Part shown: positions 1 to 64,000 of the stretch, in pieces | How the letters are laid out: each line of letters begins with the position of its first letter | How positions within the stretch are numbered: the first letter of the stretch is position 1 | Origin: a bacterium | GTDB taxonomy: Bacteria; Electryoneota; JAOADG01 | NCBI GenBank assembly: GCA_963681965.1 | Contig: OY820579.1 | Span: forward strand, 2,560,001 to 2,624,000 | Reading direction: 5' to 3' | Length of the DNA: 64,000 bases | Position numbers and translations under genes: made by a program | Notes under the pieces: generated by a model | What the model was told of the DNA's origin: nothing | What the model saw: the letters and a program-made list of their open reading frames with translations, nothing else | The model's database searches: none

Positions 1-482
1 ATTCTGTGCGTCATTTTCTGTCGCTTCAAACTGGTAACTTGGAAGTTCGCGTTAACAAGTGTCGAATTTTCTTTGTGTTCTAATTGCTTGATTCCAATTA
101 AGATTATGACGGTAGTGGAGTTGCAGAACATTGCTAAAGAGTACGACATTTCAGGTGCAAGAACGAAAACTATTTCTGCACTTCATTAAGAAACTTGATT
201 AGAACTTAGAATAACTGAGGAGTTTAGCACTGTGAAGAAAATCTCCACATCTCGTTTCTCGCAATTGCGTACAAAGAAGATCTGAAAGAGTAACTCTAGT
301 AATAAGTCTCGGCAAATCAACTCTGCATGCAGATAAATCAGACGTGACATCTTCTTTTGATTTTTTAAAAAATAGTAATCGGGAGTAGCTCTTGGGCTGG
401 TTGTTTGCGTAAATTGCATTTTCTCTCAAACTACGTATTAAAAAGAAAAGTAACGTCGTAGATCGTAAAGTTCGAGTTAACA

Positions 483-3400
483 ATGACCAAATTACTTCCC
501 GGGGACATCATCGCTGGGTTGGAACCAGATGAGCACGTTCAAATCAGAAGCCTTACACAGCTTGGTGAGAAGGTTTTGATTGATGGTATCGGCGAACGAA
601 GTCGTCGTGAAATCCGGCGCCCTGTTTCTGTAACTGAGATTGAGCGCCTTACTAAAATTCGTGGTTCGAACTACTCGTTTGATGGTGATTCACGAAGTTT
701 CCTATTGGGTATGGAAGCGACCCGCATCCAAATCGCTTACCAGTTTGACCCATTGTTCGCAGTGAACTCTAGTGTCGTTGACGTGCTTCCTCATCAGGTA
801 GAAGCAGTCTATCGGTATCTGTTACCACTACCCCGAATCCGCTTCCTACTTGCCGATGACACAGGTGCTGGCAAGACTATCATGACCGGATTGTTAATTA
901 AGGAATTGTTATTTCGAGGCATCATTAGTAAGGTGCTCATCATAACGCCAGGTGGTCTTACTGGACAGTGGCGTGACGAAATGATTGACAAGTTTGGTCT
1001 CCCATTCCGACTGATTAACCGTGCGACATTTGATGCAGAGCCTGGTCAGTTTGCGCGTAACGATGAAGGGGCATTTATCACATCCATCGACTTTATTTCT
1101 CGCAACGAAGGATGCCTGAATGCCGCCAAAGAAACTCCGTGGGACATCATCGTCGTAGATGAAGCTCACAAGTTGTCCGCTTATGAGTATGGCACCAAAG
1201 TCGATAAAAACGAACGCTACCAAGCGATTGAGGCTCTATCGACCCGCACTGACCACTTACTTTTCCTGACTGCTACCCCACATCGTGGTCGCAAGGATAC
1301 GTTCCGCAGATTACTGATGCTGTTAGACCAGGATTTGTTTCAGAAAGATGAACTGGTCACTGAACGCTTGAAACGCCAAGCGCAGACAGTCAATCTCAAT
1401 ACGGAACAGTTTGAAGCGGAAGCAGCAATCAATGAAGCGAGGAATCGATTCTTCCTGCGAAGATTGAAAGAGGAGATGGTCGATTGGAACGGTAACCAGC
1501 TCTTCAAACCCCGCCATACGAACACCGTCGGATACAATCTGACACCAGAAGAGTATCAACTGTACTTAGCGGTCACAGCGTATGTTCGGTCACGTCGAAA
1601 GCAGGCGAAGGAAAAGAAAAATCGAAACGTCGAACTAGCTCTAGTCGTTATGCAACGCCGATTGGCAAGCAGTATCTACGCCATTACCAAGACGCTGGAA
1701 AACCGACTCAATTCTTTAGAGTATGCTCTGGATGTACTCAAAGATGCACAGCGCAAGACTGAATTGAAAGCGTTGCTGAGGGGCAGTGAAAACGATATCC
1801 CCACCAGTTACGACGACTATGAAGAGCAGGATGACATTCAGCGGGAAGATGTCGACAAGAAGATTTTCCGTTACGTTCTTAGCGATAATCCTGAGGAAGT
1901 TGCCAAAGAAAAATCGGAAGTGATTGCGTTACTTGAGATGGCTCGTGCGTTGAAGAATCACAAGGAAGCCAAGTTCTCAGAATTGTTACGGGTACTCGAT
2001 TCTTCCGATGTGATTCGACGAGAAGAAGAGAAGCTCGTCATCTTCACCGAACACAAACACACCCTTGACAATCTTCAAATGCGACTTTCCGCAATGGGGT
2101 ATTCAGTCACCACGATTCATGGTGGGATGGATATCGAAATGCGTAAGCAGGCGCAACGAGAATTCCGAACGCGCTCTAAAATCATGATTGCCACCGATGC
2201 CGCAGGCGAAGGTATCAACCTCCAGTTTTGTCGATATCTCATCAACTGGGACATCCCATGGAATCCTAATCGCCTTGAACAGCGCATGGGTCGTATCCAC
2301 CGCTACGGTCAGTTAAGCGACGTATGGGTCTACAATCTTGTCGCAACTAACACACGTGAAGGTTCTGTTCTTCAACGTGTTCTAACGAAGCTTGACCAAA
2401 TGCGAGAGCAGATGGGTACGGACCGCGTCTATGATGTTATCGACGAACTTCTCGATGATGTTCCACTGGTAGAATTGATTGAACGCTCCATCGACGAAGA
2501 CTCGCCTGATGATGTATGTGATGATACCGACCGATTGTTGAGTAATGACAAAGAAGGTCGTGCCGAAGAGCTTATCAACTTGCAGAAGAAAGCGTCACTA
2601 GCCTCCCATCTAGATATGCGTCAGGCTACTGAATTACGTGATGCCTCCGACGAGAGAAGACTGCAACCAATCTTCGTACAGAACTTCTTCTTTGATGCCT
2701 ATCGTGCCGCAAGTGGGATGATTACCGAAGACAATTACTATCCTGTTTTCACTGTTGGTAAAGTTCCTTCCGTACTATTGGAAGTCGCCAGACAGAATCA
2801 CTTTCCCATTACTGAATCGTACCTAACTCCATTCGTATTCGACAAGAACTTGGTAAGTGTTGCCAGTCGTACTGCTGTCCCTGATGGCACCAGAATGATT
2901 GGTCCCGGTCATCCACTGTTCGAAACTCTCATCATGTGGGCGTTGAAAAGTTCACGGGAAGCGTTCACGAAGGGAACAGTTCTCATCGACCCGAACATTG
3001 CTTCCCCACAACGGATTTGGATTGTCCGCTCCAAGATTGAAGATGAACGCCGGGAAGAGCGGGTACGTACTGCACACGAGAAACTTGCTGTCGTGATTGA
3101 AGACCATCTCGGTTTGCGGTCAACGTCACCGGCGAATCTGCTGATATACACGACACCCGATTCACCGATTGACTTGCCAACGGTAGATGCAAAGTCGAAT
3201 GATGAAATCCAACTTTGGACCTACGAGTACATCACTGAACCACAGAAGAAGCAGGTTACCAAGCATCGGCAAACTGAGACTGACTTGCGTCGCACGTACT
3301 TGACTCACACTTTTTCGGAACTGATAAGCGAGTTACAAAGTCAGCTTGAAGAATTGCAACGCTACCAACTGTACGGTGATGACAAACCGGAAGAGCGGCA

Positions 3401-3983
3401 GAAGTTGGAACAGCGCGTACAACAACTGAAGGATCGCAAGATAGTCCGACTGGAAGAGTTGGAATTGATGATGCGATTACGTGCCAACCTTCCTGAGATT
3501 ATAACTTCTGCGGTGGTCATCCCTTCACCGATTGCAATGGTTGTTTCCGACGACAGCTCGCTACAGCGTGGCGTACCGATGCGTCGCGATGACGAAGTCG
3601 AACGCATTGCAATGGATGTGGTGATGCGGTTTGAGCGTAGTCGTGGATGGCATCCTACCGATGTATCGCAAGATGGCGAACACTATGATATCCGCTCTGA
3701 ATCGCCAGATGGACAGAAACGCTTCATCGAAGTAAAAGGTCGTGCGACAACAGGCGCCATCGTTATCACATCGTCGGAGCGGGATAAGCTGGCACAACTA
3801 AAAGACCGCGCCTTTCTGTATATTGTGACACAGTGCCGAAGCGCATTACCGCGACTTCGTATCATTCCGAATCCGATGGATTGCCTGAACCCTGAACAAT
3901 GGTATCGGCAGGTTCAGTACCTCGTTCAACTATCTGACTGGCAACATCAAGGGGAAGAATATGACTTGTCCGCGCTTAATTGA
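483..3983 (+). CDS. SNF2-family helicase with C-terminal DUF3883 (PD-(D/E)XK-like) nuclease domain
   Basis: Motif I ADDTGAGKT, VVDEAH, TATPH, motif VI EQRMGRIHRYGQ; C-terminal YDIRS...FIEVKG. Confidence 0.9.
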   Translation: MTKLLPGDIIAGLEPDEHVQIRSLTQLGEKVLIDGIGERSRREIRRPVSVTEIERLTKIRGSNYSFDGDSRSFLLGMEATRIQIAYQFDPLFAVNSSVVDVLPHQVEAVYRYLLPLPRIRFLLADDTGAGKTIMTGLLIKELLFRGIISKVLIITPGGLTGQWRDEMIDKFGLPFRLINRATFDAEPGQFARNDEGAFITSIDFISRNEGCLNAAKETPWDIIVVDEAHKLSAYEYGTKVDKNERYQAIEALSTRTDHLLFLTATPHRGRKDTFRRLLMLLDQDLFQKDELVTERLKRQAQTVNLNTEQFEAEAAINEARNRFFLRRLKEEMVDWNGNQLFKPRHTNTVGYNLTPEEYQLYLAVTAYVRSRRKQAKEKKNRNVELALVVMQRRLASSIYAITKTLENRLNSLEYALDVLKDAQRKTELKALLRGSENDIPTSYDDYEEQDDIQREDVDKKIFRYVLSDNPEEVAKEKSEVIALLEMARALKNHKEAKFSELLRVLDSSDVIRREEEKLVIFTEHKHTLDNLQMRLSAMGYSVTTIHGGMDIEMRKQAQREFRTRSKIMIATDAAGEGINLQFCRYLINWDIPWNPNRLEQRMGRIHRYGQLSDVWVYNLVATNTREGSVLQRVLTKLDQMREQMGTDRVYDVIDELLDDVPLVELIERSIDEDSPDDVCDDTDRLLSNDKEGRAEELINLQKKASLASHLDMRQATELRDASDERRLQPIFVQNFFFDAYRAASGMITEDNYYPVFTVGKVPSVLLEVARQNHFPITESYLTPFVFDKNLVSVASRTAVPDGTRMIGPGHPLFETLIMWALKSSREAFTKGTVLIDPNIASPQRIWIVRSKIEDERREERVRTAHEKLAVVIEDHLGLRSTSPANLLIYTTPDSPIDLPTVDAKSNDEIQLWTYEYITEPQKKQVTKHRQTETDLRRTYLTHTFSELISELQSQLEELQRYQLYGDDKPEERQKLEQRVQQLKDRKIVRLEELELMMRLRANLPEIITSAVVIPSPIAMVVSDDSSLQRGVPMRRDDEVERIAMDVVMRFERSRGWHPTDVSQDGEHYDIRSESPDGQKRFIEVKGRATTGAIVITSSERDKLAQLKDRAFLYIVTQCRSALPRLRIIPNPMDCLNPEQWYRQVQYLVQLSDWQHQGEEYDLSALN

Positions 3984-6909
3984 GGTCGCACTACCGATTC
4001 GAGAAATCTCGGCGGAAAGTGTTCGGGACAAGTCTCTTCGTCATGGTCACATTTCCACACTTCACCTTTGGTGGGCACGTCGTCCGCTCTCCGCTAGTCG
4101 TGCAATTGTATTTGCTTCGCTTGTTCCAGACCCTGACCATCCAGATTGTCCACAGGATTTCAAAGATACTGTATATCGTTTTCTTGGAAAGGGTAACGTT
4201 CCCAGAATATTACAGCAGTACCGGCGAGGAAGACACGATTTTGAATCCACAGACCCCTATAAACCTTACGAAGGAATGGAAGACACGCTTCGGAATCGGT
4301 TACTGACTTTTATCGCCAGATGGTCGCCGGAATGGATTCAATTTGAGGCAGGTCGTAGCGATAAACAGCCTGGACCCAGCGAGATGTTGGACGATCGTTG
4401 TCTGGTCAAGTGGGAAACCAGTGACCCGCAGAATGAACAAGGGAAAGTGATTCTCCATATCGCTAAGGAGCTTATCAGAATTGCCAATGGAGGTGAAACA
4501 CCGACTGTACTTGACCCATTTTCAGGTGGTGGTTCAATACCACTGGAAGCAGGTAGGTTAGGGTGCAATACGATAGCAAACGATTACAATCCTGTGGCAT
4601 ATCTGATACTTCGTGCTACTTGCGAATATCCTCAAAAATATGGGAAACCGGGACGTCGTAATGGACCTAATGGAGAAGAATCGGAAGTCCCAAATGTACT
4701 TGCTTTTGATGTCGACTATTGGGCAAAAAGAGTTCAAGAAATTGCAAAAGTCCAGATTAATGAATTTTATCCAGTTGGAATGGATGGAAATCCAATCGTT
4801 GGTTATTTATGGGCACGAACCGTTTTGTGTGCTAACCCGAATTGTAAAGCAGAAATTCCCTTATTGCGTAGTTTGACAATTTGTGAGAAAACGAATAAGA
4901 AATATACATTAACGATGCAGTTGGACAGAAACAACAAAAGTGTAAAGTTCGGAGTTGTTCACAATGATGTAACCGCTGAAACAACAGGGACGATGCTTTC
5001 TGGAGGAAACTGTAATTGTCCATTTTGTGAACAAATTACTTCGGTTCAGCACATCAGACAGTCTGGGTTAGATGGAAAAATCGGTGAAGTAATGCTTGCC
5101 GTAGTAACTGATACTCCTGATGGAAAATCCTACAGAACTGTAGAGAAGCTTGACTTAGAGGCTTATCAAAAAGCAAAACTAGTTTATGCTGACATTGAAA
5201 AGCCAACCGAGTTCATTGTCCCCGAAATAAACTCTCCTCAAGCAGATATCGATGCTGGTGCACATCGAAGTATAAGTGTTGATATGTATGGTTATAAAAC
5301 GTTTGCAAGTCTGTTTAATCCACGTCAACTAGTATGTATGTCTGCCTTCGTGATTGCAATAAATCAAGTAGAAACAGAATTATTGGCACAAGTGAACGAT
5401 AGCGAGTATCGAAAGTGTATAATGCTCTATCTAGGTGTGCTTTTGAGCCGCATATCACAACGAATGTCTAACATCGGTATTTGGAATACCGGAGGGGAAA
5501 AGTTTGAGCATCCCTTTGGAAGACAATCACTTGCGATGGTTTGGGATTATCCTGAAGTCAATCCTTTTTCTGATTCAACCGGAGGAACTGATGGTCAATT
5601 AGGATGGATACAAAGAGTAATTGCTCATGAGCAAGTGCAAGGCACCATATCAAATTCTATTTCTGTAAGACAAGGTGACGCAGCTTCAATAAATGGTAGT
5701 GTAAAACCAGTCCAAACTATTATTACTGACCCTCCTTATTTTGACGCCATCGCTTATGCAGATTTGTCTGATTATTTCTACGTATGGCTTAAGCGAGTTC
5801 TGAATAATAGTTTTCCGAGTGCTTTTATAACACCTCAAACTCCTAAAATTGATGAAGCAGTCGCACATAAACATCGTCATCATGGAAAAAAAGAACTTGG
5901 CAAAAAACACTTTTCGAAAAAACTTGCAGAGTCATTTGCTACTGCAAAAAAACACTGTAGGCAAGATGGCACAGTTAGTATCATGTTTGCGCATCAGTCT
6001 ACAGAAGCATGGACAGCATTGATAGACGCTATTTTTTCTGCTGGTCTGAACATAACCGCAACATATCCAATTGATACTGAAAGAGTTTTGGCACTTAAAA
6101 AGGACATATCTGCACTTGCTTCTTCAATAACTGTTGTGTGTCGACACCGTGAGTTTGGAAATGCAATAACGTTTCGTGATGTACGAGCGTTAATAGAAAA
6201 AGAAGTTGCCAAAGCAGTCAATAGATTTTGGAATTATGGTTTTCGAGGTGCTGACCTTATTGTCGCATGTTTTGGTCCGGCTGTTGGAGTATTCGGGCAG
6301 TTTGAGCGTGTAGAACGTGCCGATGGGACATTAGTTGGCGTCAAAGAGCTTCTCGATTTTGTAAGAGAGTGTGCGCTAAAAGCTATCGCAGGTGAGTTCA
6401 ATGGTGACCACCTATCCAGACTATATTTCGTTTGGGTCAATTTGTATGGAACAAGCGTTCAAAAGTTCAATGATGCTCGATTAGTGATTCAAATCGGTGG
6501 TGGCGACGATATAAACATCGATATTGCCAAGCAAGAAAAGTTGTTCATCGTCGATGGTTCTGATTGTCGATTGGCTTTGCTTGCTGACCGTACTGATATT
6601 TCCAAATTGGGCCGTGAGCCGGAATCCCCACTCATCGACCGACTTCACTTTGCCATGCGATTATGGCAAGCTGAACTTCGCAACGATTTAATTGGCTACC
6701 TTCGCAGTAATGACCTGTTGGAAGATGAACGGTTCTGGAAGTTGGCACAGGCACTTTTCGAAGTACTTCCCCGTACCGAAGTAGACTGGAAGTTGGTGTC
6801 TGCTTTGCTTAGTGAACGTGACACCCTGAAACTCGAATCACGTAAGAAGTTACCTACCGAACCCGAAATCGGGCAGTCAAGAAGTTTAGATTTACCGGCT
6901 GAGGAATAA
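3961..6909 (+). CDS. DUF1156-type N6-adenine DNA methyltransferase
   Basis: LHLWWARRP, SAM-binding DPFSGGGSIP, catalytic TDPPY, Zn-ribbon CANPNC/CPFC; overlaps helicase stop. Confidence 0.9.
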   Translation: MTCPRLIEVALPIREISAESVRDKSLRHGHISTLHLWWARRPLSASRAIVFASLVPDPDHPDCPQDFKDTVYRFLGKGNVPRILQQYRRGRHDFESTDPYKPYEGMEDTLRNRLLTFIARWSPEWIQFEAGRSDKQPGPSEMLDDRCLVKWETSDPQNEQGKVILHIAKELIRIANGGETPTVLDPFSGGGSIPLEAGRLGCNTIANDYNPVAYLILRATCEYPQKYGKPGRRNGPNGEESEVPNVLAFDVDYWAKRVQEIAKVQINEFYPVGMDGNPIVGYLWARTVLCANPNCKAEIPLLRSLTICEKTNKKYTLTMQLDRNNKSVKFGVVHNDVTAETTGTMLSGGNCNCPFCEQITSVQHIRQSGLDGKIGEVMLAVVTDTPDGKSYRTVEKLDLEAYQKAKLVYADIEKPTEFIVPEINSPQADIDAGAHRSISVDMYGYKTFASLFNPRQLVCMSAFVIAINQVETELLAQVNDSEYRKCIMLYLGVLLSRISQRMSNIGIWNTGGEKFEHPFGRQSLAMVWDYPEVNPFSDSTGGTDGQLGWIQRVIAHEQVQGTISNSISVRQGDAASINGSVKPVQTIITDPPYFDAIAYADLSDYFYVWLKRVLNNSFPSAFITPQTPKIDEAVAHKHRHHGKKELGKKHFSKKLAESFATAKKHCRQDGTVSIMFAHQSTEAWTALIDAIFSAGLNITATYPIDTERVLALKKDISALASSITVVCRHREFGNAITFRDVRALIEKEVAKAVNRFWNYGFRGADLIVACFGPAVGVFGQFERVERADGTLVGVKELLDFVRECALKAIAGEFNGDHLSRLYFVWVNLYGTSVQKFNDARLVIQIGGGDDINIDIAKQEKLFIVDGSDCRLALLADRTDISKLGREPESPLIDRLHFAMRLWQAELRNDLIGYLRSNDLLEDERFWKLAQALFEVLPRTEVDWKLVSALLSERDTLKLESRKKLPTEPEIGQSRSLDLPAEE

Positions 6910-6915
6910 ACCACG

Positions 6916-9780
6916 ATGGCACCTGAACTAAAACCCTGGTACGCAATTGCAACACCCCATTCCGATATTCGTGAGGGGCGACTCGATGAAGCGGTTTTTG
7001 CTGCTGACCTGTGGAAAGTTGTACAGGGTGAAGCGCCGGATATCTACCTCAACACCGCAGATTTCTTTGCTAAGACCTATCTCACTGCCGGTCTCACAAA
7101 TGTGCTAAAGAAAGTTGCCAGAGCCCTATCCGGTGATGCTGATGCCGGTGATAGAATCGTCAGTTTGCAGACATCGTTCGGTGGTGGTAAAACCCATGCC
7201 CTAGTCGCATTGTGGCATCTTGCCAAGCATGCCGATGTGATTCGCAACGACCCTGCTTGTTCTGAATTGAATAGTGCAATCGGTGCTTTTTTACCGAAGC
7301 AACCGATTTCTGTTGCCGTGTTCACCAATAAAACAACCGATGCTACCCAAGGACGTCACACCCCTGAAGGGTTAGTCATCCGAACGATGTGGGGGGAGCT
7401 TGCCTACCAACTCGGTGGTATTGAACTGTACAAGCGCATCGAAGCGAACGACCAAGCAAGGACTGTACCTCAGGGTCTTTTCGGTGAACTCTTAAAAAGT
7501 GTCAGTCCCTGTTTAATTCTGCTTGACGAAGTTGCCGATTACTGCATTGGTGCTAATGGTGTTCCGGTCGGTAATCTCACGCTCTCCGACCAGACGGTCT
7601 CCTTCGCCCAACAACTTTCTGAAGCGGTTTCCAGTATCAAGGAGGTCGCAGTTGTCGCTACCCTTCCTGCCAGTCACCTTGAAGTTGCCGGGTCTGAGCG
7701 TGGCGTGGAAATCCTGAATAGTTTGGAGCGACGGTTCGGTCGTATGAGTGCCGATGTCAAACCAGTGGCGGACCAAGAAATCTACGATGTCGTTCGTCGT
7801 CGTTTGTTCGATTCTGTTGGTGACCTTACCGAACAGGAACGGGTCGCGACAGCTTACATGGCGATGTACACTACCCACAAGTCAGAGGTTCCGACTGAAG
7901 CGGCACGTTCCAATTACAAGGACCAATTGGTTCGTGCTTATCCTTTCCATCCGATGGTAATCGACGCTCTGTTTCTCCGTTGGGGTAGCCATCCAGACTT
8001 CCAGCGTACACGTGGAGTTCTTCGTTTGTTGGCTTCGGTGGTCGGTGACCTGTGGAAGCGTCGAAACAATGAGACACAAGCGCAGTCGATGATACTTCCC
8101 TGCCACATTCGATGGGATGTGGATGCACTTCATGCCGCCCTTACCCGAATGTGGGGTAGTGCCTATGACTCAGTGGTCGCAGCAGATATCATCGGTGAAA
8201 AAGCCAATGCGATGATGATTGATGAAGAACGTGGTGGCGAGTATTTCACGCAGAAGATTGCACAAGGTTTGGCTTCTGCGGCTCTGCTCGGCTCCTTTGG
8301 TGGACAAGGGGAACGCTCAGGATACAGTAACAAGGAATTGAAACTTTGTGTCGGTCGTCCGGAACTGAATTGGAATTTTACCGATGGTGCCATCACAGTT
8401 TTAGAAGAAAAGGCGTTTTACCTTCATTCGACTACAGTCGGTGAATCCACTAGTAAGCGGTATTGGTTCGCCACAAAACCGACTTTAAACAAACTGATTG
8501 TTCAGTACCGCGCTCAAATTGGTGACAAGAGCTTTGATAAAGAGATTTCCGACACCATCCGCGACCAAGCACATAAAGTTGTCACAGGTACTGACAAATG
8601 GAAAATCCTTGTTAGTCCTGATGATGATTTGCCGGAACAAAAGTCACTAACTCTTCTCATTATGTCTCCGGAGTTCGCGTACTCCGAAAATGGTGGGCAG
8701 AAGAATCTGCTGTCTTCGCCGATTGATGACCAACTTCTGAAAATCAGCCTGAAGTGCGGTCAGAAGGAACGACTATTCCGAAACACCCTCATCTTTTTGC
8801 TCCCTTCGCATAAGGGATTGAATAAATTGCGGACCACATTTCGAGAAGTTGCTGCTCTGGAGCTAGTGAAACGGGATTACTACTCCCAACTGGATAAAGA
8901 ACAGCAGGAGGAACTACTGAAGCGTCTTGAAAGGGAGCGTAAAAACGTCCAGGAGAGCCTTGGAAGCACCTATACATACATCGCCCGTGTTTCTGGTCAA
9001 ACGGCAGATGTAAAACCTCTCACGGACGTTAAAACGAGTTTTGCTGACCATCTTGGTGCTGCTTGGTCATGGGTTATCGACGATGAATGGGTTTTGCGGA
9101 AAGTTGGGTCGGTTACGCTCGAAAAATCAGGGTTAGTACTACAGGATGGCGGAATTCGAGTCAAAGATGCACTGGAGTCGATGCTCCGCTACACCGATAA
9201 GCCGATGTTGGCTAATCGTGATGCTCTACTTCGTGGATTGGTTGATGCCTGCAAGGATTCTGTGATTGGAATCGCACGTGGTATTACATTGAACAACATC
9301 CAAAAGCAGTGGTGCGGTGAGACAATCACTTTGGACCCGAACGAAGATGGATTATGGATTATCCCGAAGTTTACAAAGGTTGTGGTTCCACCCGAACCAA
9401 TGGGTAGTGGGTCACAGGGAAGTACACCTTCAGGCACAACCTCTACGCCGACAGGAAACGAATTAGGAGCATCTACTGGAAGCATATTCGGTGGCGACGG
9501 TTCTATTCCACCGGCAACTGGTGAAGAAACCGTAGTCGAAGTCGTAGATGACAACAACAAAATTCACAGCTTCCGAATCTCGGGGAATGTTGCCACAGAA
9601 AACTGGACTGAACTGTTCCGCTGTTTCATCCAACCGACACTGCGATTGAATTTGAAGAAGCTCCAGATAAGTGTGTCCTTCAGCGGCGAAACCCACGAAG
9701 GGAATCCACTTGATGTAAATGACCCATCGGTCAAAGGCATGAAGGAAGCGGCAAAGCAGTTGGGGTTGAAGTTTGATTAA
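6916..9780 (+). CDS. DUF499 AAA+ ATPase
   Basis: Walker A QTSFGGGKTH, Walker B LILLDE, YPFHP, FQRTRGVLR; Gly/Ser/Thr/Pro linker near C-terminus. Confidence 0.9.
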   Translation: MAPELKPWYAIATPHSDIREGRLDEAVFAADLWKVVQGEAPDIYLNTADFFAKTYLTAGLTNVLKKVARALSGDADAGDRIVSLQTSFGGGKTHALVALWHLAKHADVIRNDPACSELNSAIGAFLPKQPISVAVFTNKTTDATQGRHTPEGLVIRTMWGELAYQLGGIELYKRIEANDQARTVPQGLFGELLKSVSPCLILLDEVADYCIGANGVPVGNLTLSDQTVSFAQQLSEAVSSIKEVAVVATLPASHLEVAGSERGVEILNSLERRFGRMSADVKPVADQEIYDVVRRRLFDSVGDLTEQERVATAYMAMYTTHKSEVPTEAARSNYKDQLVRAYPFHPMVIDALFLRWGSHPDFQRTRGVLRLLASVVGDLWKRRNNETQAQSMILPCHIRWDVDALHAALTRMWGSAYDSVVAADIIGEKANAMMIDEERGGEYFTQKIAQGLASAALLGSFGGQGERSGYSNKELKLCVGRPELNWNFTDGAITVLEEKAFYLHSTTVGESTSKRYWFATKPTLNKLIVQYRAQIGDKSFDKEISDTIRDQAHKVVTGTDKWKILVSPDDDLPEQKSLTLLIMSPEFAYSENGGQKNLLSSPIDDQLLKISLKCGQKERLFRNTLIFLLPSHKGLNKLRTTFREVAALELVKRDYYSQLDKEQQEELLKRLERERKNVQESLGSTYTYIARVSGQTADVKPLTDVKTSFADHLGAAWSWVIDDEWVLRKVGSVTLEKSGLVLQDGGIRVKDALESMLRYTDKPMLANRDALLRGLVDACKDSVIGIARGITLNNIQKQWCGETITLDPNEDGLWIIPKFTKVVVPPEPMGSGSQGSTPSGTTSTPTGNELGASTGSIFGGDGSIPPATGEETVVEVVDDNNKIHSFRISGNVATENWTELFRCFIQPTLRLNLKKLQISVSFSGETHEGNPLDVNDPSVKGMKEAAKQLGLKFD

Positions 9781-10885
9781 AGCACAAAAACATTCAATTC
9801 CGATCAGGGTTTATGATTTTTTTTCTGGTTGCGGAGGTACAAGCTTAGGTTTTGGGCAAGCTGGAATTCAGCATGCTCTAGCGGTTGATTCATGCCAAGA
9901 TGCCGTTTCAACATTTATTAAAAATTTTCCTGGTGTTAATGTTATTAATGAACCGATTGAGACTTTGGATGTGAAACGGATTCAATCTCATTTTTTGAAT
10001 GTGCCCGAAGTGAAGCTCTTTTGTGGTTGTGCACCCTGTCAGCCATTTACCAAGCAGAAAACAAACACAATATTAGTAAATTCAAAAGATGAACGGCGCG
10101 AACTATTAACTTACTTTGCTGAAATGGTTCATCAATGCCTTCCTGAGTTGGTTTTCATAGAAAATGTCCCTGGACTACAAAAAGTAACTCTTGGTGCAGA
10201 AGGACCGTTTTCTAGGCTTATCGACCAACTCGAAAAGGATAAATACTTTTGTTCCTATGGAGTTATAACTGCACAAGATTATGGAGCAGCACAGTTTCGC
10301 AGGCGCCTGGTTTTAGTCGCCAGTAGATTAGGTAAAATCGACTTACCCCTTCCTACACATGGAATGCAAACGCCAAACAAATTTGTTACTGTTTGGGATG
10401 CGATCAGCGAACTTCCTTCAATAAATCATGGTGAAGAGCATCCAGATACAATTAGATATCCCAATCATCGTGCAGCAAGACTTTCAAAGCTTAACTTGGA
10501 ACGAATTCAGAATACTAAGACGAATGGACGTCGAGATTGGCCTGACAGATTATTACCGGATTGCTATACGAAGAAAAAGAATGGTAATCGGTATACTGGT
10601 CATACTGATTGTTATACGCGTTTGGCATGGCATGAGTCTGCACCAGGACTTACAACACGATGCATTAGTTATTCAAATGGAAGATTCGGACATCCAGAAC
10701 AGGATCGTGCTATTTCTGTGAGAGAGGCTGCGAGATTGCAAGGATTCCCCGACAACTTCATTTTCACTGGATCGCTAAATTCTATGGCACGCCAGATCGG
10801 AAATGCAGTTCCTGTATCAGTAGCACGAGCATTCGGAATTCATTTTGTAAATCATGTTAAAAAGGCTGGGCTGTGGCATGGCTAA
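9773..10885 (+). CDS. dcm: C5-cytosine DNA methyltransferase
   Basis: DFFSGCGG (I), PCQ (IV), ENV (VI), QFRRR (VIII), RQIGNAVP (X); TTG start overlapping upstream stop, start uncertain. Confidence 0.92.
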   Translation: MIKAQKHSIPIRVYDFFSGCGGTSLGFGQAGIQHALAVDSCQDAVSTFIKNFPGVNVINEPIETLDVKRIQSHFLNVPEVKLFCGCAPCQPFTKQKTNTILVNSKDERRELLTYFAEMVHQCLPELVFIENVPGLQKVTLGAEGPFSRLIDQLEKDKYFCSYGVITAQDYGAAQFRRRLVLVASRLGKIDLPLPTHGMQTPNKFVTVWDAISELPSINHGEEHPDTIRYPNHRAARLSKLNLERIQNTKTNGRRDWPDRLLPDCYTKKKNGNRYTGHTDCYTRLAWHESAPGLTTRCISYSNGRFGHPEQDRAISVREAARLQGFPDNFIFTGSLNSMARQIGNAVPVSVARAFGIHFVNHVKKAGLWHG

Positions 10886-13841
10886 GTTTCGGACTAAGGC
10901 AAGAGCAGTTGACATGCTTGGTCGACAACAAATCGCAGATGCGTCTACTGCCATTAGTGAACTCTTTAAAAACGCACATGATGCGTATGCTGATAATGTA
11001 GAAGTCGATTTTTTTAGATCAGACCTTCTTTTGGTGATTCGAGATGATGGAATCGGTATGTCTTTCAAGGAGTTCGAATCAAATTGGTTAGTTTTGGGAA
11101 CGGATAGCAAAGTTAAGTCTGTATTAGGAGAGCAGTTGTATTCTCCGCAAGACAAGCCTTTGCGTGCGGTAATGGGTGAGAAAGGTATTGGACGTCTCGC
11201 AATAGCCTTCCTAGGGCGTCAGGTAATGGTGTTGACACGATCAGAAAAAATAGGCGAAAGCAATGACATCACTATGTGTTACGTTCACTGGGGATTATTT
11301 GAGCAACCGTCCTTGAATCTTGACGACGTCGAAATCCCTATTAGACGTATTTCTGGTGGTGAAAATGTTTCACATAATGATGTTGCCGAATTGCTCCGGG
11401 AAAATGTTGAATGCATTGTGCGACTTCAAGCAAAATTTCCACAGTGCACATTTAACGCGATATTAAATGACATTTCTGATTTTCAAGTAGACCCACAAAA
11501 CTTCGAGAAAACTGTTGGAGGACTTTCTCTTTCTAACGGAAAAAGCGGTACTCATTTTTACGTAGCTCCAGCATCAGAAACAATCCTTGCTGATATCCAA
11601 ACTGAGAAAAAATCAGAATCGAAAGAATTCAGTAAGTGCTTACTTGGCTTCTGCAATTCTACCTTTTCTGTTGACAGTTCCCCCCCGATAAAAACCGCTT
11701 TCAGATTCTGGTCAACTGACAGTTCTTTTGAAGACTTGATCGGAGAAGGTGAGTTTTTTACAAAAAATGATCTAAAGCAGTCCGACCAATTCGTTAGCGG
11801 TAATGTTGATGAATATGGACAGTTCAGAGGTACTGTAAGGGTTTACAAACAAGATTACAATAACCACATCATTTCGTGGAAAGATGGAGGTGGAAAACCG
11901 ACAGCATGTGGTCCTTTTGGTATAGAATTCGGGTATCTACAAGGAAATCAACGTGAAAGTATGTCTGATCCATCAGATTTTGTACTACTTAACAAAAAGC
12001 TAAACAATATCGGTGGTCTTTATGTATATCGTGATCGAATTCGCATTCTTCCCTATGGTAATTCAGACGTCGATTGGTTGAATATCGAAGAGAGACGAAA
12101 CAAAGGCTTTGGTTACTACTTTTTCTCATACAGACGAATCTATGGCGGCGTGAGCCTTACCAGGCAAATGAATGGCGATTTGCGTGAAAAAGCTGGTCGT
12201 GAAGGCTTCCAGAAGGATAAAGCCTATCGACACTTAAAGAGTGTTCTAGAAAACATATTTCTACAACTAGCTGCTGATTTCTTTCGCAAGGAAGCACCGT
12301 TAGGTGGTCACTTTAAGGATCACAAAGATGAATTGGATAGAGTAGAAAGAGCCCGTCGAAAACGTGAACAACAAACGGCAACAAAACGTAGCAAACTTAC
12401 TGAAGCGCTTAATGCATTTTTCTCCAAAACAAGTCAGGGAGTACCCGAGTTAGAAATTGCTTCACTAAGGCAACACATACAAGCCAGAATGCAACTCGCA
12501 TCTAAAATGACAGATGCCGACAATGCTTCGCGTGAATTACTAGATGCAGAACTCGAGGCCAACCGCAGGCTTTCAGATTTGCGAACTAAATACAACATTG
12601 TTCGTCCTCGCGGGGTTGGTTTAACTAAACAGCTGGACAGAGATTGGGAAGCATTTCTGCGCGAGTTAACTAGACTTGAGACTGAAGTTTTCGCCCCATT
12701 CGCTTCGACGATTGCTGAGTCTTTGGGTTCCATGGCTGCGCAAGCTAAAATTTATATCGACCAACGTCGACGAATGCAGGATCTAATCCATCGTCTAGCA
12801 GACGAACAGAATTCGATTATGCGAACCGAAGCAAATGCACTTCAGCAGACAACAGGTCAAACGCGCCGTGCAGCAATCAATACAGCACGATCGGCATTGA
12901 AGGAGCTTCGAGATGCAATCGAAGCTGTCAACGAAGACCTCGCACACAGGGATTTAAGCGATTTACCACCTCATCAGATTGAAGAAATTCGAGCAAACTA
13001 CGAGCAACGTATTAACACAGTTTCCACTAAAAACGCTGAGACCATGGGAAGTGTTCGTGAGTTACTGGTTGGAATTACTGAAAGTCTCGAACAAAAAAAC
13101 GACGTCAGTCAATTGGATATGGCAGAAGCAATGGAAACAGAGCTTCAGTCACTTCGTGAACAAGTTGATACCGACGAAGAATTAGTACAGTTAGGGCTTG
13201 CTGTAGCAGTAATTAATCATGAATTCGTCGCAGCAATCAAAATGATCAGGAGTCAACTACGTGAGCTTAGAGCTTGGGCGCAAGCAAACGACGGACTACT
13301 TCCGATCTACAGTGAGATCCGGACTAATTTTGATCACCTGGATGCCCATCTAAATCTGTTCACTCCTCTTCAACGACGTCTTTATCGGCAACGCATTGAC
13401 ATTCAAGGTAGCGAAATCGTTCATTATGTTCATGCACTTTTTAGTGTACGGCTAGATCGACATAAAATTTCACTTAGTGCCACTCAAGCGTTTCAGGACA
13501 GCAGGATACATAGTTATCCTTCAACGATCTATCCAGTATTTGTAAACATTATCGATAACTTCATTTTCTGGTTAAAGGATCAGCCTCACGAGCGTCTAAT
13601 TTTACTCGACTGCTCTAATGATGAATACCACATCGAAAACAACGGACCTTCGGTTAGCAAGCGCGACTCGGAATCGATTTTCGAACAGGGCTTTTCTCGA
13701 AAACCAGGAGGACGGGGATTGGGTCTCTATATTTCGAGAAAAGTACTACAAAAAGAGGGAATGAGCCTCGAATTGGATTCACAGCGCGATTCTAAAGTTG
13801 GTGTTAGATTCATTCTCTCTTGGAGAAAAGACAATGTGTGA
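10878..13841 (+). CDS. GHKL (MutL/MORC/Hsp90-like) ATPase fused via coiled coil to a histidine-kinase module
   Basis: ELFKNAHDA, DDGIGM, GEKGIGRLA; H-box-like VINHEF; C-terminal NIIDN, FEQGFSRKPGGRGLGL; ATG at 10878 preferred. Confidence 0.85.
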   Translation: MAKFRTKARAVDMLGRQQIADASTAISELFKNAHDAYADNVEVDFFRSDLLLVIRDDGIGMSFKEFESNWLVLGTDSKVKSVLGEQLYSPQDKPLRAVMGEKGIGRLAIAFLGRQVMVLTRSEKIGESNDITMCYVHWGLFEQPSLNLDDVEIPIRRISGGENVSHNDVAELLRENVECIVRLQAKFPQCTFNAILNDISDFQVDPQNFEKTVGGLSLSNGKSGTHFYVAPASETILADIQTEKKSESKEFSKCLLGFCNSTFSVDSSPPIKTAFRFWSTDSSFEDLIGEGEFFTKNDLKQSDQFVSGNVDEYGQFRGTVRVYKQDYNNHIISWKDGGGKPTACGPFGIEFGYLQGNQRESMSDPSDFVLLNKKLNNIGGLYVYRDRIRILPYGNSDVDWLNIEERRNKGFGYYFFSYRRIYGGVSLTRQMNGDLREKAGREGFQKDKAYRHLKSVLENIFLQLAADFFRKEAPLGGHFKDHKDELDRVERARRKREQQTATKRSKLTEALNAFFSKTSQGVPELEIASLRQHIQARMQLASKMTDADNASRELLDAELEANRRLSDLRTKYNIVRPRGVGLTKQLDRDWEAFLRELTRLETEVFAPFASTIAESLGSMAAQAKIYIDQRRRMQDLIHRLADEQNSIMRTEANALQQTTGQTRRAAINTARSALKELRDAIEAVNEDLAHRDLSDLPPHQIEEIRANYEQRINTVSTKNAETMGSVRELLVGITESLEQKNDVSQLDMAEAMETELQSLREQVDTDEELVQLGLAVAVINHEFVAAIKMIRSQLRELRAWAQANDGLLPIYSEIRTNFDHLDAHLNLFTPLQRRLYRQRIDIQGSEIVHYVHALFSVRLDRHKISLSATQAFQDSRIHSYPSTIYPVFVNIIDNFIFWLKDQPHERLILLDCSNDEYHIENNGPSVSKRDSESIFEQGFSRKPGGRGLGLYISRKVLQKEGMSLELDSQRDSKVGVRFILSWRKDNV

Positions 13842-15570
13842 ACATAATTCTCAGTTCAGTAAGTTTATTCTTGAGTCCGTTAGTAAATATCTTCAAACTG
13901 TTGTTGTCGTCGACGACCGGATTTATGAAAAAACGAGCAGTGGTTTACCAACAGGTTTAATGGCACCACCGACAAGGAGTAGAAAAGCTGCAGTAAAAAG
14001 TGCACAAACAGAAAACGATAAAAAGAGTGCACTCGCGGGTAATTTTGTAAACTCAGAAAAATCAGAAGAAGTGTCATTTCACGATGTACAAAATAGTTTC
14101 GCTAAAAAACGTATAGTTTGTTCTTTATACCAACCTCTAAAAACTGCTTCATTCGGCGAGCAATCTGATGTCTATTGTTTATGCTCAACTGCGGATGTTG
14201 TAATTGTTGACTGGGATCTTCACGGTGATATGGGTAACAAAGCTACAATTCTGGTAGGTAGCTTAATAGAACAAAGCATGAAGGAGATTCCACATCAATT
14301 ACGGCTAGTTCTAATATACACTATGGAAGCAAACCTTCAGGCGATTGCAAGCAAAATCTATGACGATCTCGTTACACGAATCAAGAAAGAATTAATCGAC
14401 GTTGATAAAAAAAACAATGGACTTGTTCTTACAACGAAAACCGCTAGAATCGTCGTGTTGGGAAAACGTGAGAACACCGCACTGAAAGAATATGCTGATT
14501 ACTGGGTTCCAGAAAAAAAATTAGCAGAAAGAACAATATTTGAATTTTCTCATCTTGCTTCTGGTTTGTTACAAGCTATTGTGCTTCGTGGTGTTGCGAA
14601 TCTTCGAGCAAACAACCGACGTATTCTAACTAGATTCCATGAAGGTCTTGATACCGCTTTTCTTGTACATCGTGCACTAATTTTACCTGAAGAGACTTTT
14701 AGTCAGATAATTCCCTTGCTGACTGACGAACTGCGGGCAGTACTTGAAGATACTTTCGGAGAAAACCTAGTCGGGACTAATCTGATTACTGAAGGAATTA
14801 TAGCTGACTGGTGTGCAATGCGTTGGAAACCTATCAGTGACGCACAAGAGTCTTTTGGAAAGAAAAGTGATGTAAATGAGTTTGCTAAAAACGTTTTCAG
14901 TAATGGGCCAATTGTCAAGGAAAGCTACACAAATCACAATTTAGGAAAATTTAGTAGCCTTGTTGACACAAAAACGGGCTCAGATGGGATTCAGCAGTGG
15001 GGAAGTGAAAAAAAATGTTATGAACTTGCGAAATTCCTAACTGCTGGCTGTGGCGGCGATTTGAGCCATTTACAATTTAGCTCCCTCATGAGCCAAAGAA
15101 TTGCTTATCGAGATTCACGGAGAACTCTACACCTTGGTGTAATTGTTAAAGAATTGAGCCAACAGGGCCGCTACCTTCTTTGCCTCCAGCCTGTATGTGA
15201 TAGTGTTAGACTCAAAGGGAAGTTAGTACCTTTTATTTTCTGTTGTTTGGAGATTCACTCAAGTGATCATCCCGTCACTCATGTGGTGATTAATCTAAAA
15301 AATGAAATCGTTCAACTTCACTATAAACCCAAAACGACTAACTGCTTTGTCACAAGTTTCACCACTAACAAAGATTCAGTACACGCTATTTCAAATGACA
15401 ATGATGACCAGATCACTTTCGAGGATAACAAAAAAATCAAGTATGAATGGATTGCCGAGTTGAAGACCGAACATGCCCAACGTGCAGCTGAAGAGTTTGG
15501 GAGTGCCTTATCTCGAGTAGGTCTAAGCGAATCTGAGTGGTTAAGATTGAAGGCAAAACTTAAAAAATGA
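13834..15570 (+). CDS. Atypical receiver-domain protein partnered with the GHKL kinase
   Basis: VVVVDD and IVDWDL receiver motifs, C-terminal LCLQPVCDSVR and SRVG; overlaps kinase stop. Confidence 0.75.
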   Translation: MCEHNSQFSKFILESVSKYLQTVVVVDDRIYEKTSSGLPTGLMAPPTRSRKAAVKSAQTENDKKSALAGNFVNSEKSEEVSFHDVQNSFAKKRIVCSLYQPLKTASFGEQSDVYCLCSTADVVIVDWDLHGDMGNKATILVGSLIEQSMKEIPHQLRLVLIYTMEANLQAIASKIYDDLVTRIKKELIDVDKKNNGLVLTTKTARIVVLGKRENTALKEYADYWVPEKKLAERTIFEFSHLASGLLQAIVLRGVANLRANNRRILTRFHEGLDTAFLVHRALILPEETFSQIIPLLTDELRAVLEDTFGENLVGTNLITEGIIADWCAMRWKPISDAQESFGKKSDVNEFAKNVFSNGPIVKESYTNHNLGKFSSLVDTKTGSDGIQQWGSEKKCYELAKFLTAGCGGDLSHLQFSSLMSQRIAYRDSRRTLHLGVIVKELSQQGRYLLCLQPVCDSVRLKGKLVPFIFCCLEIHSSDHPVTHVVINLKNEIVQLHYKPKTTNCFVTSFTTNKDSVHAISNDNDDQITFEDNKKIKYEWIAELKTEHAQRAAEEFGSALSRVGLSESEWLRLKAKLKK

Positions 15571-15818
15571 TCTTACAGTAAATCAGGTCAATATTTATCA
15601 AGTAGAGCAGAGAAACTAAGAACCTTTTCCCTAAACAATGCGCGATTGCTGAATCACTCTGTTTGTATACTCTGCAAGGATGGACGAAGAAACCTAACCC
15701 ACCCCAAGCATAATCGGGCATGAAGATATTGAAAAAGGTGGAAGAATAAACTGATTTCTTGCAATCACAAGACACTTAATATATGTTGTAACAATAACTT
15801 ACTAAAGGAGCAAACCCT

Positions 15819-16007
15819 ATGGAAGAGAAGCTTCAACTCGCGATCAATACGATTTTCGATTCTTTAATGACAGTCTGGGAAGACAACGGGAATGTAATGG
15901 CTGATGCCGTGAGAGACAGTGTTGTTACAAATCTGTCTAAGCTGACGGGAATGTCATCTGAAGAGGTCGAAGCGCAAGTTGAGTTGATGGTAAATTCAGC
16001 GCAATGA
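15819..16007 (+). CDS. Small hypothetical protein (62 aa)
   Basis: AAGGAG RBS upstream of ATG; acidic, helical-looking sequence. Confidence 0.55.
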   Translation: MEEKLQLAINTIFDSLMTVWEDNGNVMADAVRDSVVTNLSKLTGMSSEEVEAQVELMVNSAQ

Positions 16008-16112
16008 TATTTATCACTATGTTTCACCTGATTTTGTATGATGTCTGATATTGCTTTGACAGTCAGGGATTTGTTAGTGATTCCGAATGATCAGATAGTT
16101 CGGCAGATGGTC

Positions 16113-16266
16113 AGCCTGTCAGTTCCACCCATAAGCGAACAGTAAATCTTCTCAGCTATCGTAACTGTAGCCGAATCGCTTCGCGCAAAGCAACGAAGTC
16201 CGAACAGGAACTCGAAAACCATTTTTATAGAGCCTTCTGCAGAAGGCGTTTCAGGGGGAGTTGTGA
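16113..16266 (+). pseudogene. hsdS C-terminal remnant (repeat A copy 1 at 16199-16266)
   Basis: Reads SLSVPPISEQ*IFSAIVTVAESLRAKQ then, across frameshifts, SEQELEN and SLLQKAFQGEL*, paralleling the end of hsdS (31800-31865). Confidence 0.8.
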
Positions 16267-17000
16267 AACGGCTGATCGAGGATAATACTTATTTGACGAT
16301 CTCCGTACTTGAGAATGCTATCGATTCATTGGAAACTGCTGCAGCACAATTAGTGCGTTTGGATAATCTTAAATGGAAGTGGGTTGCCATTACATTACAT
16401 CACGCTTTGTACACTTTCTGCGTCGCTGCATTAACCGGAAGTAATTACGAAAATGTGTTAGGCGATGACTCAAACTGCAATTGGTGTAAAATTGGAAGTT
16501 CGGAGAAGTGGAATAGACTGTATCAAATGAAACGTCCTAAAAGTAGTGGCTATCTTATCGAATGGAAAGAAACTGACGAAGTACCGCCAGTTTTTAATGA
16601 GAAGTTGGCAGCAAGCGACAATAATAATTCCAAGAGAAGGGCAACAAATCGTAAAAAGCTCATTGGGTTTTGGACTGCCTTTGCACGAATTCAGGACGAT
16701 GTTTTCTGGATGAAGCGGTTTGTTCACTCTCGGGCAGTTGGTATTTCAAATACTGAATGGGACAACATTGAATGGCTGACCAACGAAGTCCGAAATGGTT
16801 GCGTCCACTTTATTCCAAAGTTTTTGATTATCCCGATTGTGGACATTCAGGAGGCTTGTAAAGATGTAGTTCGAATTATTGAATTCTTGGCTTTTGAGTC
16901 GAATACGATACTTTTCAATAACCATGAATCTCAAACAAAGAGAATTGCTAAAGCAATTGAGCAATTCAGTAACTACAGAGATTCCGCAGACAGCGTCTGA
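16263..17000 (+). CDS. Hypothetical protein, putative HEPN-like RNase (cargo 1)
   Basis: R-x4-H motif RNGCVH near C-terminus; GTG start and RBS supplied by repeat A; stop lies inside palindrome P1. Confidence 0.55.
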   Translation: MKRLIEDNTYLTISVLENAIDSLETAAAQLVRLDNLKWKWVAITLHHALYTFCVAALTGSNYENVLGDDSNCNWCKIGSSEKWNRLYQMKRPKSSGYLIEWKETDEVPPVFNEKLAASDNNNSKRRATNRKKLIGFWTAFARIQDDVFWMKRFVHSRAVGISNTEWDNIEWLTNEVRNGCVHFIPKFLIIPIVDIQEACKDVVRIIEFLAFESNTILFNNHESQTKRIAKAIEQFSNYRDSADSV

Positions 17001-17079
17001 GCAATTGAGGATTTGGAGATATCTGAGACAGTATCTCGGAAAATCGACTTTGTAGAAAGCGACGATAATCGATGATTGA
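16981..17079 (+). repeat. Repeat B copy 1: two 26-bp imperfect palindromes plus rhuM start
   Basis: ATTCCGCAGACAGCGTCTGAGCAATT (16981-17006), ATATCTGAGACAGTATCTCGGAAAAT (17019-17044), then GAAAGCGACGATAATCGATGATTGA. Confidence 0.85.
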
Positions 17080-18136
17080 TGAAAGTTCCAGTAGCTCCGC
17101 CCCAAAAGAATCCGAACTACTGTTTTACCAGTTGGAGGATGGTCGCACGCGGGTCGAAGTGCGTCTCGACGGGGAAACCGTCTGGCTGACTCAAGCCGCG
17201 CTTGCTGAACTATATCAAACGACCATCCCCAACATCAACATACATATTCGCAATATCTTGGACGAACGAGAGCTAGATGAATCGGCAACTATTAAGCAAT
17301 ACTTAATAGTTCGAGCAGAAGGTACTCGTCAGGTCGAGCGTCAAGTAAAGTTCTACAATTTAGAGATGATCCTTGCCGTCGGCTACCGGGTTCGATCCCC
17401 CCGTGGCACCCAGTTTCGCCGCTGGGCGACCGAGCGGTTGCGCGAGTACATCGTAAAAGGCTTTACGATGGATGATGAGCGGCTCAAGGAAGGCAAGACG
17501 CTGGGTGTCGATTACTTCGACGAGTTGTTGGAACGCATCCGCGATATCCGCGCCAGCGAGAAACGTTTTTACCAGAAAATCCGCGACCTGTTCACCCTCG
17601 CCATCGATTACGATCCGAAGTCGCTTACCACGCAGGAGTTCTTCCAAATCGTTCAGAACAAGCTACATTGGGCGGTCACCCGAATGACGGCACCGGAATT
17701 GATCGCTAGTCGCTCTGATGCTTCGAAGCCGAATATGGGGTTGACCAGTTGGAAAGGGGTAAAAGTACGCAAGGGAGATGTCACCGTTGCGAAAAATTAT
17801 CTCAATGCCGACGAAATGGGCGAGTTGAACCGCATCGTCTCACTGTACCTCGACTTCGCCGAAGACCAGACCAAACGTCGGCAGCCACTCTACATCAAGG
17901 ATTGGCGAGCAAAGCTCGATGCCTTCCTGAAATTCACCGAGCGAGAGGTTCTCGATAATCCCGGACAAGTTTCGATGGAAGTTGCACAGACGCTGGCACT
18001 GGAGCAGTACGAACAATTCCAGCAACGTCGCCTGACTGAGAAAGCATCGACAGCCTTTGCCGAGGACGCAGAGCTGGAACGCACGCAGAAACTATTGGAA
18101 TCAGGGAAAATCGGTAAAACCCGGAGGGAAAAATAA
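17072..18136 (+). CDS. RhuM/virulence-family DNA-binding protein, copy 1
   Basis: TVWLTQ, YNLEMILAVGYRVRS, FRRWAT, RIRDIRASEKRFYQK, NMGLTSW, AKNYL. Confidence 0.9.
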   Translation: MIDESSSSSAPKESELLFYQLEDGRTRVEVRLDGETVWLTQAALAELYQTTIPNINIHIRNILDERELDESATIKQYLIVRAEGTRQVERQVKFYNLEMILAVGYRVRSPRGTQFRRWATERLREYIVKGFTMDDERLKEGKTLGVDYFDELLERIRDIRASEKRFYQKIRDLFTLAIDYDPKSLTTQEFFQIVQNKLHWAVTRMTAPELIASRSDASKPNMGLTSWKGVKVRKGDVTVAKNYLNADEMGELNRIVSLYLDFAEDQTKRRQPLYIKDWRAKLDAFLKFTEREVLDNPGQVSMEVAQTLALEQYEQFQQRRLTEKASTAFAEDAELERTQKLLESGKIGKTRREK

Positions 18137-18320
18137 GGCCTTCAGTTTGCTTCCAATATTGATCGCGCTAAGTTACTCATACAGTAACCTTGCGCAACCG
18201 ACACCTGCTATAATTGAGAATTTCTCAGACGACATTCCTTCTCGAATCGCTCAACTAACACTTATTTCGCACAGTATCATTTAGTATGTTAGTGTTCAGT
18301 AATAGCGTTAGTAGGATGAC

Positions 18321-19307
18321 ATGAACAAGCTCAAAATTAATCTGGTACAGTACTTACGCGATACAATCGGTGTCGAAGTGGATCTTCGAGACTGGGAGAA
18401 GTGGCGCGGGTTTCCACAGTATCTCCGGGCTCGGTATCACTACTTTATGATGACAATGCTGGGTACGGAATGTGTCCTGGTGGTTGATACTGATGAAAAG
18501 GAACAGACTCCTGCAATCATCAATAAGCAATTCGATCAGATTCGCTCTCTTCAAAATGCCACTCTCATTTATGTACGCGAGGCTGTAAGTTCTTTTAACC
18601 GTAAGCGCTTGATCGAGCATAAAGTCCCTTTTATCATACCGGGAAACCAAATGTACCTACCGATGCTTGGTATCGACTTACGAGAACATATCCGGCAAAT
18701 ACGGGAGTCTAAACCGAAGCTTAGTCCCTCTACTCAAGCGCTCATTCTATCAATACTGTGGAAAATGGAAACTGGTACAATTACTCCGACTGAAGTTGCG
18801 ACTCGACTTGGGTACTCTTTGATGACGATGACACGCGCATTCAACGAGCTGGAGCTTGCGGGTATTGGAAAGCATACGACAATGGGAAAAAGTCGTCAAT
18901 TGAAAATTGTGGAGCAAGGAAACGAGCTGTTGAATTTAGCCATGCCCTTTCTTGGTAGTCCGATTCGGAAGCAGTGTTATGTTGCCAGCAAGGACATGAT
19001 TACTTGTGAAATCTACTTAGCTGGTGAAAGCGCACTTGCTAAATACTCGATGTTGACAGAATCAACCATACCGGTGTATGCTCTTTCGTTGGAAGACTGG
19101 AAGCAGGAAAAAGTACAGAAACAAGTAATGGAGCTTACTTATCCCGAACAGGATTGCTGCGGAATCGAGATCTGGAAGTACGCTCCTGCGTTGTTTGCGC
19201 AAAATGGTGTCGTTGACCGAGTATCACTTTATTTGTCACTCATGGATAACCACGACGCACGGGTTCAAATCGCCCAGGACCAGATGATTGGTGAGATAAC
19301 ATGGTAA
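18321..19307 (+). CDS. Winged-helix protein, type IV antitoxin-like, normally paired with a nucleotidyltransferase
   Basis: VPFIIPGNQMYLP, HTH-like PTEVATRLGYSLMTMTRAFNEL, AGESALAKYSML, IEIWKY; followed by overlapping MVKGLD start. Confidence 0.7.
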   Translation: MNKLKINLVQYLRDTIGVEVDLRDWEKWRGFPQYLRARYHYFMMTMLGTECVLVVDTDEKEQTPAIINKQFDQIRSLQNATLIYVREAVSSFNRKRLIEHKVPFIIPGNQMYLPMLGIDLREHIRQIRESKPKLSPSTQALILSILWKMETGTITPTEVATRLGYSLMTMTRAFNELELAGIGKHTTMGKSRQLKIVEQGNELLNLAMPFLGSPIRKQCYVASKDMITCEIYLAGESALAKYSMLTESTIPVYALSLEDWKQEKVQKQVMELTYPEQDCCGIEIWKYAPALFAQNGVVDRVSLYLSLMDNHDARVQIAQDQMIGEITW

Positions 19308-19464
19308 AAGGATTAGACAGAGGACACGTCAATCTTGGATATGAATTGCTTGTTATGAGTTTACTGAAACCGTGAGTACTCTGCGATGGAAATTTGCAAA
19401 ATTTGACCGAAGGCTAATCATTAATATCTCATTATGATTCATTGTGTTATGAAAAATTGCACTA

Positions 19465-19503
19465 CGATACTCTGCGATGGAAAACTCATGAAAACGGTTG
19501 CAC
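19465..19503 (+). repeat. att-like repeat (matches 22105-22143; partial copy 19377-19392)
   Basis: CGATACTCTGCGATGGAAAACTCATGAAAACGGTTGCAC, 37/39 identical to 22105-22143. Confidence 0.85.
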
Positions 19504-19557
19504 GTGGGGAAATTCTAAGCGAAACTTACCCTCCTCATGAAAAAAAGGCGAACTAAT

Positions 19558-19890
19558 TTAACAGATAGCGCATGAGCTCTTTTTTAGACTTTTCCGAAAA
19601 ACATGTTTAAGTGTTTGTAATGGCAGATGTTCGATTGTTTTGCCAGTTCGTTTTCTCGCTACACTCCTGTTAAATTTGCGAGTCACTGTAATCTTGCAAA
19701 AAAGGGATTTCTTAGCAACCCTATTCTCTTCCAAGCAAAGAGCCGTCTTAGTTAACAGAAAGCGAATGAATCTTTTTTTGACTTAGTAGAGATGTTTATT
19801 TAAGAGTTTATAATTACAGATGTTCATGTTATTTCCCATTTCATTTACTTGCATAATTCCTGTTAAATTAGCGAATTTTCACAATCTTGC
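19558..19890. repeat. Two diverged ~140-bp units (19558-19697, 19752-19890)
   Basis: Both run TTAACAGA.AGCG...GACTT...TTTAAG.GTTT.TAAT..CAGATGTTC...TCCTGTTAAATT.GCGA...AATCTTGC; each contains TTAACAG/CTGTTAA in inverted orientation. Confidence 0.75.
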
Positions 19891-19954
19891 CTTGATCGTG
19901 TAACCACGACGCACGGATTCAAATCGCCCAGGATCAGATGATTGGTGAGATAAC

Positions 19955-20030
19955 ATGGTAAAAGGATTAGACAAGTTCCGTTAGACTTTCGCGGCACACC
20001 AGCAAAACTACCTCGTCATTGGTGTGCGGC
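19955..20030 (+). pseudogene. Nucleotidyltransferase-like N-terminal remnant
   Basis: MVKGLDKFR*TFAAHQQNYLVIG with in-frame TAG at 19982-19984, then loss of similarity. Confidence 0.6.
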
Positions 20031-20303
20031 TTAACGGGAAGCGGATGAGTTCACACAAATCAACAACAAACACGAAGATCCTGCAGAAATCTACGATACC
20101 ACTTACTTGCTTGTTGCAAATGGTCTGACAATATTTCTGTCGTTAGACGATACGCAACACTCTTATGCCATTCAAACTAAAATCGATTTCAAGTGGTTTT
20201 GTGTTTGCTACCCTGTTTCAGGCAATCCAAGACCGTCCTCAGACTCACATGAGCATTGTCGCTTGCACCTAAGCACCATTGATACCTGCTGAACTAAGAA
20301 TAG

Positions 20304-20353
20304 AGTTGACTATCTGTTACCAATTACGTATAATAGGTAACACTTGGTCAACT
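20304..20353 (+). promoter_or_regulatory. Sigma70 promoter inside an 18-bp inverted-repeat operator
   Basis: TTGACT (20306-20311), 17 bp, TATAAT (20329-20334); arms AGTTGACTATCTGTTACC / GGTAACACTTGGTCAACT pair 15/18. Confidence 0.8.
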
Positions 20354-20360
20354 GAATGTC

Positions 20361-20966
20361 ATGAGAATAGCACCCAAATCCAATATTATCATAAGTCGTC
20401 TTCGTCGCTCGGGCATTCTCCGAACAAGCGATCTAATCGCGCTTGGGGTTACTAAAGAGTATCTCAGAAAACTGGCACGCAGTGGAATAATTGAAAATGT
20501 CAGTCGCGGTCTCTACCGACTCCCTAACTCAGATGTATCGATCCACCATTCGATTGCAGTAGCTTGTAAGCAAGTGCCATCTGGAGTCATCTGTCTGCTT
20601 TCAGCCCTTCGGTTCCACAACGTGACAACCCAGAATCCGACTGCCGTCTGGATCGCAATTGGTAGAGAGACTCGTCAACCCACCATTTCTACTGTACCCA
20701 TGCGGTTCGTTAAGTCGTCTAGTAAGTTCATTTCAACCGGTGTTGAGCGTCATCGCACTGCGGATGGACAGGTACGCGTCTACTCCCTTGCCAGAACAAT
20801 TGCGGACTGTTTTAAATTTAGGAACAAGATTGGAATTGATGTAGCGGTAGAAGCTCTTCAATCCGCTCTGAAAAACCACAAAGTTGACATTGATGAGCTT
20901 TGGAAGTATGCCAAACTGAATCGGATAACGAAAATCATGACACCCTACCTAACGGTCACTGAATGA
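20361..20966 (+). CDS. Type IV TA antitoxin, AbiEi family
   Basis: wHTH ending SRGLY, GVICLLSAL.FH..TTQ.P, RTIADCFKFRNKIG.DVAVEAL. Confidence 0.85.
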   Translation: MRIAPKSNIIISRLRRSGILRTSDLIALGVTKEYLRKLARSGIIENVSRGLYRLPNSDVSIHHSIAVACKQVPSGVICLLSALRFHNVTTQNPTAVWIAIGRETRQPTISTVPMRFVKSSSKFISTGVERHRTADGQVRVYSLARTIADCFKFRNKIGIDVAVEALQSALKNHKVDIDELWKYAKLNRITKIMTPYLTVTE

Positions 20967-21844
20967 AAAAGCCGATTACAAATATCTCAGCATCGATCCT
21001 GCAGCGGTTGATGAACTACCGGAAAGTACGGAATGAAGAGTTCAGTGTTGTAGTATCTCGGTACATCGTCGAGCGGTTTCTTTATCGTCTTAGCATTTCG
21101 CAATTCTCGGATTCATTTGTTCTCAAGGGAGCACAACTCTTTACACTCTGGTCGGAAATCACTCCGCGTACAACCCGCGATTTGGATTTACTCCACTACG
21201 GTGATTCCAGTATTGATTCGATGGTGTCAACTATCCGACATATTTGTACTATCCCGTGTGAGGAAGATGGGGTAGAATTCCTGCTTGATACGGTCCGGGG
21301 TGAAGCTATCCGAGAGCAGGCAAACTACATCGGCGTTCGGATTCTAATGTCCTACCGAATCGGTACATTGCATGATACTCTTCAAATTGATGTCGGTTTC
21401 GGTGATGCAGTCGTTTCGCAAAAGCCAAAACAAACCGTTACGGCAATCCTAGAAAATCTTCCAGCACCAGTTCTTCTAGCATATTCGAGGGAAACTGTTA
21501 TTGCTGAAAAGTATGAAGCAATGGTCATATTGGGAATTAGGAATAGCCGGATGAAAGATTTCTTCGATATTTGGACACTTTTTTCAAAGTTTACGATTGA
21601 CGAGTCACTACTTGAGGAATCGATTCTGGCTACTTTTACCAGGCGTAATACACCTTTCCCTAAAAATACTCCACTAGCATTGGCTGAAGAGTTTGCGACG
21701 AATCCAGACAAAATGAAACAATGGTCGGCATTCCTCAAACGAACCCGTGCGACGGGCATTCCGAGTGAGTTAGAAGTGGTAATTGGGTATCTGCATGAAC
21801 GACTCGAACCTGTTCGATTGAATCTTCTCAAACGAGCCGATTGA
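20963..21844 (+). CDS. Type IV TA toxin, AbiEii nucleotidyltransferase family
   Basis: ERFLYRLS, FVLKGA, RTTRDLD, QIDVGFGD, AEK, NSRMKDFFD; ATGA overlap with antitoxin. Confidence 0.88.
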   Translation: MKKPITNISASILQRLMNYRKVRNEEFSVVVSRYIVERFLYRLSISQFSDSFVLKGAQLFTLWSEITPRTTRDLDLLHYGDSSIDSMVSTIRHICTIPCEEDGVEFLLDTVRGEAIREQANYIGVRILMSYRIGTLHDTLQIDVGFGDAVVSQKPKQTVTAILENLPAPVLLAYSRETVIAEKYEAMVILGIRNSRMKDFFDIWTLFSKFTIDESLLEESILATFTRRNTPFPKNTPLALAEEFATNPDKMKQWSAFLKRTRATGIPSELEVVIGYLHERLEPVRLNLLKRAD

Positions 21845-22073
21845 CTTCATTCGGGTTCACCATTTCGGAAGAAATACTCCAAAAACTTCGCAGATTAATC
21901 CCGACCCTGGCTCTCTACTCAAGACATAAAATGACTGCCAGCGTATTCACTTCGTTAACCATGACAAAGCATGAATTCCAAATTGTACTGGAGTGTTAGT
22001 TAACAGTTTGAGAGTGCTCCCGCTGTTAACCGAGAATAAATTTTTGGAAAGCGTAGATTGTTTATTTCTCGTT

Positions 22074-23819
22074 TTAATACCTTATGTTGTAAAAATGAGC
22101 CCTTCGATATTCTGCGATGGAAAACTCATGAAAACGGTTACACCCGGGGAGCCCTAATAGTCCGACTTGATTCAAATCAGGTCGGGCTATTTTTTTGTTT
22201 TGCGCATCGAGTTCCACCTCCACCCGCGTCTTCTTTGCCATCGGGGGCTTCAGCGTTTTTCCGGTCGTCAGCTTGGGAATCCGCATGTTGATCCGTGCGA
22301 TGGATTCATCGATTATTTCGATGCTCTCAACGAAATGAATTACCACCATCCGCAATCTCTCGAAAGGTATTGTTTCCGCTTCTGAGTCGAAGTTTCTAAT
22401 CAATTTTCGACAGATATCGAGATCCCGTTTCAACGCTTCTGTGAGGATTTCCACATTGTATTTCTGCTTGAATTCTGCATCCAGAAACCGCTTTTCACGT
22501 TGTAATTCATCAATCTTCACCTTGCATGTTTCCACGTCCATTCCAGCGCCAATTGCATCGTAGTAGCGTTCGATACTGATACTAAGCTCTTTCAAGCGTT
22601 CTGCCAACCGTTGCTCCTCGCCACTCTTGCCGGCTTTTAATTCCATTAACTTCGCCTGGATGGATTGCTCAATTTCATCGAGTCGTCCGGGTTTCGCGAT
22701 TTCATGCTGGATGGCCCTTAGGACGGCGCTTTCCAGAAAATCCTTGTCAATATAGAATGAACCGCATTTACACTCTTTCTGATTGATGTAACCAGAGCAC
22801 ACATAACGCTTTAGCATGTATTCGATGCGTTCGTTTTCGAGTTTACTGACCTTCTTTCTCCGGATTCCTACGTATGCTTGACCGCATTTACCACAGCGAA
22901 TAATCTTAGATAAGAGCCACTCTTCCTTCTGGGTAACTGTCGGGAAAGCCTTGCCAATGTTGCCTGCAGCCATGGCTTTGCGACGGAAGTACATTTCCTT
23001 GCTCACAATAGGATCGTGGGTGTTCTCAACAATCATCCATTCGCTTTCAGGGCGCTGCTTGTGGGACTTGGAGTTAGTGCGGTTCCAGACTGTGGCACCG
23101 TAGTACACCGGGTTATTCAAGTACTGACCGATTCTCTGCTTACACCACGGTTTTCCACTGGCCGTCACGATACCTTCAGCGGTTAATCGATTTACGATCG
23201 CCTTAGCCCCGAGACCATCATTGGTGGCCCATTCGAAGATTTTACGGATGGTTGCTACTTCCATGGGATCACCTAGAGCCAGCTTTTTATGCACCCTGTC
23301 GCCAATACCAGGCACATCGATCTTGGTGTAGCCGTAAGGCACACTCCCACCATTTAAGAAGCCGCGTGAGGCATTCTCCGCCATTCCCTTGCGGGTTTCC
23401 ATCGAGAGGTTCATCGAGTAAAACTGGTTGATCACTTCGATGATTCCTTCGAAGAGAAAGCCCGACGGGGTATCCGAGTCAAAGCTCTCGCACAGGGATT
23501 TTACTGATACACCGTACTTGTTTAGTAAGGACTTGAAGATGACGGATTCTTCACGATTTCGCGAGAAGCGATCCAGTTTATGTACCAGGATGAATTTGAC
23601 ATTGTTCTCCTTGGCAAAACTGATCATTTCCATGAAGCCGCGACGCTTATCAGCGGATGCATACGCCGATACACCCTCATCCTTGAACATCTGCAATAGC
23701 TGCATCTCTGGCTGATCATTCACGTACTTTTCGATGGCTTTGATCTGGGCCGGAATGGAGAGATCCTTCTGTGCCTGATCTTCCGATGAAACTCGCGCAT
23801 AACCTACGACTCGAACCAT
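22074..23819 (-). CDS. Large serine recombinase (integrase)
   Basis: YARVSS catalytic motif, LDRFSR, PYGY, NPVYYG, Zn ribbon CGKCG...YVC...C, coiled coil; AGGAGG RBS. Confidence 0.93.
   Translation of the reverse strand: MVRVVGYARVSSEDQAQKDLSIPAQIKAIEKYVNDQPEMQLLQMFKDEGVSAYASADKRRGFMEMISFAKENNVKFILVHKLDRFSRNREESVIFKSLLNKYGVSVKSLCESFDSDTPSGFLFEGIIEVINQFYSMNLSMETRKGMAENASRGFLNGGSVPYGYTKIDVPGIGDRVHKKLALGDPMEVATIRKIFEWATNDGLGAKAIVNRLTAEGIVTASGKPWCKQRIGQYLNNPVYYGATVWNRTNSKSHKQRPESEWMIVENTHDPIVSKEMYFRRKAMAAGNIGKAFPTVTQKEEWLLSKIIRCGKCGQAYVGIRRKKVSKLENERIEYMLKRYVCSGYINQKECKCGSFYIDKDFLESAVLRAIQHEIAKPGRLDEIEQSIQAKLMELKAGKSGEEQRLAERLKELSISIERYYDAIGAGMDVETCKVKIDELQREKRFLDAEFKQKYNVEILTEALKRDLDICRKLIRNFDSEAETIPFERLRMVVIHFVESIEIIDESIARINMRIPKLTTGKTLKPPMAKKTRVEVELDAQNKKIARPDLNQVGLLGLPGCNRFHEFSIAEYRRAHFYNIRY
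22105..22153 (+). mobile_element. Candidate attachment-site junction within the recombinase 3' end
   Basis: 39-bp repeat shared with 19465-19503, directly followed by CCCGGGGAGCC (tRNA acceptor 3'-end-like) and a terminator. Confidence 0.55.
22156..22201 (+). terminator. Intrinsic terminator
   Basis: AATAGTCCGACTTGAT/ATCAGGTCGGGCTATT stem (two G-U pairs) followed by TTTTTGTTTT. Confidence 0.75.
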
Positions 23820-23945
23820 TTTATCCTCCTTGCTATCCCAGTAGTAATGGCAATCACTATGCCACGATTCCAGGTGCGATTTAGTGGTTCGAAGTTACAC
23901 GAACGTTCCGCAGAATCAAGTCCAGTCTGCATGCCCCCCGAATCG

Positions 23946-24258
23946 AGTTAGTAACCCTGCAAAGCGAAAAGTGCTTAATATGATCACTTATAGGGTTACT
24001 AACTACCAAAATGGTGATCAAAATGATCACTCAGGGTAACTAACGGTGACCATAATGCTCATTTTGCTGTAAAACTGGGTTACTAACTACTTCCGGAGGA
24101 TTTCTTGAAGAGAATTTGAAGTAACCTTGCATCTCAAAACGATACTCATATTGCTCACCCTGTATAGGTTTGGATGAGCAGAATGATCATTTCTAGGGTT
24201 ACTAACTGGCTAGCTGCTATTCAATTTGCTCACCCTGCTCGAAATTAGGGTTACTATC
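23946..24258. repeat. Interleaved array of 13-bp AGGGTTACTAACT boxes and 17-bp palindromes
   Basis: 13-mers at 23946 (rev), 23992, 24033, 24076, 24120 (rev, partial), 24195, 24247; 17-mers at 23971, 24014, 24046, 24142, 24174, 24217. Confidence 0.85.
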
Positions 24259-24475
24259 GTTTCTCACTGCTTTCTATCTACTGAATAATCCATTAGTTAC
24301 ATCATTCATCAGACTTCGGCATACCTATTGCGTTAACCGGTATCGTCGTGATTCCGCACGATGAATCCAGTTGAAAATGGAGAACAATGAACCAGCCACA
24401 TAATCTTCGTTTTGAAGTCGTGCAGTCACCGAATGCGAGTGTTGCCGAAGAACATGCAGCAATAAATGTGCTGGC

Positions 24476-25849
24476 AAACAGGAGAGTTTCCCCCGGATCG
24501 CGATCTCAGTCGATATGCTGGACACCGGTGTTGACATCCCCGAAGTTGTAAACCTCGCATTTATGAAACCGGTCAGTTCGTATGTGAAATTCTGGCAAAT
24601 GATCGGTCGCGGTTCCCGGAACAACGAAACCTGCAAGCAGCACTCTTGGCTCCCCAACGGGAAAAAAGAACGCTACCTGATCATCGACTACTGGGAGAAT
24701 TGGGGAGATACACTGCGGAAGAACCGCCGCAAGGAACCAACTCAAATCCCAGTATTGGTAACAATCCTCACCACTCGAATCAAAAAACTCGAGTTGTTGC
24801 TTGCCGACCAGACCGACTCGGCTTTTGTGCGGATCGTAGCAGATTTGCGGCGGGAGCTTGAGCATATTCCGCAGACATCCTTCTCGGTTCAGAAAGCATG
24901 GAGCGAAGTCAAGGATGCCTGGGAGGATGATTTCTGGCGATACTTGACTGCAGACAAACTAGACTTCCTGCAGATGAAGGTTGCACCGTTGCTACGCTTC
25001 GCTGTCGACGTGAACCCTGACGAGGCGTTTTTCATCAGCAAGATGGAGCGTCTCGGTTTATTGCTGCTGCAGCGCAAGGATATGGCGAAACAGATCGAAT
25101 CGATACGCGAGGATGTAGCGCGGCTTCCCACCAACCTATCGCAAGTCGATGAACAAAGACAGCAGGTCGATTTCGTACTTTCCAATGCGTTTGGACAACC
25201 CCAGTCGCTTGCAGCGATTGACGAGACCAAAGCGGCTCTCGCCCCGTTGATGAAGTACCGGAAAGATCGCCCTTCAAACGTCATCGAGCTGGGACTTGAC
25301 GATGTAATTCAATCTCGACACTGGTGTATCGTCCAGAATGGCGACCAGCGCATTTACGTCGAGGAATACAAGCGACTGGTCGAGGAACGGGTACTCGCGC
25401 TTGCAGAAAACCACCCGACGATTAAGAAACTGAAAGCCGGTGGCGACATCACAACCGACGATCTAGTGAGCTTGGAACAGACACTCACCACGGAATTACA
25501 ATCCGATGAAGTATCGTTGTTCGACGATAACATGGAGAAGGCGTTCGGTGTTCGCGTCGGTAGTCTGGTCGATTTCATTCGACACGTTTTGAATCTAGAG
25601 AAACTTCCGACTCGAGAGAGTATCATCGGGGCGGCGTTCGATGCATTTGTGCTGGAGCATAACTTCAATGCCGACCAGAGCCGCTTTCTGCGGGCGGTAC
25701 GGGTTGTGTTCAAGGAACGGAAGAAGATCACGCTCGAAGACTTGTACGACGAACCGTTCACCAACTTCGGAGCGAATGCTGTCGAGAAACTCTTTAGCCA
25801 GCAGGAAATTGACGAGTTGCTGCAGTTGACAGGCGGGTTGGCGGCGTAG
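24476..25849 (+). pseudogene. hsdR: Type I restriction subunit R (EcoEI-like), 5'-truncated
   Basis: Begins at KQESFPRIAISVDMLDTGVD...QMIGRGSR (late helicase motifs); nuclease, Walker A and DEAH motifs absent. Confidence 0.85.
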
Positions 25850-25861
25850 TAAAAGGAGATT

Positions 25862-28800
25862 ATGGTGGCAGATCTAAAGATGATTACCGATAGACCTAGC
25901 TTTAAAGGTGTTGGTCACTCCGATGCAGACGCATTCAATCATAGGGTGATTGCTGATTCTATCCTAGAAATCCTCGAAAAAAATGACCCTCCAATGACCA
26001 TCGGTTTGTTTGGTGGGTGGGGGGTTGGAAAATCATCAATCATGAATCTCATCGAATCGCTCCTTGATCGGGACAAGTATGCCTATGTCTATTTCAATGC
26101 TTGGAAATACTCAGGTGATTCGTTTAGACGAGAGTTCCTATTGACTGTTGCAAGATCGGAAGAGATAATCAAGAGCAAATCGGAACGTGAATCCAAAGTC
26201 AACGAGCTGAGTACACTTAGTCACACTTCGATTCTTAAAAAACCAAAAGAGACAATTTCGATATCGAAGTCGGGTGTAATTCAATCCTCAGCTTTCATCG
26301 TTCTAGCAACAATTGCCACCTACCTTCTTATTAGTGGTGGTGAAGTAAAAAGTTTACCAACGATGGGTAGCGGAATATTTGCGTTGGTAGTCAGCCTTGT
26401 TGTTTTATTTCTAAATCAAGTTAAACAGATAATCAAAGTCGATGTAGACAACTCACAAGATCCGAAACTTATCTTCCCTGAGCAATTTGTAGAAAAGTTT
26501 AAAGAATTAGTCAACATAGCAAGCAAAAATAAACCTTCACGCAAATTGGTGTTCGTTATCGATGATTTAGATCGTTGTGAAATCGATATGATCAATTCAG
26601 TTCTCGTTTCATTGAAAAACTTTTTTGAAGTTGATCGTTGCTGTTTTATTGTGCCAATGGACGATTCCTCAGTTGTTCAAATGTTTTCAGCCAAAAATAC
26701 GAACATTGGTTACGAGCAGTTAAGAAAATATTTCTCTGTATCAATACGAATCCCAGTTTTTCACAATGAAGATATTGTTCTCTTCGCAAAGGAAACAGCA
26801 AAAAAATACAATATCTCTCAAAATGTTGCGTATTTAGCGGCAAAAGGGTACTGCAAAGATGCCCGGAAGATGAAACACTTCCTAAACTTATTTATGATCA
26901 AAAGAGCTATTGCCGTTGCACGACACACCCAAGGATATTTGGGTGAGTTAGATGTTAGCAAACTTGAACCCCAGATTGCCAAACTTACAGTTTTAGAGTA
27001 CCAGTATCCAGAGTTTTACAGAGTTATAACCGAGAACCCGGAGTACTTGAACCGATTCACAAATGCTGCGCGCGGACATGAAGAAAATCTTAGCGAAAGC
27101 GAGATACTGTGCGAGTTCTCAGAATCCAAAGACGGGAAGATTTCGATCAATGATGTTTGGAAAAAATACCGTGGGTTGAGAAAGTTCTTGGCTGAAACTT
27201 ACCAAATCGAGATTATAGATTTAGACACACTTGCGAAGCTAAAAACAACGGAACAAGTCACTAGACTCGGTTCAATTGGTTCAAAACTTAGTCGAGCAGT
27301 TACCGAGAATGAGTTTCACTTCGAAGAATTTCTGACTGCAGATTCTGTTCAAGGAAAGGATGAAGCAATTGTTGATACGCTTCAAGCTTCAATAGATGAT
27401 GATCTAGAGCTAGTTACAAGGCGCGTTATTGAAATAGCGCACTACTTATTGATAAATAAAATGTTAATTGCTGAGGAACATAAGAGATTATTTATTGATG
27501 TCACTAGAGTCATCACTTCGAAAACGTTGGATTTTAAACTTCAAATCGAGGATTTGAGTTTTTACCTTAACGAGTCGCCACAGTTGAGCGAATCATTACA
27601 TGACGACATTCTCAGTAAAGTGCAGAGTACTCTCCTTTCACAAGATTCATACACTGACGCTGTTTGGGAAGTCATCAACCATCCCGAATTTTTTAGTCGC
27701 GCTCGGAATGACTCAAATCAATTCAATACTTCCCTTGAACGGTGGCTACAAGAAGTTTTTGATAACCCAGTACGACTGCTCAGTTTCCTTAAAGGTCTGA
27801 ACTCACTTCGATTGACGAAGGGTGAGCGTAAGAACGCAGGATTGGTTGTTCCTTCTGCTGTGCTTGAACACCAACTTGTGTCTCGGATATCGGGTGACGA
27901 CACCGAAATGTTAAACCAAATCAATGACGAACTATATAAGTTATTCCTTAATCCCAACAACGCGGGTGAGTTTACTTCTGACGATACGCTTGATTCGACT
28001 TTAGTGCGAATTCTCAAAGACCTGCTATCTAGGAATGCGGAAACCGAAGGATTCACTCGTTGTGCTGATTTCGTTCTTCGGTTGCCCCGCGAATTGCATT
28101 CAGATCAAGCTTTAAAGTTGTCAAGGTTCTTAACAAATCAACCAATTGAAGAAGAGGAGGAAGTGAGTTCTGAACCAGTTATTGTGGAAAACACACCATT
28201 GGTATTATGTCTCCTTCTTCGGTGTTTACCAAGACTATCTGAAACCCAATCTAAATCAGAAATAGAATTCGTCGAGGGCGTTTACAGTTGCTCTTCGACA
28301 GAACTTCAAGCAGTAATCGATCTGATAAATTCATACTCTTATTTACAAAACGAGTATACATGCAAGCTTCTGAACCAAGGAGTCACTAAAAAGTGGCAGT
28401 GGGTAAAAGACAACTTCCAGACTCTGCACAAAGAAACGGATCTCTTACCCTTTGCAAGAATTTGCCAGTCCTACTTGGGAAATATAGACATAGAGGTTAA
28501 ATCTTTCGTTCAGCAGCTTTTGTCTCTATCGGAGGTGGAACAACTCCAACATGCAACTAATTACATCGTCGAAAAAGCACGAGAATTTGGCGAACCATTT
28601 ATTATCGAATGCATTACGGCAGTAACGAGCAATATTTCGAATCAAGAGCTACCTATTGATTGCCGAACCATCTACATCGACCTCTACAACGCTCTCTTGA
28701 ACCTGATTCCGAGTGAAAGAAGAGGTAATACCTTTGACGAGTTGGTTGCCACTATCCAAATCGATGATTTTGATCTATTGCCAATTTTCACCGAGAAGTT

Positions 28801-29242
28801 CGAACCTTTACGGAGCACAGTAGGTCGTGGGTTGCTTCAACCCCAGCAACGTATTTTCCTCGAAGCAATTGTAAACGATGAGACGAACGACCTTTCGCAG
28901 TATTCTACCTTTTTTAACACTTGTCTACTAAATGGAAAACTATCCCCTGAAAGTTCAACTACACTCGCACGTAGAATTATGAATGAACTACCCCTGTCTG
29001 AAAAAAGTGAGGGGCATCGGATGTTGTTACTCGAACTCACGAATGAAATTACCGCAATGAGTGATGACAAAAAAGATGATTTGTCACAGACGCTATACTA
29101 TTATAAAGATACCGGAGATAATCCCCAATTAAGGGGGAAGGCACATGAGATCAATGAGATGTTGATTTCGAACGGCACAATACGCCGGTATTCACCTCCA
29201 CCACCACCTCCGCCATCTGAAGCAACAACTGAGGAAGCTTAA
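25862..29242 (+). CDS. KAP-family P-loop NTPase with long helical C-terminus
   Basis: GLFGGWGVGKSS, FNAWKY, two TM helices, VIDDLDRC, LRKYF; AAGGAG RBS. Confidence 0.88.
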   Translation: MVADLKMITDRPSFKGVGHSDADAFNHRVIADSILEILEKNDPPMTIGLFGGWGVGKSSIMNLIESLLDRDKYAYVYFNAWKYSGDSFRREFLLTVARSEEIIKSKSERESKVNELSTLSHTSILKKPKETISISKSGVIQSSAFIVLATIATYLLISGGEVKSLPTMGSGIFALVVSLVVLFLNQVKQIIKVDVDNSQDPKLIFPEQFVEKFKELVNIASKNKPSRKLVFVIDDLDRCEIDMINSVLVSLKNFFEVDRCCFIVPMDDSSVVQMFSAKNTNIGYEQLRKYFSVSIRIPVFHNEDIVLFAKETAKKYNISQNVAYLAAKGYCKDARKMKHFLNLFMIKRAIAVARHTQGYLGELDVSKLEPQIAKLTVLEYQYPEFYRVITENPEYLNRFTNAARGHEENLSESEILCEFSESKDGKISINDVWKKYRGLRKFLAETYQIEIIDLDTLAKLKTTEQVTRLGSIGSKLSRAVTENEFHFEEFLTADSVQGKDEAIVDTLQASIDDDLELVTRRVIEIAHYLLINKMLIAEEHKRLFIDVTRVITSKTLDFKLQIEDLSFYLNESPQLSESLHDDILSKVQSTLLSQDSYTDAVWEVINHPEFFSRARNDSNQFNTSLERWLQEVFDNPVRLLSFLKGLNSLRLTKGERKNAGLVVPSAVLEHQLVSRISGDDTEMLNQINDELYKLFLNPNNAGEFTSDDTLDSTLVRILKDLLSRNAETEGFTRCADFVLRLPRELHSDQALKLSRFLTNQPIEEEEEVSSEPVIVENTPLVLCLLLRCLPRLSETQSKSEIEFVEGVYSCSSTELQAVIDLINSYSYLQNEYTCKLLNQGVTKKWQWVKDNFQTLHKETDLLPFARICQSYLGNIDIEVKSFVQQLLSLSEVEQLQHATNYIVEKAREFGEPFIIECITAVTSNISNQELPIDCRTIYIDLYNALLNLIPSERRGNTFDELVATIQIDDFDLLPIFTEKFEPLRSTVGRGLLQPQQRIFLEAIVNDETNDLSQYSTFFNTCLLNGKLSPESSTTLARRIMNELPLSEKSEGHRMLLLELTNEITAMSDDKKDDLSQTLYYYKDTGDNPQLRGKAHEINEMLISNGTIRRYSPPPPPPPSEATTEEA

Positions 29243-30774
29243 TGCTAACAGACCCTATTCTCCGTTCGAAAGTCGATGCCCTCTGGGACAAGTTCTGGTC
29301 AGGTGGAATCTCGAATCCGCTGTCTGCGATTGAGCAGATGTCGTACCTCATTTTCCTGAAGCGGATCGAGGATATGGACGATACACGAGCGGCATCGGCA
29401 CGCCGCCGGTCAACACCGTTCACTTCGTTGTTTGACAATCCCATCGGTTGGAAAACCGGTGACATCGACCGTACCCAGTGTCGCTGGTCGTATTGGAGTC
29501 AGCTCCCCGGCGAACGGATGTTGAAGCACGTCCGGGACAATGTGTTTGAATTCCTGCGGACGCTCGGCGGCGAAACCAGCACCTTCACACAGCACATGCA
29601 GGACGCGGTGTTCATTATCCCCAAAGCGTCGCTGCTGCAGGAAGCGGTCAAGATCATCGAGGAGATGCACATCTCCGAGCAGAACATCGACGTGCAAGGC
29701 GACTTGTACGAGTACCTGCTTCGCCAGTTGACGATGGCGGGGAAAAACGGTCAATTCCGCACCCCTCGTCACATAATTCGGATGATCACGAAACTGGTGA
29801 ATCCACAGATCGGTCAAAAAGTGTGTGACCCGGCGGGCGGCACCGGTGGTTTTCTCGTCGCGGCTTACGAGCACATTCTCGAGGCGAACACCAGTCCCGA
29901 CATTCTCGAATACGACGAGGACGGCAAACCGCACCACCTCATCGGCGATAAAATTGCCGACAAGCGACTCCAGACATTCCTGAAAAGCCACGCGCTGACT
30001 GGGTACGATTTCGATCCTACAATGGTTCGCATCGGCGCGATGAATTTGATGCTCCACGGTATCGACAACCCGAATTTCATCTGGACGGATACGTTGAGCA
30101 AGACCTTCACCGAAAAAGGGTTGTACGACGTCATTATCGCGAACCCGCCGTTCAAAGGGTCGATTGACAAGAACGATATTAACCCCCGGTTCAAGGTCAA
30201 AACCACCAAGACGGAACTGTTGTTTCTCGAGCTGATGATCGACCTGCTGGTGATGGGTGGTCGCTGTGGGGTCATTGTACCAGACGGGGTGCTGTTCGGT
30301 GGCAGCAACGCCCATGTGGACGTGCGTAAACGGCTGTTAGACGCTTGTAAACTCGAAGGGGTAATATCGATGCCATCGGGAGTTTTCAAGCCGTATGCGG
30401 GCGTGTCGACGGCGGTGCTGATCTTCCAAAAGGGGGGCATCACCGATAACGTCTGGTTCTACGATATGCAGGCGGACGGCTTCTCGCTCGACGACAAGCG
30501 GAATCGCGTCGCTGAGAACGACATTCCCGATCTGGTCGCTCAGTGGCAACAACGGGCAACCGCAGCCGGTGCCGACCGTTCGCAGAAATGCTTCATGGTT
30601 CCGGTCGACGAGATTCGCGCGAACAAGCACGACCTCTCGATTTCGAGATATCGCCAAACAGTTTCCGATTCCGTTTGTTTCGAGAATCCTGTAATTCTGA
30701 TTGATAAGCTCTACGATCTCGAGGGTGAAATTCAATCTGATATCGTTGCAATTAGAAAGCTGATGAGTAGATGA
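29242..30774 (+). CDS. hsdM: Type I R-M methyltransferase subunit
   Basis: GQFRTPRHI, DPAGGTGGFL, ANPPF, VPDGVLFG, FKPYAGV, DGFSLDDKR. Confidence 0.95.
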   Translation: MLTDPILRSKVDALWDKFWSGGISNPLSAIEQMSYLIFLKRIEDMDDTRAASARRRSTPFTSLFDNPIGWKTGDIDRTQCRWSYWSQLPGERMLKHVRDNVFEFLRTLGGETSTFTQHMQDAVFIIPKASLLQEAVKIIEEMHISEQNIDVQGDLYEYLLRQLTMAGKNGQFRTPRHIIRMITKLVNPQIGQKVCDPAGGTGGFLVAAYEHILEANTSPDILEYDEDGKPHHLIGDKIADKRLQTFLKSHALTGYDFDPTMVRIGAMNLMLHGIDNPNFIWTDTLSKTFTEKGLYDVIIANPPFKGSIDKNDINPRFKVKTTKTELLFLELMIDLLVMGGRCGVIVPDGVLFGGSNAHVDVRKRLLDACKLEGVISMPSGVFKPYAGVSTAVLIFQKGGITDNVWFYDMQADGFSLDDKRNRVAENDIPDLVAQWQQRATAAGADRSQKCFMVPVDEIRANKHDLSISRYRQTVSDSVCFENPVILIDKLYDLEGEIQSDIVAIRKLMSR

Positions 30775-31865
30775 AACAAGAATTCATTAAAATCAGCGAT
30801 TTGTGTAAGTTCGAGTATGGCGACAGCCTTCCCGCTCGAACAAGAAACACGGGAAGTGTCCCTGTCTATGGTTCGAACGGTATCGTTGGATTCCACGACA
30901 GTGCTGTGACTTCAGGAGAAACAATAATTGTTGGGAGAAAAGGTTCGGTTGGTGAAGTTCATTACTCGCCAGTTGCCTGTTTTCCTATTGACACGACTTA
31001 CTACATTTCACGAACGCTAAAAAAGTGCTCACTTAAATGGTTGTATTTCATTTTGAAAAGTTCCGGAATGACTGAGATGAATAAAGCGTCAGCAGTACCG
31101 GGTTTGAACAGAAACGATGCATACGATGTCAAAATCCACTATCCCCCACTACCCGAGCAGGAGCGCATCGCGGCGATCTTGGAGAAGGCAGATGCGGCTC
31201 GTGCCAAACGCCGCCAAGCCAATGCCCTGACTGAGGAGTTCCTCCAGTCCGCTTTCATCGACCTCTTCGGCGATCCCGCCACTAATCCGAAAGGATGGAA
31301 GACAAAACCTCTAGGGTCATTGTGTGACATTAGACGCGGCGCATCACCTAGACCAATAAAAGAATTTCTGGGCGGAACCATTCCTTGGATAAAAATTGGT
31401 GATGGTTCGCAAGGTGGTTCTATTTTCCTATCATCGACAGCAGAACACATAATCGAGTCAGGTCAATCCAAAAGTGTGTTCGTACCTGAAGGTTCGTTGA
31501 TTTTTGCTAACTGCGGTGTGAGCTTAGGATTTGCTAGGATTCTCAAAATTTCTGGTTGCATTCACGACGGTTGGTTAGCATTTAGCAATTATTCAAACGA
31601 ACTAAATCCCTTGTTTTTACTCGCGACAATCAATGAGTTGACGGGGTATCTTAGAGGGATTGCCCCTTCAGGAACTCAACCCAATTTGAATACTTCGATC
31701 ATGAAAAATCTGCAGATTCCGCTACCACCCGTCAAAATGCAGTCCAACTACGCTGAAACAATGATTCAAATCGAAAACCTACGAACTAAGCAACTTCAGT
31801 CCGAGCAGGAACTCGAGAACCTGTTCCAAAGCCTTCTGCAGAAGGCGTTTCAGGGGAAGTTGTAA
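30771..31865 (+). CDS. hsdS: Type I R-M specificity subunit
   Basis: Two TRDs separated by PPLPEQERIAAILEKAD...FGDPATNPKGW; ends SLLQKAFQGKL (repeat A copy 2, 31800-31865). Confidence 0.93.
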   Translation: MKQEFIKISDLCKFEYGDSLPARTRNTGSVPVYGSNGIVGFHDSAVTSGETIIVGRKGSVGEVHYSPVACFPIDTTYYISRTLKKCSLKWLYFILKSSGMTEMNKASAVPGLNRNDAYDVKIHYPPLPEQERIAAILEKADAARAKRRQANALTEEFLQSAFIDLFGDPATNPKGWKTKPLGSLCDIRRGASPRPIKEFLGGTIPWIKIGDGSQGGSIFLSSTAEHIIESGQSKSVFVPEGSLIFANCGVSLGFARILKISGCIHDGWLAFSNYSNELNPLFLLATINELTGYLRGIAPSGTQPNLNTSIMKNLQIPLPPVKMQSNYAETMIQIENLRTKQLQSEQELENLFQSLLQKAFQGKL

Positions 31866-31881
31866 TCAATTAGGAGATGTA

Positions 31882-32595
31882 ATGAGTGGAATATTAATTG
31901 ACCGTTTAAGCGGTATTCATGGTATTCTCATGGCGTCATTCGAAGCTAGTGCAAAGATGTCCAGTTCAACTATAGGTTCAGAACGCGAAAACTTCGTCAA
32001 GTATTTTTTAAGTGATATCCTACCTCCACCATTTCGAATCGGATCAGGTGATATCATCGACAGCAAACAACAACGAAGTGGACAAGTAGATATAGTTATT
32101 GAATACCCCTTTCTTCCTAGCTTTCCTTTACCCAATGGTGAGAAAAGATTGTACTTTGCTGAGGGTGTAGCTGCAGTGATTGAAGTAAAATCAGAGATCG
32201 CTCAACAATGGCAAGATGTACTCAGAACAAAATCAAGCGTAAAGGCTCTTGAAAGAAAATACGAACGAGTTGTTACTCGCCATCATGGTGAAGAGTATTC
32301 ACACGGTGTTGAGTTTTACAACAAAATTCCTGTTTATGGCGTTGGCTATAAGGGCTGGGCTAGGATCGAAACACTTCGAGAAAAAACTTCACCTAATAAT
32401 GAAGGTAAAATAGACATTGATGGATTATTGGTATTAGAAAGTAAATTATTTTCATCACAGGAATTTACCTTGCCAAAAGAGTCATTCTCTTGCTTATTGG
32501 CATTTGCGAATTCACTCTTGAAAGACCTGAAAATGTTTCGCGAGATTGATGTAAACTTTGGTAACTATGTAAAAGTGCTTGATGGCATTGCCTAA
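31882..32595 (+). CDS. DUF6602-like PD-(D/E)XK-fold protein (cargo 2)
   Basis: GSERE...SGQVDIVI...EGVAAVIEVKS pattern; own AGGAG RBS. Confidence 0.65.
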   Translation: MSGILIDRLSGIHGILMASFEASAKMSSSTIGSERENFVKYFLSDILPPPFRIGSGDIIDSKQQRSGQVDIVIEYPFLPSFPLPNGEKRLYFAEGVAAVIEVKSEIAQQWQDVLRTKSSVKALERKYERVVTRHHGEEYSHGVEFYNKIPVYGVGYKGWARIETLREKTSPNNEGKIDIDGLLVLESKLFSSQEFTLPKESFSCLLAFANSLLKDLKMFREIDVNFGNYVKVLDGIA

Positions 32596-32613
32596 TGGAG
32601 ATTAACCTCGAAT

Positions 32614-32712
32614 ATTCAGCAGACTGCGTTTGCGAAATTGTGGAGTTAGAGATATCCAAGACTCTGTCTCGGAAATTCGATTTTGATGAAAGTGACAATT
32701 GTCGATGATTGA
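32614..32712 (+). repeat. Repeat B copy 2
   Basis: ATTCAGCAGACTGCGTTTGCGAAATT (32614-32639), ATATCCAAGACTCTGTCTCGGAAATT (32652-32677), GAAAGTGACAATTGTCGATGATTGA. Confidence 0.85.
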
Positions 32713-32797
32713 CTATTGTCCGAGTACCGAAATCCGAACAGAACTCGTAAACCTTTTCCGGAGCCTTCTGTTTAAGGCATTTCAGGGGGAGTTGTGA
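32705..32797 (+). CDS. 30-aa chimeric mini-ORF (rhuM start fused to hsdS end; includes repeat A copy 3, 32733-32797)
   Basis: Open frame MIDYCPSTEIRTELVNLFRSLLFKAFQGEL*; stop overlaps GTG of the next gene. Confidence 0.5.
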   Translation: MIDYCPSTEIRTELVNLFRSLLFKAFQGEL

Positions 32798-33714
32798 ACG
32801 ATAAAGAAATCGAAGAGTTAAAAGATAAGTACAAAGGAACATGGAACAGAGTTGTCGATAATCTTGATAACGAAAAATCAATTTCTAAACGTCAAGCGAG
32901 TCGAATCCTTTTAGCAATCAATTTCTATTTTTGGTTATACCGAATAAAAACAAAAATCAAAATTGAAGATTTGACCTTTGGCTTAGGTAACGTTTCAGAT
33001 TTGAAGAGTGGCGATGGAAAGTTATCACAAACACTTATCGATCACATTTGGAAGCCACTCGATGACACAGAGGTTTTCCATTATACTGAGTTGAGTATAG
33101 CAAATTCTATCAGCTCATCAGGCAAATTGCGGTTTTACTCCCTCAAAAAAAATTATGGTTTTAATGAAGTAGAGACACTCTGCAAGAAACTAGGCTTTAC
33201 AGGGTATCTATCCCCATCTCCAAGTGGGGAACCGAAATGGAAGGAAATGCATGAAAGAACTTTTATATTTTGCTGTTCACCTAATACCAATTCCTTAACT
33301 ATTCACCCATTTGTCAAATATGGGAAAGATGCTCGGTTAAGATTAAAGATTTCGCGACATTCCACATTTAAGCGAATGATTTACAAAAAGTTTTTCTTCG
33401 ATAGAACATCGATTATTAAACGACTGGATTTGTTACTGCACTTATTTTTTCAACGAAGATTGACATTAAAGGGGTATTCCACAATTATTGCATTCTATTT
33501 GCCAAGCAAGTTTAAAACTGAAGATGAATTTCGAATTGCACTCAGATTCTTCGATACTCACCCGAATTATCCTGAAACAGAAGAATTCAATGTTACCCTT
33601 AATGATAAAATTAAGTACATCGAAATCCCACTTTATAGTTCATCAGCGAGTAGTTGCCCAGTGCGCATAGAACTTCTAGGTGTAGAGAAGTGGAACGGAT
33701 CAGCTTGGGTGTAA
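32794..33714 (+). CDS. Hypothetical protein, weakly DUF2971-like (cargo 3)
   Basis: FHYT...LRFYSL and KFKTEDEFR patterns; AT-rich; RBS and GTG from repeat A. Confidence 0.55.
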   Translation: MNDKEIEELKDKYKGTWNRVVDNLDNEKSISKRQASRILLAINFYFWLYRIKTKIKIEDLTFGLGNVSDLKSGDGKLSQTLIDHIWKPLDDTEVFHYTELSIANSISSSGKLRFYSLKKNYGFNEVETLCKKLGFTGYLSPSPSGEPKWKEMHERTFIFCCSPNTNSLTIHPFVKYGKDARLRLKISRHSTFKRMIYKKFFFDRTSIIKRLDLLLHLFFQRRLTLKGYSTIIAFYLPSKFKTEDEFRIALRFFDTHPNYPETEEFNVTLNDKIKYIEIPLYSSSASSCPVRIELLGVEKWNGSAWV

Positions 33715-33734
33715 TTTTGATGAGTTACTTCTGA

Positions 33735-33830
33735 AATCGCCAGATATTGTCTGGCAATTTTTTGTGTGAATATCCGAGACTCTATCTCGGAAATTCGGTT
33801 TTACAGAAAGCGACGATAATCGATGATTGA
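33735..33830 (+). repeat. Repeat B copy 3
   Basis: AATCGCCAGATATTGTCTGGCAATTT (33735-33760), ATATCCGAGACTCTATCTCGGAAATT (33770-33795), GAAAGCGACGATAATCGATGATTGA. Confidence 0.85.
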
Positions 33831-34878
33831 CGAAGGTTTCAGTAGCTTTGCTCCCAAAGAATCCGAACTGCTGTTCTACCAGTTGGAAGATGGTCGCTCG
33901 CGCATTGAGGTGCGTTTAGAAGGCAACACGGTCTGGTTGACGCAGGCGTTGCTAGCCCAGTTGTTCCAGACGACTAAGCAGAACATTAGCCTGCATTTAC
34001 AGTCGATCTTCACTGAGGGGGAACTGGAACCCGATTCAGTTGTAAAGGAATACTTGACAACTGCCGTTGATGGAAAGAACTATAAAACAAAGTATTATAA
34101 TTTAGATGCGATCATTGCTATTGGCTACCGGGTACGTTCTCCCCGTGGCACCCAGTTCCGCCGTTGGGCAACCGAGCGGCTACGCGAGTACATCGTCAAA
34201 GGGTTCACGATGGACGACGAGCGGCTCAAGGAAGGCAAGACGCTCGGTGTCGATTACTTCGACGAGCTGCTGGAACGCATTCGCGACATTCGCGCCAGTG
34301 AAAAGCGATTCTACCAGAAAATCCGCGAGCTGTTCACCCTTGCCATCGATTACGATCCGAAGTCGCTTTCCACACAGGAGTTCTTCCAAATCGTCCAGAA
34401 CAAGCTGCATTGGGCGGTCACTCGGATGACGGCACCTGAATTGATCGCCAGTCGCTCCGATGCTTCCAAGCCGAACATGGGGCTTACCAGTTGGAAGGGG
34501 GCGAAAGTCCGCAAGGGAGATGTCACCGTTGCGAAAAATTACCTCAATGCTGACGAAATCACCGAGTTAAATCGCATCGTTGTAATGTACCTCGATTACG
34601 CGGAAGACCAGACCAAGCGTCGACAACCGCTTTACATCAAGGATTGGCGAGCAAAGCTCGATGCCTTCCTAAAGTTCAACGAGCGGGAGGTTCTCGACGA
34701 CCCCGGGCACGTTTCAATGGAAGTAGCACACGCGCTGGCATTCGAGCGGTATGAGCAATTCCAGCAGCGTCGCCTGACCGAGGAAGCATCGACAGCCTTT
34801 GCCGATGACAACGAACTTGAGCGAACACAGAAATTGCTGGAATCCGGTAGGGCAAGCAAGCCACGAAGGAAGAAGTAA
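33823..34878 (+). CDS. RhuM/virulence-family DNA-binding protein, copy 2
   Basis: Same motifs as 17072-18136; nearly identical after GYRVRS, divergent between WLTQ and GYRV. Confidence 0.9.
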   Translation: MIDEGFSSFAPKESELLFYQLEDGRSRIEVRLEGNTVWLTQALLAQLFQTTKQNISLHLQSIFTEGELEPDSVVKEYLTTAVDGKNYKTKYYNLDAIIAIGYRVRSPRGTQFRRWATERLREYIVKGFTMDDERLKEGKTLGVDYFDELLERIRDIRASEKRFYQKIRELFTLAIDYDPKSLSTQEFFQIVQNKLHWAVTRMTAPELIASRSDASKPNMGLTSWKGAKVRKGDVTVAKNYLNADEITELNRIVVMYLDYAEDQTKRRQPLYIKDWRAKLDAFLKFNEREVLDDPGHVSMEVAHALAFERYEQFQQRRLTEEASTAFADDNELERTQKLLESGRASKPRRKK

Positions 34879-35012
34879 GTACCGTTATATCTTAGAGATC
34901 GATTCGCTTTGTTCGTCTCATTCATCTCCTTGAGTCTGTGAATTCTCTTTTCCCTTGATTACTCTTCGTTTGTTTCCTTTTACCCGAGTCATTATTGCCT
35001 CCGAGTTGTATA

Positions 35013-35030
35013 GGTTAATGCGTTCTAACC
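35013..35030. promoter_or_regulatory. Candidate LexA-like operator GGTTA-N8-TAACC
   Basis: GGTTAATGCGTTCTAACC just upstream of the GGAGG RBS of the lexA-like gene. Confidence 0.45.
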
Positions 35031-35057
35031 ATATTGTACGTATTGGAGGATAATGGT

Positions 35058-35678
35058 ATGGAACGACCAGCACTGAGTCCAGTCCAGCAGAAGTATCTCA
35101 AGTGGATTGCCAGGAGGATCGAGAAAATCGGAAAATCACCGACATTAGCTGAGATCGGTGAGTACTTCGACACGAGTGGTGTGAATGCCTACAAAATCGT
35201 TGAGATTCTGGTGCGAAAGGGATATCTGCGAAAGACCACTATCGGTCCATACCGGGCATTGGAACTCGTGGATGAAGATGGAATTACAGTACATCCGGGT
35301 AAGTTGCCTGTTGTAGGACAAGTCGCGGCAGGTTTGCCAGTGCTGGCGGTTGAGAACCGAATCGGGTATGTCTCGCTGGACGAGGCTGTTACGCGACGTG
35401 GGGCAACGTATGCGCTTCGGGTAAAAGGCGAGTCCATGATCGGAGCGGGGATCATGCCCGGTGATACGGTGTTCGTTCGGCAGCAACCAACTGCAACAAA
35501 CGGGAAAATTGTCGTAGCAATGGTCAATGATGAAGCAACCGTGAAGCGGTATTTTCCAAATCGGAACGGCATAGTACGACTGAAGGCCGAGAACCCACGA
35601 TTCAAAGATATCCATGTGCCTGCAGATCAATGTTCAATTCTCGGAGTTGTTGTCGGTTGTTACCGGAATGTGGAGTAA
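35058..35678 (+). CDS. lexA: LexA-family repressor
   Basis: wHTH SPTLAEIG, cleavage site VAAG, catalytic GESM and ATVKR; ATG 35058 follows GGAGG. Confidence 0.85.
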   Translation: MERPALSPVQQKYLKWIARRIEKIGKSPTLAEIGEYFDTSGVNAYKIVEILVRKGYLRKTTIGPYRALELVDEDGITVHPGKLPVVGQVAAGLPVLAVENRIGYVSLDEAVTRRGATYALRVKGESMIGAGIMPGDTVFVRQQPTATNGKIVVAMVNDEATVKRYFPNRNGIVRLKAENPRFKDIHVPADQCSILGVVVGCYRNVE

Positions 35679-35707
35679 GTGATGACAATTAATGTGTCCC
35701 TGCGCTC

Positions 35708-37156
35708 TTGCTTGGTTTCAGATACGAGGTATGTGTGAATTTGTGGCTGAATCCGCTTGATACACCACTGGAAAAAATCAATCGACAGCTAGAAATGCTG
35801 ACTCGACCGTTCGGAATGTTCCATCAGTTCGATGCGTTTTATCGAGTCCTGCAGTCGATTCATAAGATCCAAGATAGTCTGCTTCCGTTATCCGCAAATC
35901 TTGGCATTTCCACATTCCCATCTGACAACCAGCAGGTGAATTCAGAAACATCCATCGCTTTGCTCGATGAAACGATCGTGAAGAGTGGTTTACCTGCCGA
36001 TAGCATTCTTGAACTGCAATATGTGTTCAATAACCCCGCACTAGTGACAGATGAAACGAATGGTGATGTTTTTAAGGTATGTGACTCCATATTTAGGCAT
36101 GGTCGCGCAGAGAATCAATCTACGAGCTTGATGAATAAACTACATCACCGAGTTGATGCTCTGGAGTCATTCATTACCCAGCAGATAAGGGAGCAGTCAG
36201 CATTACAACGAGAGCGACCGCTAGTTTCACAACTTCACATCCAAGGGAACAACAACGTTGTAAATGTAACCGGTGCTGGTTCGATTCAATTTCATCAAAA
36301 TAGCGATGTGACAAGACCCTTAGAATCCCAATTCGAGGATGTATCCTCACTATCATCATCAGATTGGAAATTCCGCGTTTCCGCTCAACTGGAAGAGTTA
36401 TCACCAGATCGGCTCAAAATACTGCATGATGAAACTAGAGCGCTACGGCATGACCGACTCCAAACGATGGCGCTTGAGCTATCTAAGCCATTGGACGCTT
36501 CTGCACTCAAGATCTTGGCAAAGCGCTTACAAGCAGAGTATTCAGTTTACACTCGGTCATTGAATGAGTCACTGGGGTTGATTGTGCTGGCATCGTTCCA
36601 AGCTGAATTTGAAAAAGTAAATATGAGTACTTCGGACGAAGAGTCATTACGAAAAGACCTGCAGACGATCTGCAGCAATCTTACGAGTCTCACCAACCGA
36701 TTCTTTAACTTACTTGAAGTGTATCAAACCACGATTGAACAGCTGTTGATGGATTCAATCGAAGAGTGTAGCATAATGATTGGCGATACCATAATCGATT
36801 CAAGAGCGCTGTTGGAACCATTGGAGCGATACAAGTGTTTCTACGCTCGTAAACCAATCGTCGCAGTGTTTTCCAATCTACTCAGGAATGCGTTTGCCAG
36901 CGTCGCTACAGTCAAGGAACCACTCATTACGCTTAGTTCCAACTTTGATCAAAAGTGTATCGTAACAATTCGCGATAACGGGGTTGGCATTCCCCATAAA
37001 GATCACCAGCGCATATTTGAAGACGGATTCTCTACAAAGGGAACAGAAGGATTTGGACTCGCACACTCACGCAAATTGATGGATTCGCTGGGAGGAACAT
37101 TGCGTTTGATTCAAAGTAAACCGAAGCAGGGATCCATATTTGAGGTGACACTGTGA
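35708..37156 (+). CDS. Soluble histidine kinase-like protein with atypical N-terminus
   Basis: NLLRNA, DNGVGI, FEDGFSTKG..GFGL; no TM segment; H-box and start uncertain. Confidence 0.65.
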   Translation: MLGFRYEVCVNLWLNPLDTPLEKINRQLEMLTRPFGMFHQFDAFYRVLQSIHKIQDSLLPLSANLGISTFPSDNQQVNSETSIALLDETIVKSGLPADSILELQYVFNNPALVTDETNGDVFKVCDSIFRHGRAENQSTSLMNKLHHRVDALESFITQQIREQSALQRERPLVSQLHIQGNNNVVNVTGAGSIQFHQNSDVTRPLESQFEDVSSLSSSDWKFRVSAQLEELSPDRLKILHDETRALRHDRLQTMALELSKPLDASALKILAKRLQAEYSVYTRSLNESLGLIVLASFQAEFEKVNMSTSDEESLRKDLQTICSNLTSLTNRFFNLLEVYQTTIEQLLMDSIEECSIMIGDTIIDSRALLEPLERYKCFYARKPIVAVFSNLLRNAFASVATVKEPLITLSSNFDQKCIVTIRDNGVGIPHKDHQRIFEDGFSTKGTEGFGLAHSRKLMDSLGGTLRLIQSKPKQGSIFEVTL

Positions 37157-38376
37157 AGCTGAGCAAACACAATCAGAAAATGAAAATTCTCTTAGTGGAG
37201 GATGATCCAGCTCATCGGAAGGTGATACTGGATGTTTTGCGCGATCAGTTTGATGTCTCATCTGCCGCTTGTTATGATTTGGCAGTAACGAATTTAAAGC
37301 AAACGAAATTCGACCTTGTATTCTTGGATTTAATGCTCCCAGAATCGAATAGCAGCGAAGTTGTTAAGGATGGCTCACTCGGATACAAGTTATTGAAATT
37401 GATCCGCCAAGTTGAACCCCTTTGTCCGGTGGTAATCGTTTCCGGTCTCCAATCCATCCGCACTGCTGTTGACCTAATGCTGCTTGGCATTGCCGACTAT
37501 GTAGTGAAAGATCAAATTGAGGAACAACTCCCACTTATTTTATTGCGAGCGGAACAGGCACGGCAAGGTCAAATTGACCAGTTACTATTACGCCGATTCC
37601 AAAGTGATCGAACCAGTGGAAAATTTGTTTATGCTGACAAGTCGATGAGATTGATTGATGAGAAGATCGACATGTTAGCTCGAAATGACTCGACAGCACT
37701 ATTGCTTGGTGAAACTGGAACTGGCAAGGATGTTATCGCCAAGGAGATTCACCGCAGATCATCCCGGTGCAAGGGTCCTTTCATCGCCATAAATTGTGCC
37801 AGTATTCCAGAAAAGCTGTTTGAGTCTGAGATGTTCGGAAGTGAAAAGGGGGCATTTTCAGGAGCGGAAACTACTAAAGTTGGCTATCTGGAGATTGCCA
37901 ATCACGGAACACTGTTTCTGGACGAGATTGCTGATTTATCTGAGGAAAATCAGAAGAAATTTCTGCGATTCTTGAACAGTAAAGAGCTTCAGCGGTTGGG
38001 AAGTACGAAAGTAATTCGAGTTGATGTGCGAGTCATTTCCGCTACGAACAAGGATTTCTCTTATGAGATCTCGGAACGTCATTTTCGTCGTGATCTATAC
38101 GAGCGACTTGTCCGTCATATCATACGAATTCCACCTTTGCGAACCCGGCTCGCTGACATTCCGGTACTAGTATCACACATACTTTCGCAAAGCCTTACCG
38201 GAAGTACTCTAAAATTCACTCCCAAAGCGATGAAGGAACTTCGTCGTTACGATTGGCAGGGAAATGTCAGAGAGCTCGATAATGTCTTATACCGGATCAT
38301 CGATGACGCTACGTCCGATGTCGTTGTGACCAATAGTACAACTGCGAGTACGATTGCAACTGCCCCTGCAGCATAA
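37153..38376 (+). CDS. Sigma54-dependent NtrC-type response regulator, probably C-terminally truncated
   Basis: LLVEDD/FLDLMLP receiver, GETGTGK, GAFSGA, FLDEI, WQGNVREL; no Fis HTH, tail is antisense of the next gene. Confidence 0.8.
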   Translation: MKLSKHNQKMKILLVEDDPAHRKVILDVLRDQFDVSSAACYDLAVTNLKQTKFDLVFLDLMLPESNSSEVVKDGSLGYKLLKLIRQVEPLCPVVIVSGLQSIRTAVDLMLLGIADYVVKDQIEEQLPLILLRAEQARQGQIDQLLLRRFQSDRTSGKFVYADKSMRLIDEKIDMLARNDSTALLLGETGTGKDVIAKEIHRRSSRCKGPFIAINCASIPEKLFESEMFGSEKGAFSGAETTKVGYLEIANHGTLFLDEIADLSEENQKKFLRFLNSKELQRLGSTKVIRVDVRVISATNKDFSYEISERHFRRDLYERLVRHIIRIPPLRTRLADIPVLVSHILSQSLTGSTLKFTPKAMKELRRYDWQGNVRELDNVLYRIIDDATSDVVVTNSTTASTIATAPAA

Positions 38377-38987
38377 TGGAGCTTTTTGGGATAGTTGAAT
38401 GCAGGTGACGAAGCATTGACTTTCTTCTCGATCATCGTAGTAGCTGCAAATGCTCCAACTGCCATGATGATCAGCAGAAATGCAAACAGTCCCTGAGAGA
38501 TTCCTATCGAATTGAAGACTTTGATTGCTCCCAACGAACTGGATTCGTAGAAGGTGTGATACAACGGATATAGTTCTCCAAATACGAACACACCCAATAC
38601 GCCTCCACCCACGAAGAACATTGCATCCACTTTACCAATCGACATCGCACAGATACTGGTTCCGGGACAATACCCCCCCAACAAGAAACCGATTCCCATA
38701 AACACACCACCGACAATTGCCGGAGCTAACCAAGTAGGATTGACATAAATGGCTTCGAGATCCAAGAGACCAAAGTATCCAAGCAGGATCGTGCCTGTCA
38801 TTGCGGTGATCGCGGCAGTAAAGAAGACGCGCAAGACAGTAAAGTCATAGCCATAAAAGAGACCGGCGAGTCTTCGCGATGACGAGAAACCTGCTTGTTC
38901 GAGGACGATGCCAAATACGAGACCAAGGATCAGCGCCACTACCAGATTGAATTGGTCAGAAATGATGTCAGGTACAAAGGGACCCAT
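38247..38987 (-). CDS. YeeE/YedE sulfur-compound transporter, probably 3'-truncated
   Basis: FGIVLEQAGF, GGYCPGTS; start at MGPFVPD; tail runs antisense into the regulator. Confidence 0.8.
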   Translation of the reverse strand: MGPFVPDIISDQFNLVVALILGLVFGIVLEQAGFSSSRRLAGLFYGYDFTVLRVFFTAAITAMTGTILLGYFGLLDLEAIYVNPTWLAPAIVGGVFMGIGFLLGGYCPGTSICAMSIGKVDAMFFVGGGVLGVFVFGELYPLYHTFYESSSLGAIKVFNSIGISQGLFAFLLIIMAVGAFAATTMIEKKVNASSPAFNYPKKLHYAAGAVAIVLAVVLLVTTTSDVASSMIRYKTLSSSLTFPCQS

Positions 38988-39003
38988 AATGTTCTCTTCC
39001 TCT

Positions 39004-39516
39004 CTACAACCAGAGTTTTCTAACGAAATAAGCAACGGCAAATCCAGTTCCAAAAATTGCCATCATGGTCACAAATCCTGCAGTGGAAAGCACTGCCATA
39101 CCGCTTAACGCTGCACCACTCGTGCAACCTCTTGCAAACTGAGCACCGATTCCAAACAGCGCACCACCAATTACGGCGAAGATCCACCGAGTGAGATTGG
39201 CGATTCTTGGACCTTTTTCAGTAACGACTTTTAATCGATTACTTACCAATCCCGACAGAAATCCACCAATGAGCACCCCGGCGATTTCAAAGACCAACCA
39301 TGATTTCATGGGCGACTCTTTTCCCAGACCCACATAATTTCCATAGAAGGCAGACGATTCGGCATGAGTTGGTGCAACCGCATCGACAGCGGTGACAACC
39401 ACACTTTTTATAGCGCCACTCGCACCTAGTCCTCGTCCGGTGAGAAAGATCGTTGCAAGTAGCACCAATCCCAGATAAAAACCGGCAAGGTAGGGATTCA
39501 TATACTTCGTGTTCAT
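39004..39516 (-). CDS. YeeE/YedE family protein
   Basis: NPYLAG, GLGASG, ARGCTSG. Confidence 0.85.
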   Translation of the reverse strand: MNTKYMNPYLAGFYLGLVLLATIFLTGRGLGASGAIKSVVVTAVDAVAPTHAESSAFYGNYVGLGKESPMKSWLVFEIAGVLIGGFLSGLVSNRLKVVTEKGPRIANLTRWIFAVIGGALFGIGAQFARGCTSGAALSGMAVLSTAGFVTMMAIFGTGFAVAYFVRKLWL

Positions 39517-39523
39517 TTCTTCC

Positions 39524-40180
39524 TCACTTCGACACTAGCGGGTTGGCAGATAACTTAACTGATTCGGTAGTTTTGTCCTGCGGTAATTCTTCGAATCCGG
39601 TAATCATCGCACGTAGGTTTGATGTCACAGTCTCTCCGGTGGTGATTAAATAAAGGTGAGCGATAAAGAATGCAACCAGAAAGAATGCGCCTATTACATG
39701 AAACATCGCTACCACCGATAAACTGTGAATACTAATTGACATGACTTCATGCTGCTGAGGATAGCGGTAGAACATGTACAACAATCCCGAGATCACCATG
39801 ATTGGAATAACCAGTACCTTCAACCCTAGATAGACGAGTTTCTGCAATGGATTCAGTTTCCGCAATACGGTCTTACGAGTCGGGTGAGGTGCATTACGAA
39901 AGATTCCAAAGATATAGTATTCGGCTTGCGCGCGAAGGTTCTTCCGGGTCGGGAGATACTGTCTCCATTCACCGGTTGTCACATGCCAGAAGATGGTAAA
40001 GACAATCAGGATGATAAATAAAATTGCTGCGATGTTGTGGTAATGAACCGCTTGGTCAAACCCAAAAAATCGTAAGGAGCCATGAATCTCAAAGCCGGTA
40101 ATTCCGAGAAAGATGATAAGGATTGCTTGCATCCAGTGCCAGAACCGTTCGTAACTACGGTATACATATTCCATTTTCAT
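39524..40180 (-). CDS. Membrane cytochrome b subunit
   Basis: ERFWHW, TGFEIH, FWH, NPLQK, AHLY; start at MKMEY coupled to upstream stop. Confidence 0.85.
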   Translation of the reverse strand: MKMEYVYRSYERFWHWMQAILIIFLGITGFEIHGSLRFFGFDQAVHYHNIAAILFIILIVFTIFWHVTTGEWRQYLPTRKNLRAQAEYYIFGIFRNAPHPTRKTVLRKLNPLQKLVYLGLKVLVIPIMVISGLLYMFYRYPQQHEVMSISIHSLSVVAMFHVIGAFFLVAFFIAHLYLITTGETVTSNLRAMITGFEELPQDKTTESVKLSANPLVSK

Positions 40181-41748
40181 TACTTGCCTCCCTTCGCATC
40201 TTTGTGCAGATACCACCGGACGGTACCATGTACGATCACACCAATCAGTGTAAACAGAATGGATAGTTTTCCAATCCACTCAACCCATGGATTGACATCT
40301 CTGCCTGGAAGATAAAAGTCCGTCAATCCAGCCAATCGACCGTTATCACGAGTGTGACATTCGATACATGCTACCGTCTGTTTTGCCGGGGAAACCATGT
40401 GGTTGATCGGCCAGTACATTTCAGTGTTGATAAATCCGTACTGTCCACTATACGGTAGATCAATCTCTTTCATCCCAGCAGTAATCGCCTTCGGCCAGTC
40501 GAATTCTTTCCAGTAACCACTGTCACCGGGTGTAGACGAATAAGTCTTAGGCTGTATCAAATAGTTGTTTCGGGTATCATAGAGCTGCTTGGCGCGATGG
40601 ACTTTCACCGGATAAATCTTGGCATCGGGATCGTCGTAGTTACCAAGAAGTTCATTCATCTTCACCGGTTTGGAGCTGTCAACGATGTCACCTACTAAGT
40701 AATGGGATGCTGTACCATTGAACCAGTAATACTCTGGTTTGACATTCTTGCCCCATTTAAACGAACCTTTGATCGACATGTAGACATCGGTTCCAGTCGA
40801 GTCAGCTTCTTCGAATGGCTTTCCATCCTTCAATTTTCCAGCAGTCGACCAATCCCAAAAGAGTTTCGTCGGATTCACTTTGGCATAGACCGGGATGTGA
40901 CACGTCTGACAGGCGACTTTAAGCGTATGCTGATTGAGTACTTTATCGGTGTGTGGCATGGTAGTATGACACTGTTCGCATGCAACCCGGTTTCGATTCA
41001 TGGAAGAGACAGAGTACATTTTCCCGAGCATCTGGTGTTGTTCAGCAGTATGACAAGTGACACACTGCATATCTGAGTTTTCCGATGCCATGTGGACATC
41101 GACGGATCGATCGGGATCGAACATCGATTTTTCGAGATCACCATGCTTCACATTGTTTCCACCACCACCGAAGAAATGGCAGGTTCCACAATTTGTCCGC
41201 AACGGTTTTCCAACGTGCTGAGCAACTTTATTCAAATCCACCGTGGGATCTGGCATGCCCGCGCCACCGGATTTCTTGACGTAGGTATTCGAGTTGTCGT
41301 GACAACTGATGCAATCGACATTGAGTGAATCGCTGAAATCGAAGGAACTGTTCGCATAGCCATAACCGATGTGGCATTTGTTGCAACTTTGCTGATTTCC
41401 CGAAATACCAATGCAAAAATTGTTCAGAATGTTCTTCTTGCCAACCGATCGAATCCCTTTGTTGGGGATATACTCCAGACGTTCCCAATTCCAGTGCGAC
41501 GATTTCATCACTTCGGCTGCTCTGCCATCATGACAGGAGATACAAGCTGCCGTCACGTCTTGTGGTCGTTTGAACTCTTTTTTCAGTACGTCAAACTTGG
41601 TGTGATCTACCGACGATTTACTCTTCTTGTGGAACTTTTCACGTAACAGAGCAAGCGGAGTACTTTCTTCGCTTTTCTTGGGAAGCGTTGTTACAACCAG
41701 TCCCGCAAGAATGGCTAACGCGATTACAACTAAAAATATCCGCTTCAT
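40180..41748 (-). CDS. Octaheme c-type cytochrome, tetrathionate reductase (OTR) family
   Basis: Eight CxxCH motifs, HWNW, GKKNILNNFC, HFFGGGG, N- and C-terminal hydrophobic helices. Confidence 0.9.
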   Translation of the reverse strand: MKRIFLVVIALAILAGLVVTTLPKKSEESTPLALLREKFHKKSKSSVDHTKFDVLKKEFKRPQDVTAACISCHDGRAAEVMKSSHWNWERLEYIPNKGIRSVGKKNILNNFCIGISGNQQSCNKCHIGYGYANSSFDFSDSLNVDCISCHDNSNTYVKKSGGAGMPDPTVDLNKVAQHVGKPLRTNCGTCHFFGGGGNNVKHGDLEKSMFDPDRSVDVHMASENSDMQCVTCHTAEQHQMLGKMYSVSSMNRNRVACEQCHTTMPHTDKVLNQHTLKVACQTCHIPVYAKVNPTKLFWDWSTAGKLKDGKPFEEADSTGTDVYMSIKGSFKWGKNVKPEYYWFNGTASHYLVGDIVDSSKPVKMNELLGNYDDPDAKIYPVKVHRAKQLYDTRNNYLIQPKTYSSTPGDSGYWKEFDWPKAITAGMKEIDLPYSGQYGFINTEMYWPINHMVSPAKQTVACIECHTRDNGRLAGLTDFYLPGRDVNPWVEWIGKLSILFTLIGVIVHGTVRWYLHKDAKGGK

Positions 41749-42248
41749 ACAGCAGTGTCCTTCACTTGGTTTTCAAGTGGCATTTGGGGTGTAATTCCAG
41801 CGTTCAGTCGGTCTCGAATCAGCTGTTTGATCTGGCTGCAATTGCTCGACATCAGATAAATCTCACAGGATTGACAATCACGGTCAGCACATACATTGGA
41901 TTGGTGCTTGTAGGTCCAGCATCCAGCATCGCTTCGTTCATAAGAGGGGCATTTTACTCGTTGATCCATTGGACAATTCACGTGAATCCAACAAGGAATC
42001 ATTGCATGGATTTTGCGAATTCCTTCAATGGATACTTTTTCCACCGAGATTGCATGCCGAATACACTTAAGACGCTCGACATCGGCGACTGAGTACAAAC
42101 GCTGATTGCCAGAACTCTTTACCGTTAGAACCAAACCGCGATGTTCATAAAGTCGGAGAGTTTGCACGGAGACTTTTAACATCCGCGCAACGGTTCCTAC
42201 CGTAAACACAGGAAGTAATGGATCATCTGTAGGGAGTGGTTTTGGCAT
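41745..42248 (-). CDS. MerR-family regulator with Cys-rich C-terminus
   Basis: TVGTVARML.VSVQTLRLYE, QRLYS; eight Cys in PCW...CP...CP...CW...C...CxxC...C. Confidence 0.8.
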   Translation of the reverse strand: MPKPLPTDDPLLPVFTVGTVARMLKVSVQTLRLYEHRGLVLTVKSSGNQRLYSVADVERLKCIRHAISVEKVSIEGIRKIHAMIPCWIHVNCPMDQRVKCPSYERSDAGCWTYKHQSNVCADRDCQSCEIYLMSSNCSQIKQLIRDRLNAGITPQMPLENQVKDTAV

Positions 42249-42264
42249 TGCAGTACCCGAGCGG

Positions 42265-42480
42265 TTAGTGATGATTGATTGAAGCAAGTTGATTTAAATC
42301 GATAACAAACTGCTCGATTTCTTGCTTGTGAAAGCCTTTCTGTCGAGCAGCTTCTCCCAGTGTACCCCAGATTGGATCACCACAAGCGAGGCACTTAATG
42401 TGGTGTTTCATCAAATAGGTCACAGCTTCGGGAAGTTCTGTCACCAGCTCTTCTATAGAAGTGTTTTCTGTTACAACCAT
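42265..42480 (-). CDS. DUF1858-like protein
   Basis: IEELV..PEAV..L..H.IKCLACG...TLGEAA. Confidence 0.7.
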   Translation of the reverse strand: MVVTENTSIEELVTELPEAVTYLMKHHIKCLACGDPIWGTLGEAARQKGFHKQEIEQFVIDLNQLASINHH

Positions 42481-42487
42481 GAAATTC

Positions 42488-42694
42488 TCACTTCACTTGC
42501 GGTTTACTGCTATCTACCTGGCAGGTGCTCATATTACAGACGCCGTAGAGTCCACAGAATCCAACAGCGGCAGTCGCCAGCGGAATCAGACCAACCAATC
42601 CCCACCAACTTTGGTTAAATACGCCAAAAGCAATGATGGCCAATCCAACGATGACCCGAATAATTCGATCTACGTTCCCGATATTTTTTTTCAT
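42488..42694 (-). CDS. DUF2892-like small membrane protein
   Basis: MKKNIG..DRIIR...GFCGLY...STC. Confidence 0.8.
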   Translation of the reverse strand: MKKNIGNVDRIIRVIVGLAIIAFGVFNQSWWGLVGLIPLATAAVGFCGLYGVCNMSTCQVDSSKPQVK

Positions 42695-42918
42695 TTCACC
42701 CTCACGTAAAAAATGACATCATCTCAACACGCCAAACTCTACAGTAAAAATAATCAACATACATGTTAATTACAAATATAGATATTGATGGCAATCTCTC
42801 ATTCACAATTAGCATTGATAATATTAGTCTTAGTGAAATCAAGACGTGTCGCTCAGCGATTCATCGTCCAGAAATTTGTTCTTTATGGGTATATGCTTAT
42901 ATTGTGTCGAGGAGAAAA

Positions 42919-43422
42919 ATGCCACCAGGTCGTCCACATCAATGCCGTTGGGTTGGTTCGATGCCAACTGTTACCCGCTACAAGGCTTGCGGTGTTCCGT
43001 TGAATTTGTCAACAGAGATTGTCCTCTCGATTGATGAATTTGAGGCACTTCGTCTTGCCGACCAGAATGGTCTCCACCACGCCAAAGCCGGTGAGATGAT
43101 GGGAATCTCGCGTGCCACCTTTGGAAGAATAATCGAATCAGCTCGCCGAAAAACGATTCTAGCGTTAAGTAATGGATATTCGCTTCGAATCGAGGGGGGA
43201 GCATACGAGGTTGTAATGAAACGAAATTTTATTTGTGCTGACTGTGGACATCGGTGGGAATCGAACCAAGGGCGTTGCCACACTCCCGGTTGTCCGAAAT
43301 GTGGCAGCAAACAGTTCGGCTGTGACCATCGACCGGAACCCGTATCGGAATTCAATCTCGATGGCTGTTGTGGTGGCAAAGGTGAACATGGCAGCGAAGG
43401 TGATAATTGTGGCTGCCATTAA
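42919..43422 (+). CDS. DUF134 HTH protein with C-terminal Zn ribbon
   Basis: DEFEALRLAD, MGISRATFGRII.SARRK, RIEGG, CADCGHRW...CPKCGS; GAGGAG RBS before ATG 42919. Confidence 0.85.
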   Translation: MPPGRPHQCRWVGSMPTVTRYKACGVPLNLSTEIVLSIDEFEALRLADQNGLHHAKAGEMMGISRATFGRIIESARRKTILALSNGYSLRIEGGAYEVVMKRNFICADCGHRWESNQGRCHTPGCPKCGSKQFGCDHRPEPVSEFNLDGCCGGKGEHGSEGDNCGCH

Positions 43423-43437
43423 CTGAGGATTCAATGA

Positions 43438-43644
43438 ATGTCTGAGAACCATACACATGGTCATACCGGTGCGGGTAGCAGTTGTATTTGTCCAAAGTGC
43501 GGCGAGAAGATACTTCATCGTGCTGGCAATCCATGCCGAGAAGAGTGCTGTCCAAAATGTGGCGCTAAGATGTTACGAGAGGGTTCTGAGCATCACAAGC
43601 TACTGCTGGAAAAGCGTGCAAAGGGATCAATTGAATCCAAGTAG
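43438..43644 (+). CDS. Small Cys-rich metal-binding protein
   Basis: CICPKCG...H..G.PC...CPKCG..MLRE. Confidence 0.7.
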
Positions 43645-43741
43645 GTTACTTTGGTCTTGGATAATGGTATGAGTAAGCAGCAAGAAGCATTAAAAAGTAC
43701 AATTGCTCCGATTCGCCTTTTGAAATTTTTCAGGAACAGAG

Positions 43742-45091
43742 ATGGATGTTGAACTAGTATCCAGACTGCAATTTGCTTTAACAATTGGCTTTCATTACCT
43801 CTTCCCACCCCTAAGTATTGGTTTGGGACTAATGCTGGTTGTTATGGAAGGGTTGTATTTAAAGACCAAGGATATCGCTTATCACCACATGACTCGTTTC
43901 TGGGTGCGAGTATTTGGACTCATTTTTGCCATCGGTGTTGCAACCGGAATTGTAATGGAGTTCCAGTTTGGCACGAATTGGTCAAATTATTCTCGGTACG
44001 TAGGTGACGTCTTTGGAAGTGCACTCGCTGCAGAAGGAGTGTTTGCATTCTTCCTCGAATCAGGATTCCTCGCAGTACTTCTGTTCGGTTGGGACAAAGT
44101 GAGTCCCAGGATGCACTTCTTTGCGACAATAATGGTCGCCTTGGGTTCGCATTTCAGCGCGATTTGGATTATTGTCGCGAACTCATGGATGCACACACCT
44201 GCCGGTTTTCACATTGTGCAAACTACTAGTGGATTTCGAGCTGAGATCGTGGATTTCTGGGCAGTTGTTTTCAATCCATCGATGATTGACCGACTCACGC
44301 ATACCCTTGCGGCAGCTTGGCAAACCGGTGCCTGGTTAGTGCTTAGTGTAAGTGCATACTACCTACTGAAGAACCGACATCATGAATTTGCCATGAGAAG
44401 TGTAAAGATTGGCTTGATCGTTTCACTAATTGGATCGCTCGGTCAGTTAGTTACCGGTCATGGCAGTGCACAAACTGCTGCCCAATACCAACCAACAAAG
44501 TTAGCTGCTTTTGAAGGACATTATCCCGCGAACGAACCCGCACCATTGTACTTGTTCGGCTGGGTGGATGAAACCCACCACCAAGTGTACGGCGTAAAAA
44601 TCCCCGGGATGCTTAGTTTTCTTGTACATGGTAACACCCAAGCACCAGTGAAAGGACTGGATGCATTTCCAGAAGCGGATCGCCCGCCGGTGAACATGGT
44701 TTTCCAATCCTATCACGCAATGGTAGCAATCGGAATGTTTCTCATCGGATTAAGTCTCGTGACGGCATTCGGGGTCTGGAAACAGAAACTTACACACTGG
44801 CGACCGATACTTTGGGTCCTTGTGTTTTCGGTACTTTTACCGCAAGCGGGGAATCTGCTTGGTTGGATGTCGGCTGAAATCGGGCGCCAACCTTGGATTG
44901 TCTATGGATTGCTTCGCACCAAAGACGGGTTGTCACCGAATGTTGTGGCGGGTCAAGTTTGGACATCCATCATCATCTTTGGATTGATTTACTCCTTGCT
45001 CTTGGCCGTATTCCTATACCTCCTCAACGACAAAATCCAACATGGTCCTGAGATCGATGATCAACTCGACAGTGGGAGACACCGCGCATGA
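43742..45091 (+). CDS. cydA: Cytochrome bd oxidase subunit I
   Basis: [34 protein letters not shown]. Confidence 0.95.
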
Positions 45092-46116
45092 TTGAATCGT
45101 TGAATTTGAATCTGATCTGGTATCTCTTAATCGGAATATTGCTCACAGGGTATGCAATTCTCGATGGATTTGATTTTGGGGTCGGAATGCTGCACCTATT
45201 CATCAAGAATGACAATGGTCGTCGGGTGTTCCTGAATGCAATTGGTCCGGTATGGGACGGAAATGAAGTTTGGCTGGTAACTGCTGGTGGTGCTCTCTTT
45301 GCTGCTTTTCCTGAAGTTTATGCGTCTGCCTTTTCCGGCTTCTACCTACCTTTCATGTTACTGTTGTTTGCGCTAATCTTTCGTGCGGTCTCCATCGAAT
45401 TTCGCAGCAAACGTCCCGAACTTAATTGGCGGAGATCGTGGGACTACAGTTTTGCCCTTGGCAGTTTTCTCGCTTCGTTACTAATCGGAGTTACGCTTGG
45501 AAACATTGTCTGGGGCATACCGCTCGATTCTGCGCACAACTACACCGGATCTGTTTTTGATCTATTACATCCATACCCTCTACTGATAGGGATCACGACT
45601 GTTGCGTTATTTTTAATGCATGGTGCGATCTACTTGGTTTTAAAGACGGAAGGTGATGTTCAGGGAGAGGTTAGAAAATGGGTCAACAATACGATCATCT
45701 TTTTCATTATCTGTTACGCGACAGCAACAATGGCAACCTTGCTGTACGTTCCTAGAATGACAGTAGCCATTCAAGAGCACCCATTTTTGTTTGCTGTCGC
45801 AGTCATTAACATGCTGGCGATTGCCAACATTCCTCGAGAGATTCACCACGGGCGCGAGTTTCGAGCATTTCTATCATCAAGTGCAGCAATCGTCGCTTTA
45901 ATGGCACTATTTGGAATCGGGATGTTTCCAGTCATGCTTTTCTCGACAGCTGTTGAAGGTAGTAGTCTAACGATATTGAATGCTGCATCATCCTCACAGA
46001 CACTATCGATCATGTTGATTATCGCCCTGATCGGGATGCCTTTGGTGATCGCTTATACGGTAAGCATCTATTGGATTTTCCGCGGTAAAGTGAAGATCGA
46101 CAAAATGAGTTATTGA
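45088..46116 (+). CDS. cydB: Cytochrome bd oxidase subunit II
   Basis: LDGFDFG, GPVWDGNEVW, FRGKV. Confidence 0.95.
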   Translation: MIESLNLNLIWYLLIGILLTGYAILDGFDFGVGMLHLFIKNDNGRRVFLNAIGPVWDGNEVWLVTAGGALFAAFPEVYASAFSGFYLPFMLLLFALIFRAVSIEFRSKRPELNWRRSWDYSFALGSFLASLLIGVTLGNIVWGIPLDSAHNYTGSVFDLLHPYPLLIGITTVALFLMHGAIYLVLKTEGDVQGEVRKWVNNTIIFFIICYATATMATLLYVPRMTVAIQEHPFLFAVAVINMLAIANIPREIHHGREFRAFLSSSAAIVALMALFGIGMFPVMLFSTAVEGSSLTILNAASSSQTLSIMLIIALIGMPLVIAYTVSIYWIFRGKVKIDKMSY

Positions 46117-46202
46117 TGATTCTGTTCGCAAGGCACTGATCGGGAATTAATATTGATTAGAATACTGAGGTTAGAAGTGATTGCCATTCATCAGGAACAA
46201 CT

Positions 46203-46865
46203 TTGAAAGCGACTCAAGCTGTATTGAGTTATTTTGGTAAGAGAGTTCTGCTTGCAATGATTCTCTTGCTCCTGGTCGGTTGCGCTGAACAATTTTCAAA
46301 ATATAAGACCAGTGACACAACGCGGAATCAGATCACTTCTAAGACTCGACACGAACGGCAAACGGAATGGCGTGCAATATCACAGGCTCAAAGAAACGAA
46401 TTACTCTTGACATGGTTTCGTAGACATCTCGGCACTGTTTACGATGGTCCCGGTGATGCTTACGAATGCTTCGGCTTTATCAATGATGGTATCAACTATA
46501 TGTCGGGAGGGTTGAAACGACTTCCACCGCCAGATCTGGACACTTGTTCGCTCAAGCAATATGGCAACTATTCTACCAAGAAATACCGTTTAAGACAAGT
46601 CGTTAGTAAGCAACCAACTACCGAGATTCATCCGGGAATGATCATACAGTTTAAGTACACTGTACAAGCAACAGAGTGGTATGCTGGATACATCGGACCT
46701 CATACTGCTTGCATCGATTCTGTCGATTTATCACACGATGGTGGTATCTGGGTAATTGATGCTAACTATGGATTACCCCACAACAATGTTCAGCGTCATC
46801 AATATCAATGGGAGTTTCTCATGCATCCTGAAAATTGCTGGACGGTTTATGAGGTTATCGAGTGA
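46203..46865 (+). CDS. Lipoprotein, putative CHAP/NlpC-like amidase
   Basis: Lipobox LLVGC; Cys in YECFGF, His in GPHTA, WVIDAN. Confidence 0.5.
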   Translation: MKATQAVLSYFGKRVLLAMILLLLVGCAEQFSKYKTSDTTRNQITSKTRHERQTEWRAISQAQRNELLLTWFRRHLGTVYDGPGDAYECFGFINDGINYMSGGLKRLPPPDLDTCSLKQYGNYSTKKYRLRQVVSKQPTTEIHPGMIIQFKYTVQATEWYAGYIGPHTACIDSVDLSHDGGIWVIDANYGLPHNNVQRHQYQWEFLMHPENCWTVYEVIE

Positions 46866-46937
46866 TTCATCAAATTCCGCGTGCAGGCGTACTGCATTCT
46901 CGTTGTAACGATTGAGATATGCACATCGAGATAGGAG

Positions 46938-47312
46938 TTGATTTTGGTTGTCATCGGACTTCTAGTTCTTGGACTAATTGCTGGAATGGCAAGTGGTGTT
47001 ATCGGAATCGGTGGTGGGATATTGATCATCCCTGCCCTCGTTTATTTTTTCAAATTCTCTCAACATCAAGCCCAGGGTACGACATTGGCGCTTATGATTC
47101 CACCAATTGGAATCTTAGCCGCAATCAACTACTACAATCAGGGTTACGTTAACACGAAAGCGGTTATCTTAATCGCCCTTGGTTTTACTGTTGGTGGTTA
47201 CCTTGGCTCAAAATTCTCGGTTGGAATTTCAGATGGTGTCTTACAACGCATCTTTGGAGTGGCATTGATCGCGATCGGTGCGTTCATCATTTTCAAAGCC
47301 CCCAAGGGGTAA
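46938..47312 (+). CDS. TauE/SafE (TSUP) half-size transporter
   Basis: SGVIGIGGG, QHQAQGTTLA. Confidence 0.8.
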   Translation: MILVVIGLLVLGLIAGMASGVIGIGGGILIIPALVYFFKFSQHQAQGTTLALMIPPIGILAAINYYNQGYVNTKAVILIALGFTVGGYLGSKFSVGISDGVLQRIFGVALIAIGAFIIFKAPKG

Positions 47313-47386
47313 TCTGTTAAACCTTTTTGTAACTGGCACTGTCTACACCGCACAGCAGTTACTTAAAATTACACTAGGAAACAACG

Positions 47387-48568
47387 ATGGATACGAAAGA
47401 TCTAGGCTTTAATACCAAGTTAGTACATGCTGGCTTTCATGGCGATCCAACGGGAGCAGTCAACATCCCAATCTACCAATCATCAACATTTGCGTTCGAG
47501 AGTGCTGCCCATGGTGCTGCACTTTTTGCTGGTAAAGAAGAAGGATACATCTACACTCGTCTGGGTAATCCGACGATCCACGCATTGGAAGAAAATATTG
47601 CGGAGCTGGAGCGTGGCTTCGGAGCAATTGCAACCAGCTCAGGTATGGGTGCAGTTAGTACAGTGTACTTGGCGCTGCTTTCTCAGGGCGACCATCTCGT
47701 CAGCACTGCGTCGGTGTATGGGCCTTCACGGGGATTAGTCGAGAAACACCTTTCCCGCTTCGGCGTTAGTTCGACTTACTTAGATACCTCCGATCTAGAA
47801 CAGGTCGAAGCTTCGATTCAGCCAAACACCAAGCTCATTTATGTAGAAACCCCTTCCAATCCAGCAATGTTAGTAACTGATCTCGAGGGTATCTCAAAGA
47901 TTGCAAAGGCACACGATTGCTTGTTAGTCGTCGACAATACCTTCGCAAGTCCATTTCTGCAAAAACCTCTCGAACTAGGTGCAGATGTAGTACTTCATTC
48001 CGTAACTAAATTCTTGAATGGTCACGCCGATATCGTCGGTGGAATCGTTATCGCAAAAACGGAAGAGCTATTTTCGAAGATCCGAACGATGATGATTAAT
48101 CTTGGTTGCAACATGGACCCTCATCAAGCATTCATGGTTTTACGTGGAGTTAAAACGCTATCGATTCGAATGCGTGAATCAGAAAAGAATGCAATGATCA
48201 TCGCAAAATGGTTGGAATCACACCCGAAAGTGGAATGGGTTAGATACATCGGATTACCATCGCATCCACAACATGATCTTGCCAAACGTCAGATGAGCGG
48301 CTTCGGATCGATGATCGGTTTCGAACTAAAGGGTGGTGTTGAAGCAGGTAGGAAGTTAATGGATCATGTCAAACTTGCCATCCTCGCAGTCTCACTCGGT
48401 GGTGTCGAAACATTAATCGAGCATCCAGCATCGATGACCCACGCTGGGATGTCTCACGAAGATCGCTTAGAGGCAGGTATCAGCGATGGATTGGTTCGGT
48501 ATTCTGTCGGGATTGAAGATGTCGAGGATCTGATTGCCGATCTTGAACAAGCGTTGGAAACTGTATAA
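47387..48568 (+). CDS. PLP-dependent transsulfuration enzyme (methionine gamma-lyase/cystathionine lyase family)
   Basis: YTRLGNPT, SSGMGA, ETPSNP, DNTFA, HSVTKFLNGH, AVSLGG. Confidence 0.9.
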   Translation: MDTKDLGFNTKLVHAGFHGDPTGAVNIPIYQSSTFAFESAAHGAALFAGKEEGYIYTRLGNPTIHALEENIAELERGFGAIATSSGMGAVSTVYLALLSQGDHLVSTASVYGPSRGLVEKHLSRFGVSSTYLDTSDLEQVEASIQPNTKLIYVETPSNPAMLVTDLEGISKIAKAHDCLLVVDNTFASPFLQKPLELGADVVLHSVTKFLNGHADIVGGIVIAKTEELFSKIRTMMINLGCNMDPHQAFMVLRGVKTLSIRMRESEKNAMIIAKWLESHPKVEWVRYIGLPSHPQHDLAKRQMSGFGSMIGFELKGGVEAGRKLMDHVKLAILAVSLGGVETLIEHPASMTHAGMSHEDRLEAGISDGLVRYSVGIEDVEDLIADLEQALETV

Positions 48569-48643
48569 AAGCTAGCTTCGAAAAGGACGAGTCATCCAGC
48601 TCATAAACTCGATCTATTGGGCAGCTGTAGCAAGTAAGGAATT

Positions 48644-49477
48644 TTGATGAAAGCACGTTTAAAAGTACTAACCAGTTTCACCCTGACATTTACATTTATT
48701 GTAACCTCACTGTCGGGAATCGCAATGTTCCTTTCACCAAAGGGTCGGATTGCAAACTGGATGAATTGGCAGTGGTTAGGATTATCGAAGGAGCAGTGGA
48801 CTGATCTGCACATCGTATTCGTAACTGTGATGCTCATTACTGGGGTTCTTCACCTGCTAGTCTTCAACTGGGGTCCATTCCTCTCTTATTTCAAGCGCTC
48901 TGCGCAGGCAGGAATGCGGTTCAAATGGGAGCTTGTAATTTCTGTAGTCCTCATACCGGTACTTTGGTTTGGCACAACGTATCGAATCCAACCGATTATC
49001 AGTGTCGTTCAACTGAACAACTGGATCGATCAAACGTATGAAACAAAGATGAATGAACCTCCAGTACCGCATGCAGAAACGTTTACAATCGTAGAGTTTG
49101 CCGATAAAGTTCTACGTGTTTCTACGTCTGAAGCAATGGACAAATTCAAAACGAGTGGGTTCCCGGCGAATGATTCACTTGAAACCATCAGCAATATTGC
49201 GGCAAGAATGAATGTGCCTCCAAGTGACATTTTTAAGAAGCTATCAATCGCTAAATCTACAACCAAGAGTAAGATCGTTGAATTCTCTGGATATGGGAAC
49301 AAAACGTTGCAAGAGGTTTGTTCAGAGCTTGGAATCTCACCAGTGGAAGGCAGAAAACTACTGGAAAAAGCTGGGGTGAAAGAGTTCAGTGAAGAAATGA
49401 ATCTTAGAGCGTATGCAAATCAGATCGGAAAAAAACCGATCAACATTGCAAGAATTTTGGCTGGAGAAGAAATGTAG
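48644..49477 (+). CDS. DUF4405-like membrane protein
   Basis: SGIAMFLSP.GRIA.W..W.WLGLSKEQW..LH...LHL..NW; PPVPHAE. Confidence 0.7.
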   Translation: MMKARLKVLTSFTLTFTFIVTSLSGIAMFLSPKGRIANWMNWQWLGLSKEQWTDLHIVFVTVMLITGVLHLLVFNWGPFLSYFKRSAQAGMRFKWELVISVVLIPVLWFGTTYRIQPIISVVQLNNWIDQTYETKMNEPPVPHAETFTIVEFADKVLRVSTSEAMDKFKTSGFPANDSLETISNIAARMNVPPSDIFKKLSIAKSTTKSKIVEFSGYGNKTLQEVCSELGISPVEGRKLLEKAGVKEFSEEMNLRAYANQIGKKPINIARILAGEEM

Positions 49478-49491
49478 TTAGAAGCTGTACA

Positions 49492-49848
49492 TCACACGAA
49501 GTGGAACATTGCCATCAATTTCCCAACTGTGTACATCACTGCAGCGATTCCAACAAGCTTGATCGAGTAACTCTTCCAGTCCTTGAGTGTAGCTGGCTCA
49601 TTTTCGCCGGTGAGACCATGGAATTTTGTGATATCGATGTATCGTATCGCTATAAGGGCGGGAACAATCAGCCAGAAAATGATGTCAGCGATGACGCCTG
49701 CTTCATTTTTTCCGATAAAAAAAGTGGCAGCAAGTAGAGCAACGTTCCCAAAAAAGAACCAGAGTAAACGAATGAATGCTGGAAGACAACCGGAGGGTTT
49801 GTTAGAAGAATCTGTCGAATTGGGTTGAGTTGCCATGGTGGCCTCCAA
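49492..49848 (-). CDS. Hypothetical membrane protein
   Basis: Three hydrophobic segments; start probably at MATQP (GGAGG upstream). Confidence 0.6.
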   Translation of the reverse strand: MEATMATQPNSTDSSNKPSGCLPAFIRLLWFFFGNVALLAATFFIGKNEAGVIADIIFWLIVPALIAIRYIDITKFHGLTGENEPATLKDWKSYSIKLVGIAAVMYTVGKLMAMFHFV

Positions 49849-50006
49849 AACTGTGGAACTTTACAGATTGTTCCTGTTTTGAATGGCGGCCCGACCACTC
49901 TAAATCCTGCAGCACCAATGGAGGTGCTACACCCTAATCAAAATGTATTAATCAAAAATAAGTAGGGCAAAGTTCCTGCGCAAGCGAATCGTCACTTTTC
50001 AACGGA

Positions 50007-51935
50007 TTATTTTTCTGGAATTGTGCTTGCGTCACCATCTCTCAGTGCCCGGTAATGCGGGGACATGATCTCGACTCCGGCCTTAATGAAACAGTCTTGT
50101 ATGTTCTGATGCAGATCGGAATAGATCACTGCCATTTTGGTTGGAGCATTCGTGTAAGCATTCAACTCGTATTCGACGTAGAAGTCATTCAAAGCGATCT
50201 GGAGGACAAATGGTTTCGGATCACTTGAAACATCAGTTGTCATTCCGGCAGCATCTATTAGTAGTTGGTGCACGATCCGCCATGGGGCATCGTATCCAAT
50301 CGTGACAGAAGTTTGCAGAATCAGTTCGCGGTTATCGCTTAACGTGCTGTAGTTAACGATGTGACTGCTAAGGACGATAGAGTTAGGAATGGTTACTTCT
50401 ACGTTTTTAATGGTTCGGATTCGAGTGATCAATAGTGTCTTCTCGACAATGTCTCCCACTGTATCAGTAATTTTTACGCGATCGCCAACCTGAAAGGGTC
50501 GCATGTAAGTTAGAATAATCCCAGCAATGATATTCGATATCGCCGAAGAAGAACCAAACGACAACATAACACCAATAAAAACGGTGATTCCTTGAAAGAA
50601 CTTCGAGTCAGCACCCGGGAGATAAGGAAAGATGACGATAACTGCACAAACAATGATCACAAGCCTGACTATTTTGTAGGTCGGGTTGATCAGATCAAGG
50701 TGAAATCCACTAAACTTGAAGGCTCCACTTGCCAGTTCGTCGAACAGGAATCTGACTCCTTTGATGAAGTAGTAGGTGACAACAATGATTACAGCTATTG
50801 TAAATAATGAAGGAAGATAAGCAACAAATGCGACAACAGTAGCGTGAAGAGGATGGACAATTAGATCTAGCAGTTTTTTAGACCAAGTTTGGGTGTAATC
50901 GAATTGTCGGAATAGAATAGTCAAGTAGAAATATATTACTGCAGCGATTGCCACCAGTTTAGTATTGCGAACTAGACCAGTGATGACTCCTTGGATGCGA
51001 GTCTTAGAAAGTAACTCCCAATCTCTAATTTTTACACCATCAAAGTGCTTATCGATCCACTGTGATAGAACTGTTTGCAATCCGTTCACAAATGCTTTTC
51101 CTACTTTGAATGCCACTACTAGCGCAACCGTAAGTAGAATCGCAACACCGATATCACTCAGCAATGGAGTAACGTCCCACTGGCGTGTATACGGAAACAG
51201 TTCCCAGATATGCAAGAATAGGTAGTAAAAAGCAACGAGAGAGATTGCAGTACGAATGACTCCAAGTAATATCGTAGTTATTTGTAAAAATGTGGACAAA
51301 TGCATCAATTCGAATCCACGGAACGAAAATCCACCTTGACGCCTGTTTGCCAATCGTGTCAGCGATACCACCATCCATTTGTACATCTTAGCGAGTATAA
51401 ATAGAAGTATGATAAAGCTTAGCAAATACAGGGAGGATTCGCCGATGTTACTCCAAACTGCCTGAGGTGATGTATTTGCGCGGTAGGAAAAAATCTTTTG
51501 CTTGATAATGTCCAAGAATTGCAGGGCGGTTTGGTGCCGGGAAACAGTGGAGTCAATCAGATCGGTTGTGAGAACGACACAAAGCAACTGTGTACCGTAA
51601 CTGATGTCGCTAGAATATTCACTCTCTGAAACTCGAAATGAGTCCCATTCTAATTTTCTAAGTGTGGTAAGTATTAGCAATTGTTCGCTGATGCGTTCTG
51701 CCCGTTCTGCCCCGGTGAATGTCCCTGTATTTGAGATTACCGAAAAGAGTGTGTCACGCTGGAAGACAACTGGATATCCTATATTGTTTGGAGAAGACAA
51801 AATCTTAGTCGAGTCAGAATTCAATAGTCTTATGGTGTCAACTTCCTTCGCACCGGATGGCAATGAGATGGATAACAGTGTGACAACCACTGTAATTGCA
51901 GCAGTCGTAAGTGTTCTTCTCAATTTCTCAAACAT
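50007..51935 (-). CDS. MscS mechanosensitive channel family protein
   Basis: SNIIAG, RPFQVGDRV, TIPNS, TIGYD, GVEIMSPHY. Confidence 0.9.
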   Translation of the reverse strand: MFEKLRRTLTTAAITVVVTLLSISLPSGAKEVDTIRLLNSDSTKILSSPNNIGYPVVFQRDTLFSVISNTGTFTGAERAERISEQLLILTTLRKLEWDSFRVSESEYSSDISYGTQLLCVVLTTDLIDSTVSRHQTALQFLDIIKQKIFSYRANTSPQAVWSNIGESSLYLLSFIILLFILAKMYKWMVVSLTRLANRRQGGFSFRGFELMHLSTFLQITTILLGVIRTAISLVAFYYLFLHIWELFPYTRQWDVTPLLSDIGVAILLTVALVVAFKVGKAFVNGLQTVLSQWIDKHFDGVKIRDWELLSKTRIQGVITGLVRNTKLVAIAAVIYFYLTILFRQFDYTQTWSKKLLDLIVHPLHATVVAFVAYLPSLFTIAVIIVVTYYFIKGVRFLFDELASGAFKFSGFHLDLINPTYKIVRLVIIVCAVIVIFPYLPGADSKFFQGITVFIGVMLSFGSSSAISNIIAGIILTYMRPFQVGDRVKITDTVGDIVEKTLLITRIRTIKNVEVTIPNSIVLSSHIVNYSTLSDNRELILQTSVTIGYDAPWRIVHQLLIDAAGMTTDVSSDPKPFVLQIALNDFYVEYELNAYTNAPTKMAVIYSDLHQNIQDCFIKAGVEIMSPHYRALRDGDASTIPEK

Positions 51936-51989
51936 TCATCCTCCGGTTCCAGAGCGATAGGCGCGCCAGATACATACTAAGTTCTACGT

Positions 51990-53357
51990 TCATTTAGTAG
52001 ATATTGAACGACGGGTGGAGCTAACAAGCATCAATACAATCCAACCAAGAATGGCAGAAACTAATGAGCCGCCGATAATGCCGATCTTAGCTGCATCCAA
52101 ATGTGAACCGGATGGGAATGCAAGATTTGCGATGAAGAGTGACATGGTAAAGCCGATGCCACCAAGCAATCCGATACCTAGAACATGCATCCATCTTACT
52201 GATGATGGCAACACTGCCAATTTTAACTTAACTGCGAGAAAAGAGAACAAGAAGATACCAATGGCTTTTCCAAACACAAGACCAAATGCGGTTCCGGTTG
52301 CGACAGTATCGCTCAGTAATGACCCAAATTGATCTCCGATTACGACTCCTGCATTGGCGAGAGCAAACACCGGCATAATCAGAAACGTGACAACCTTATG
52401 AAGTCCAGTATCCAGAAATTGTAGCGGTGATTGAACACTTTTCGTAAGCTTCATTAAGGAATAAATGGCGTTTATTTGCTTATGGTTGAGGAAAGCGTGA
52501 GCTTGGACATTACTACCATTGGAAAAATCATCGAGTGAGCGATGCCCTTCAAAAATGAACTCTTTCTGATTAACCCGAGTCGTGGCTGGAATACACATCG
52601 CCAGTATCACTCCAGCAATTGTCGAATGGATGCCTGACTGCAAGACGAGATACCAAAGGATCACTCCAAACACCAGATAAACAGGTACCGATCGTACATT
52701 ACTCCAGTTTAAGATTGCGAGTATAACCACAGTAATACCAGCCAGTCCCAAAAACATCAGCGATATCTCATTCGTATAAAACACCGCTATCACCAGGACA
52801 GCCCCAATGTCATCGATAATTGCCAATGCCGTCAACATCACCTTCAATCCGAGTGGCACTTTGTTTCCCAAGATTGCGAGCATTCCAATCGCGAACGCAA
52901 TGTCGGTTGCCATCGGAATCCCCCAACCTCGAACGCCTTCCGTTCCGGAAGTCATCAGCCAGTAAATAGTAGCCGGAAACAACATACCTCCCAACGCAGC
53001 GAAGATTGGGAGTAACGCTTTCTTCGGTGATGCCAGTTCACCGACCAGCATCTCGCGTTTAATTTCTAAACCCACTACTAAAAAGAATATTGCCATTAAC
53101 CCATCGTTGATCAGATGCATAACCGAAGTCGATACCTGATATTGTCCGATTCCAACATTCAACGAAGAATGAAAAATGTTCTGGTAGAGGGTAGCCCAAA
53201 TTGAGTTCGCCCAAATCACAGCAATGACTGCACTGATGAATAACAGGATGCCTGATGCTGATTCCAATTTGAAGAATTCTTGGAACGGAGTCAGTATTCT
53301 GTTTTTAAGTAGATGGTTCACTTTGTGTGTCTCTCGATTCATTCTTTTCTCTTTCAA
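51990..53357 (-). CDS. nhaA: Na+/H+ antiporter NhaA
   Basis: INDGLMAIFF, GWGIPMATDIAF, ALAIIDD, GIGFTMS. Confidence 0.93.
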   Translation of the reverse strand: MKEKRMNRETHKVNHLLKNRILTPFQEFFKLESASGILLFISAVIAVIWANSIWATLYQNIFHSSLNVGIGQYQVSTSVMHLINDGLMAIFFLVVGLEIKREMLVGELASPKKALLPIFAALGGMLFPATIYWLMTSGTEGVRGWGIPMATDIAFAIGMLAILGNKVPLGLKVMLTALAIIDDIGAVLVIAVFYTNEISLMFLGLAGITVVILAILNWSNVRSVPVYLVFGVILWYLVLQSGIHSTIAGVILAMCIPATTRVNQKEFIFEGHRSLDDFSNGSNVQAHAFLNHKQINAIYSLMKLTKSVQSPLQFLDTGLHKVVTFLIMPVFALANAGVVIGDQFGSLLSDTVATGTAFGLVFGKAIGIFLFSFLAVKLKLAVLPSSVRWMHVLGIGLLGGIGFTMSLFIANLAFPSGSHLDAAKIGIIGGSLVSAILGWIVLMLVSSTRRSISTK

Positions 53358-54724
53358 GTAATGGTCTCAAGCTTGGACTCTGACGGTACAGTTGTTTTGG
53401 ATCTGATTTCGAGTAATGCATCGTAGATGGGTAGTGATCCAAGCAGCGTGGCAGTCAGGTAAGAAATCAGACACGCAATCGATAACGGAAAAAGTTGTGA
53501 GTAGTTACCTGTCATCTCTAGTATAAGTACGATACCAGTTAGAGGTGCGCGAACACTTGCAACAAAAACCGCAGCCATACCGATTACGGCGAATGCGGCC
53601 GGGGTCGGTGCCAATGCGGGAAACATCAAGTGATCGAACTGCCCAACAATTGCGCCCAGGAGTGCACCAATCAGTAACATGGGTGCAAAGATTCCGCCGG
53701 GAACCCCTGCAGCAAAAGAAAGACTCGTCAACAGGATTTTACCTACTAAAAGGAGTAGTAGAAAGATGATCGTACCATCTCTCGGGATCACTCCTTTCAA
53801 TATCATCTCTGCAGTTGCATGTCCACCACCGGTAATTTCTGGCAGAATCCATACCGAGGCTGCAATTACTACTGCGACAACTCCACCTCTTACCCATGGA
53901 TTCTTGAGATACAAATCGGCATAACGAATGCTGTTCAGTAACGACTTGTTAAAAACAACTCCAATCAGCCCTGCCGCTACTCCCAAGATGGCAAATAGTG
54001 GAAGTGCCTCTAATGACGGTACCGGAAATGAGGTCACATGAAATGAAGGGATTTGACCGACGGAAATCTGAGTGACGAGTGCAGCAGTAAGCGAGGAGAT
54101 GAATGCGGTGCCATACGTCATCGGTGACAAACCGCGACGTAACTCCTCAATGACAAAAATGAACCCAGCAAGTGGTGCATTAAACGCACCTGCCAACCCG
54201 GCTCCAGCACCACAAGCGATCAGGTGACTACGTTCACTGGCTGTACTGCGAAGGAATTTCGATACAACCATTCCAACCGCAGAACCCATTTGAACTGTTG
54301 GACCTTCACGACCAAGTGAAAATCCTGCACCGATTGCGAGTACACCTCCAATGAACTTAACAAGCAAGACTCGAATCCAACGAATTTCAATTTTACGCTC
54401 GAGAACAAGCTTGACATGGGGAATTCCACTACCAGCAGCTTCTGGTGCAAACTTATTCGTCATCCAACTGACTAATGCTCCTATTCCAATGATCACAATA
54501 GAGAACGGTAGCACCCACCAATATGAACTTTCCGAGATCGATGCCATTATCGATTTACGTATCACTTCTGCAAACCAGAGGAAGTATTGAAATGTAAGAG
54601 CAATTGAACCAGTAGCTAATCCGATGGTTATAGCACGTACAAACTGATACCGTCGACTCATCTGAATCAGGCGCACCATTCGCTCTCGATTACTTGTTCC
54701 ACTAGCAGTGGCGCTTACACTCAC
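53354..54724 (-). CDS. clcA: ClC H+/Cl- exchange transporter
   Basis: GSGIP, GREGP, FNAPLAG..FVIEE, GIFAP. Confidence 0.92.
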   Translation of the reverse strand: MSVSATASGTSNRERMVRLIQMSRRYQFVRAITIGLATGSIALTFQYFLWFAEVIRKSIMASISESSYWWVLPFSIVIIGIGALVSWMTNKFAPEAAGSGIPHVKLVLERKIEIRWIRVLLVKFIGGVLAIGAGFSLGREGPTVQMGSAVGMVVSKFLRSTASERSHLIACGAGAGLAGAFNAPLAGFIFVIEELRRGLSPMTYGTAFISSLTAALVTQISVGQIPSFHVTSFPVPSLEALPLFAILGVAAGLIGVVFNKSLLNSIRYADLYLKNPWVRGGVVAVVIAASVWILPEITGGGHATAEMILKGVIPRDGTIIFLLLLLVGKILLTSLSFAAGVPGGIFAPMLLIGALLGAIVGQFDHLMFPALAPTPAAFAVIGMAAVFVASVRAPLTGIVLILEMTGNYSQLFPLSIACLISYLTATLLGSLPIYDALLEIRSKTTVPSESKLETIT

Positions 54725-54821
54725 GATAGAAATCCCTTATCTCTTCAAGATCGGCTGACTCAGTTGTCTGGCAAACCGGTGAATGGTACTTTATTCATAC
54801 ATCCCATTAAAGACGAGCGGT

Positions 54822-55997
54822 ATGGATCTTCAGAACATCATGTTAAATGTTTTAAGTACACCGGAAGTACAGTATATCCTTCTGCTATTCGCTTTGTTCG
54901 TGTTTCCGAAGTGGTTGCAAAGATTCCGTATTCCCGGTGCCATAACCAGCCTTTTGTTGGGCATGGTTGCCAGCATGTTTCTCCACCTCTTTGATCAAGA
55001 TGCAACAATTCAATTACTTGCTACTTTCGGGATCGTCTCAATGTTCCTCTTTGCCGGACTTGAGATGGATTTTGTTCTGTTGCGCAAACACTTCTCAGTT
55101 CTGATACAACATATTGCAATTCAATTGGTTACTCTACTACTCATTGCATGGATAGCATCGTTCGTTTTTGATTTATCCAGCCGAGCTGCCATCGTATTGG
55201 CAATGGCGCTGCTTACTCCTTCCGCAGGTTTCATACTTGATTCCTTACTCACGTTGAAGGTGTCTAATCTTGAGAAAGAATGGATCAAATCGAAAGTACT
55301 GGCTACTGAGCTAGTCACTTTAAGTGTTTTGTTCTTTGTACTCCAGTCAACCAGTGCAGTAAAAATGTCAGTCTCGCTGGGAGTGTTGATTGCTCTAGTC
55401 GTCATTCTTCCGATTCTGTTCAAACTCTTTGCCTCCTGGATCATTCCATTTGCCCCTAAATCCGAATTTGCGTTCCTACTGATGGTTGCAGTAGTAAGTT
55501 CGCTGGTTACCCGCAGACTCGGAGTATACTACCTGGTCGGGGCCTTTATCGTCGGAATCACAGCGCAGAATTTTCAAAAGCATTTGCCAGCCATTGCATC
55601 GGAAAAAATGCTCCACGCTGTCGAAGTTTTTGCTTCGTTCTTTATCCCTTTTTACTTTTTTAACGCCGGAATGCACCTACACAAAGAAGATTTCAATTGG
55701 TATGTGCTTCTCGCTGGGATCTCTTTTGCATTTGTGTTAATTCCAACAAGGATCTTTCAGGTCGCCTTACATCGACGGTTTGCCCTTCACGAAACGCTAA
55801 TTTCCAGTAGACGTATCGGTATCGCATTGCTTCCATCACTTGTGTTCACCATCGTACTAGCCGAGATTCTCCGCGAACGGTTTGAAGCACCCCCCATCAT
55901 CTTTGGGGGGCTGATAGTTTACACTATTGTAACTACAGTACTTCCCAGTATTCTTTTGAGATCGGAACCACCTCAAGGGTTATCGCATAAAGTCTAG
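54822..55997 (+). CDS. Cation:proton antiporter (CPA family)
   Basis: Polytopic; MFLFAGLE, LVGAF, FFIPFYFF..G; start placed at MDLQN. Confidence 0.75.
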   Translation: MDLQNIMLNVLSTPEVQYILLLFALFVFPKWLQRFRIPGAITSLLLGMVASMFLHLFDQDATIQLLATFGIVSMFLFAGLEMDFVLLRKHFSVLIQHIAIQLVTLLLIAWIASFVFDLSSRAAIVLAMALLTPSAGFILDSLLTLKVSNLEKEWIKSKVLATELVTLSVLFFVLQSTSAVKMSVSLGVLIALVVILPILFKLFASWIIPFAPKSEFAFLLMVAVVSSLVTRRLGVYYLVGAFIVGITAQNFQKHLPAIASEKMLHAVEVFASFFIPFYFFNAGMHLHKEDFNWYVLLAGISFAFVLIPTRIFQVALHRRFALHETLISSRRIGIALLPSLVFTIVLAEILRERFEAPPIIFGGLIVYTIVTTVLPSILLRSEPPQGLSHKV

Positions 55998-56026
55998 GCA
56001 CTTTACATGATCATAATCTAACCAAA

Positions 56027-56620
56027 CTATTCAAAGGTCCGCTTACTTATCACGTTCGATGTTAGCCTTGAAAGGATTGTACGTCTAAACCATGTTACTA
56101 AGTTTGTTGCTAATGACGTGTCAGAAAGAAGATGCAAATCGCCCGTGTTTTTAGCTGACAGATCTATCGTAACCCGACAATCGGAGGATGGGTTTAAGTC
56201 ATACATCGCCGTGACGATAGATCCCTCAATTGATGTTCCAACTATTAGTATATTACTAACTCTTTTCCGGATGAGTCTATCTGGTAGATTTCTGAACTGC
56301 CCAAACCACTTGTTTTTTCCACTACCTATTAAGGTTAATTGTGGCTTCAGTTGATTGATGGCCTTGCGAATTCCTTTGAGGGGTGAACCTTTAACGATAT
56401 GGATCGTTATCCCGAAAGATGGAGTGGGAAGTTGCTCTCGTATGATCTTCATGATTTGCATTTGAAACCAGCGAAGTTGTTCACGTTCCCGGTCTTTTTC
56501 TGGGATTACGTGTACTACATGGAGAGGAACATGACGCACCTGAGAAATTCGATACGCCTCTCTCAGAACAGGAAAATCAATCGACTTGAGTTGAATGGCA
56601 ACTACGATCCCTGATTCTTC
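56027..56620 (-). pseudogene. Degenerate universal stress protein
   Basis: USP-like GIVVAI...LHVVHV, G.P..GI, LTLIGS; the USP-like frame extends upstream of the GTG at 56539 without a standard start. Confidence 0.45.
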
Positions 56621-56706
56621 TACGAAAATGTTACACCTTCACTTCCTGCAGCAAATCATACTTCAGCAAACTTGTCTAATCATTCGTTCGACGATTTGTC
56701 TAATAC

Positions 56707-57600
56707 CTATTGATGCGAATCGCTATTAACTCGAACCACCAGCAAGGAACACTTGGCCCGACGAATAAGTCCTTCCGACACACTGCCGAGAGTTAGTCGT
56801 TTCAAACCCGATTTACCATGAGATCCAATAACGAGCAGCTCAGCCCGAGATGCAATCACTGCATGGAGAATTGCATCGATTGGATTTCCTTCCTTGAGAA
56901 TCGATTTTGCGGAAAATTCTTCTGCGACTATCCGAAGCTTTTCTTTTGATTCATGAAGAAATGTGGAATGCATATCGCTGGTAGTAAATGGTGAAACCAT
57001 TGGATCAGGAGCGAAAAATAGAAATGGCGATGTCTCAACAACATGAATGATGATTAACTGATTCGATCGGTAACTGGCTGCAACACTTGCTCGATGAACT
57101 GCAGGCAGGCTTAGATCGGAAAAATCGGTTGCAGCCAGCACGCATCCTTGTTTACGCTTTCGAGCTATTAACACTGGACAGGTTGCGTGTCTTACAACAC
57201 GTTCGGCGATCCCAGAAAAAATCTTTGGTCGTGTCTTCTTTGTTCCCGCACCTATTACAATCATTGAGGCATCAACTTCGTCGGCGATTTGAAGAATACC
57301 GGCATCGGCAGAGCCCTGCACGACATGGAGTGTGACTGGTAACCTGACATCAGGATAGGTGTCAGTGATCAAGTACTCTAAACGAGATTTAGCAGCTGCG
57401 ATCTGTTCTTCAGCCACAAACGGTGAATCACCGATTAGAGATAGTCCAGTCATGGGTAAAAATCTGGTGTCAGGAATAACGTGAACAACATGAGCTGGTA
57501 TACTCTCGCGAAGCGCGAGGTCGATGCCATGACGGAAAGCCACCATACTATCTCTGTCGTTTTTTACTGCGATTAGTACGGGACCGCGGTGCTCATTCAT
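56707..57600 (-). CDS. Tandem-domain universal stress protein
   Basis: AERVVRHATCPVL, LAATDFS, LLVIGSHG.SG...LGSVSE. Confidence 0.88.
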   Translation of the reverse strand: MNEHRGPVLIAVKNDRDSMVAFRHGIDLALRESIPAHVVHVIPDTRFLPMTGLSLIGDSPFVAEEQIAAAKSRLEYLITDTYPDVRLPVTLHVVQGSADAGILQIADEVDASMIVIGAGTKKTRPKIFSGIAERVVRHATCPVLIARKRKQGCVLAATDFSDLSLPAVHRASVAASYRSNQLIIIHVVETSPFLFFAPDPMVSPFTTSDMHSTFLHESKEKLRIVAEEFSAKSILKEGNPIDAILHAVIASRAELLVIGSHGKSGLKRLTLGSVSEGLIRRAKCSLLVVRVNSDSHQ

Positions 57601-57661
57601 TTCATACTCCTGCTTGATGTAGTGATTTCGATTGGCGAGCTAGTGTGTCCAAATCATTGTT

Positions 57662-57970
57662 CTAGCCATCCTCAGGAGCGTCACGTCCAGATATGATCTG
57701 CTCTTTCCTGCGTCGGCGTTGCTTCTCAAGTTTTGTAACAACTTCACGCGCAGCATCGGAAGCATCGCTCGATTTAGCGGAGGCACGGTAAAATCCGCTC
57801 TGGGAATGGATACGGCATAAAACCTCTTTCTCAGGGCCTTCCTCAGTAACATCCCACTCGACCGTCTGGATGTTATGGAACAGCTTTTCAAACCGCTCAG
57901 TAAGCTCTTCAATAAGAGGTTTAAGACCAGCAAACGAATCATGGATTCGAATGGAGAACGTCAAAGTCAT
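57662..57970 (-). CDS. HPF/RaiA-like ribosome-associated protein
   Basis: Length and A.A...D...A...V..KLEKQ.RRRK pattern. Confidence 0.6.
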   Translation of the reverse strand: MTLTFSIRIHDSFAGLKPLIEELTERFEKLFHNIQTVEWDVTEEGPEKEVLCRIHSQSGFYRASAKSSDASDAAREVVTKLEKQRRRRKEQIISGRDAPEDG

Positions 57971-58172
57971 GGTGTATTCCTTTCAATCAGTACCGCAACA
58001 CGACACAAACTTGAATATGCTTCATATATGAATAAGATACAGAAAAGACATTACTTTGTCAATTGCGCGATGGATGGCTAGTAAAATCGATGCTTGTTCT
58101 GGATTAGTACGAGTGTGTTTGCGTTTGAAGTTAACAAATTGTACCTTATTCATAATTGAAAGGAATTCAATA

Positions 58173-58814
58173 ATGAACGGAAGAAGAGACCGACGCAAAC
58201 AGGAAACCAGAGCCGCATTTCTAAAAGCTGGGTTAGAGATGTTTCATGAGAAGGGGATCGTAGCTACCAGAATCGAAGATATCACCGATCTAGCGGATGT
58301 CGCACGCGGCGGTTTCTACAATTACTTCGAATCTAAGGACGACTTGGTCTACGCATTGCTCATTGAGGGGATCGAACAGCTCCGGTCACTTCTGGCAGCC
58401 GGAGTAAATGTAAAGTACTCAACTCGAAAACGGATCGAAGTCGTCGTTCAAGTTCACGAAAACTTTTTTACGACTCACCCCGAATATGCTCTGCTCTTTC
58501 ATCAAGCTAGAGGGTTACTTGAAACGAAATCTTTCGATGTGACACTGCTAAGGAAAGGATTTAAACAATACTTGAACATTGTTGGAGATTCCCTTTTTCC
58601 ACCAAAAGCGCTTTCACAAATGAGTGAAGAGGCGAAACTCGGGTTTGCGCGAATGGTCGCAGGTACAATCGCGGGCTATCGATCCTATAGCCTTGCGACT
58701 GGGTTGACCCCCGACTATAAAGATGTAACGAACATACTTTTAAACGGTTTGACCATTCCCGGCGAAAAAATTGAATCTCAGATCGATAATTGTCAGGTTA
58801 CCGAGCAAACCTGA
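58173..58814 (+). CDS. TetR/AcrR-family regulator
   Basis: RRDRRKQETR, TRIEDI...ADVARGGFYNYFESKDDL. Confidence 0.9.
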   Translation: MNGRRDRRKQETRAAFLKAGLEMFHEKGIVATRIEDITDLADVARGGFYNYFESKDDLVYALLIEGIEQLRSLLAAGVNVKYSTRKRIEVVVQVHENFFTTHPEYALLFHQARGLLETKSFDVTLLRKGFKQYLNIVGDSLFPPKALSQMSEEAKLGFARMVAGTIAGYRSYSLATGLTPDYKDVTNILLNGLTIPGEKIESQIDNCQVTEQT

Positions 58815-58820
58815 GAAAGG

Positions 58821-59981
58821 ATGGTGAACATGGATACGACCGAAGCATTCAAAACAAAACCGAAGATTGCAGTTCTTGGAGCTGGACACGGTGGTTTGGC
58901 AATGGCAGGTCACCTAGCCATCAAAGGGTTTGAAATCAAGCTGTTCAATCGAAGTGAGGAGCGACTCTGGGGTGTTAAATCAACTGGTGGCATTGAAGTA
59001 GAAGGAGAAATAGAAGGGTTTGGCAAGATCGATGTCGTATCGACAAACATCAGAGAAGTAATTGACGATGCCGACTTGATTATGGTAGTAGCTCCCGCCA
59101 CCGCTCACCGTTACATGGCAGAACAATGTGCCCCATACTTACACGATGGCCAAATCGTCATACTTCATCCGGGCCGAACGTTTGGTGCATTGGAATTCCG
59201 TCAGGTGTTAAGTCAGCACAACGTCACCGCCGATGCTGCAATCGCCGAAACTCAGACATTTATCTATGCTTCACGTGCAATCGGACCCGGTCATGTGAAG
59301 ATATTTGGAATCAAGAATTCAATACCAGTCGCCTCAATCCGTGCCCATCTCATCCCCAGCGTCCTCAAACAATTACGAGTTGTTTATCCGCAGTTCGTTC
59401 CAGGCGACAATATCTTCAAGACCAGTTTCGATAACATTGGTGCCGTGTTTCACCCAACGCTCTGTGTATTGAACGCGGGATGGATTGAAGATGATGCAGA
59501 GTTCCAATTCTACATCAATGGTGTAACGGAATCAGTTGCAAAAGTACTCGAGCAAGTTGACATCGAGCGCGTAAATGTTGCCGAGGCGCTTGGTATTCGG
59601 GCTTTAACCGCCCGTCAGTGGCTCTACATGGCTTACAACACTGCTGGTGATGATCTCCACACTGCGATGAAAAAGAACCCGGGGTACCGAGGAATCATGG
59701 CACCTACTACTCTTCGAGTTCGATACATCAGCGAAGATGTTCCTTCGAGCTTAGTCCCAATCGCATCAGTAGGGAAGAAGTTTGGTGTTGAGACTCCAAC
59801 CATCAACACAATCATTCAACTCGCATCAGTATTAAACCAAACAGACTACAAAGCGATTGGTAGAACAGTTGAGAGGTTGGGGATCGCGGACATGACCTTA
59901 AAGGAACTTCGGTTATTGGCGATCGGCGAACCGCATCAGCCAATCGCTAACCTTAGTAAATCAGAGGAGGGCAAATCATGA
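58821..59981 (+). CDS. NAD(P)-dependent opine (octopine/nopaline) dehydrogenase family protein
   Basis: VLGAGHGG Rossmann motif, LHPGRTFGA, N.GAVFHP, FY..G, D.ER, RYISEDVP..LVP, GRT. Confidence 0.88.
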   Translation: MVNMDTTEAFKTKPKIAVLGAGHGGLAMAGHLAIKGFEIKLFNRSEERLWGVKSTGGIEVEGEIEGFGKIDVVSTNIREVIDDADLIMVVAPATAHRYMAEQCAPYLHDGQIVILHPGRTFGALEFRQVLSQHNVTADAAIAETQTFIYASRAIGPGHVKIFGIKNSIPVASIRAHLIPSVLKQLRVVYPQFVPGDNIFKTSFDNIGAVFHPTLCVLNAGWIEDDAEFQFYINGVTESVAKVLEQVDIERVNVAEALGIRALTARQWLYMAYNTAGDDLHTAMKKNPGYRGIMAPTTLRVRYISEDVPSSLVPIASVGKKFGVETPTINTIIQLASVLNQTDYKAIGRTVERLGIADMTLKELRLLAIGEPHQPIANLSKSEEGKS

Positions 59982-61651
59982 AAAAAAGCATTTTAGGCGC
60001 TGCCCTCGGTAATTGTGTACATGTTGCAGGTTTGCATCACTTTTTGATGATTGCGGAATCCGAAGGTTATCAGACCAGTTCGCTGGGACCAGCAGTTTCC
60101 ATCGAGCGGTTGGTAAAAGCAATTCAGGATGTTCACCCAACCATCATCGCAGTCAGTTACCGTTTAACTCCCGAAGTCGCGGCGGAACTGTTCGAAACTT
60201 TACGTTCACGGCTAGAGAATCTAGGAATGCAATCGACACGAATGGTATTCGGTGGAACCGTACCGGTGTGCCTAATTGCTCAAAAGTCCGGGTTATTCGA
60301 ACGGGTTTTTGATGGCCATGATTCAGTAGAAAATATCAAAGCGTTTCTGCGTGGTGAAGTTGACAGGAGCGCAATTCAAAAACCAATGACAGATTTAATC
60401 GGTCGTATCGAGCAGAAATACCCGTATCCACTTTTGCGACACCACTACGGACGTCCGACCCTTGAAGAAACCATTGAAGGGGTCAAAACGATTGCTGAGG
60501 CCGGAGTACTGGACGTGATTTCGCTCGGCACCGATCAGAATGCACAGGAACATTTCTTTCGTTCGGAAGAGATGGATCATGCGCAGGATGGTGCGGGTGG
60601 CGTTCCGGTTCGGACATCCGAACAATTGAGAGAAATTTTCGTCGCTTCCCGATGTGGTAACTTTCCACTGATTCGTTGTTACAGCGGGACTCGAGATCTG
60701 ATTCCTTGGGCAGAGATGAGTGTGGATACAATCCATAACGCATGGGGTGCAATTCCGCTCTGCTGGTACTGTGTGATCGATGGCCGTTCTCAATTATCGC
60801 TCTACGATTCGATTCGCGAAAAGCAAGCAGCGATGCATTGGTACGCTGAGCGAAATATCCCGGTAGAAGTGAATGAATCACACCAGTGGAGTCTACGCGA
60901 TGCGCACGATTCGTTGGGGGTCGCAATGGCCTTTCTTGCGGCCTACAATGCGAAGAAAGCAGGCGTCAAGAACTATGTATCGCAATTTATGTTCAACACT
61001 CCACCCGGAACTTCGCCGGTCAATGATCTTGCCAAAATGCTCGCGAAAAAGGAGCTGATTGAGTCGCTTCACGATGATACATTTACTTCATATCGAGAAG
61101 TTCGAGCTGGTATTGCGCACTTTTCATCCAACCCATTTACAGCATCTGGTCAACTCGCTGCCTCGGCTGTGATCAGTCTAGCTTTGAAACCCCACATCCT
61201 GCACGTTGTTGGACATAGCGAAGGGCATCACGCCACAACCGCATCTGAACTGATTCAGAGTTGCAACATAATTCATGGTGTGTTGCAAAACTGTTTGCAT
61301 GGTTTGCCTGATATGACTTTTGACAAAGATGTCATCGCGAGACAGTATGAGTTAATATCAGAAGCGAAAACTTTATTATCAGCTATTAAGATGTTTGGGG
61401 CAGCAGTCAGTGATGATCCTTGGAGCGATGCGTGGGTGTTATCGAATGCTATCAAGAATGGTATTCTCGATGCGCCGCATTTTCGCGGGAATCCCGCACT
61501 CTGTGGTAAAATCATAACTAGGTGTATCAATGGCGGATGGTATGCCATCGACGAGAGTTCTGGAAATCCCATAACCGAGCAAAATAGACTAAAGTTAGTG
61601 CTTGATTCTACACTTGTGTTAAGTGCTAATCAGAATAATTCATCAATCTAA
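59978..61651 (+). CDS. Cobalamin-binding enzyme of unknown function
   Basis: His-on-like GNCVHVAG, VSYRL, FGG, then a ~400-aa domain; no CxxxCxxC. Confidence 0.75.
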   Translation: MKKSILGAALGNCVHVAGLHHFLMIAESEGYQTSSLGPAVSIERLVKAIQDVHPTIIAVSYRLTPEVAAELFETLRSRLENLGMQSTRMVFGGTVPVCLIAQKSGLFERVFDGHDSVENIKAFLRGEVDRSAIQKPMTDLIGRIEQKYPYPLLRHHYGRPTLEETIEGVKTIAEAGVLDVISLGTDQNAQEHFFRSEEMDHAQDGAGGVPVRTSEQLREIFVASRCGNFPLIRCYSGTRDLIPWAEMSVDTIHNAWGAIPLCWYCVIDGRSQLSLYDSIREKQAAMHWYAERNIPVEVNESHQWSLRDAHDSLGVAMAFLAAYNAKKAGVKNYVSQFMFNTPPGTSPVNDLAKMLAKKELIESLHDDTFTSYREVRAGIAHFSSNPFTASGQLAASAVISLALKPHILHVVGHSEGHHATTASELIQSCNIIHGVLQNCLHGLPDMTFDKDVIARQYELISEAKTLLSAIKMFGAAVSDDPWSDAWVLSNAIKNGILDAPHFRGNPALCGKIITRCINGGWYAIDESSGNPITEQNRLKLVLDSTLVLSANQNNSSI

Positions 61652-61666
61652 GTCAGGAGGACAATC

Positions 61667-63013
61667 GTGGCAGGCATCGCAGGAACATCCAAACCAAATG
61701 CCAACGACCTTGTCGGTAAAATGTTGCAACTGATGCATCATCGCGGTAGTGCTGGTAAGGAAGTAGTCGACGTGCAAAACTGTACGTTCGGAATCTGTTG
61801 GCCAAAATCGCAAATAAAGTTGGCACAAAAGTTACTGGACACCCATGTGCTTAGTGATGAGACTGCAAACGGGCACTCTGTTTCCGCAAACATTGTCGAC
61901 GGAAGGTTGATTCTAAAGAGAGACAAATTAGGTGTCGTTCCTTTATATTATGCCCATACTTCAGATGGATCACTTTGTTTTGCCTCTGAAGCGAAAGCGC
62001 TCTTTCCTTTCGCAAGAAACATAACTGAGTTACTTCCAGGAACGGAAACAGATGGCGATAAGGTCACTGAGTACTTCAGATTGACTCAATCACCGATTTT
62101 ACTGCACTCCGACATAGAGATCGCCCGTCTACTACGTACACGATTGGATCTGTCAGTCGTGCGGCGTATTCGCGGGTATGCAATGGGGTCATGGCTATCG
62201 GGTGGATTAGATTCCAGTGTGCTGGCGGCCTTGGCTAAGCAACATCTTCCCATATTGCATACCTTTGCTGCTGGAACCAAAGAAGCGTCCGATCTTTTGT
62301 TTGCCCGTGAGATGGCAAACCATATCGGGTCCATTCACCATGAACTAATTGTCGATCTAGATCAGATGACAAGTATTCTACCGAAAGTGATCTATCATCT
62401 AGAATCTTTCGATGCACTATTGGTGCGTTCCAGCATAATGAATTTTCTCGTTGCTCAACTTGCGTCCGAATATGTCGAAGAGGTGTTCTCTGGTGAAGGA
62501 GGTGACGAACTCTTTGGTGGATACGAGTATTTAAAAGAACTCCCACTTGATCAATTGCCAGCTGAACTTATCGACATCACTAGTCGTTTACATAATACTG
62601 CACTTCAACGAGTGGATCGCTCTGCATCAGCTCATGGAACCATCGCTCATACCGCTTTTCTTGATCCTGATGTAGTCGATTTTGCACTTCGAATTCCACC
62701 GGAGTTAAAAATACGCGATGGAATTGAAAAATGGATTCTGAGAGAGTCCATGAAAGACCTGCTACCTGAAAGCATTTACCGACGAAAGAAAGCGAAGTTC
62801 TGGGAAGGAGCAGGTGTCTCAGACATGATTGCAATGCATGTTGATTCAAACATCTCGAATCAAGATTTTCAACGGGAACGTACCTTACCAAATGGATGGT
62901 TACTCAACAGCAAAGAAGAGCTGATGTACTACCGGATTTTTGTTAGTCACTTTGGAGAACTGGAAGATCTTAATTGGATGGGAAGGACCAAAGGGGTTAA
63001 AGCAGATGTTTAA
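61667..63013 (+). CDS. Asparagine synthetase-like ATP-dependent amide ligase lacking the N-terminal Cys
   Basis: LSGGLDSS, SGEGGDELFGGY, RRKK; starts MAGIAG after AGGAGG. Confidence 0.85.
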   Translation: MAGIAGTSKPNANDLVGKMLQLMHHRGSAGKEVVDVQNCTFGICWPKSQIKLAQKLLDTHVLSDETANGHSVSANIVDGRLILKRDKLGVVPLYYAHTSDGSLCFASEAKALFPFARNITELLPGTETDGDKVTEYFRLTQSPILLHSDIEIARLLRTRLDLSVVRRIRGYAMGSWLSGGLDSSVLAALAKQHLPILHTFAAGTKEASDLLFAREMANHIGSIHHELIVDLDQMTSILPKVIYHLESFDALLVRSSIMNFLVAQLASEYVEEVFSGEGGDELFGGYEYLKELPLDQLPAELIDITSRLHNTALQRVDRSASAHGTIAHTAFLDPDVVDFALRIPPELKIRDGIEKWILRESMKDLLPESIYRRKKAKFWEGAGVSDMIAMHVDSNISNQDFQRERTLPNGWLLNSKEELMYYRIFVSHFGELEDLNWMGRTKGVKADV

Positions 63014-63032
63014 CCATTTGGTGGAGTAAGCG

Positions 63033-63623
63033 ATGAATTTTCTGAGCCACGTAATCCATGATTTTCTTGTGCTCTTTGCAATGGTGAATGCTGTGGGAAA
63101 TCTTCCCATATTTGCGTTCCACACATCCGGAATGACCTCTTTCGAGCGGAACAAGGTGTTCCGGTTGGCAGTGATAACCGCCGGATCAATTGTGATTTCA
63201 TTTGCTCTCTTTGGTGACTGGATGTTAAGGAATGTCTTTGAAGTAAGCACCGCATCATTCAAGATTGCAGGTGGAATTCTTGTCTTCGCTGTTGCTGCAA
63301 AAGGAGTTATATCGCAAACAAGTAATGTTCCGCAGGATTCTGGTAAGTTCGAAAACGTAGCAGTGTTTCCATTGGCTTTTCCGTTTCTGGCAGGTCCCGG
63401 CACGATTGTCACGACCATACTTTTGTTTCAGACTGGTGGCTCACTTGTAACTGTTGGTGTTGCCGTACTGGTTTATTTATCAGTGATCCCTTTACTTCGC
63501 TTAGCACCATTGGTCGAAAAAGCAATCGGACAAGTTGGTGTAATGATTGTAGCTCGAATACTCTACATTTTCATCTGCGCGAAAGCAGTGAGTTTTGTGA
63601 TTACCGGAATCAAAGCAAGCTGA
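63033..63623 (+). CDS. MarC family membrane protein
   Basis: LFAMVNAVGNLPIF, FKIAGG, FPLAFP.LAGPG. Confidence 0.88.
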   Translation: MNFLSHVIHDFLVLFAMVNAVGNLPIFAFHTSGMTSFERNKVFRLAVITAGSIVISFALFGDWMLRNVFEVSTASFKIAGGILVFAVAAKGVISQTSNVPQDSGKFENVAVFPLAFPFLAGPGTIVTTILLFQTGGSLVTVGVAVLVYLSVIPLLRLAPLVEKAIGQVGVMIVARILYIFICAKAVSFVITGIKAS

Positions 63624-63904
63624 CCTTGTTCTTTTACTGTTATGCACAACTGATAAACTGATGTACAAATCAAAAGTAGCAGGAAAGAACTCCGCATCCT
63701 TTGAATTGCTGATGGCAAAGTGAATTCTGAAAATGAAACTCTAGTTTAGTTCGTATCACATAGTTAGTAGGTGCGGTTTTGAACTTTTCGAGTGACAGCG
63801 ATCGGTCAATATCGTTTTAATTAAGAAATCCAGCGGCTTTTTATAATAAATGTCAATTGACTAAGTCGTATGATAAATACATTTATTGCACGGAAAGCGA
63901 AATC

Positions 63905-64000
63905 ATGAATAAGAAGCCATCGATGAATGAGAAAGTAAGATCGCTAATGGAATCATTAGCAAGCACTGAAGGCATGGTACGCGAGACAGCTAGGATATCG
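63905..64000 (+). CDS. 5' end of a gene running off the window
   Basis: Open frame MNKKPSMNEKVRSLMESLASTEGMVRETARIS to the window end. Confidence 0.4.
   Translation, partial: MNKKPSMNEKVRSLMESLASTEGMVRETARIS

Follow-up and report, generated by a model that had tools for sequence, protein, structure and literature searches.

Ends of hsdS and rhuM frame three unrelated defense-type genes in a type I restriction island and may be scars of module stacking

In a 64,000-nt stretch of DNA from a bacterium of the Electryoneota lineage (contig OY820579.1, positions 2,560,001 to 2,624,000; hereafter the window), three mutually unrelated defense-type genes each lie between the end of hsdS (repeat A) and the start of rhuM (repeat B). 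The reading we favor, with a probability of about 0.7, is that hsdS-X-rhuM modules with different X genes were stacked by one homologous crossover and one illegitimate join, and that the repeats are the scars of this recombination.

Results

Layout of the locus

The first module runs from an hsdS relic (A1) through cargo 1 (16263-17000) and B1 to rhuM1 (17072-18136). Modules 2 and 3 are contiguous: hsdS (30771-31865, with A2 at its end) is followed by cargo 2 (31882-32595), B2, A3, cargo 3 (32794-33714), B3 and rhuM2 (33823-34878). These genes and repeats, like the operon genes, small open reading frames (ORFs) and lexA described below, lie on the + strand. An initial annotation had proposed that repeats A and B frame three unrelated genes; repeat search, alignment and gene order bear this out, and the repeat coordinates that it gave approximate the full extents obtained from our own alignment and profile matches (the profiles derive from the three copies of each repeat themselves, which makes their E-values circular).

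The hsdS of module 2 is part of a type I restriction-modification (R-M) operon in which hsdM and hsdS are intact and hsdR is partial. What remains of hsdR (24515-25849; Pfam EcoEI_R_C; PADLOC REase_I positions 668-1089 of 1107) is a C-terminal fragment of 444 aa that lacks the N-terminal ~660 residues, and because of this truncation the operon is defective for restriction as it stands. The hsdM gene (29242-30774) matches Pfam N6_Mtase and HsdM_N and PADLOC MTase_I (E 2e-165), and hsdS matches Pfam Methylase_S in two stretches and PADLOC Specificity_I. Genes that do not belong to R-M are embedded in the operon or appended to it, namely a KAP-family NTPase between hsdR and hsdM (25862-29242; Pfam PF07693, with a partial QatA-like match; GC 0.40), cargo 2, cargo 3 and rhuM. 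GC content is 0.54 for hsdM and 0.52 for rhuM, both frame genes, versus 0.36-0.40 for the embedded genes. Module 1 is without its restriction genes, and only a decayed hsdS tail has been kept. The core gene lexA (35034-35678; NCBIfam TIGR00498, E 2e-46, above cut-off) marks the right edge of the defense island. The sole recombinase found in our scan of the island is a large serine recombinase (22074-23819), 8-10 kb away.

Repeat A is the tail of hsdS

Repeat A consists of the final ~22 codons of hsdS, present in one intact gene (A2, its last 66 nt, 31800-31865) and two relics (A1 and A3). Repeat search placed the three copies in one family (D4; 16223-16267, 31822-31866 and 32754-32798; 84% identity). 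BLAST of the A2 tail against the whole genome recovered only itself and A1 (2e-16); A3, missed by that search, was seen by repeat search and profile matches. A1 (16099-16266), also detected by tblastn of the window HsdS against 15500-16300, is a decayed 3' relic of ~55 codons, interrupted by a stop and a frameshift, and its last 66 nt form repeat A. It begins near 16099, and upstream of its TGA only 11 codons are open, with no start. The outer boundaries of the relics are unequal, at ~55 codons for A1 and ~22 for A3. In both relics the TGA of the hsdS frame overlaps a GTG start (GTGA) preceded by GGGGGAG, and the sequence thus agrees with the initial annotation that repeat A supplies the ribosome-binding site and start codon of cargo 1 and cargo 3. 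A2 terminates in TAA. Cargo 2 brings an AGGAG of its own, and its ATG comes 17 nt later. A perfect 16-nt palindrome in A1 and A2 is degenerate in A3; it falls within conserved HsdS C-terminal codons, and coding constraint may explain it.

Repeat B is the start of rhuM

Repeat B comprises ~90 nt upstream of rhuM and the first ~10 rhuM codons, and it occurs at two intact genes and in one relic from which the rest of the gene is absent (B2, 32609-32735). The copies are 75-84% identical, with a core recovered by repeat search as family D3 (17019-17093, 32652-32726 and 33770-33844; 75-79% identity); alignment and profiles also detect B1 and B2. Searching the 4.24-Mb genome with the B3 region by BLAST returned the three window copies only (E 1e-60, 2e-21 and 2e-12; next best 0.07). 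B1 (16981-17110) and B3 (33731-33861) run unbroken into the paralogy between rhuM1 and rhuM2 (families D1 and D2), and B2 stops after ~10 rhuM codons. B3 contains two terminator-like hairpins, at 33739-33755, followed by a T run, and at 33773-33791 (RNA fold z-score -3.56; 0/200 shuffles fold as well). Both are degenerate in B1 and B2, where fold z-scores are near 0 (-0.06 for B1).

The two rhuM genes are the only copies in the genome. Both match Pfam PF13310 (rhuM1, E 1e-115, 385 bits; rhuM2, E 2e-113, 378 bits; cut-off 33.7) and, above threshold, the PADLOC candidate system PDC-S05 (E 6e-149 and 2e-147). Their products share 286/351 residues (81.5%), and nucleotide identity is a mosaic, ranging from 49 to 91% per 30 codons, a pattern that fits recombination between alleles. 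The A and B copies are about as diverged among themselves (75-87% identity) as rhuM1 is from rhuM2; these copies are old.

Cargo genes

All three cargo genes plausibly encode defense effectors. Cargo 1 is a 245-aa HEPN-like protein that has the four-helix fold and the Rx4-6H motif of HEPN domains; its start overlaps the end of A1, and its stop (16998-17000) lies inside B1, as originally described. A single homolog was found in 401 genomes, beside a tyrosine integrase, and the 18 ORFs scanned in its 17-kb region include no rhuM. Cargo 2 is a DUF6602/NucC-like PD-(D/E)xK nuclease (Pfam PF20247, E 1.5e-19; PADLOC PD_DExK and NucC models), a homolog of which adjoins rhuM in another locus (L101; 42% identity over 213 aa). 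Cargo 3, a 306-aa protein encoded at a GC of 0.36, possibly has an ADP-ribosyltransferase (ART) fold.

An in-frame seam joins modules 2 and 3

Modules 2 and 3 meet where the rhuM head of B2 fuses to the hsdS tail of A3. Two small ORFs span this seam. The first, predicted within B2 (32595-32708, 37 codons), has an ATG that overlaps the cargo 2 stop (TAATG) and a TGA that overlaps the ATG of the relic rhuM (ATGA). In the second (32705-32797, 30 codons), the rhuM start continues in frame into the ~22 final hsdS codons (A3, about 32733-32797; tblastn to HsdS residues 347-364, 78% identity), and the ORF ends in a TGA overlapping the cargo 3 GTG. Stops and starts thus overlap in a chain (cargo 2 TAATG, ORF 1 ATGA, ORF 2 GTGA, cargo 3) that may keep cargo 3 translated. 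An in-frame seam with an unbroken ORF chain is tidier than a random scar need be; an in-frame join by itself would be expected in one case out of three. The exact crossover can be placed only within about 32714-32735, and hence no microhomology can be named with confidence.

Short repeats in a genome that may derive from a metagenome or enrichment culture could point to a collapsed or chimeric assembly. However, the copies are only 75-87% alike, too diverged to collapse, and independent de novo contigs from four public runs, belonging to two studies of which one is possibly the source sample, reproduce the seam with 0 differences. Runs X1 and X3 gave 14,596-nt contigs (19944-34539) and X2 one of 12,208 nt (22332-34539), and a 769-nt contig in X4 (32171-32939) spans the B2-A3 junction. 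The assembly is correct at the seam, and we regard an artifact as exceedingly improbable.

Duplicated gene ends accompany rhuM elsewhere

Direct repeats are enriched around rhuM in other loci. They link the 500 nt upstream with the 500 nt downstream of the gene in 13 of the 104 loci with enough flank for this test, compared with 2 of 182 control window pairs. Those inspected are duplicated ends of neighboring genes: in L058 rhuM is preceded by a 199-nt stub with 80% identity to the beginning of the large ORF that directly follows the gene, L129 has a 198-nt stub (92% identity), and in L128 an hsdS tail follows rhuM. By their sequence, the stubs in L058 and L129 look to us like the 5' ends of hsdR. 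The RhuM proteins of the surveyed loci are only 50-75% identical to those of the window; these loci show what tends to happen around rhuM, not how this particular locus arose.

These stubs bear on the possibility that the window reached its present state by loss only, from two or three full tandem type I R-M/rhuM operons. Deletions, running from a rhuM head to the hsdS tail that came next or lying upstream of A1, would then have removed the intervening genes. Module 1 is clearly without its hsd genes, the truncated resident hsdR indicates that deletions do occur in the island, and deletion would leave an identical-looking seam. Yet three tandem operons are required at the outset, and the stubs inspected in the set of 104 loci are short pieces of a neighboring gene whose full-length copy lies beside them; insertion with restoration accounts for this more simply than repeated deletion. 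We consider loss alone unlikely.

Genes directly upstream of rhuM in 129 loci include 22 hsdM, 9 N6_N4 methylases, 7 hsdS and 6 cas4. An hsdS-X-rhuM order was not found as a general layout, with hsdS two genes before rhuM in one locus (L167) among 85 second-upstream genes scanned. RhuM and a variable upstream gene might form a two-gene system with exchangeable partners, in which the repeats are conserved regulatory or translational signals; their adjacency three times in the window, the cargo 2 homolog beside rhuM in L101 and the stop/start chain through the seam favor this. The 129 loci show no constant partner upstream of rhuM, and the one cargo 1 homolog sits beside an integrase in a region whose scanned ORFs include no rhuM. 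In addition, according to the available part of a preprint, a PDC-S05 gene on its own gave E. coli protection from T7, T5 and T4 (10.1101/2024.09.26.614923). Such a unit seems to us very unlikely.

An integron-like slot is upheld only in part

The initial annotation interpreted the locus as an exchangeable, expandable slot that works like an integron array. The slot itself stands: three unrelated genes occupy one hsdS-end/rhuM-start position, which has expanded once (B2-A3), and the cargo is low in GC and plausibly encodes effectors. A likeness to an integron in its working is not supported: A and B are pieces of genes with variable boundaries, and neither an integrase nor further copies were found. 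In the search of relatives proposed with that interpretation, neither A nor B turned up in 78 further genomes of this phylum or among 160 rhuM loci, and no other copy was found in this genome; since no near relative with A or B was found, there is no before/after allele for comparison. The 29 ORFs scanned with Pfam from 483 to 43422 (with a 150-aa minimum length outside 12000-38000) include no tyrosine integrase (Phage_integrase, IntI type), and Rfam had no match over 15000-36000 at E<=1.

A recombinase acting in trans, such as the serine recombinase at 22074-23819, could instead move single-gene cassettes by using A and B, or fused B-A, as recombination sites. Three unrelated genes in one slot, the perfect palindrome of A1 and A2 together with the two B3 hairpins, which are what a hairpin-recognizing enzyme would need, and the location of the recombinase within the island all speak for this. 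Against it, the A relics have unequal boundaries, the palindrome is degenerate in A3 and may reflect HsdS coding constraint, and the hairpins of B3 have only degenerate counterparts in B1 and B2. Moreover, a divergence of 13-25% between copies is not what sites in active use within one array show, and the absence of further copies and of a tyrosine integrase from the sequences searched counts against it as well. We give a site-specific system very little credence.

Discussion

The locus contains hsdS tails before cargo 1 and cargo 3, relics of unequal length and a rhuM head relic at the seam, as would be expected of a displacement array. From this anatomy, the divergence of the copies and their differing boundaries, we infer the following order and mechanism of events. 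The window holds three diverged versions of a module, hsdS-X-rhuM, each with another X. One homologous crossover within the conserved frame genes, either hsdM/hsdS at the left or rhuM at the right, would bring in DNA that carries a differently loaded module, and the opposite end of that DNA would be joined illegitimately, as in homology-facilitated illegitimate recombination. The outcome would be an added gene, with the old tail and its cargo displaced downstream and the B2-A3 seam left as the scar of stacking. With frame genes as homology arms, the same route could serve for swapping X, and a dedicated recombinase or site would be unnecessary.

The nesting of defense genes in restriction and other defense operons is already known and has been used to discover new systems. 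Seams such as this one offer a concrete and testable way in, by a single homologous crossover within a conserved frame gene and a single illegitimate join, that would explain how embedded genes are gained without a mobile-element gene, stacked in arrival order and possibly still expressed. More speculatively, tails and heads of frame genes (hsdS, hsdR, hsdM and rhuM) might be portable homology arms across phyla, making defense operons integrase-free cassette arrays, with seams selected as relay ORFs that pass ribosomes to the displaced gene (here from cargo 2 through the 37-codon ORF and the 30-codon rhuM'::hsdS' ORF to cargo 3). The HEPN-like family of cargo 1 and the possible ART family of cargo 3 also represent two candidate effectors in a validated anti-phage context.

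Integron cassette arrays and integrase-less attC clusters (CALINs) are tandem sets of promoterless single genes separated by repeated palindrome-bearing elements, and the array can grow. The locus resembles them in its promoterless single genes, set in tandem between palindrome-containing repeats, and in its capacity to grow. It differs in its repeats, which belong to neighboring genes and vary in their boundaries, and the scan revealed no IntI.

Defense genes embedded in type I R-M, BREX, DISARM and Hma operons have been described under the term "guilt by embedding" (Payne et al., preprint 10.1101/2024.01.29.577857). The operon described here likewise carries additional defense-type genes (the KAP NTPase, the DUF6602 nuclease, the ART-like gene and rhuM) between type I R-M core genes. 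As an embedding route, the available text of that preprint offers the idea of a "genomic sink"; in that text the words "recombination" and "hsdS" are absent and "repeat" appears only in a domain name. Compared with the operons it presents, this locus has visible seams and a truncated hsdR.

In type I systems that carry duplicated hsdS fragments, recombination can switch the specificity (Atack et al. 2020, PMC7394358, in the part available). Additional partial hsdS copies near a type I operon and recombination at conserved hsdS regions are common ground with our reading. Those systems, as that part presents them, shuffle target-recognition domains, whereas the relics of this locus are hsdS tails of 22-55 codons that include no recognition domain, lie in direct orientation and precede unrelated genes.

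For stacked effector-immunity arrays, a route by homologous anchor and illegitimate join has been proposed by Kirchberger et al. (2017, PMC5361080), who, in the accessible portion of their paper, liken such arrays to integrons without an integrase and cite Rhs C-terminal displacement. Judged by that portion, T6SS effector-immunity, Rhs and CDI displacement arrays share with our locus a conserved upstream gene as homologous anchor, the addition of new modules, older modules shifted downstream with an anchor remnant, and no integrase. Unlike those arrays as described there, the frame here is a restriction operon plus rhuM and the slot is conserved on both sides; whole genes are displaced, not toxin tips with immunity genes, and the seam keeps its stop/start overlaps.

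Repeats A and B are ends of the frame genes

Both repeats described in the initial annotation are real, and repeat search and BLAST recover them at the coordinates it gave. The gene order also agrees with that description: module 1 reads A1-cargo 1-B1-rhuM1, while modules 2 and 3 read hsdS(A2)-cargo 2-B2-A3-cargo 3-B3-rhuM2, with A1-A3 and B1-B3 denoting the copies of each repeat. Within the window, the repeat search grouped three copies of repeat A (16223-16267, 31822-31866, and 32754-32798; 84% identity) and, separately, three copies of the repeat B core (17019-17093, 32652-32726, and 33770-33844; 75-79%). When the B3 region was compared by BLAST with the complete 4.24-Mb genome, no copies other than the three in the window were returned (E 1e-60, 2e-21, and 2e-12), the next best match having an E value of 0.07. 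The A2 tail detected itself and A1 only (E 2e-16); A3 was detected by repeat search and profile instead.

Repeat A is the 3' end of hsdS, comprising its final ~22 codons. A2 is the terminus of the intact hsdS (stop TAA), A1 ends a decayed hsdS relic of ~55 codons that begins at about 16099 and contains a stop and a frameshift, and A3 is a relic of ~22 codons. The hsdS-frame TGA of A1 and A3 overlaps a GTG downstream of GGGGGAG; cargo 2, which follows A2, has its own AGGAG and ATG. Repeat B consists of ~90 nt 5' of rhuM and the initial ~10 rhuM codons. B1 and B3 are continuous with the paralogy of rhuM1 and rhuM2, with no break, and B2 is a rhuM head with no gene behind it. Cargo 1 does terminate inside B, with its stop 18 nt into B1. 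Two terminator-like hairpins are present in B3 (fold z-score -3.56); those of B1 and B2 are degenerate, with fold z-scores near 0. Each B copy has a frame whose TGA overlaps the rhuM ATG (32583-32708, 16959-17075, and 33713-33826), and the peptides predicted from these frames are similar. The two RhuM proteins share 286 of 351 residues, and the nucleotide identity of their genes is mosaic, ranging from 49 to 91% per 30 codons.

The assembly is sound across these features. De novo assembly gave contigs that agree with it up to 34539 with 0 differences, 14,596 nt long in runs X1 and X3 and 12,208 nt long in X2, and the B2-A3 junction is spanned by a 769-nt contig from X4. These four public runs derive from two studies, and one may be the source sample. 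No cargo-skipping joint or B-to-A junction indicative of excision occurs in their contigs, which drop rare forms and are thus uninformative on excision. A 1,087-nt X4 contig (depth 6.5) joins position 34444 in rhuM2 to 27610 in the KAP gene, a step back of 6835, and its initial 569 nt lie off the window. This join could reflect a chimera, a rearranged variant, or the junction of a duplication or a circle.

The B2-A3 seam and a putative ORF relay

At the seam between cargo 2 and cargo 3, the B2 rhuM start codon is fused in frame with the final ~22 hsdS codons of A3 (32705-32797). The resulting ORF has 30 codons, and its TGA overlaps the cargo 3 GTG. Inside B2, a 37-codon ORF is linked at both ends: its ATG overlaps the stop of cargo 2 (TAATG), and its TGA overlaps the B2 rhuM ATG. 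Through these overlaps, an unbroken ORF chain extends from cargo 2 to cargo 3. We regard this chain as a putative relay for ribosomes and as the most original feature of the locus. The in-frame join at the seam has by itself a 1 in 3 chance of occurring. Elsewhere, a small ORF overlaps the rhuM start at 61 of 139 loci, 22 of these, by our reading, with an exact 4-nt overlap; this uncontrolled count allowed permissive starts, and we give it no weight. BLAST with the B2-A3 junction found no match in three other genomes of the order or in 78 others of the phylum. The motif TCCGAAC was considered as seam microhomology and set aside, as closer alignment places the crossover no finer than about 32714-32735.

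Cargo genes and the surrounding defence island

rhuM corresponds to the PADLOC candidate PDC-S05; a preprint reports that one PDC-S05 gene conferred protection on E. coli from T7, T5, and T4 (10.1101/2024.09.26.614923). Cargo 2 encodes a DUF6602/NucC-like PD-(D/E)xK nuclease. The GC content of the cargo genes is 0.36-0.40, compared with 0.54 for hsdM and 0.52 for rhuM. Foldseek searches of the PDB with models of two cargo proteins gave no match at E<=1e-3 for either. The sole homologue of cargo 1 found in 401 genomes of another phylum (L181, G452:C4:247000-264000) adjoins a tyrosine integrase; the genes around it are otherwise unknown, and an hsdM gene is ~7 kb away. At another locus (L101), rhuM adjoins a cargo 2 homologue (42% identical), and both genes are preceded by copies of one promoter-like element, which is 64 nt long and 81% identical between the copies (1549-1612 and 2757-2820).

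A large defence island occupies the window, running from an Hma system (483-9780) to the core gene lexA. Between Hma and module 1 lie a C5 cytosine methylase, a 995-aa HEF_HK-domain GHKL ATPase, and a 590-aa Response_reg_2 receiver protein (9773-15570), which together look like a conflict system. Module 1 is followed by a winged-helix protein, AbiE, and a large serine recombinase, and then by a type I R-M operon consisting of an hsdR C-terminal fragment, an embedded KAP NTPase, hsdM, and hsdS, which leads into modules 2 and 3. This operon has no intact hsdR. The same genome has another type I R-M locus ~250 kb from the window (G000:C1, about 2876979-2883054), where hsdS is accompanied by an open frame of 928 aa that matches HSDR_N. 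Three family relatives are too diverged for the island borders to be set by synteny.

Duplicated gene ends are also found elsewhere in the island. The 3' end of the winged-helix gene has a 73-nt copy (97% identical) 654 nt downstream (19247-19319 and 19901-19973). The serine recombinase 3' end likewise has a 90-nt copy (79%), located across the AbiE pair from the gene itself (19421-19510 and 22061-22150), so that recombinase tails flank AbiE on both sides. A 51-nt direct repeat (75% identical; 23980-24030 and 24183-24233) between the serine recombinase and the truncated hsdR may be related to sites of the recombinase itself.

rhuM loci in other genomes

RhuM relatives among the matches listed are only 50-75% identical, and comprise 160 loci. 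In these, the repeat A profile had 0 matches at E<=1, and the repeat B profile had a single unconvincing one (E 0.16), away from rhuM at L145. The gene directly 5' of rhuM, scored at 129 loci, is hsdM at 22, an N6_N4 methylase at 9, hsdS at 7, and cas4 at 6. Among 85 second-upstream genes, hsdS occurs at L167 only; the hsdS-X-rhuM layout is not general.

The cas4-adjacent loci (L009, L011, L013, L016, L032, and L105) belong to closer RhuM relatives (61-65% identity), and at further loci rhuM follows cas7, cas2, or a cas3-like gene, indicating that rhuM is also embedded in CRISPR-Cas loci. In tblastn (E 0.68), the peptides predicted from the B copies show a faint likeness to Cas4 C-termini, which profile searches did not bear out (E 1.8). 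The tblastn match and the six cas4-adjacent loci led us to consider B as a possible remnant of a cas4 tail, a reading that we rejected: nhmmer found no B match, and the hmmsearch E value for B2 was 1.8.

Comparison of the 500 nt 5' and 500 nt 3' of rhuM revealed direct repeats at 13 of the 104 loci with enough flank, versus 2 of 182 control window pairs shifted one gene length outward. Those inspected are duplicated ends of genes neighbouring rhuM. A 199-nt stub 5' of rhuM at L058 is 80% identical to the start of the large ORF after rhuM, and we read it as a probable hsdR 5' end. L129 has a 198-nt stub (92% identity), L128 an hsdS tail 3' of rhuM, and L079 an hsdR tail after rhuM and a second gene. 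Tandem rhuM genes, or a rhuM fragment with a full gene, are present at L129 (5583-8005) and L135 (3535-5575); the L129 copies are split by a stub that we read as a probable hsdR 5' end.

Origin of the modules and relation to known systems

The initial annotation proposed an exchangeable, expandable slot that works like an integron array. The underlying observation holds, and the slot is indeed variable and expanded. Integron-like working fares less well, because the repeats are gene parts and the boundaries of the relics vary between copies. The repeats are about as diverged as rhuM1 is from rhuM2. No tyrosine integrase was found among 29 scanned ORFs of the window, Rfam gave no family match, and no further A or B copies occur in this genome, 78 other genomes of the phylum, or the 160 rhuM loci. 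A dedicated site-specific system is unlikely; general recombination, acting on the conserved frame genes hsdM, hsdS, and rhuM, is the likely mechanism.

We propose that a resident hsdS-cargo3-rhuM recombined with a differently loaded hsdS-cargo2-rhuM, or the reverse. One crossover would have fallen in the shared frame genes, and at the other end a rhuM head would have been joined to an hsdS tail within 32714-32735. Incoming DNA that pairs with a conserved gene at one end and joins illegitimately at its other end, inside or near that gene, would be expected to leave the insert between a short piece of the gene and a complete copy. Deletion between two tandem operons, which has the same seam as its result, may also account for the junction. 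We read module 1 as a further copy whose hsd genes were lost.

Our literature search, which covered neither subscription journals nor preprint supplements, found no account of such seams in R-M operons. For stacked effector-immunity arrays, Kirchberger et al. (PMC5361080) propose homology-facilitated illegitimate recombination, exactly the route proposed here, and liken the arrays to integrons without an integrase. The locus belongs with known kinds of arrangement, namely embedded defence genes and displacement arrays.
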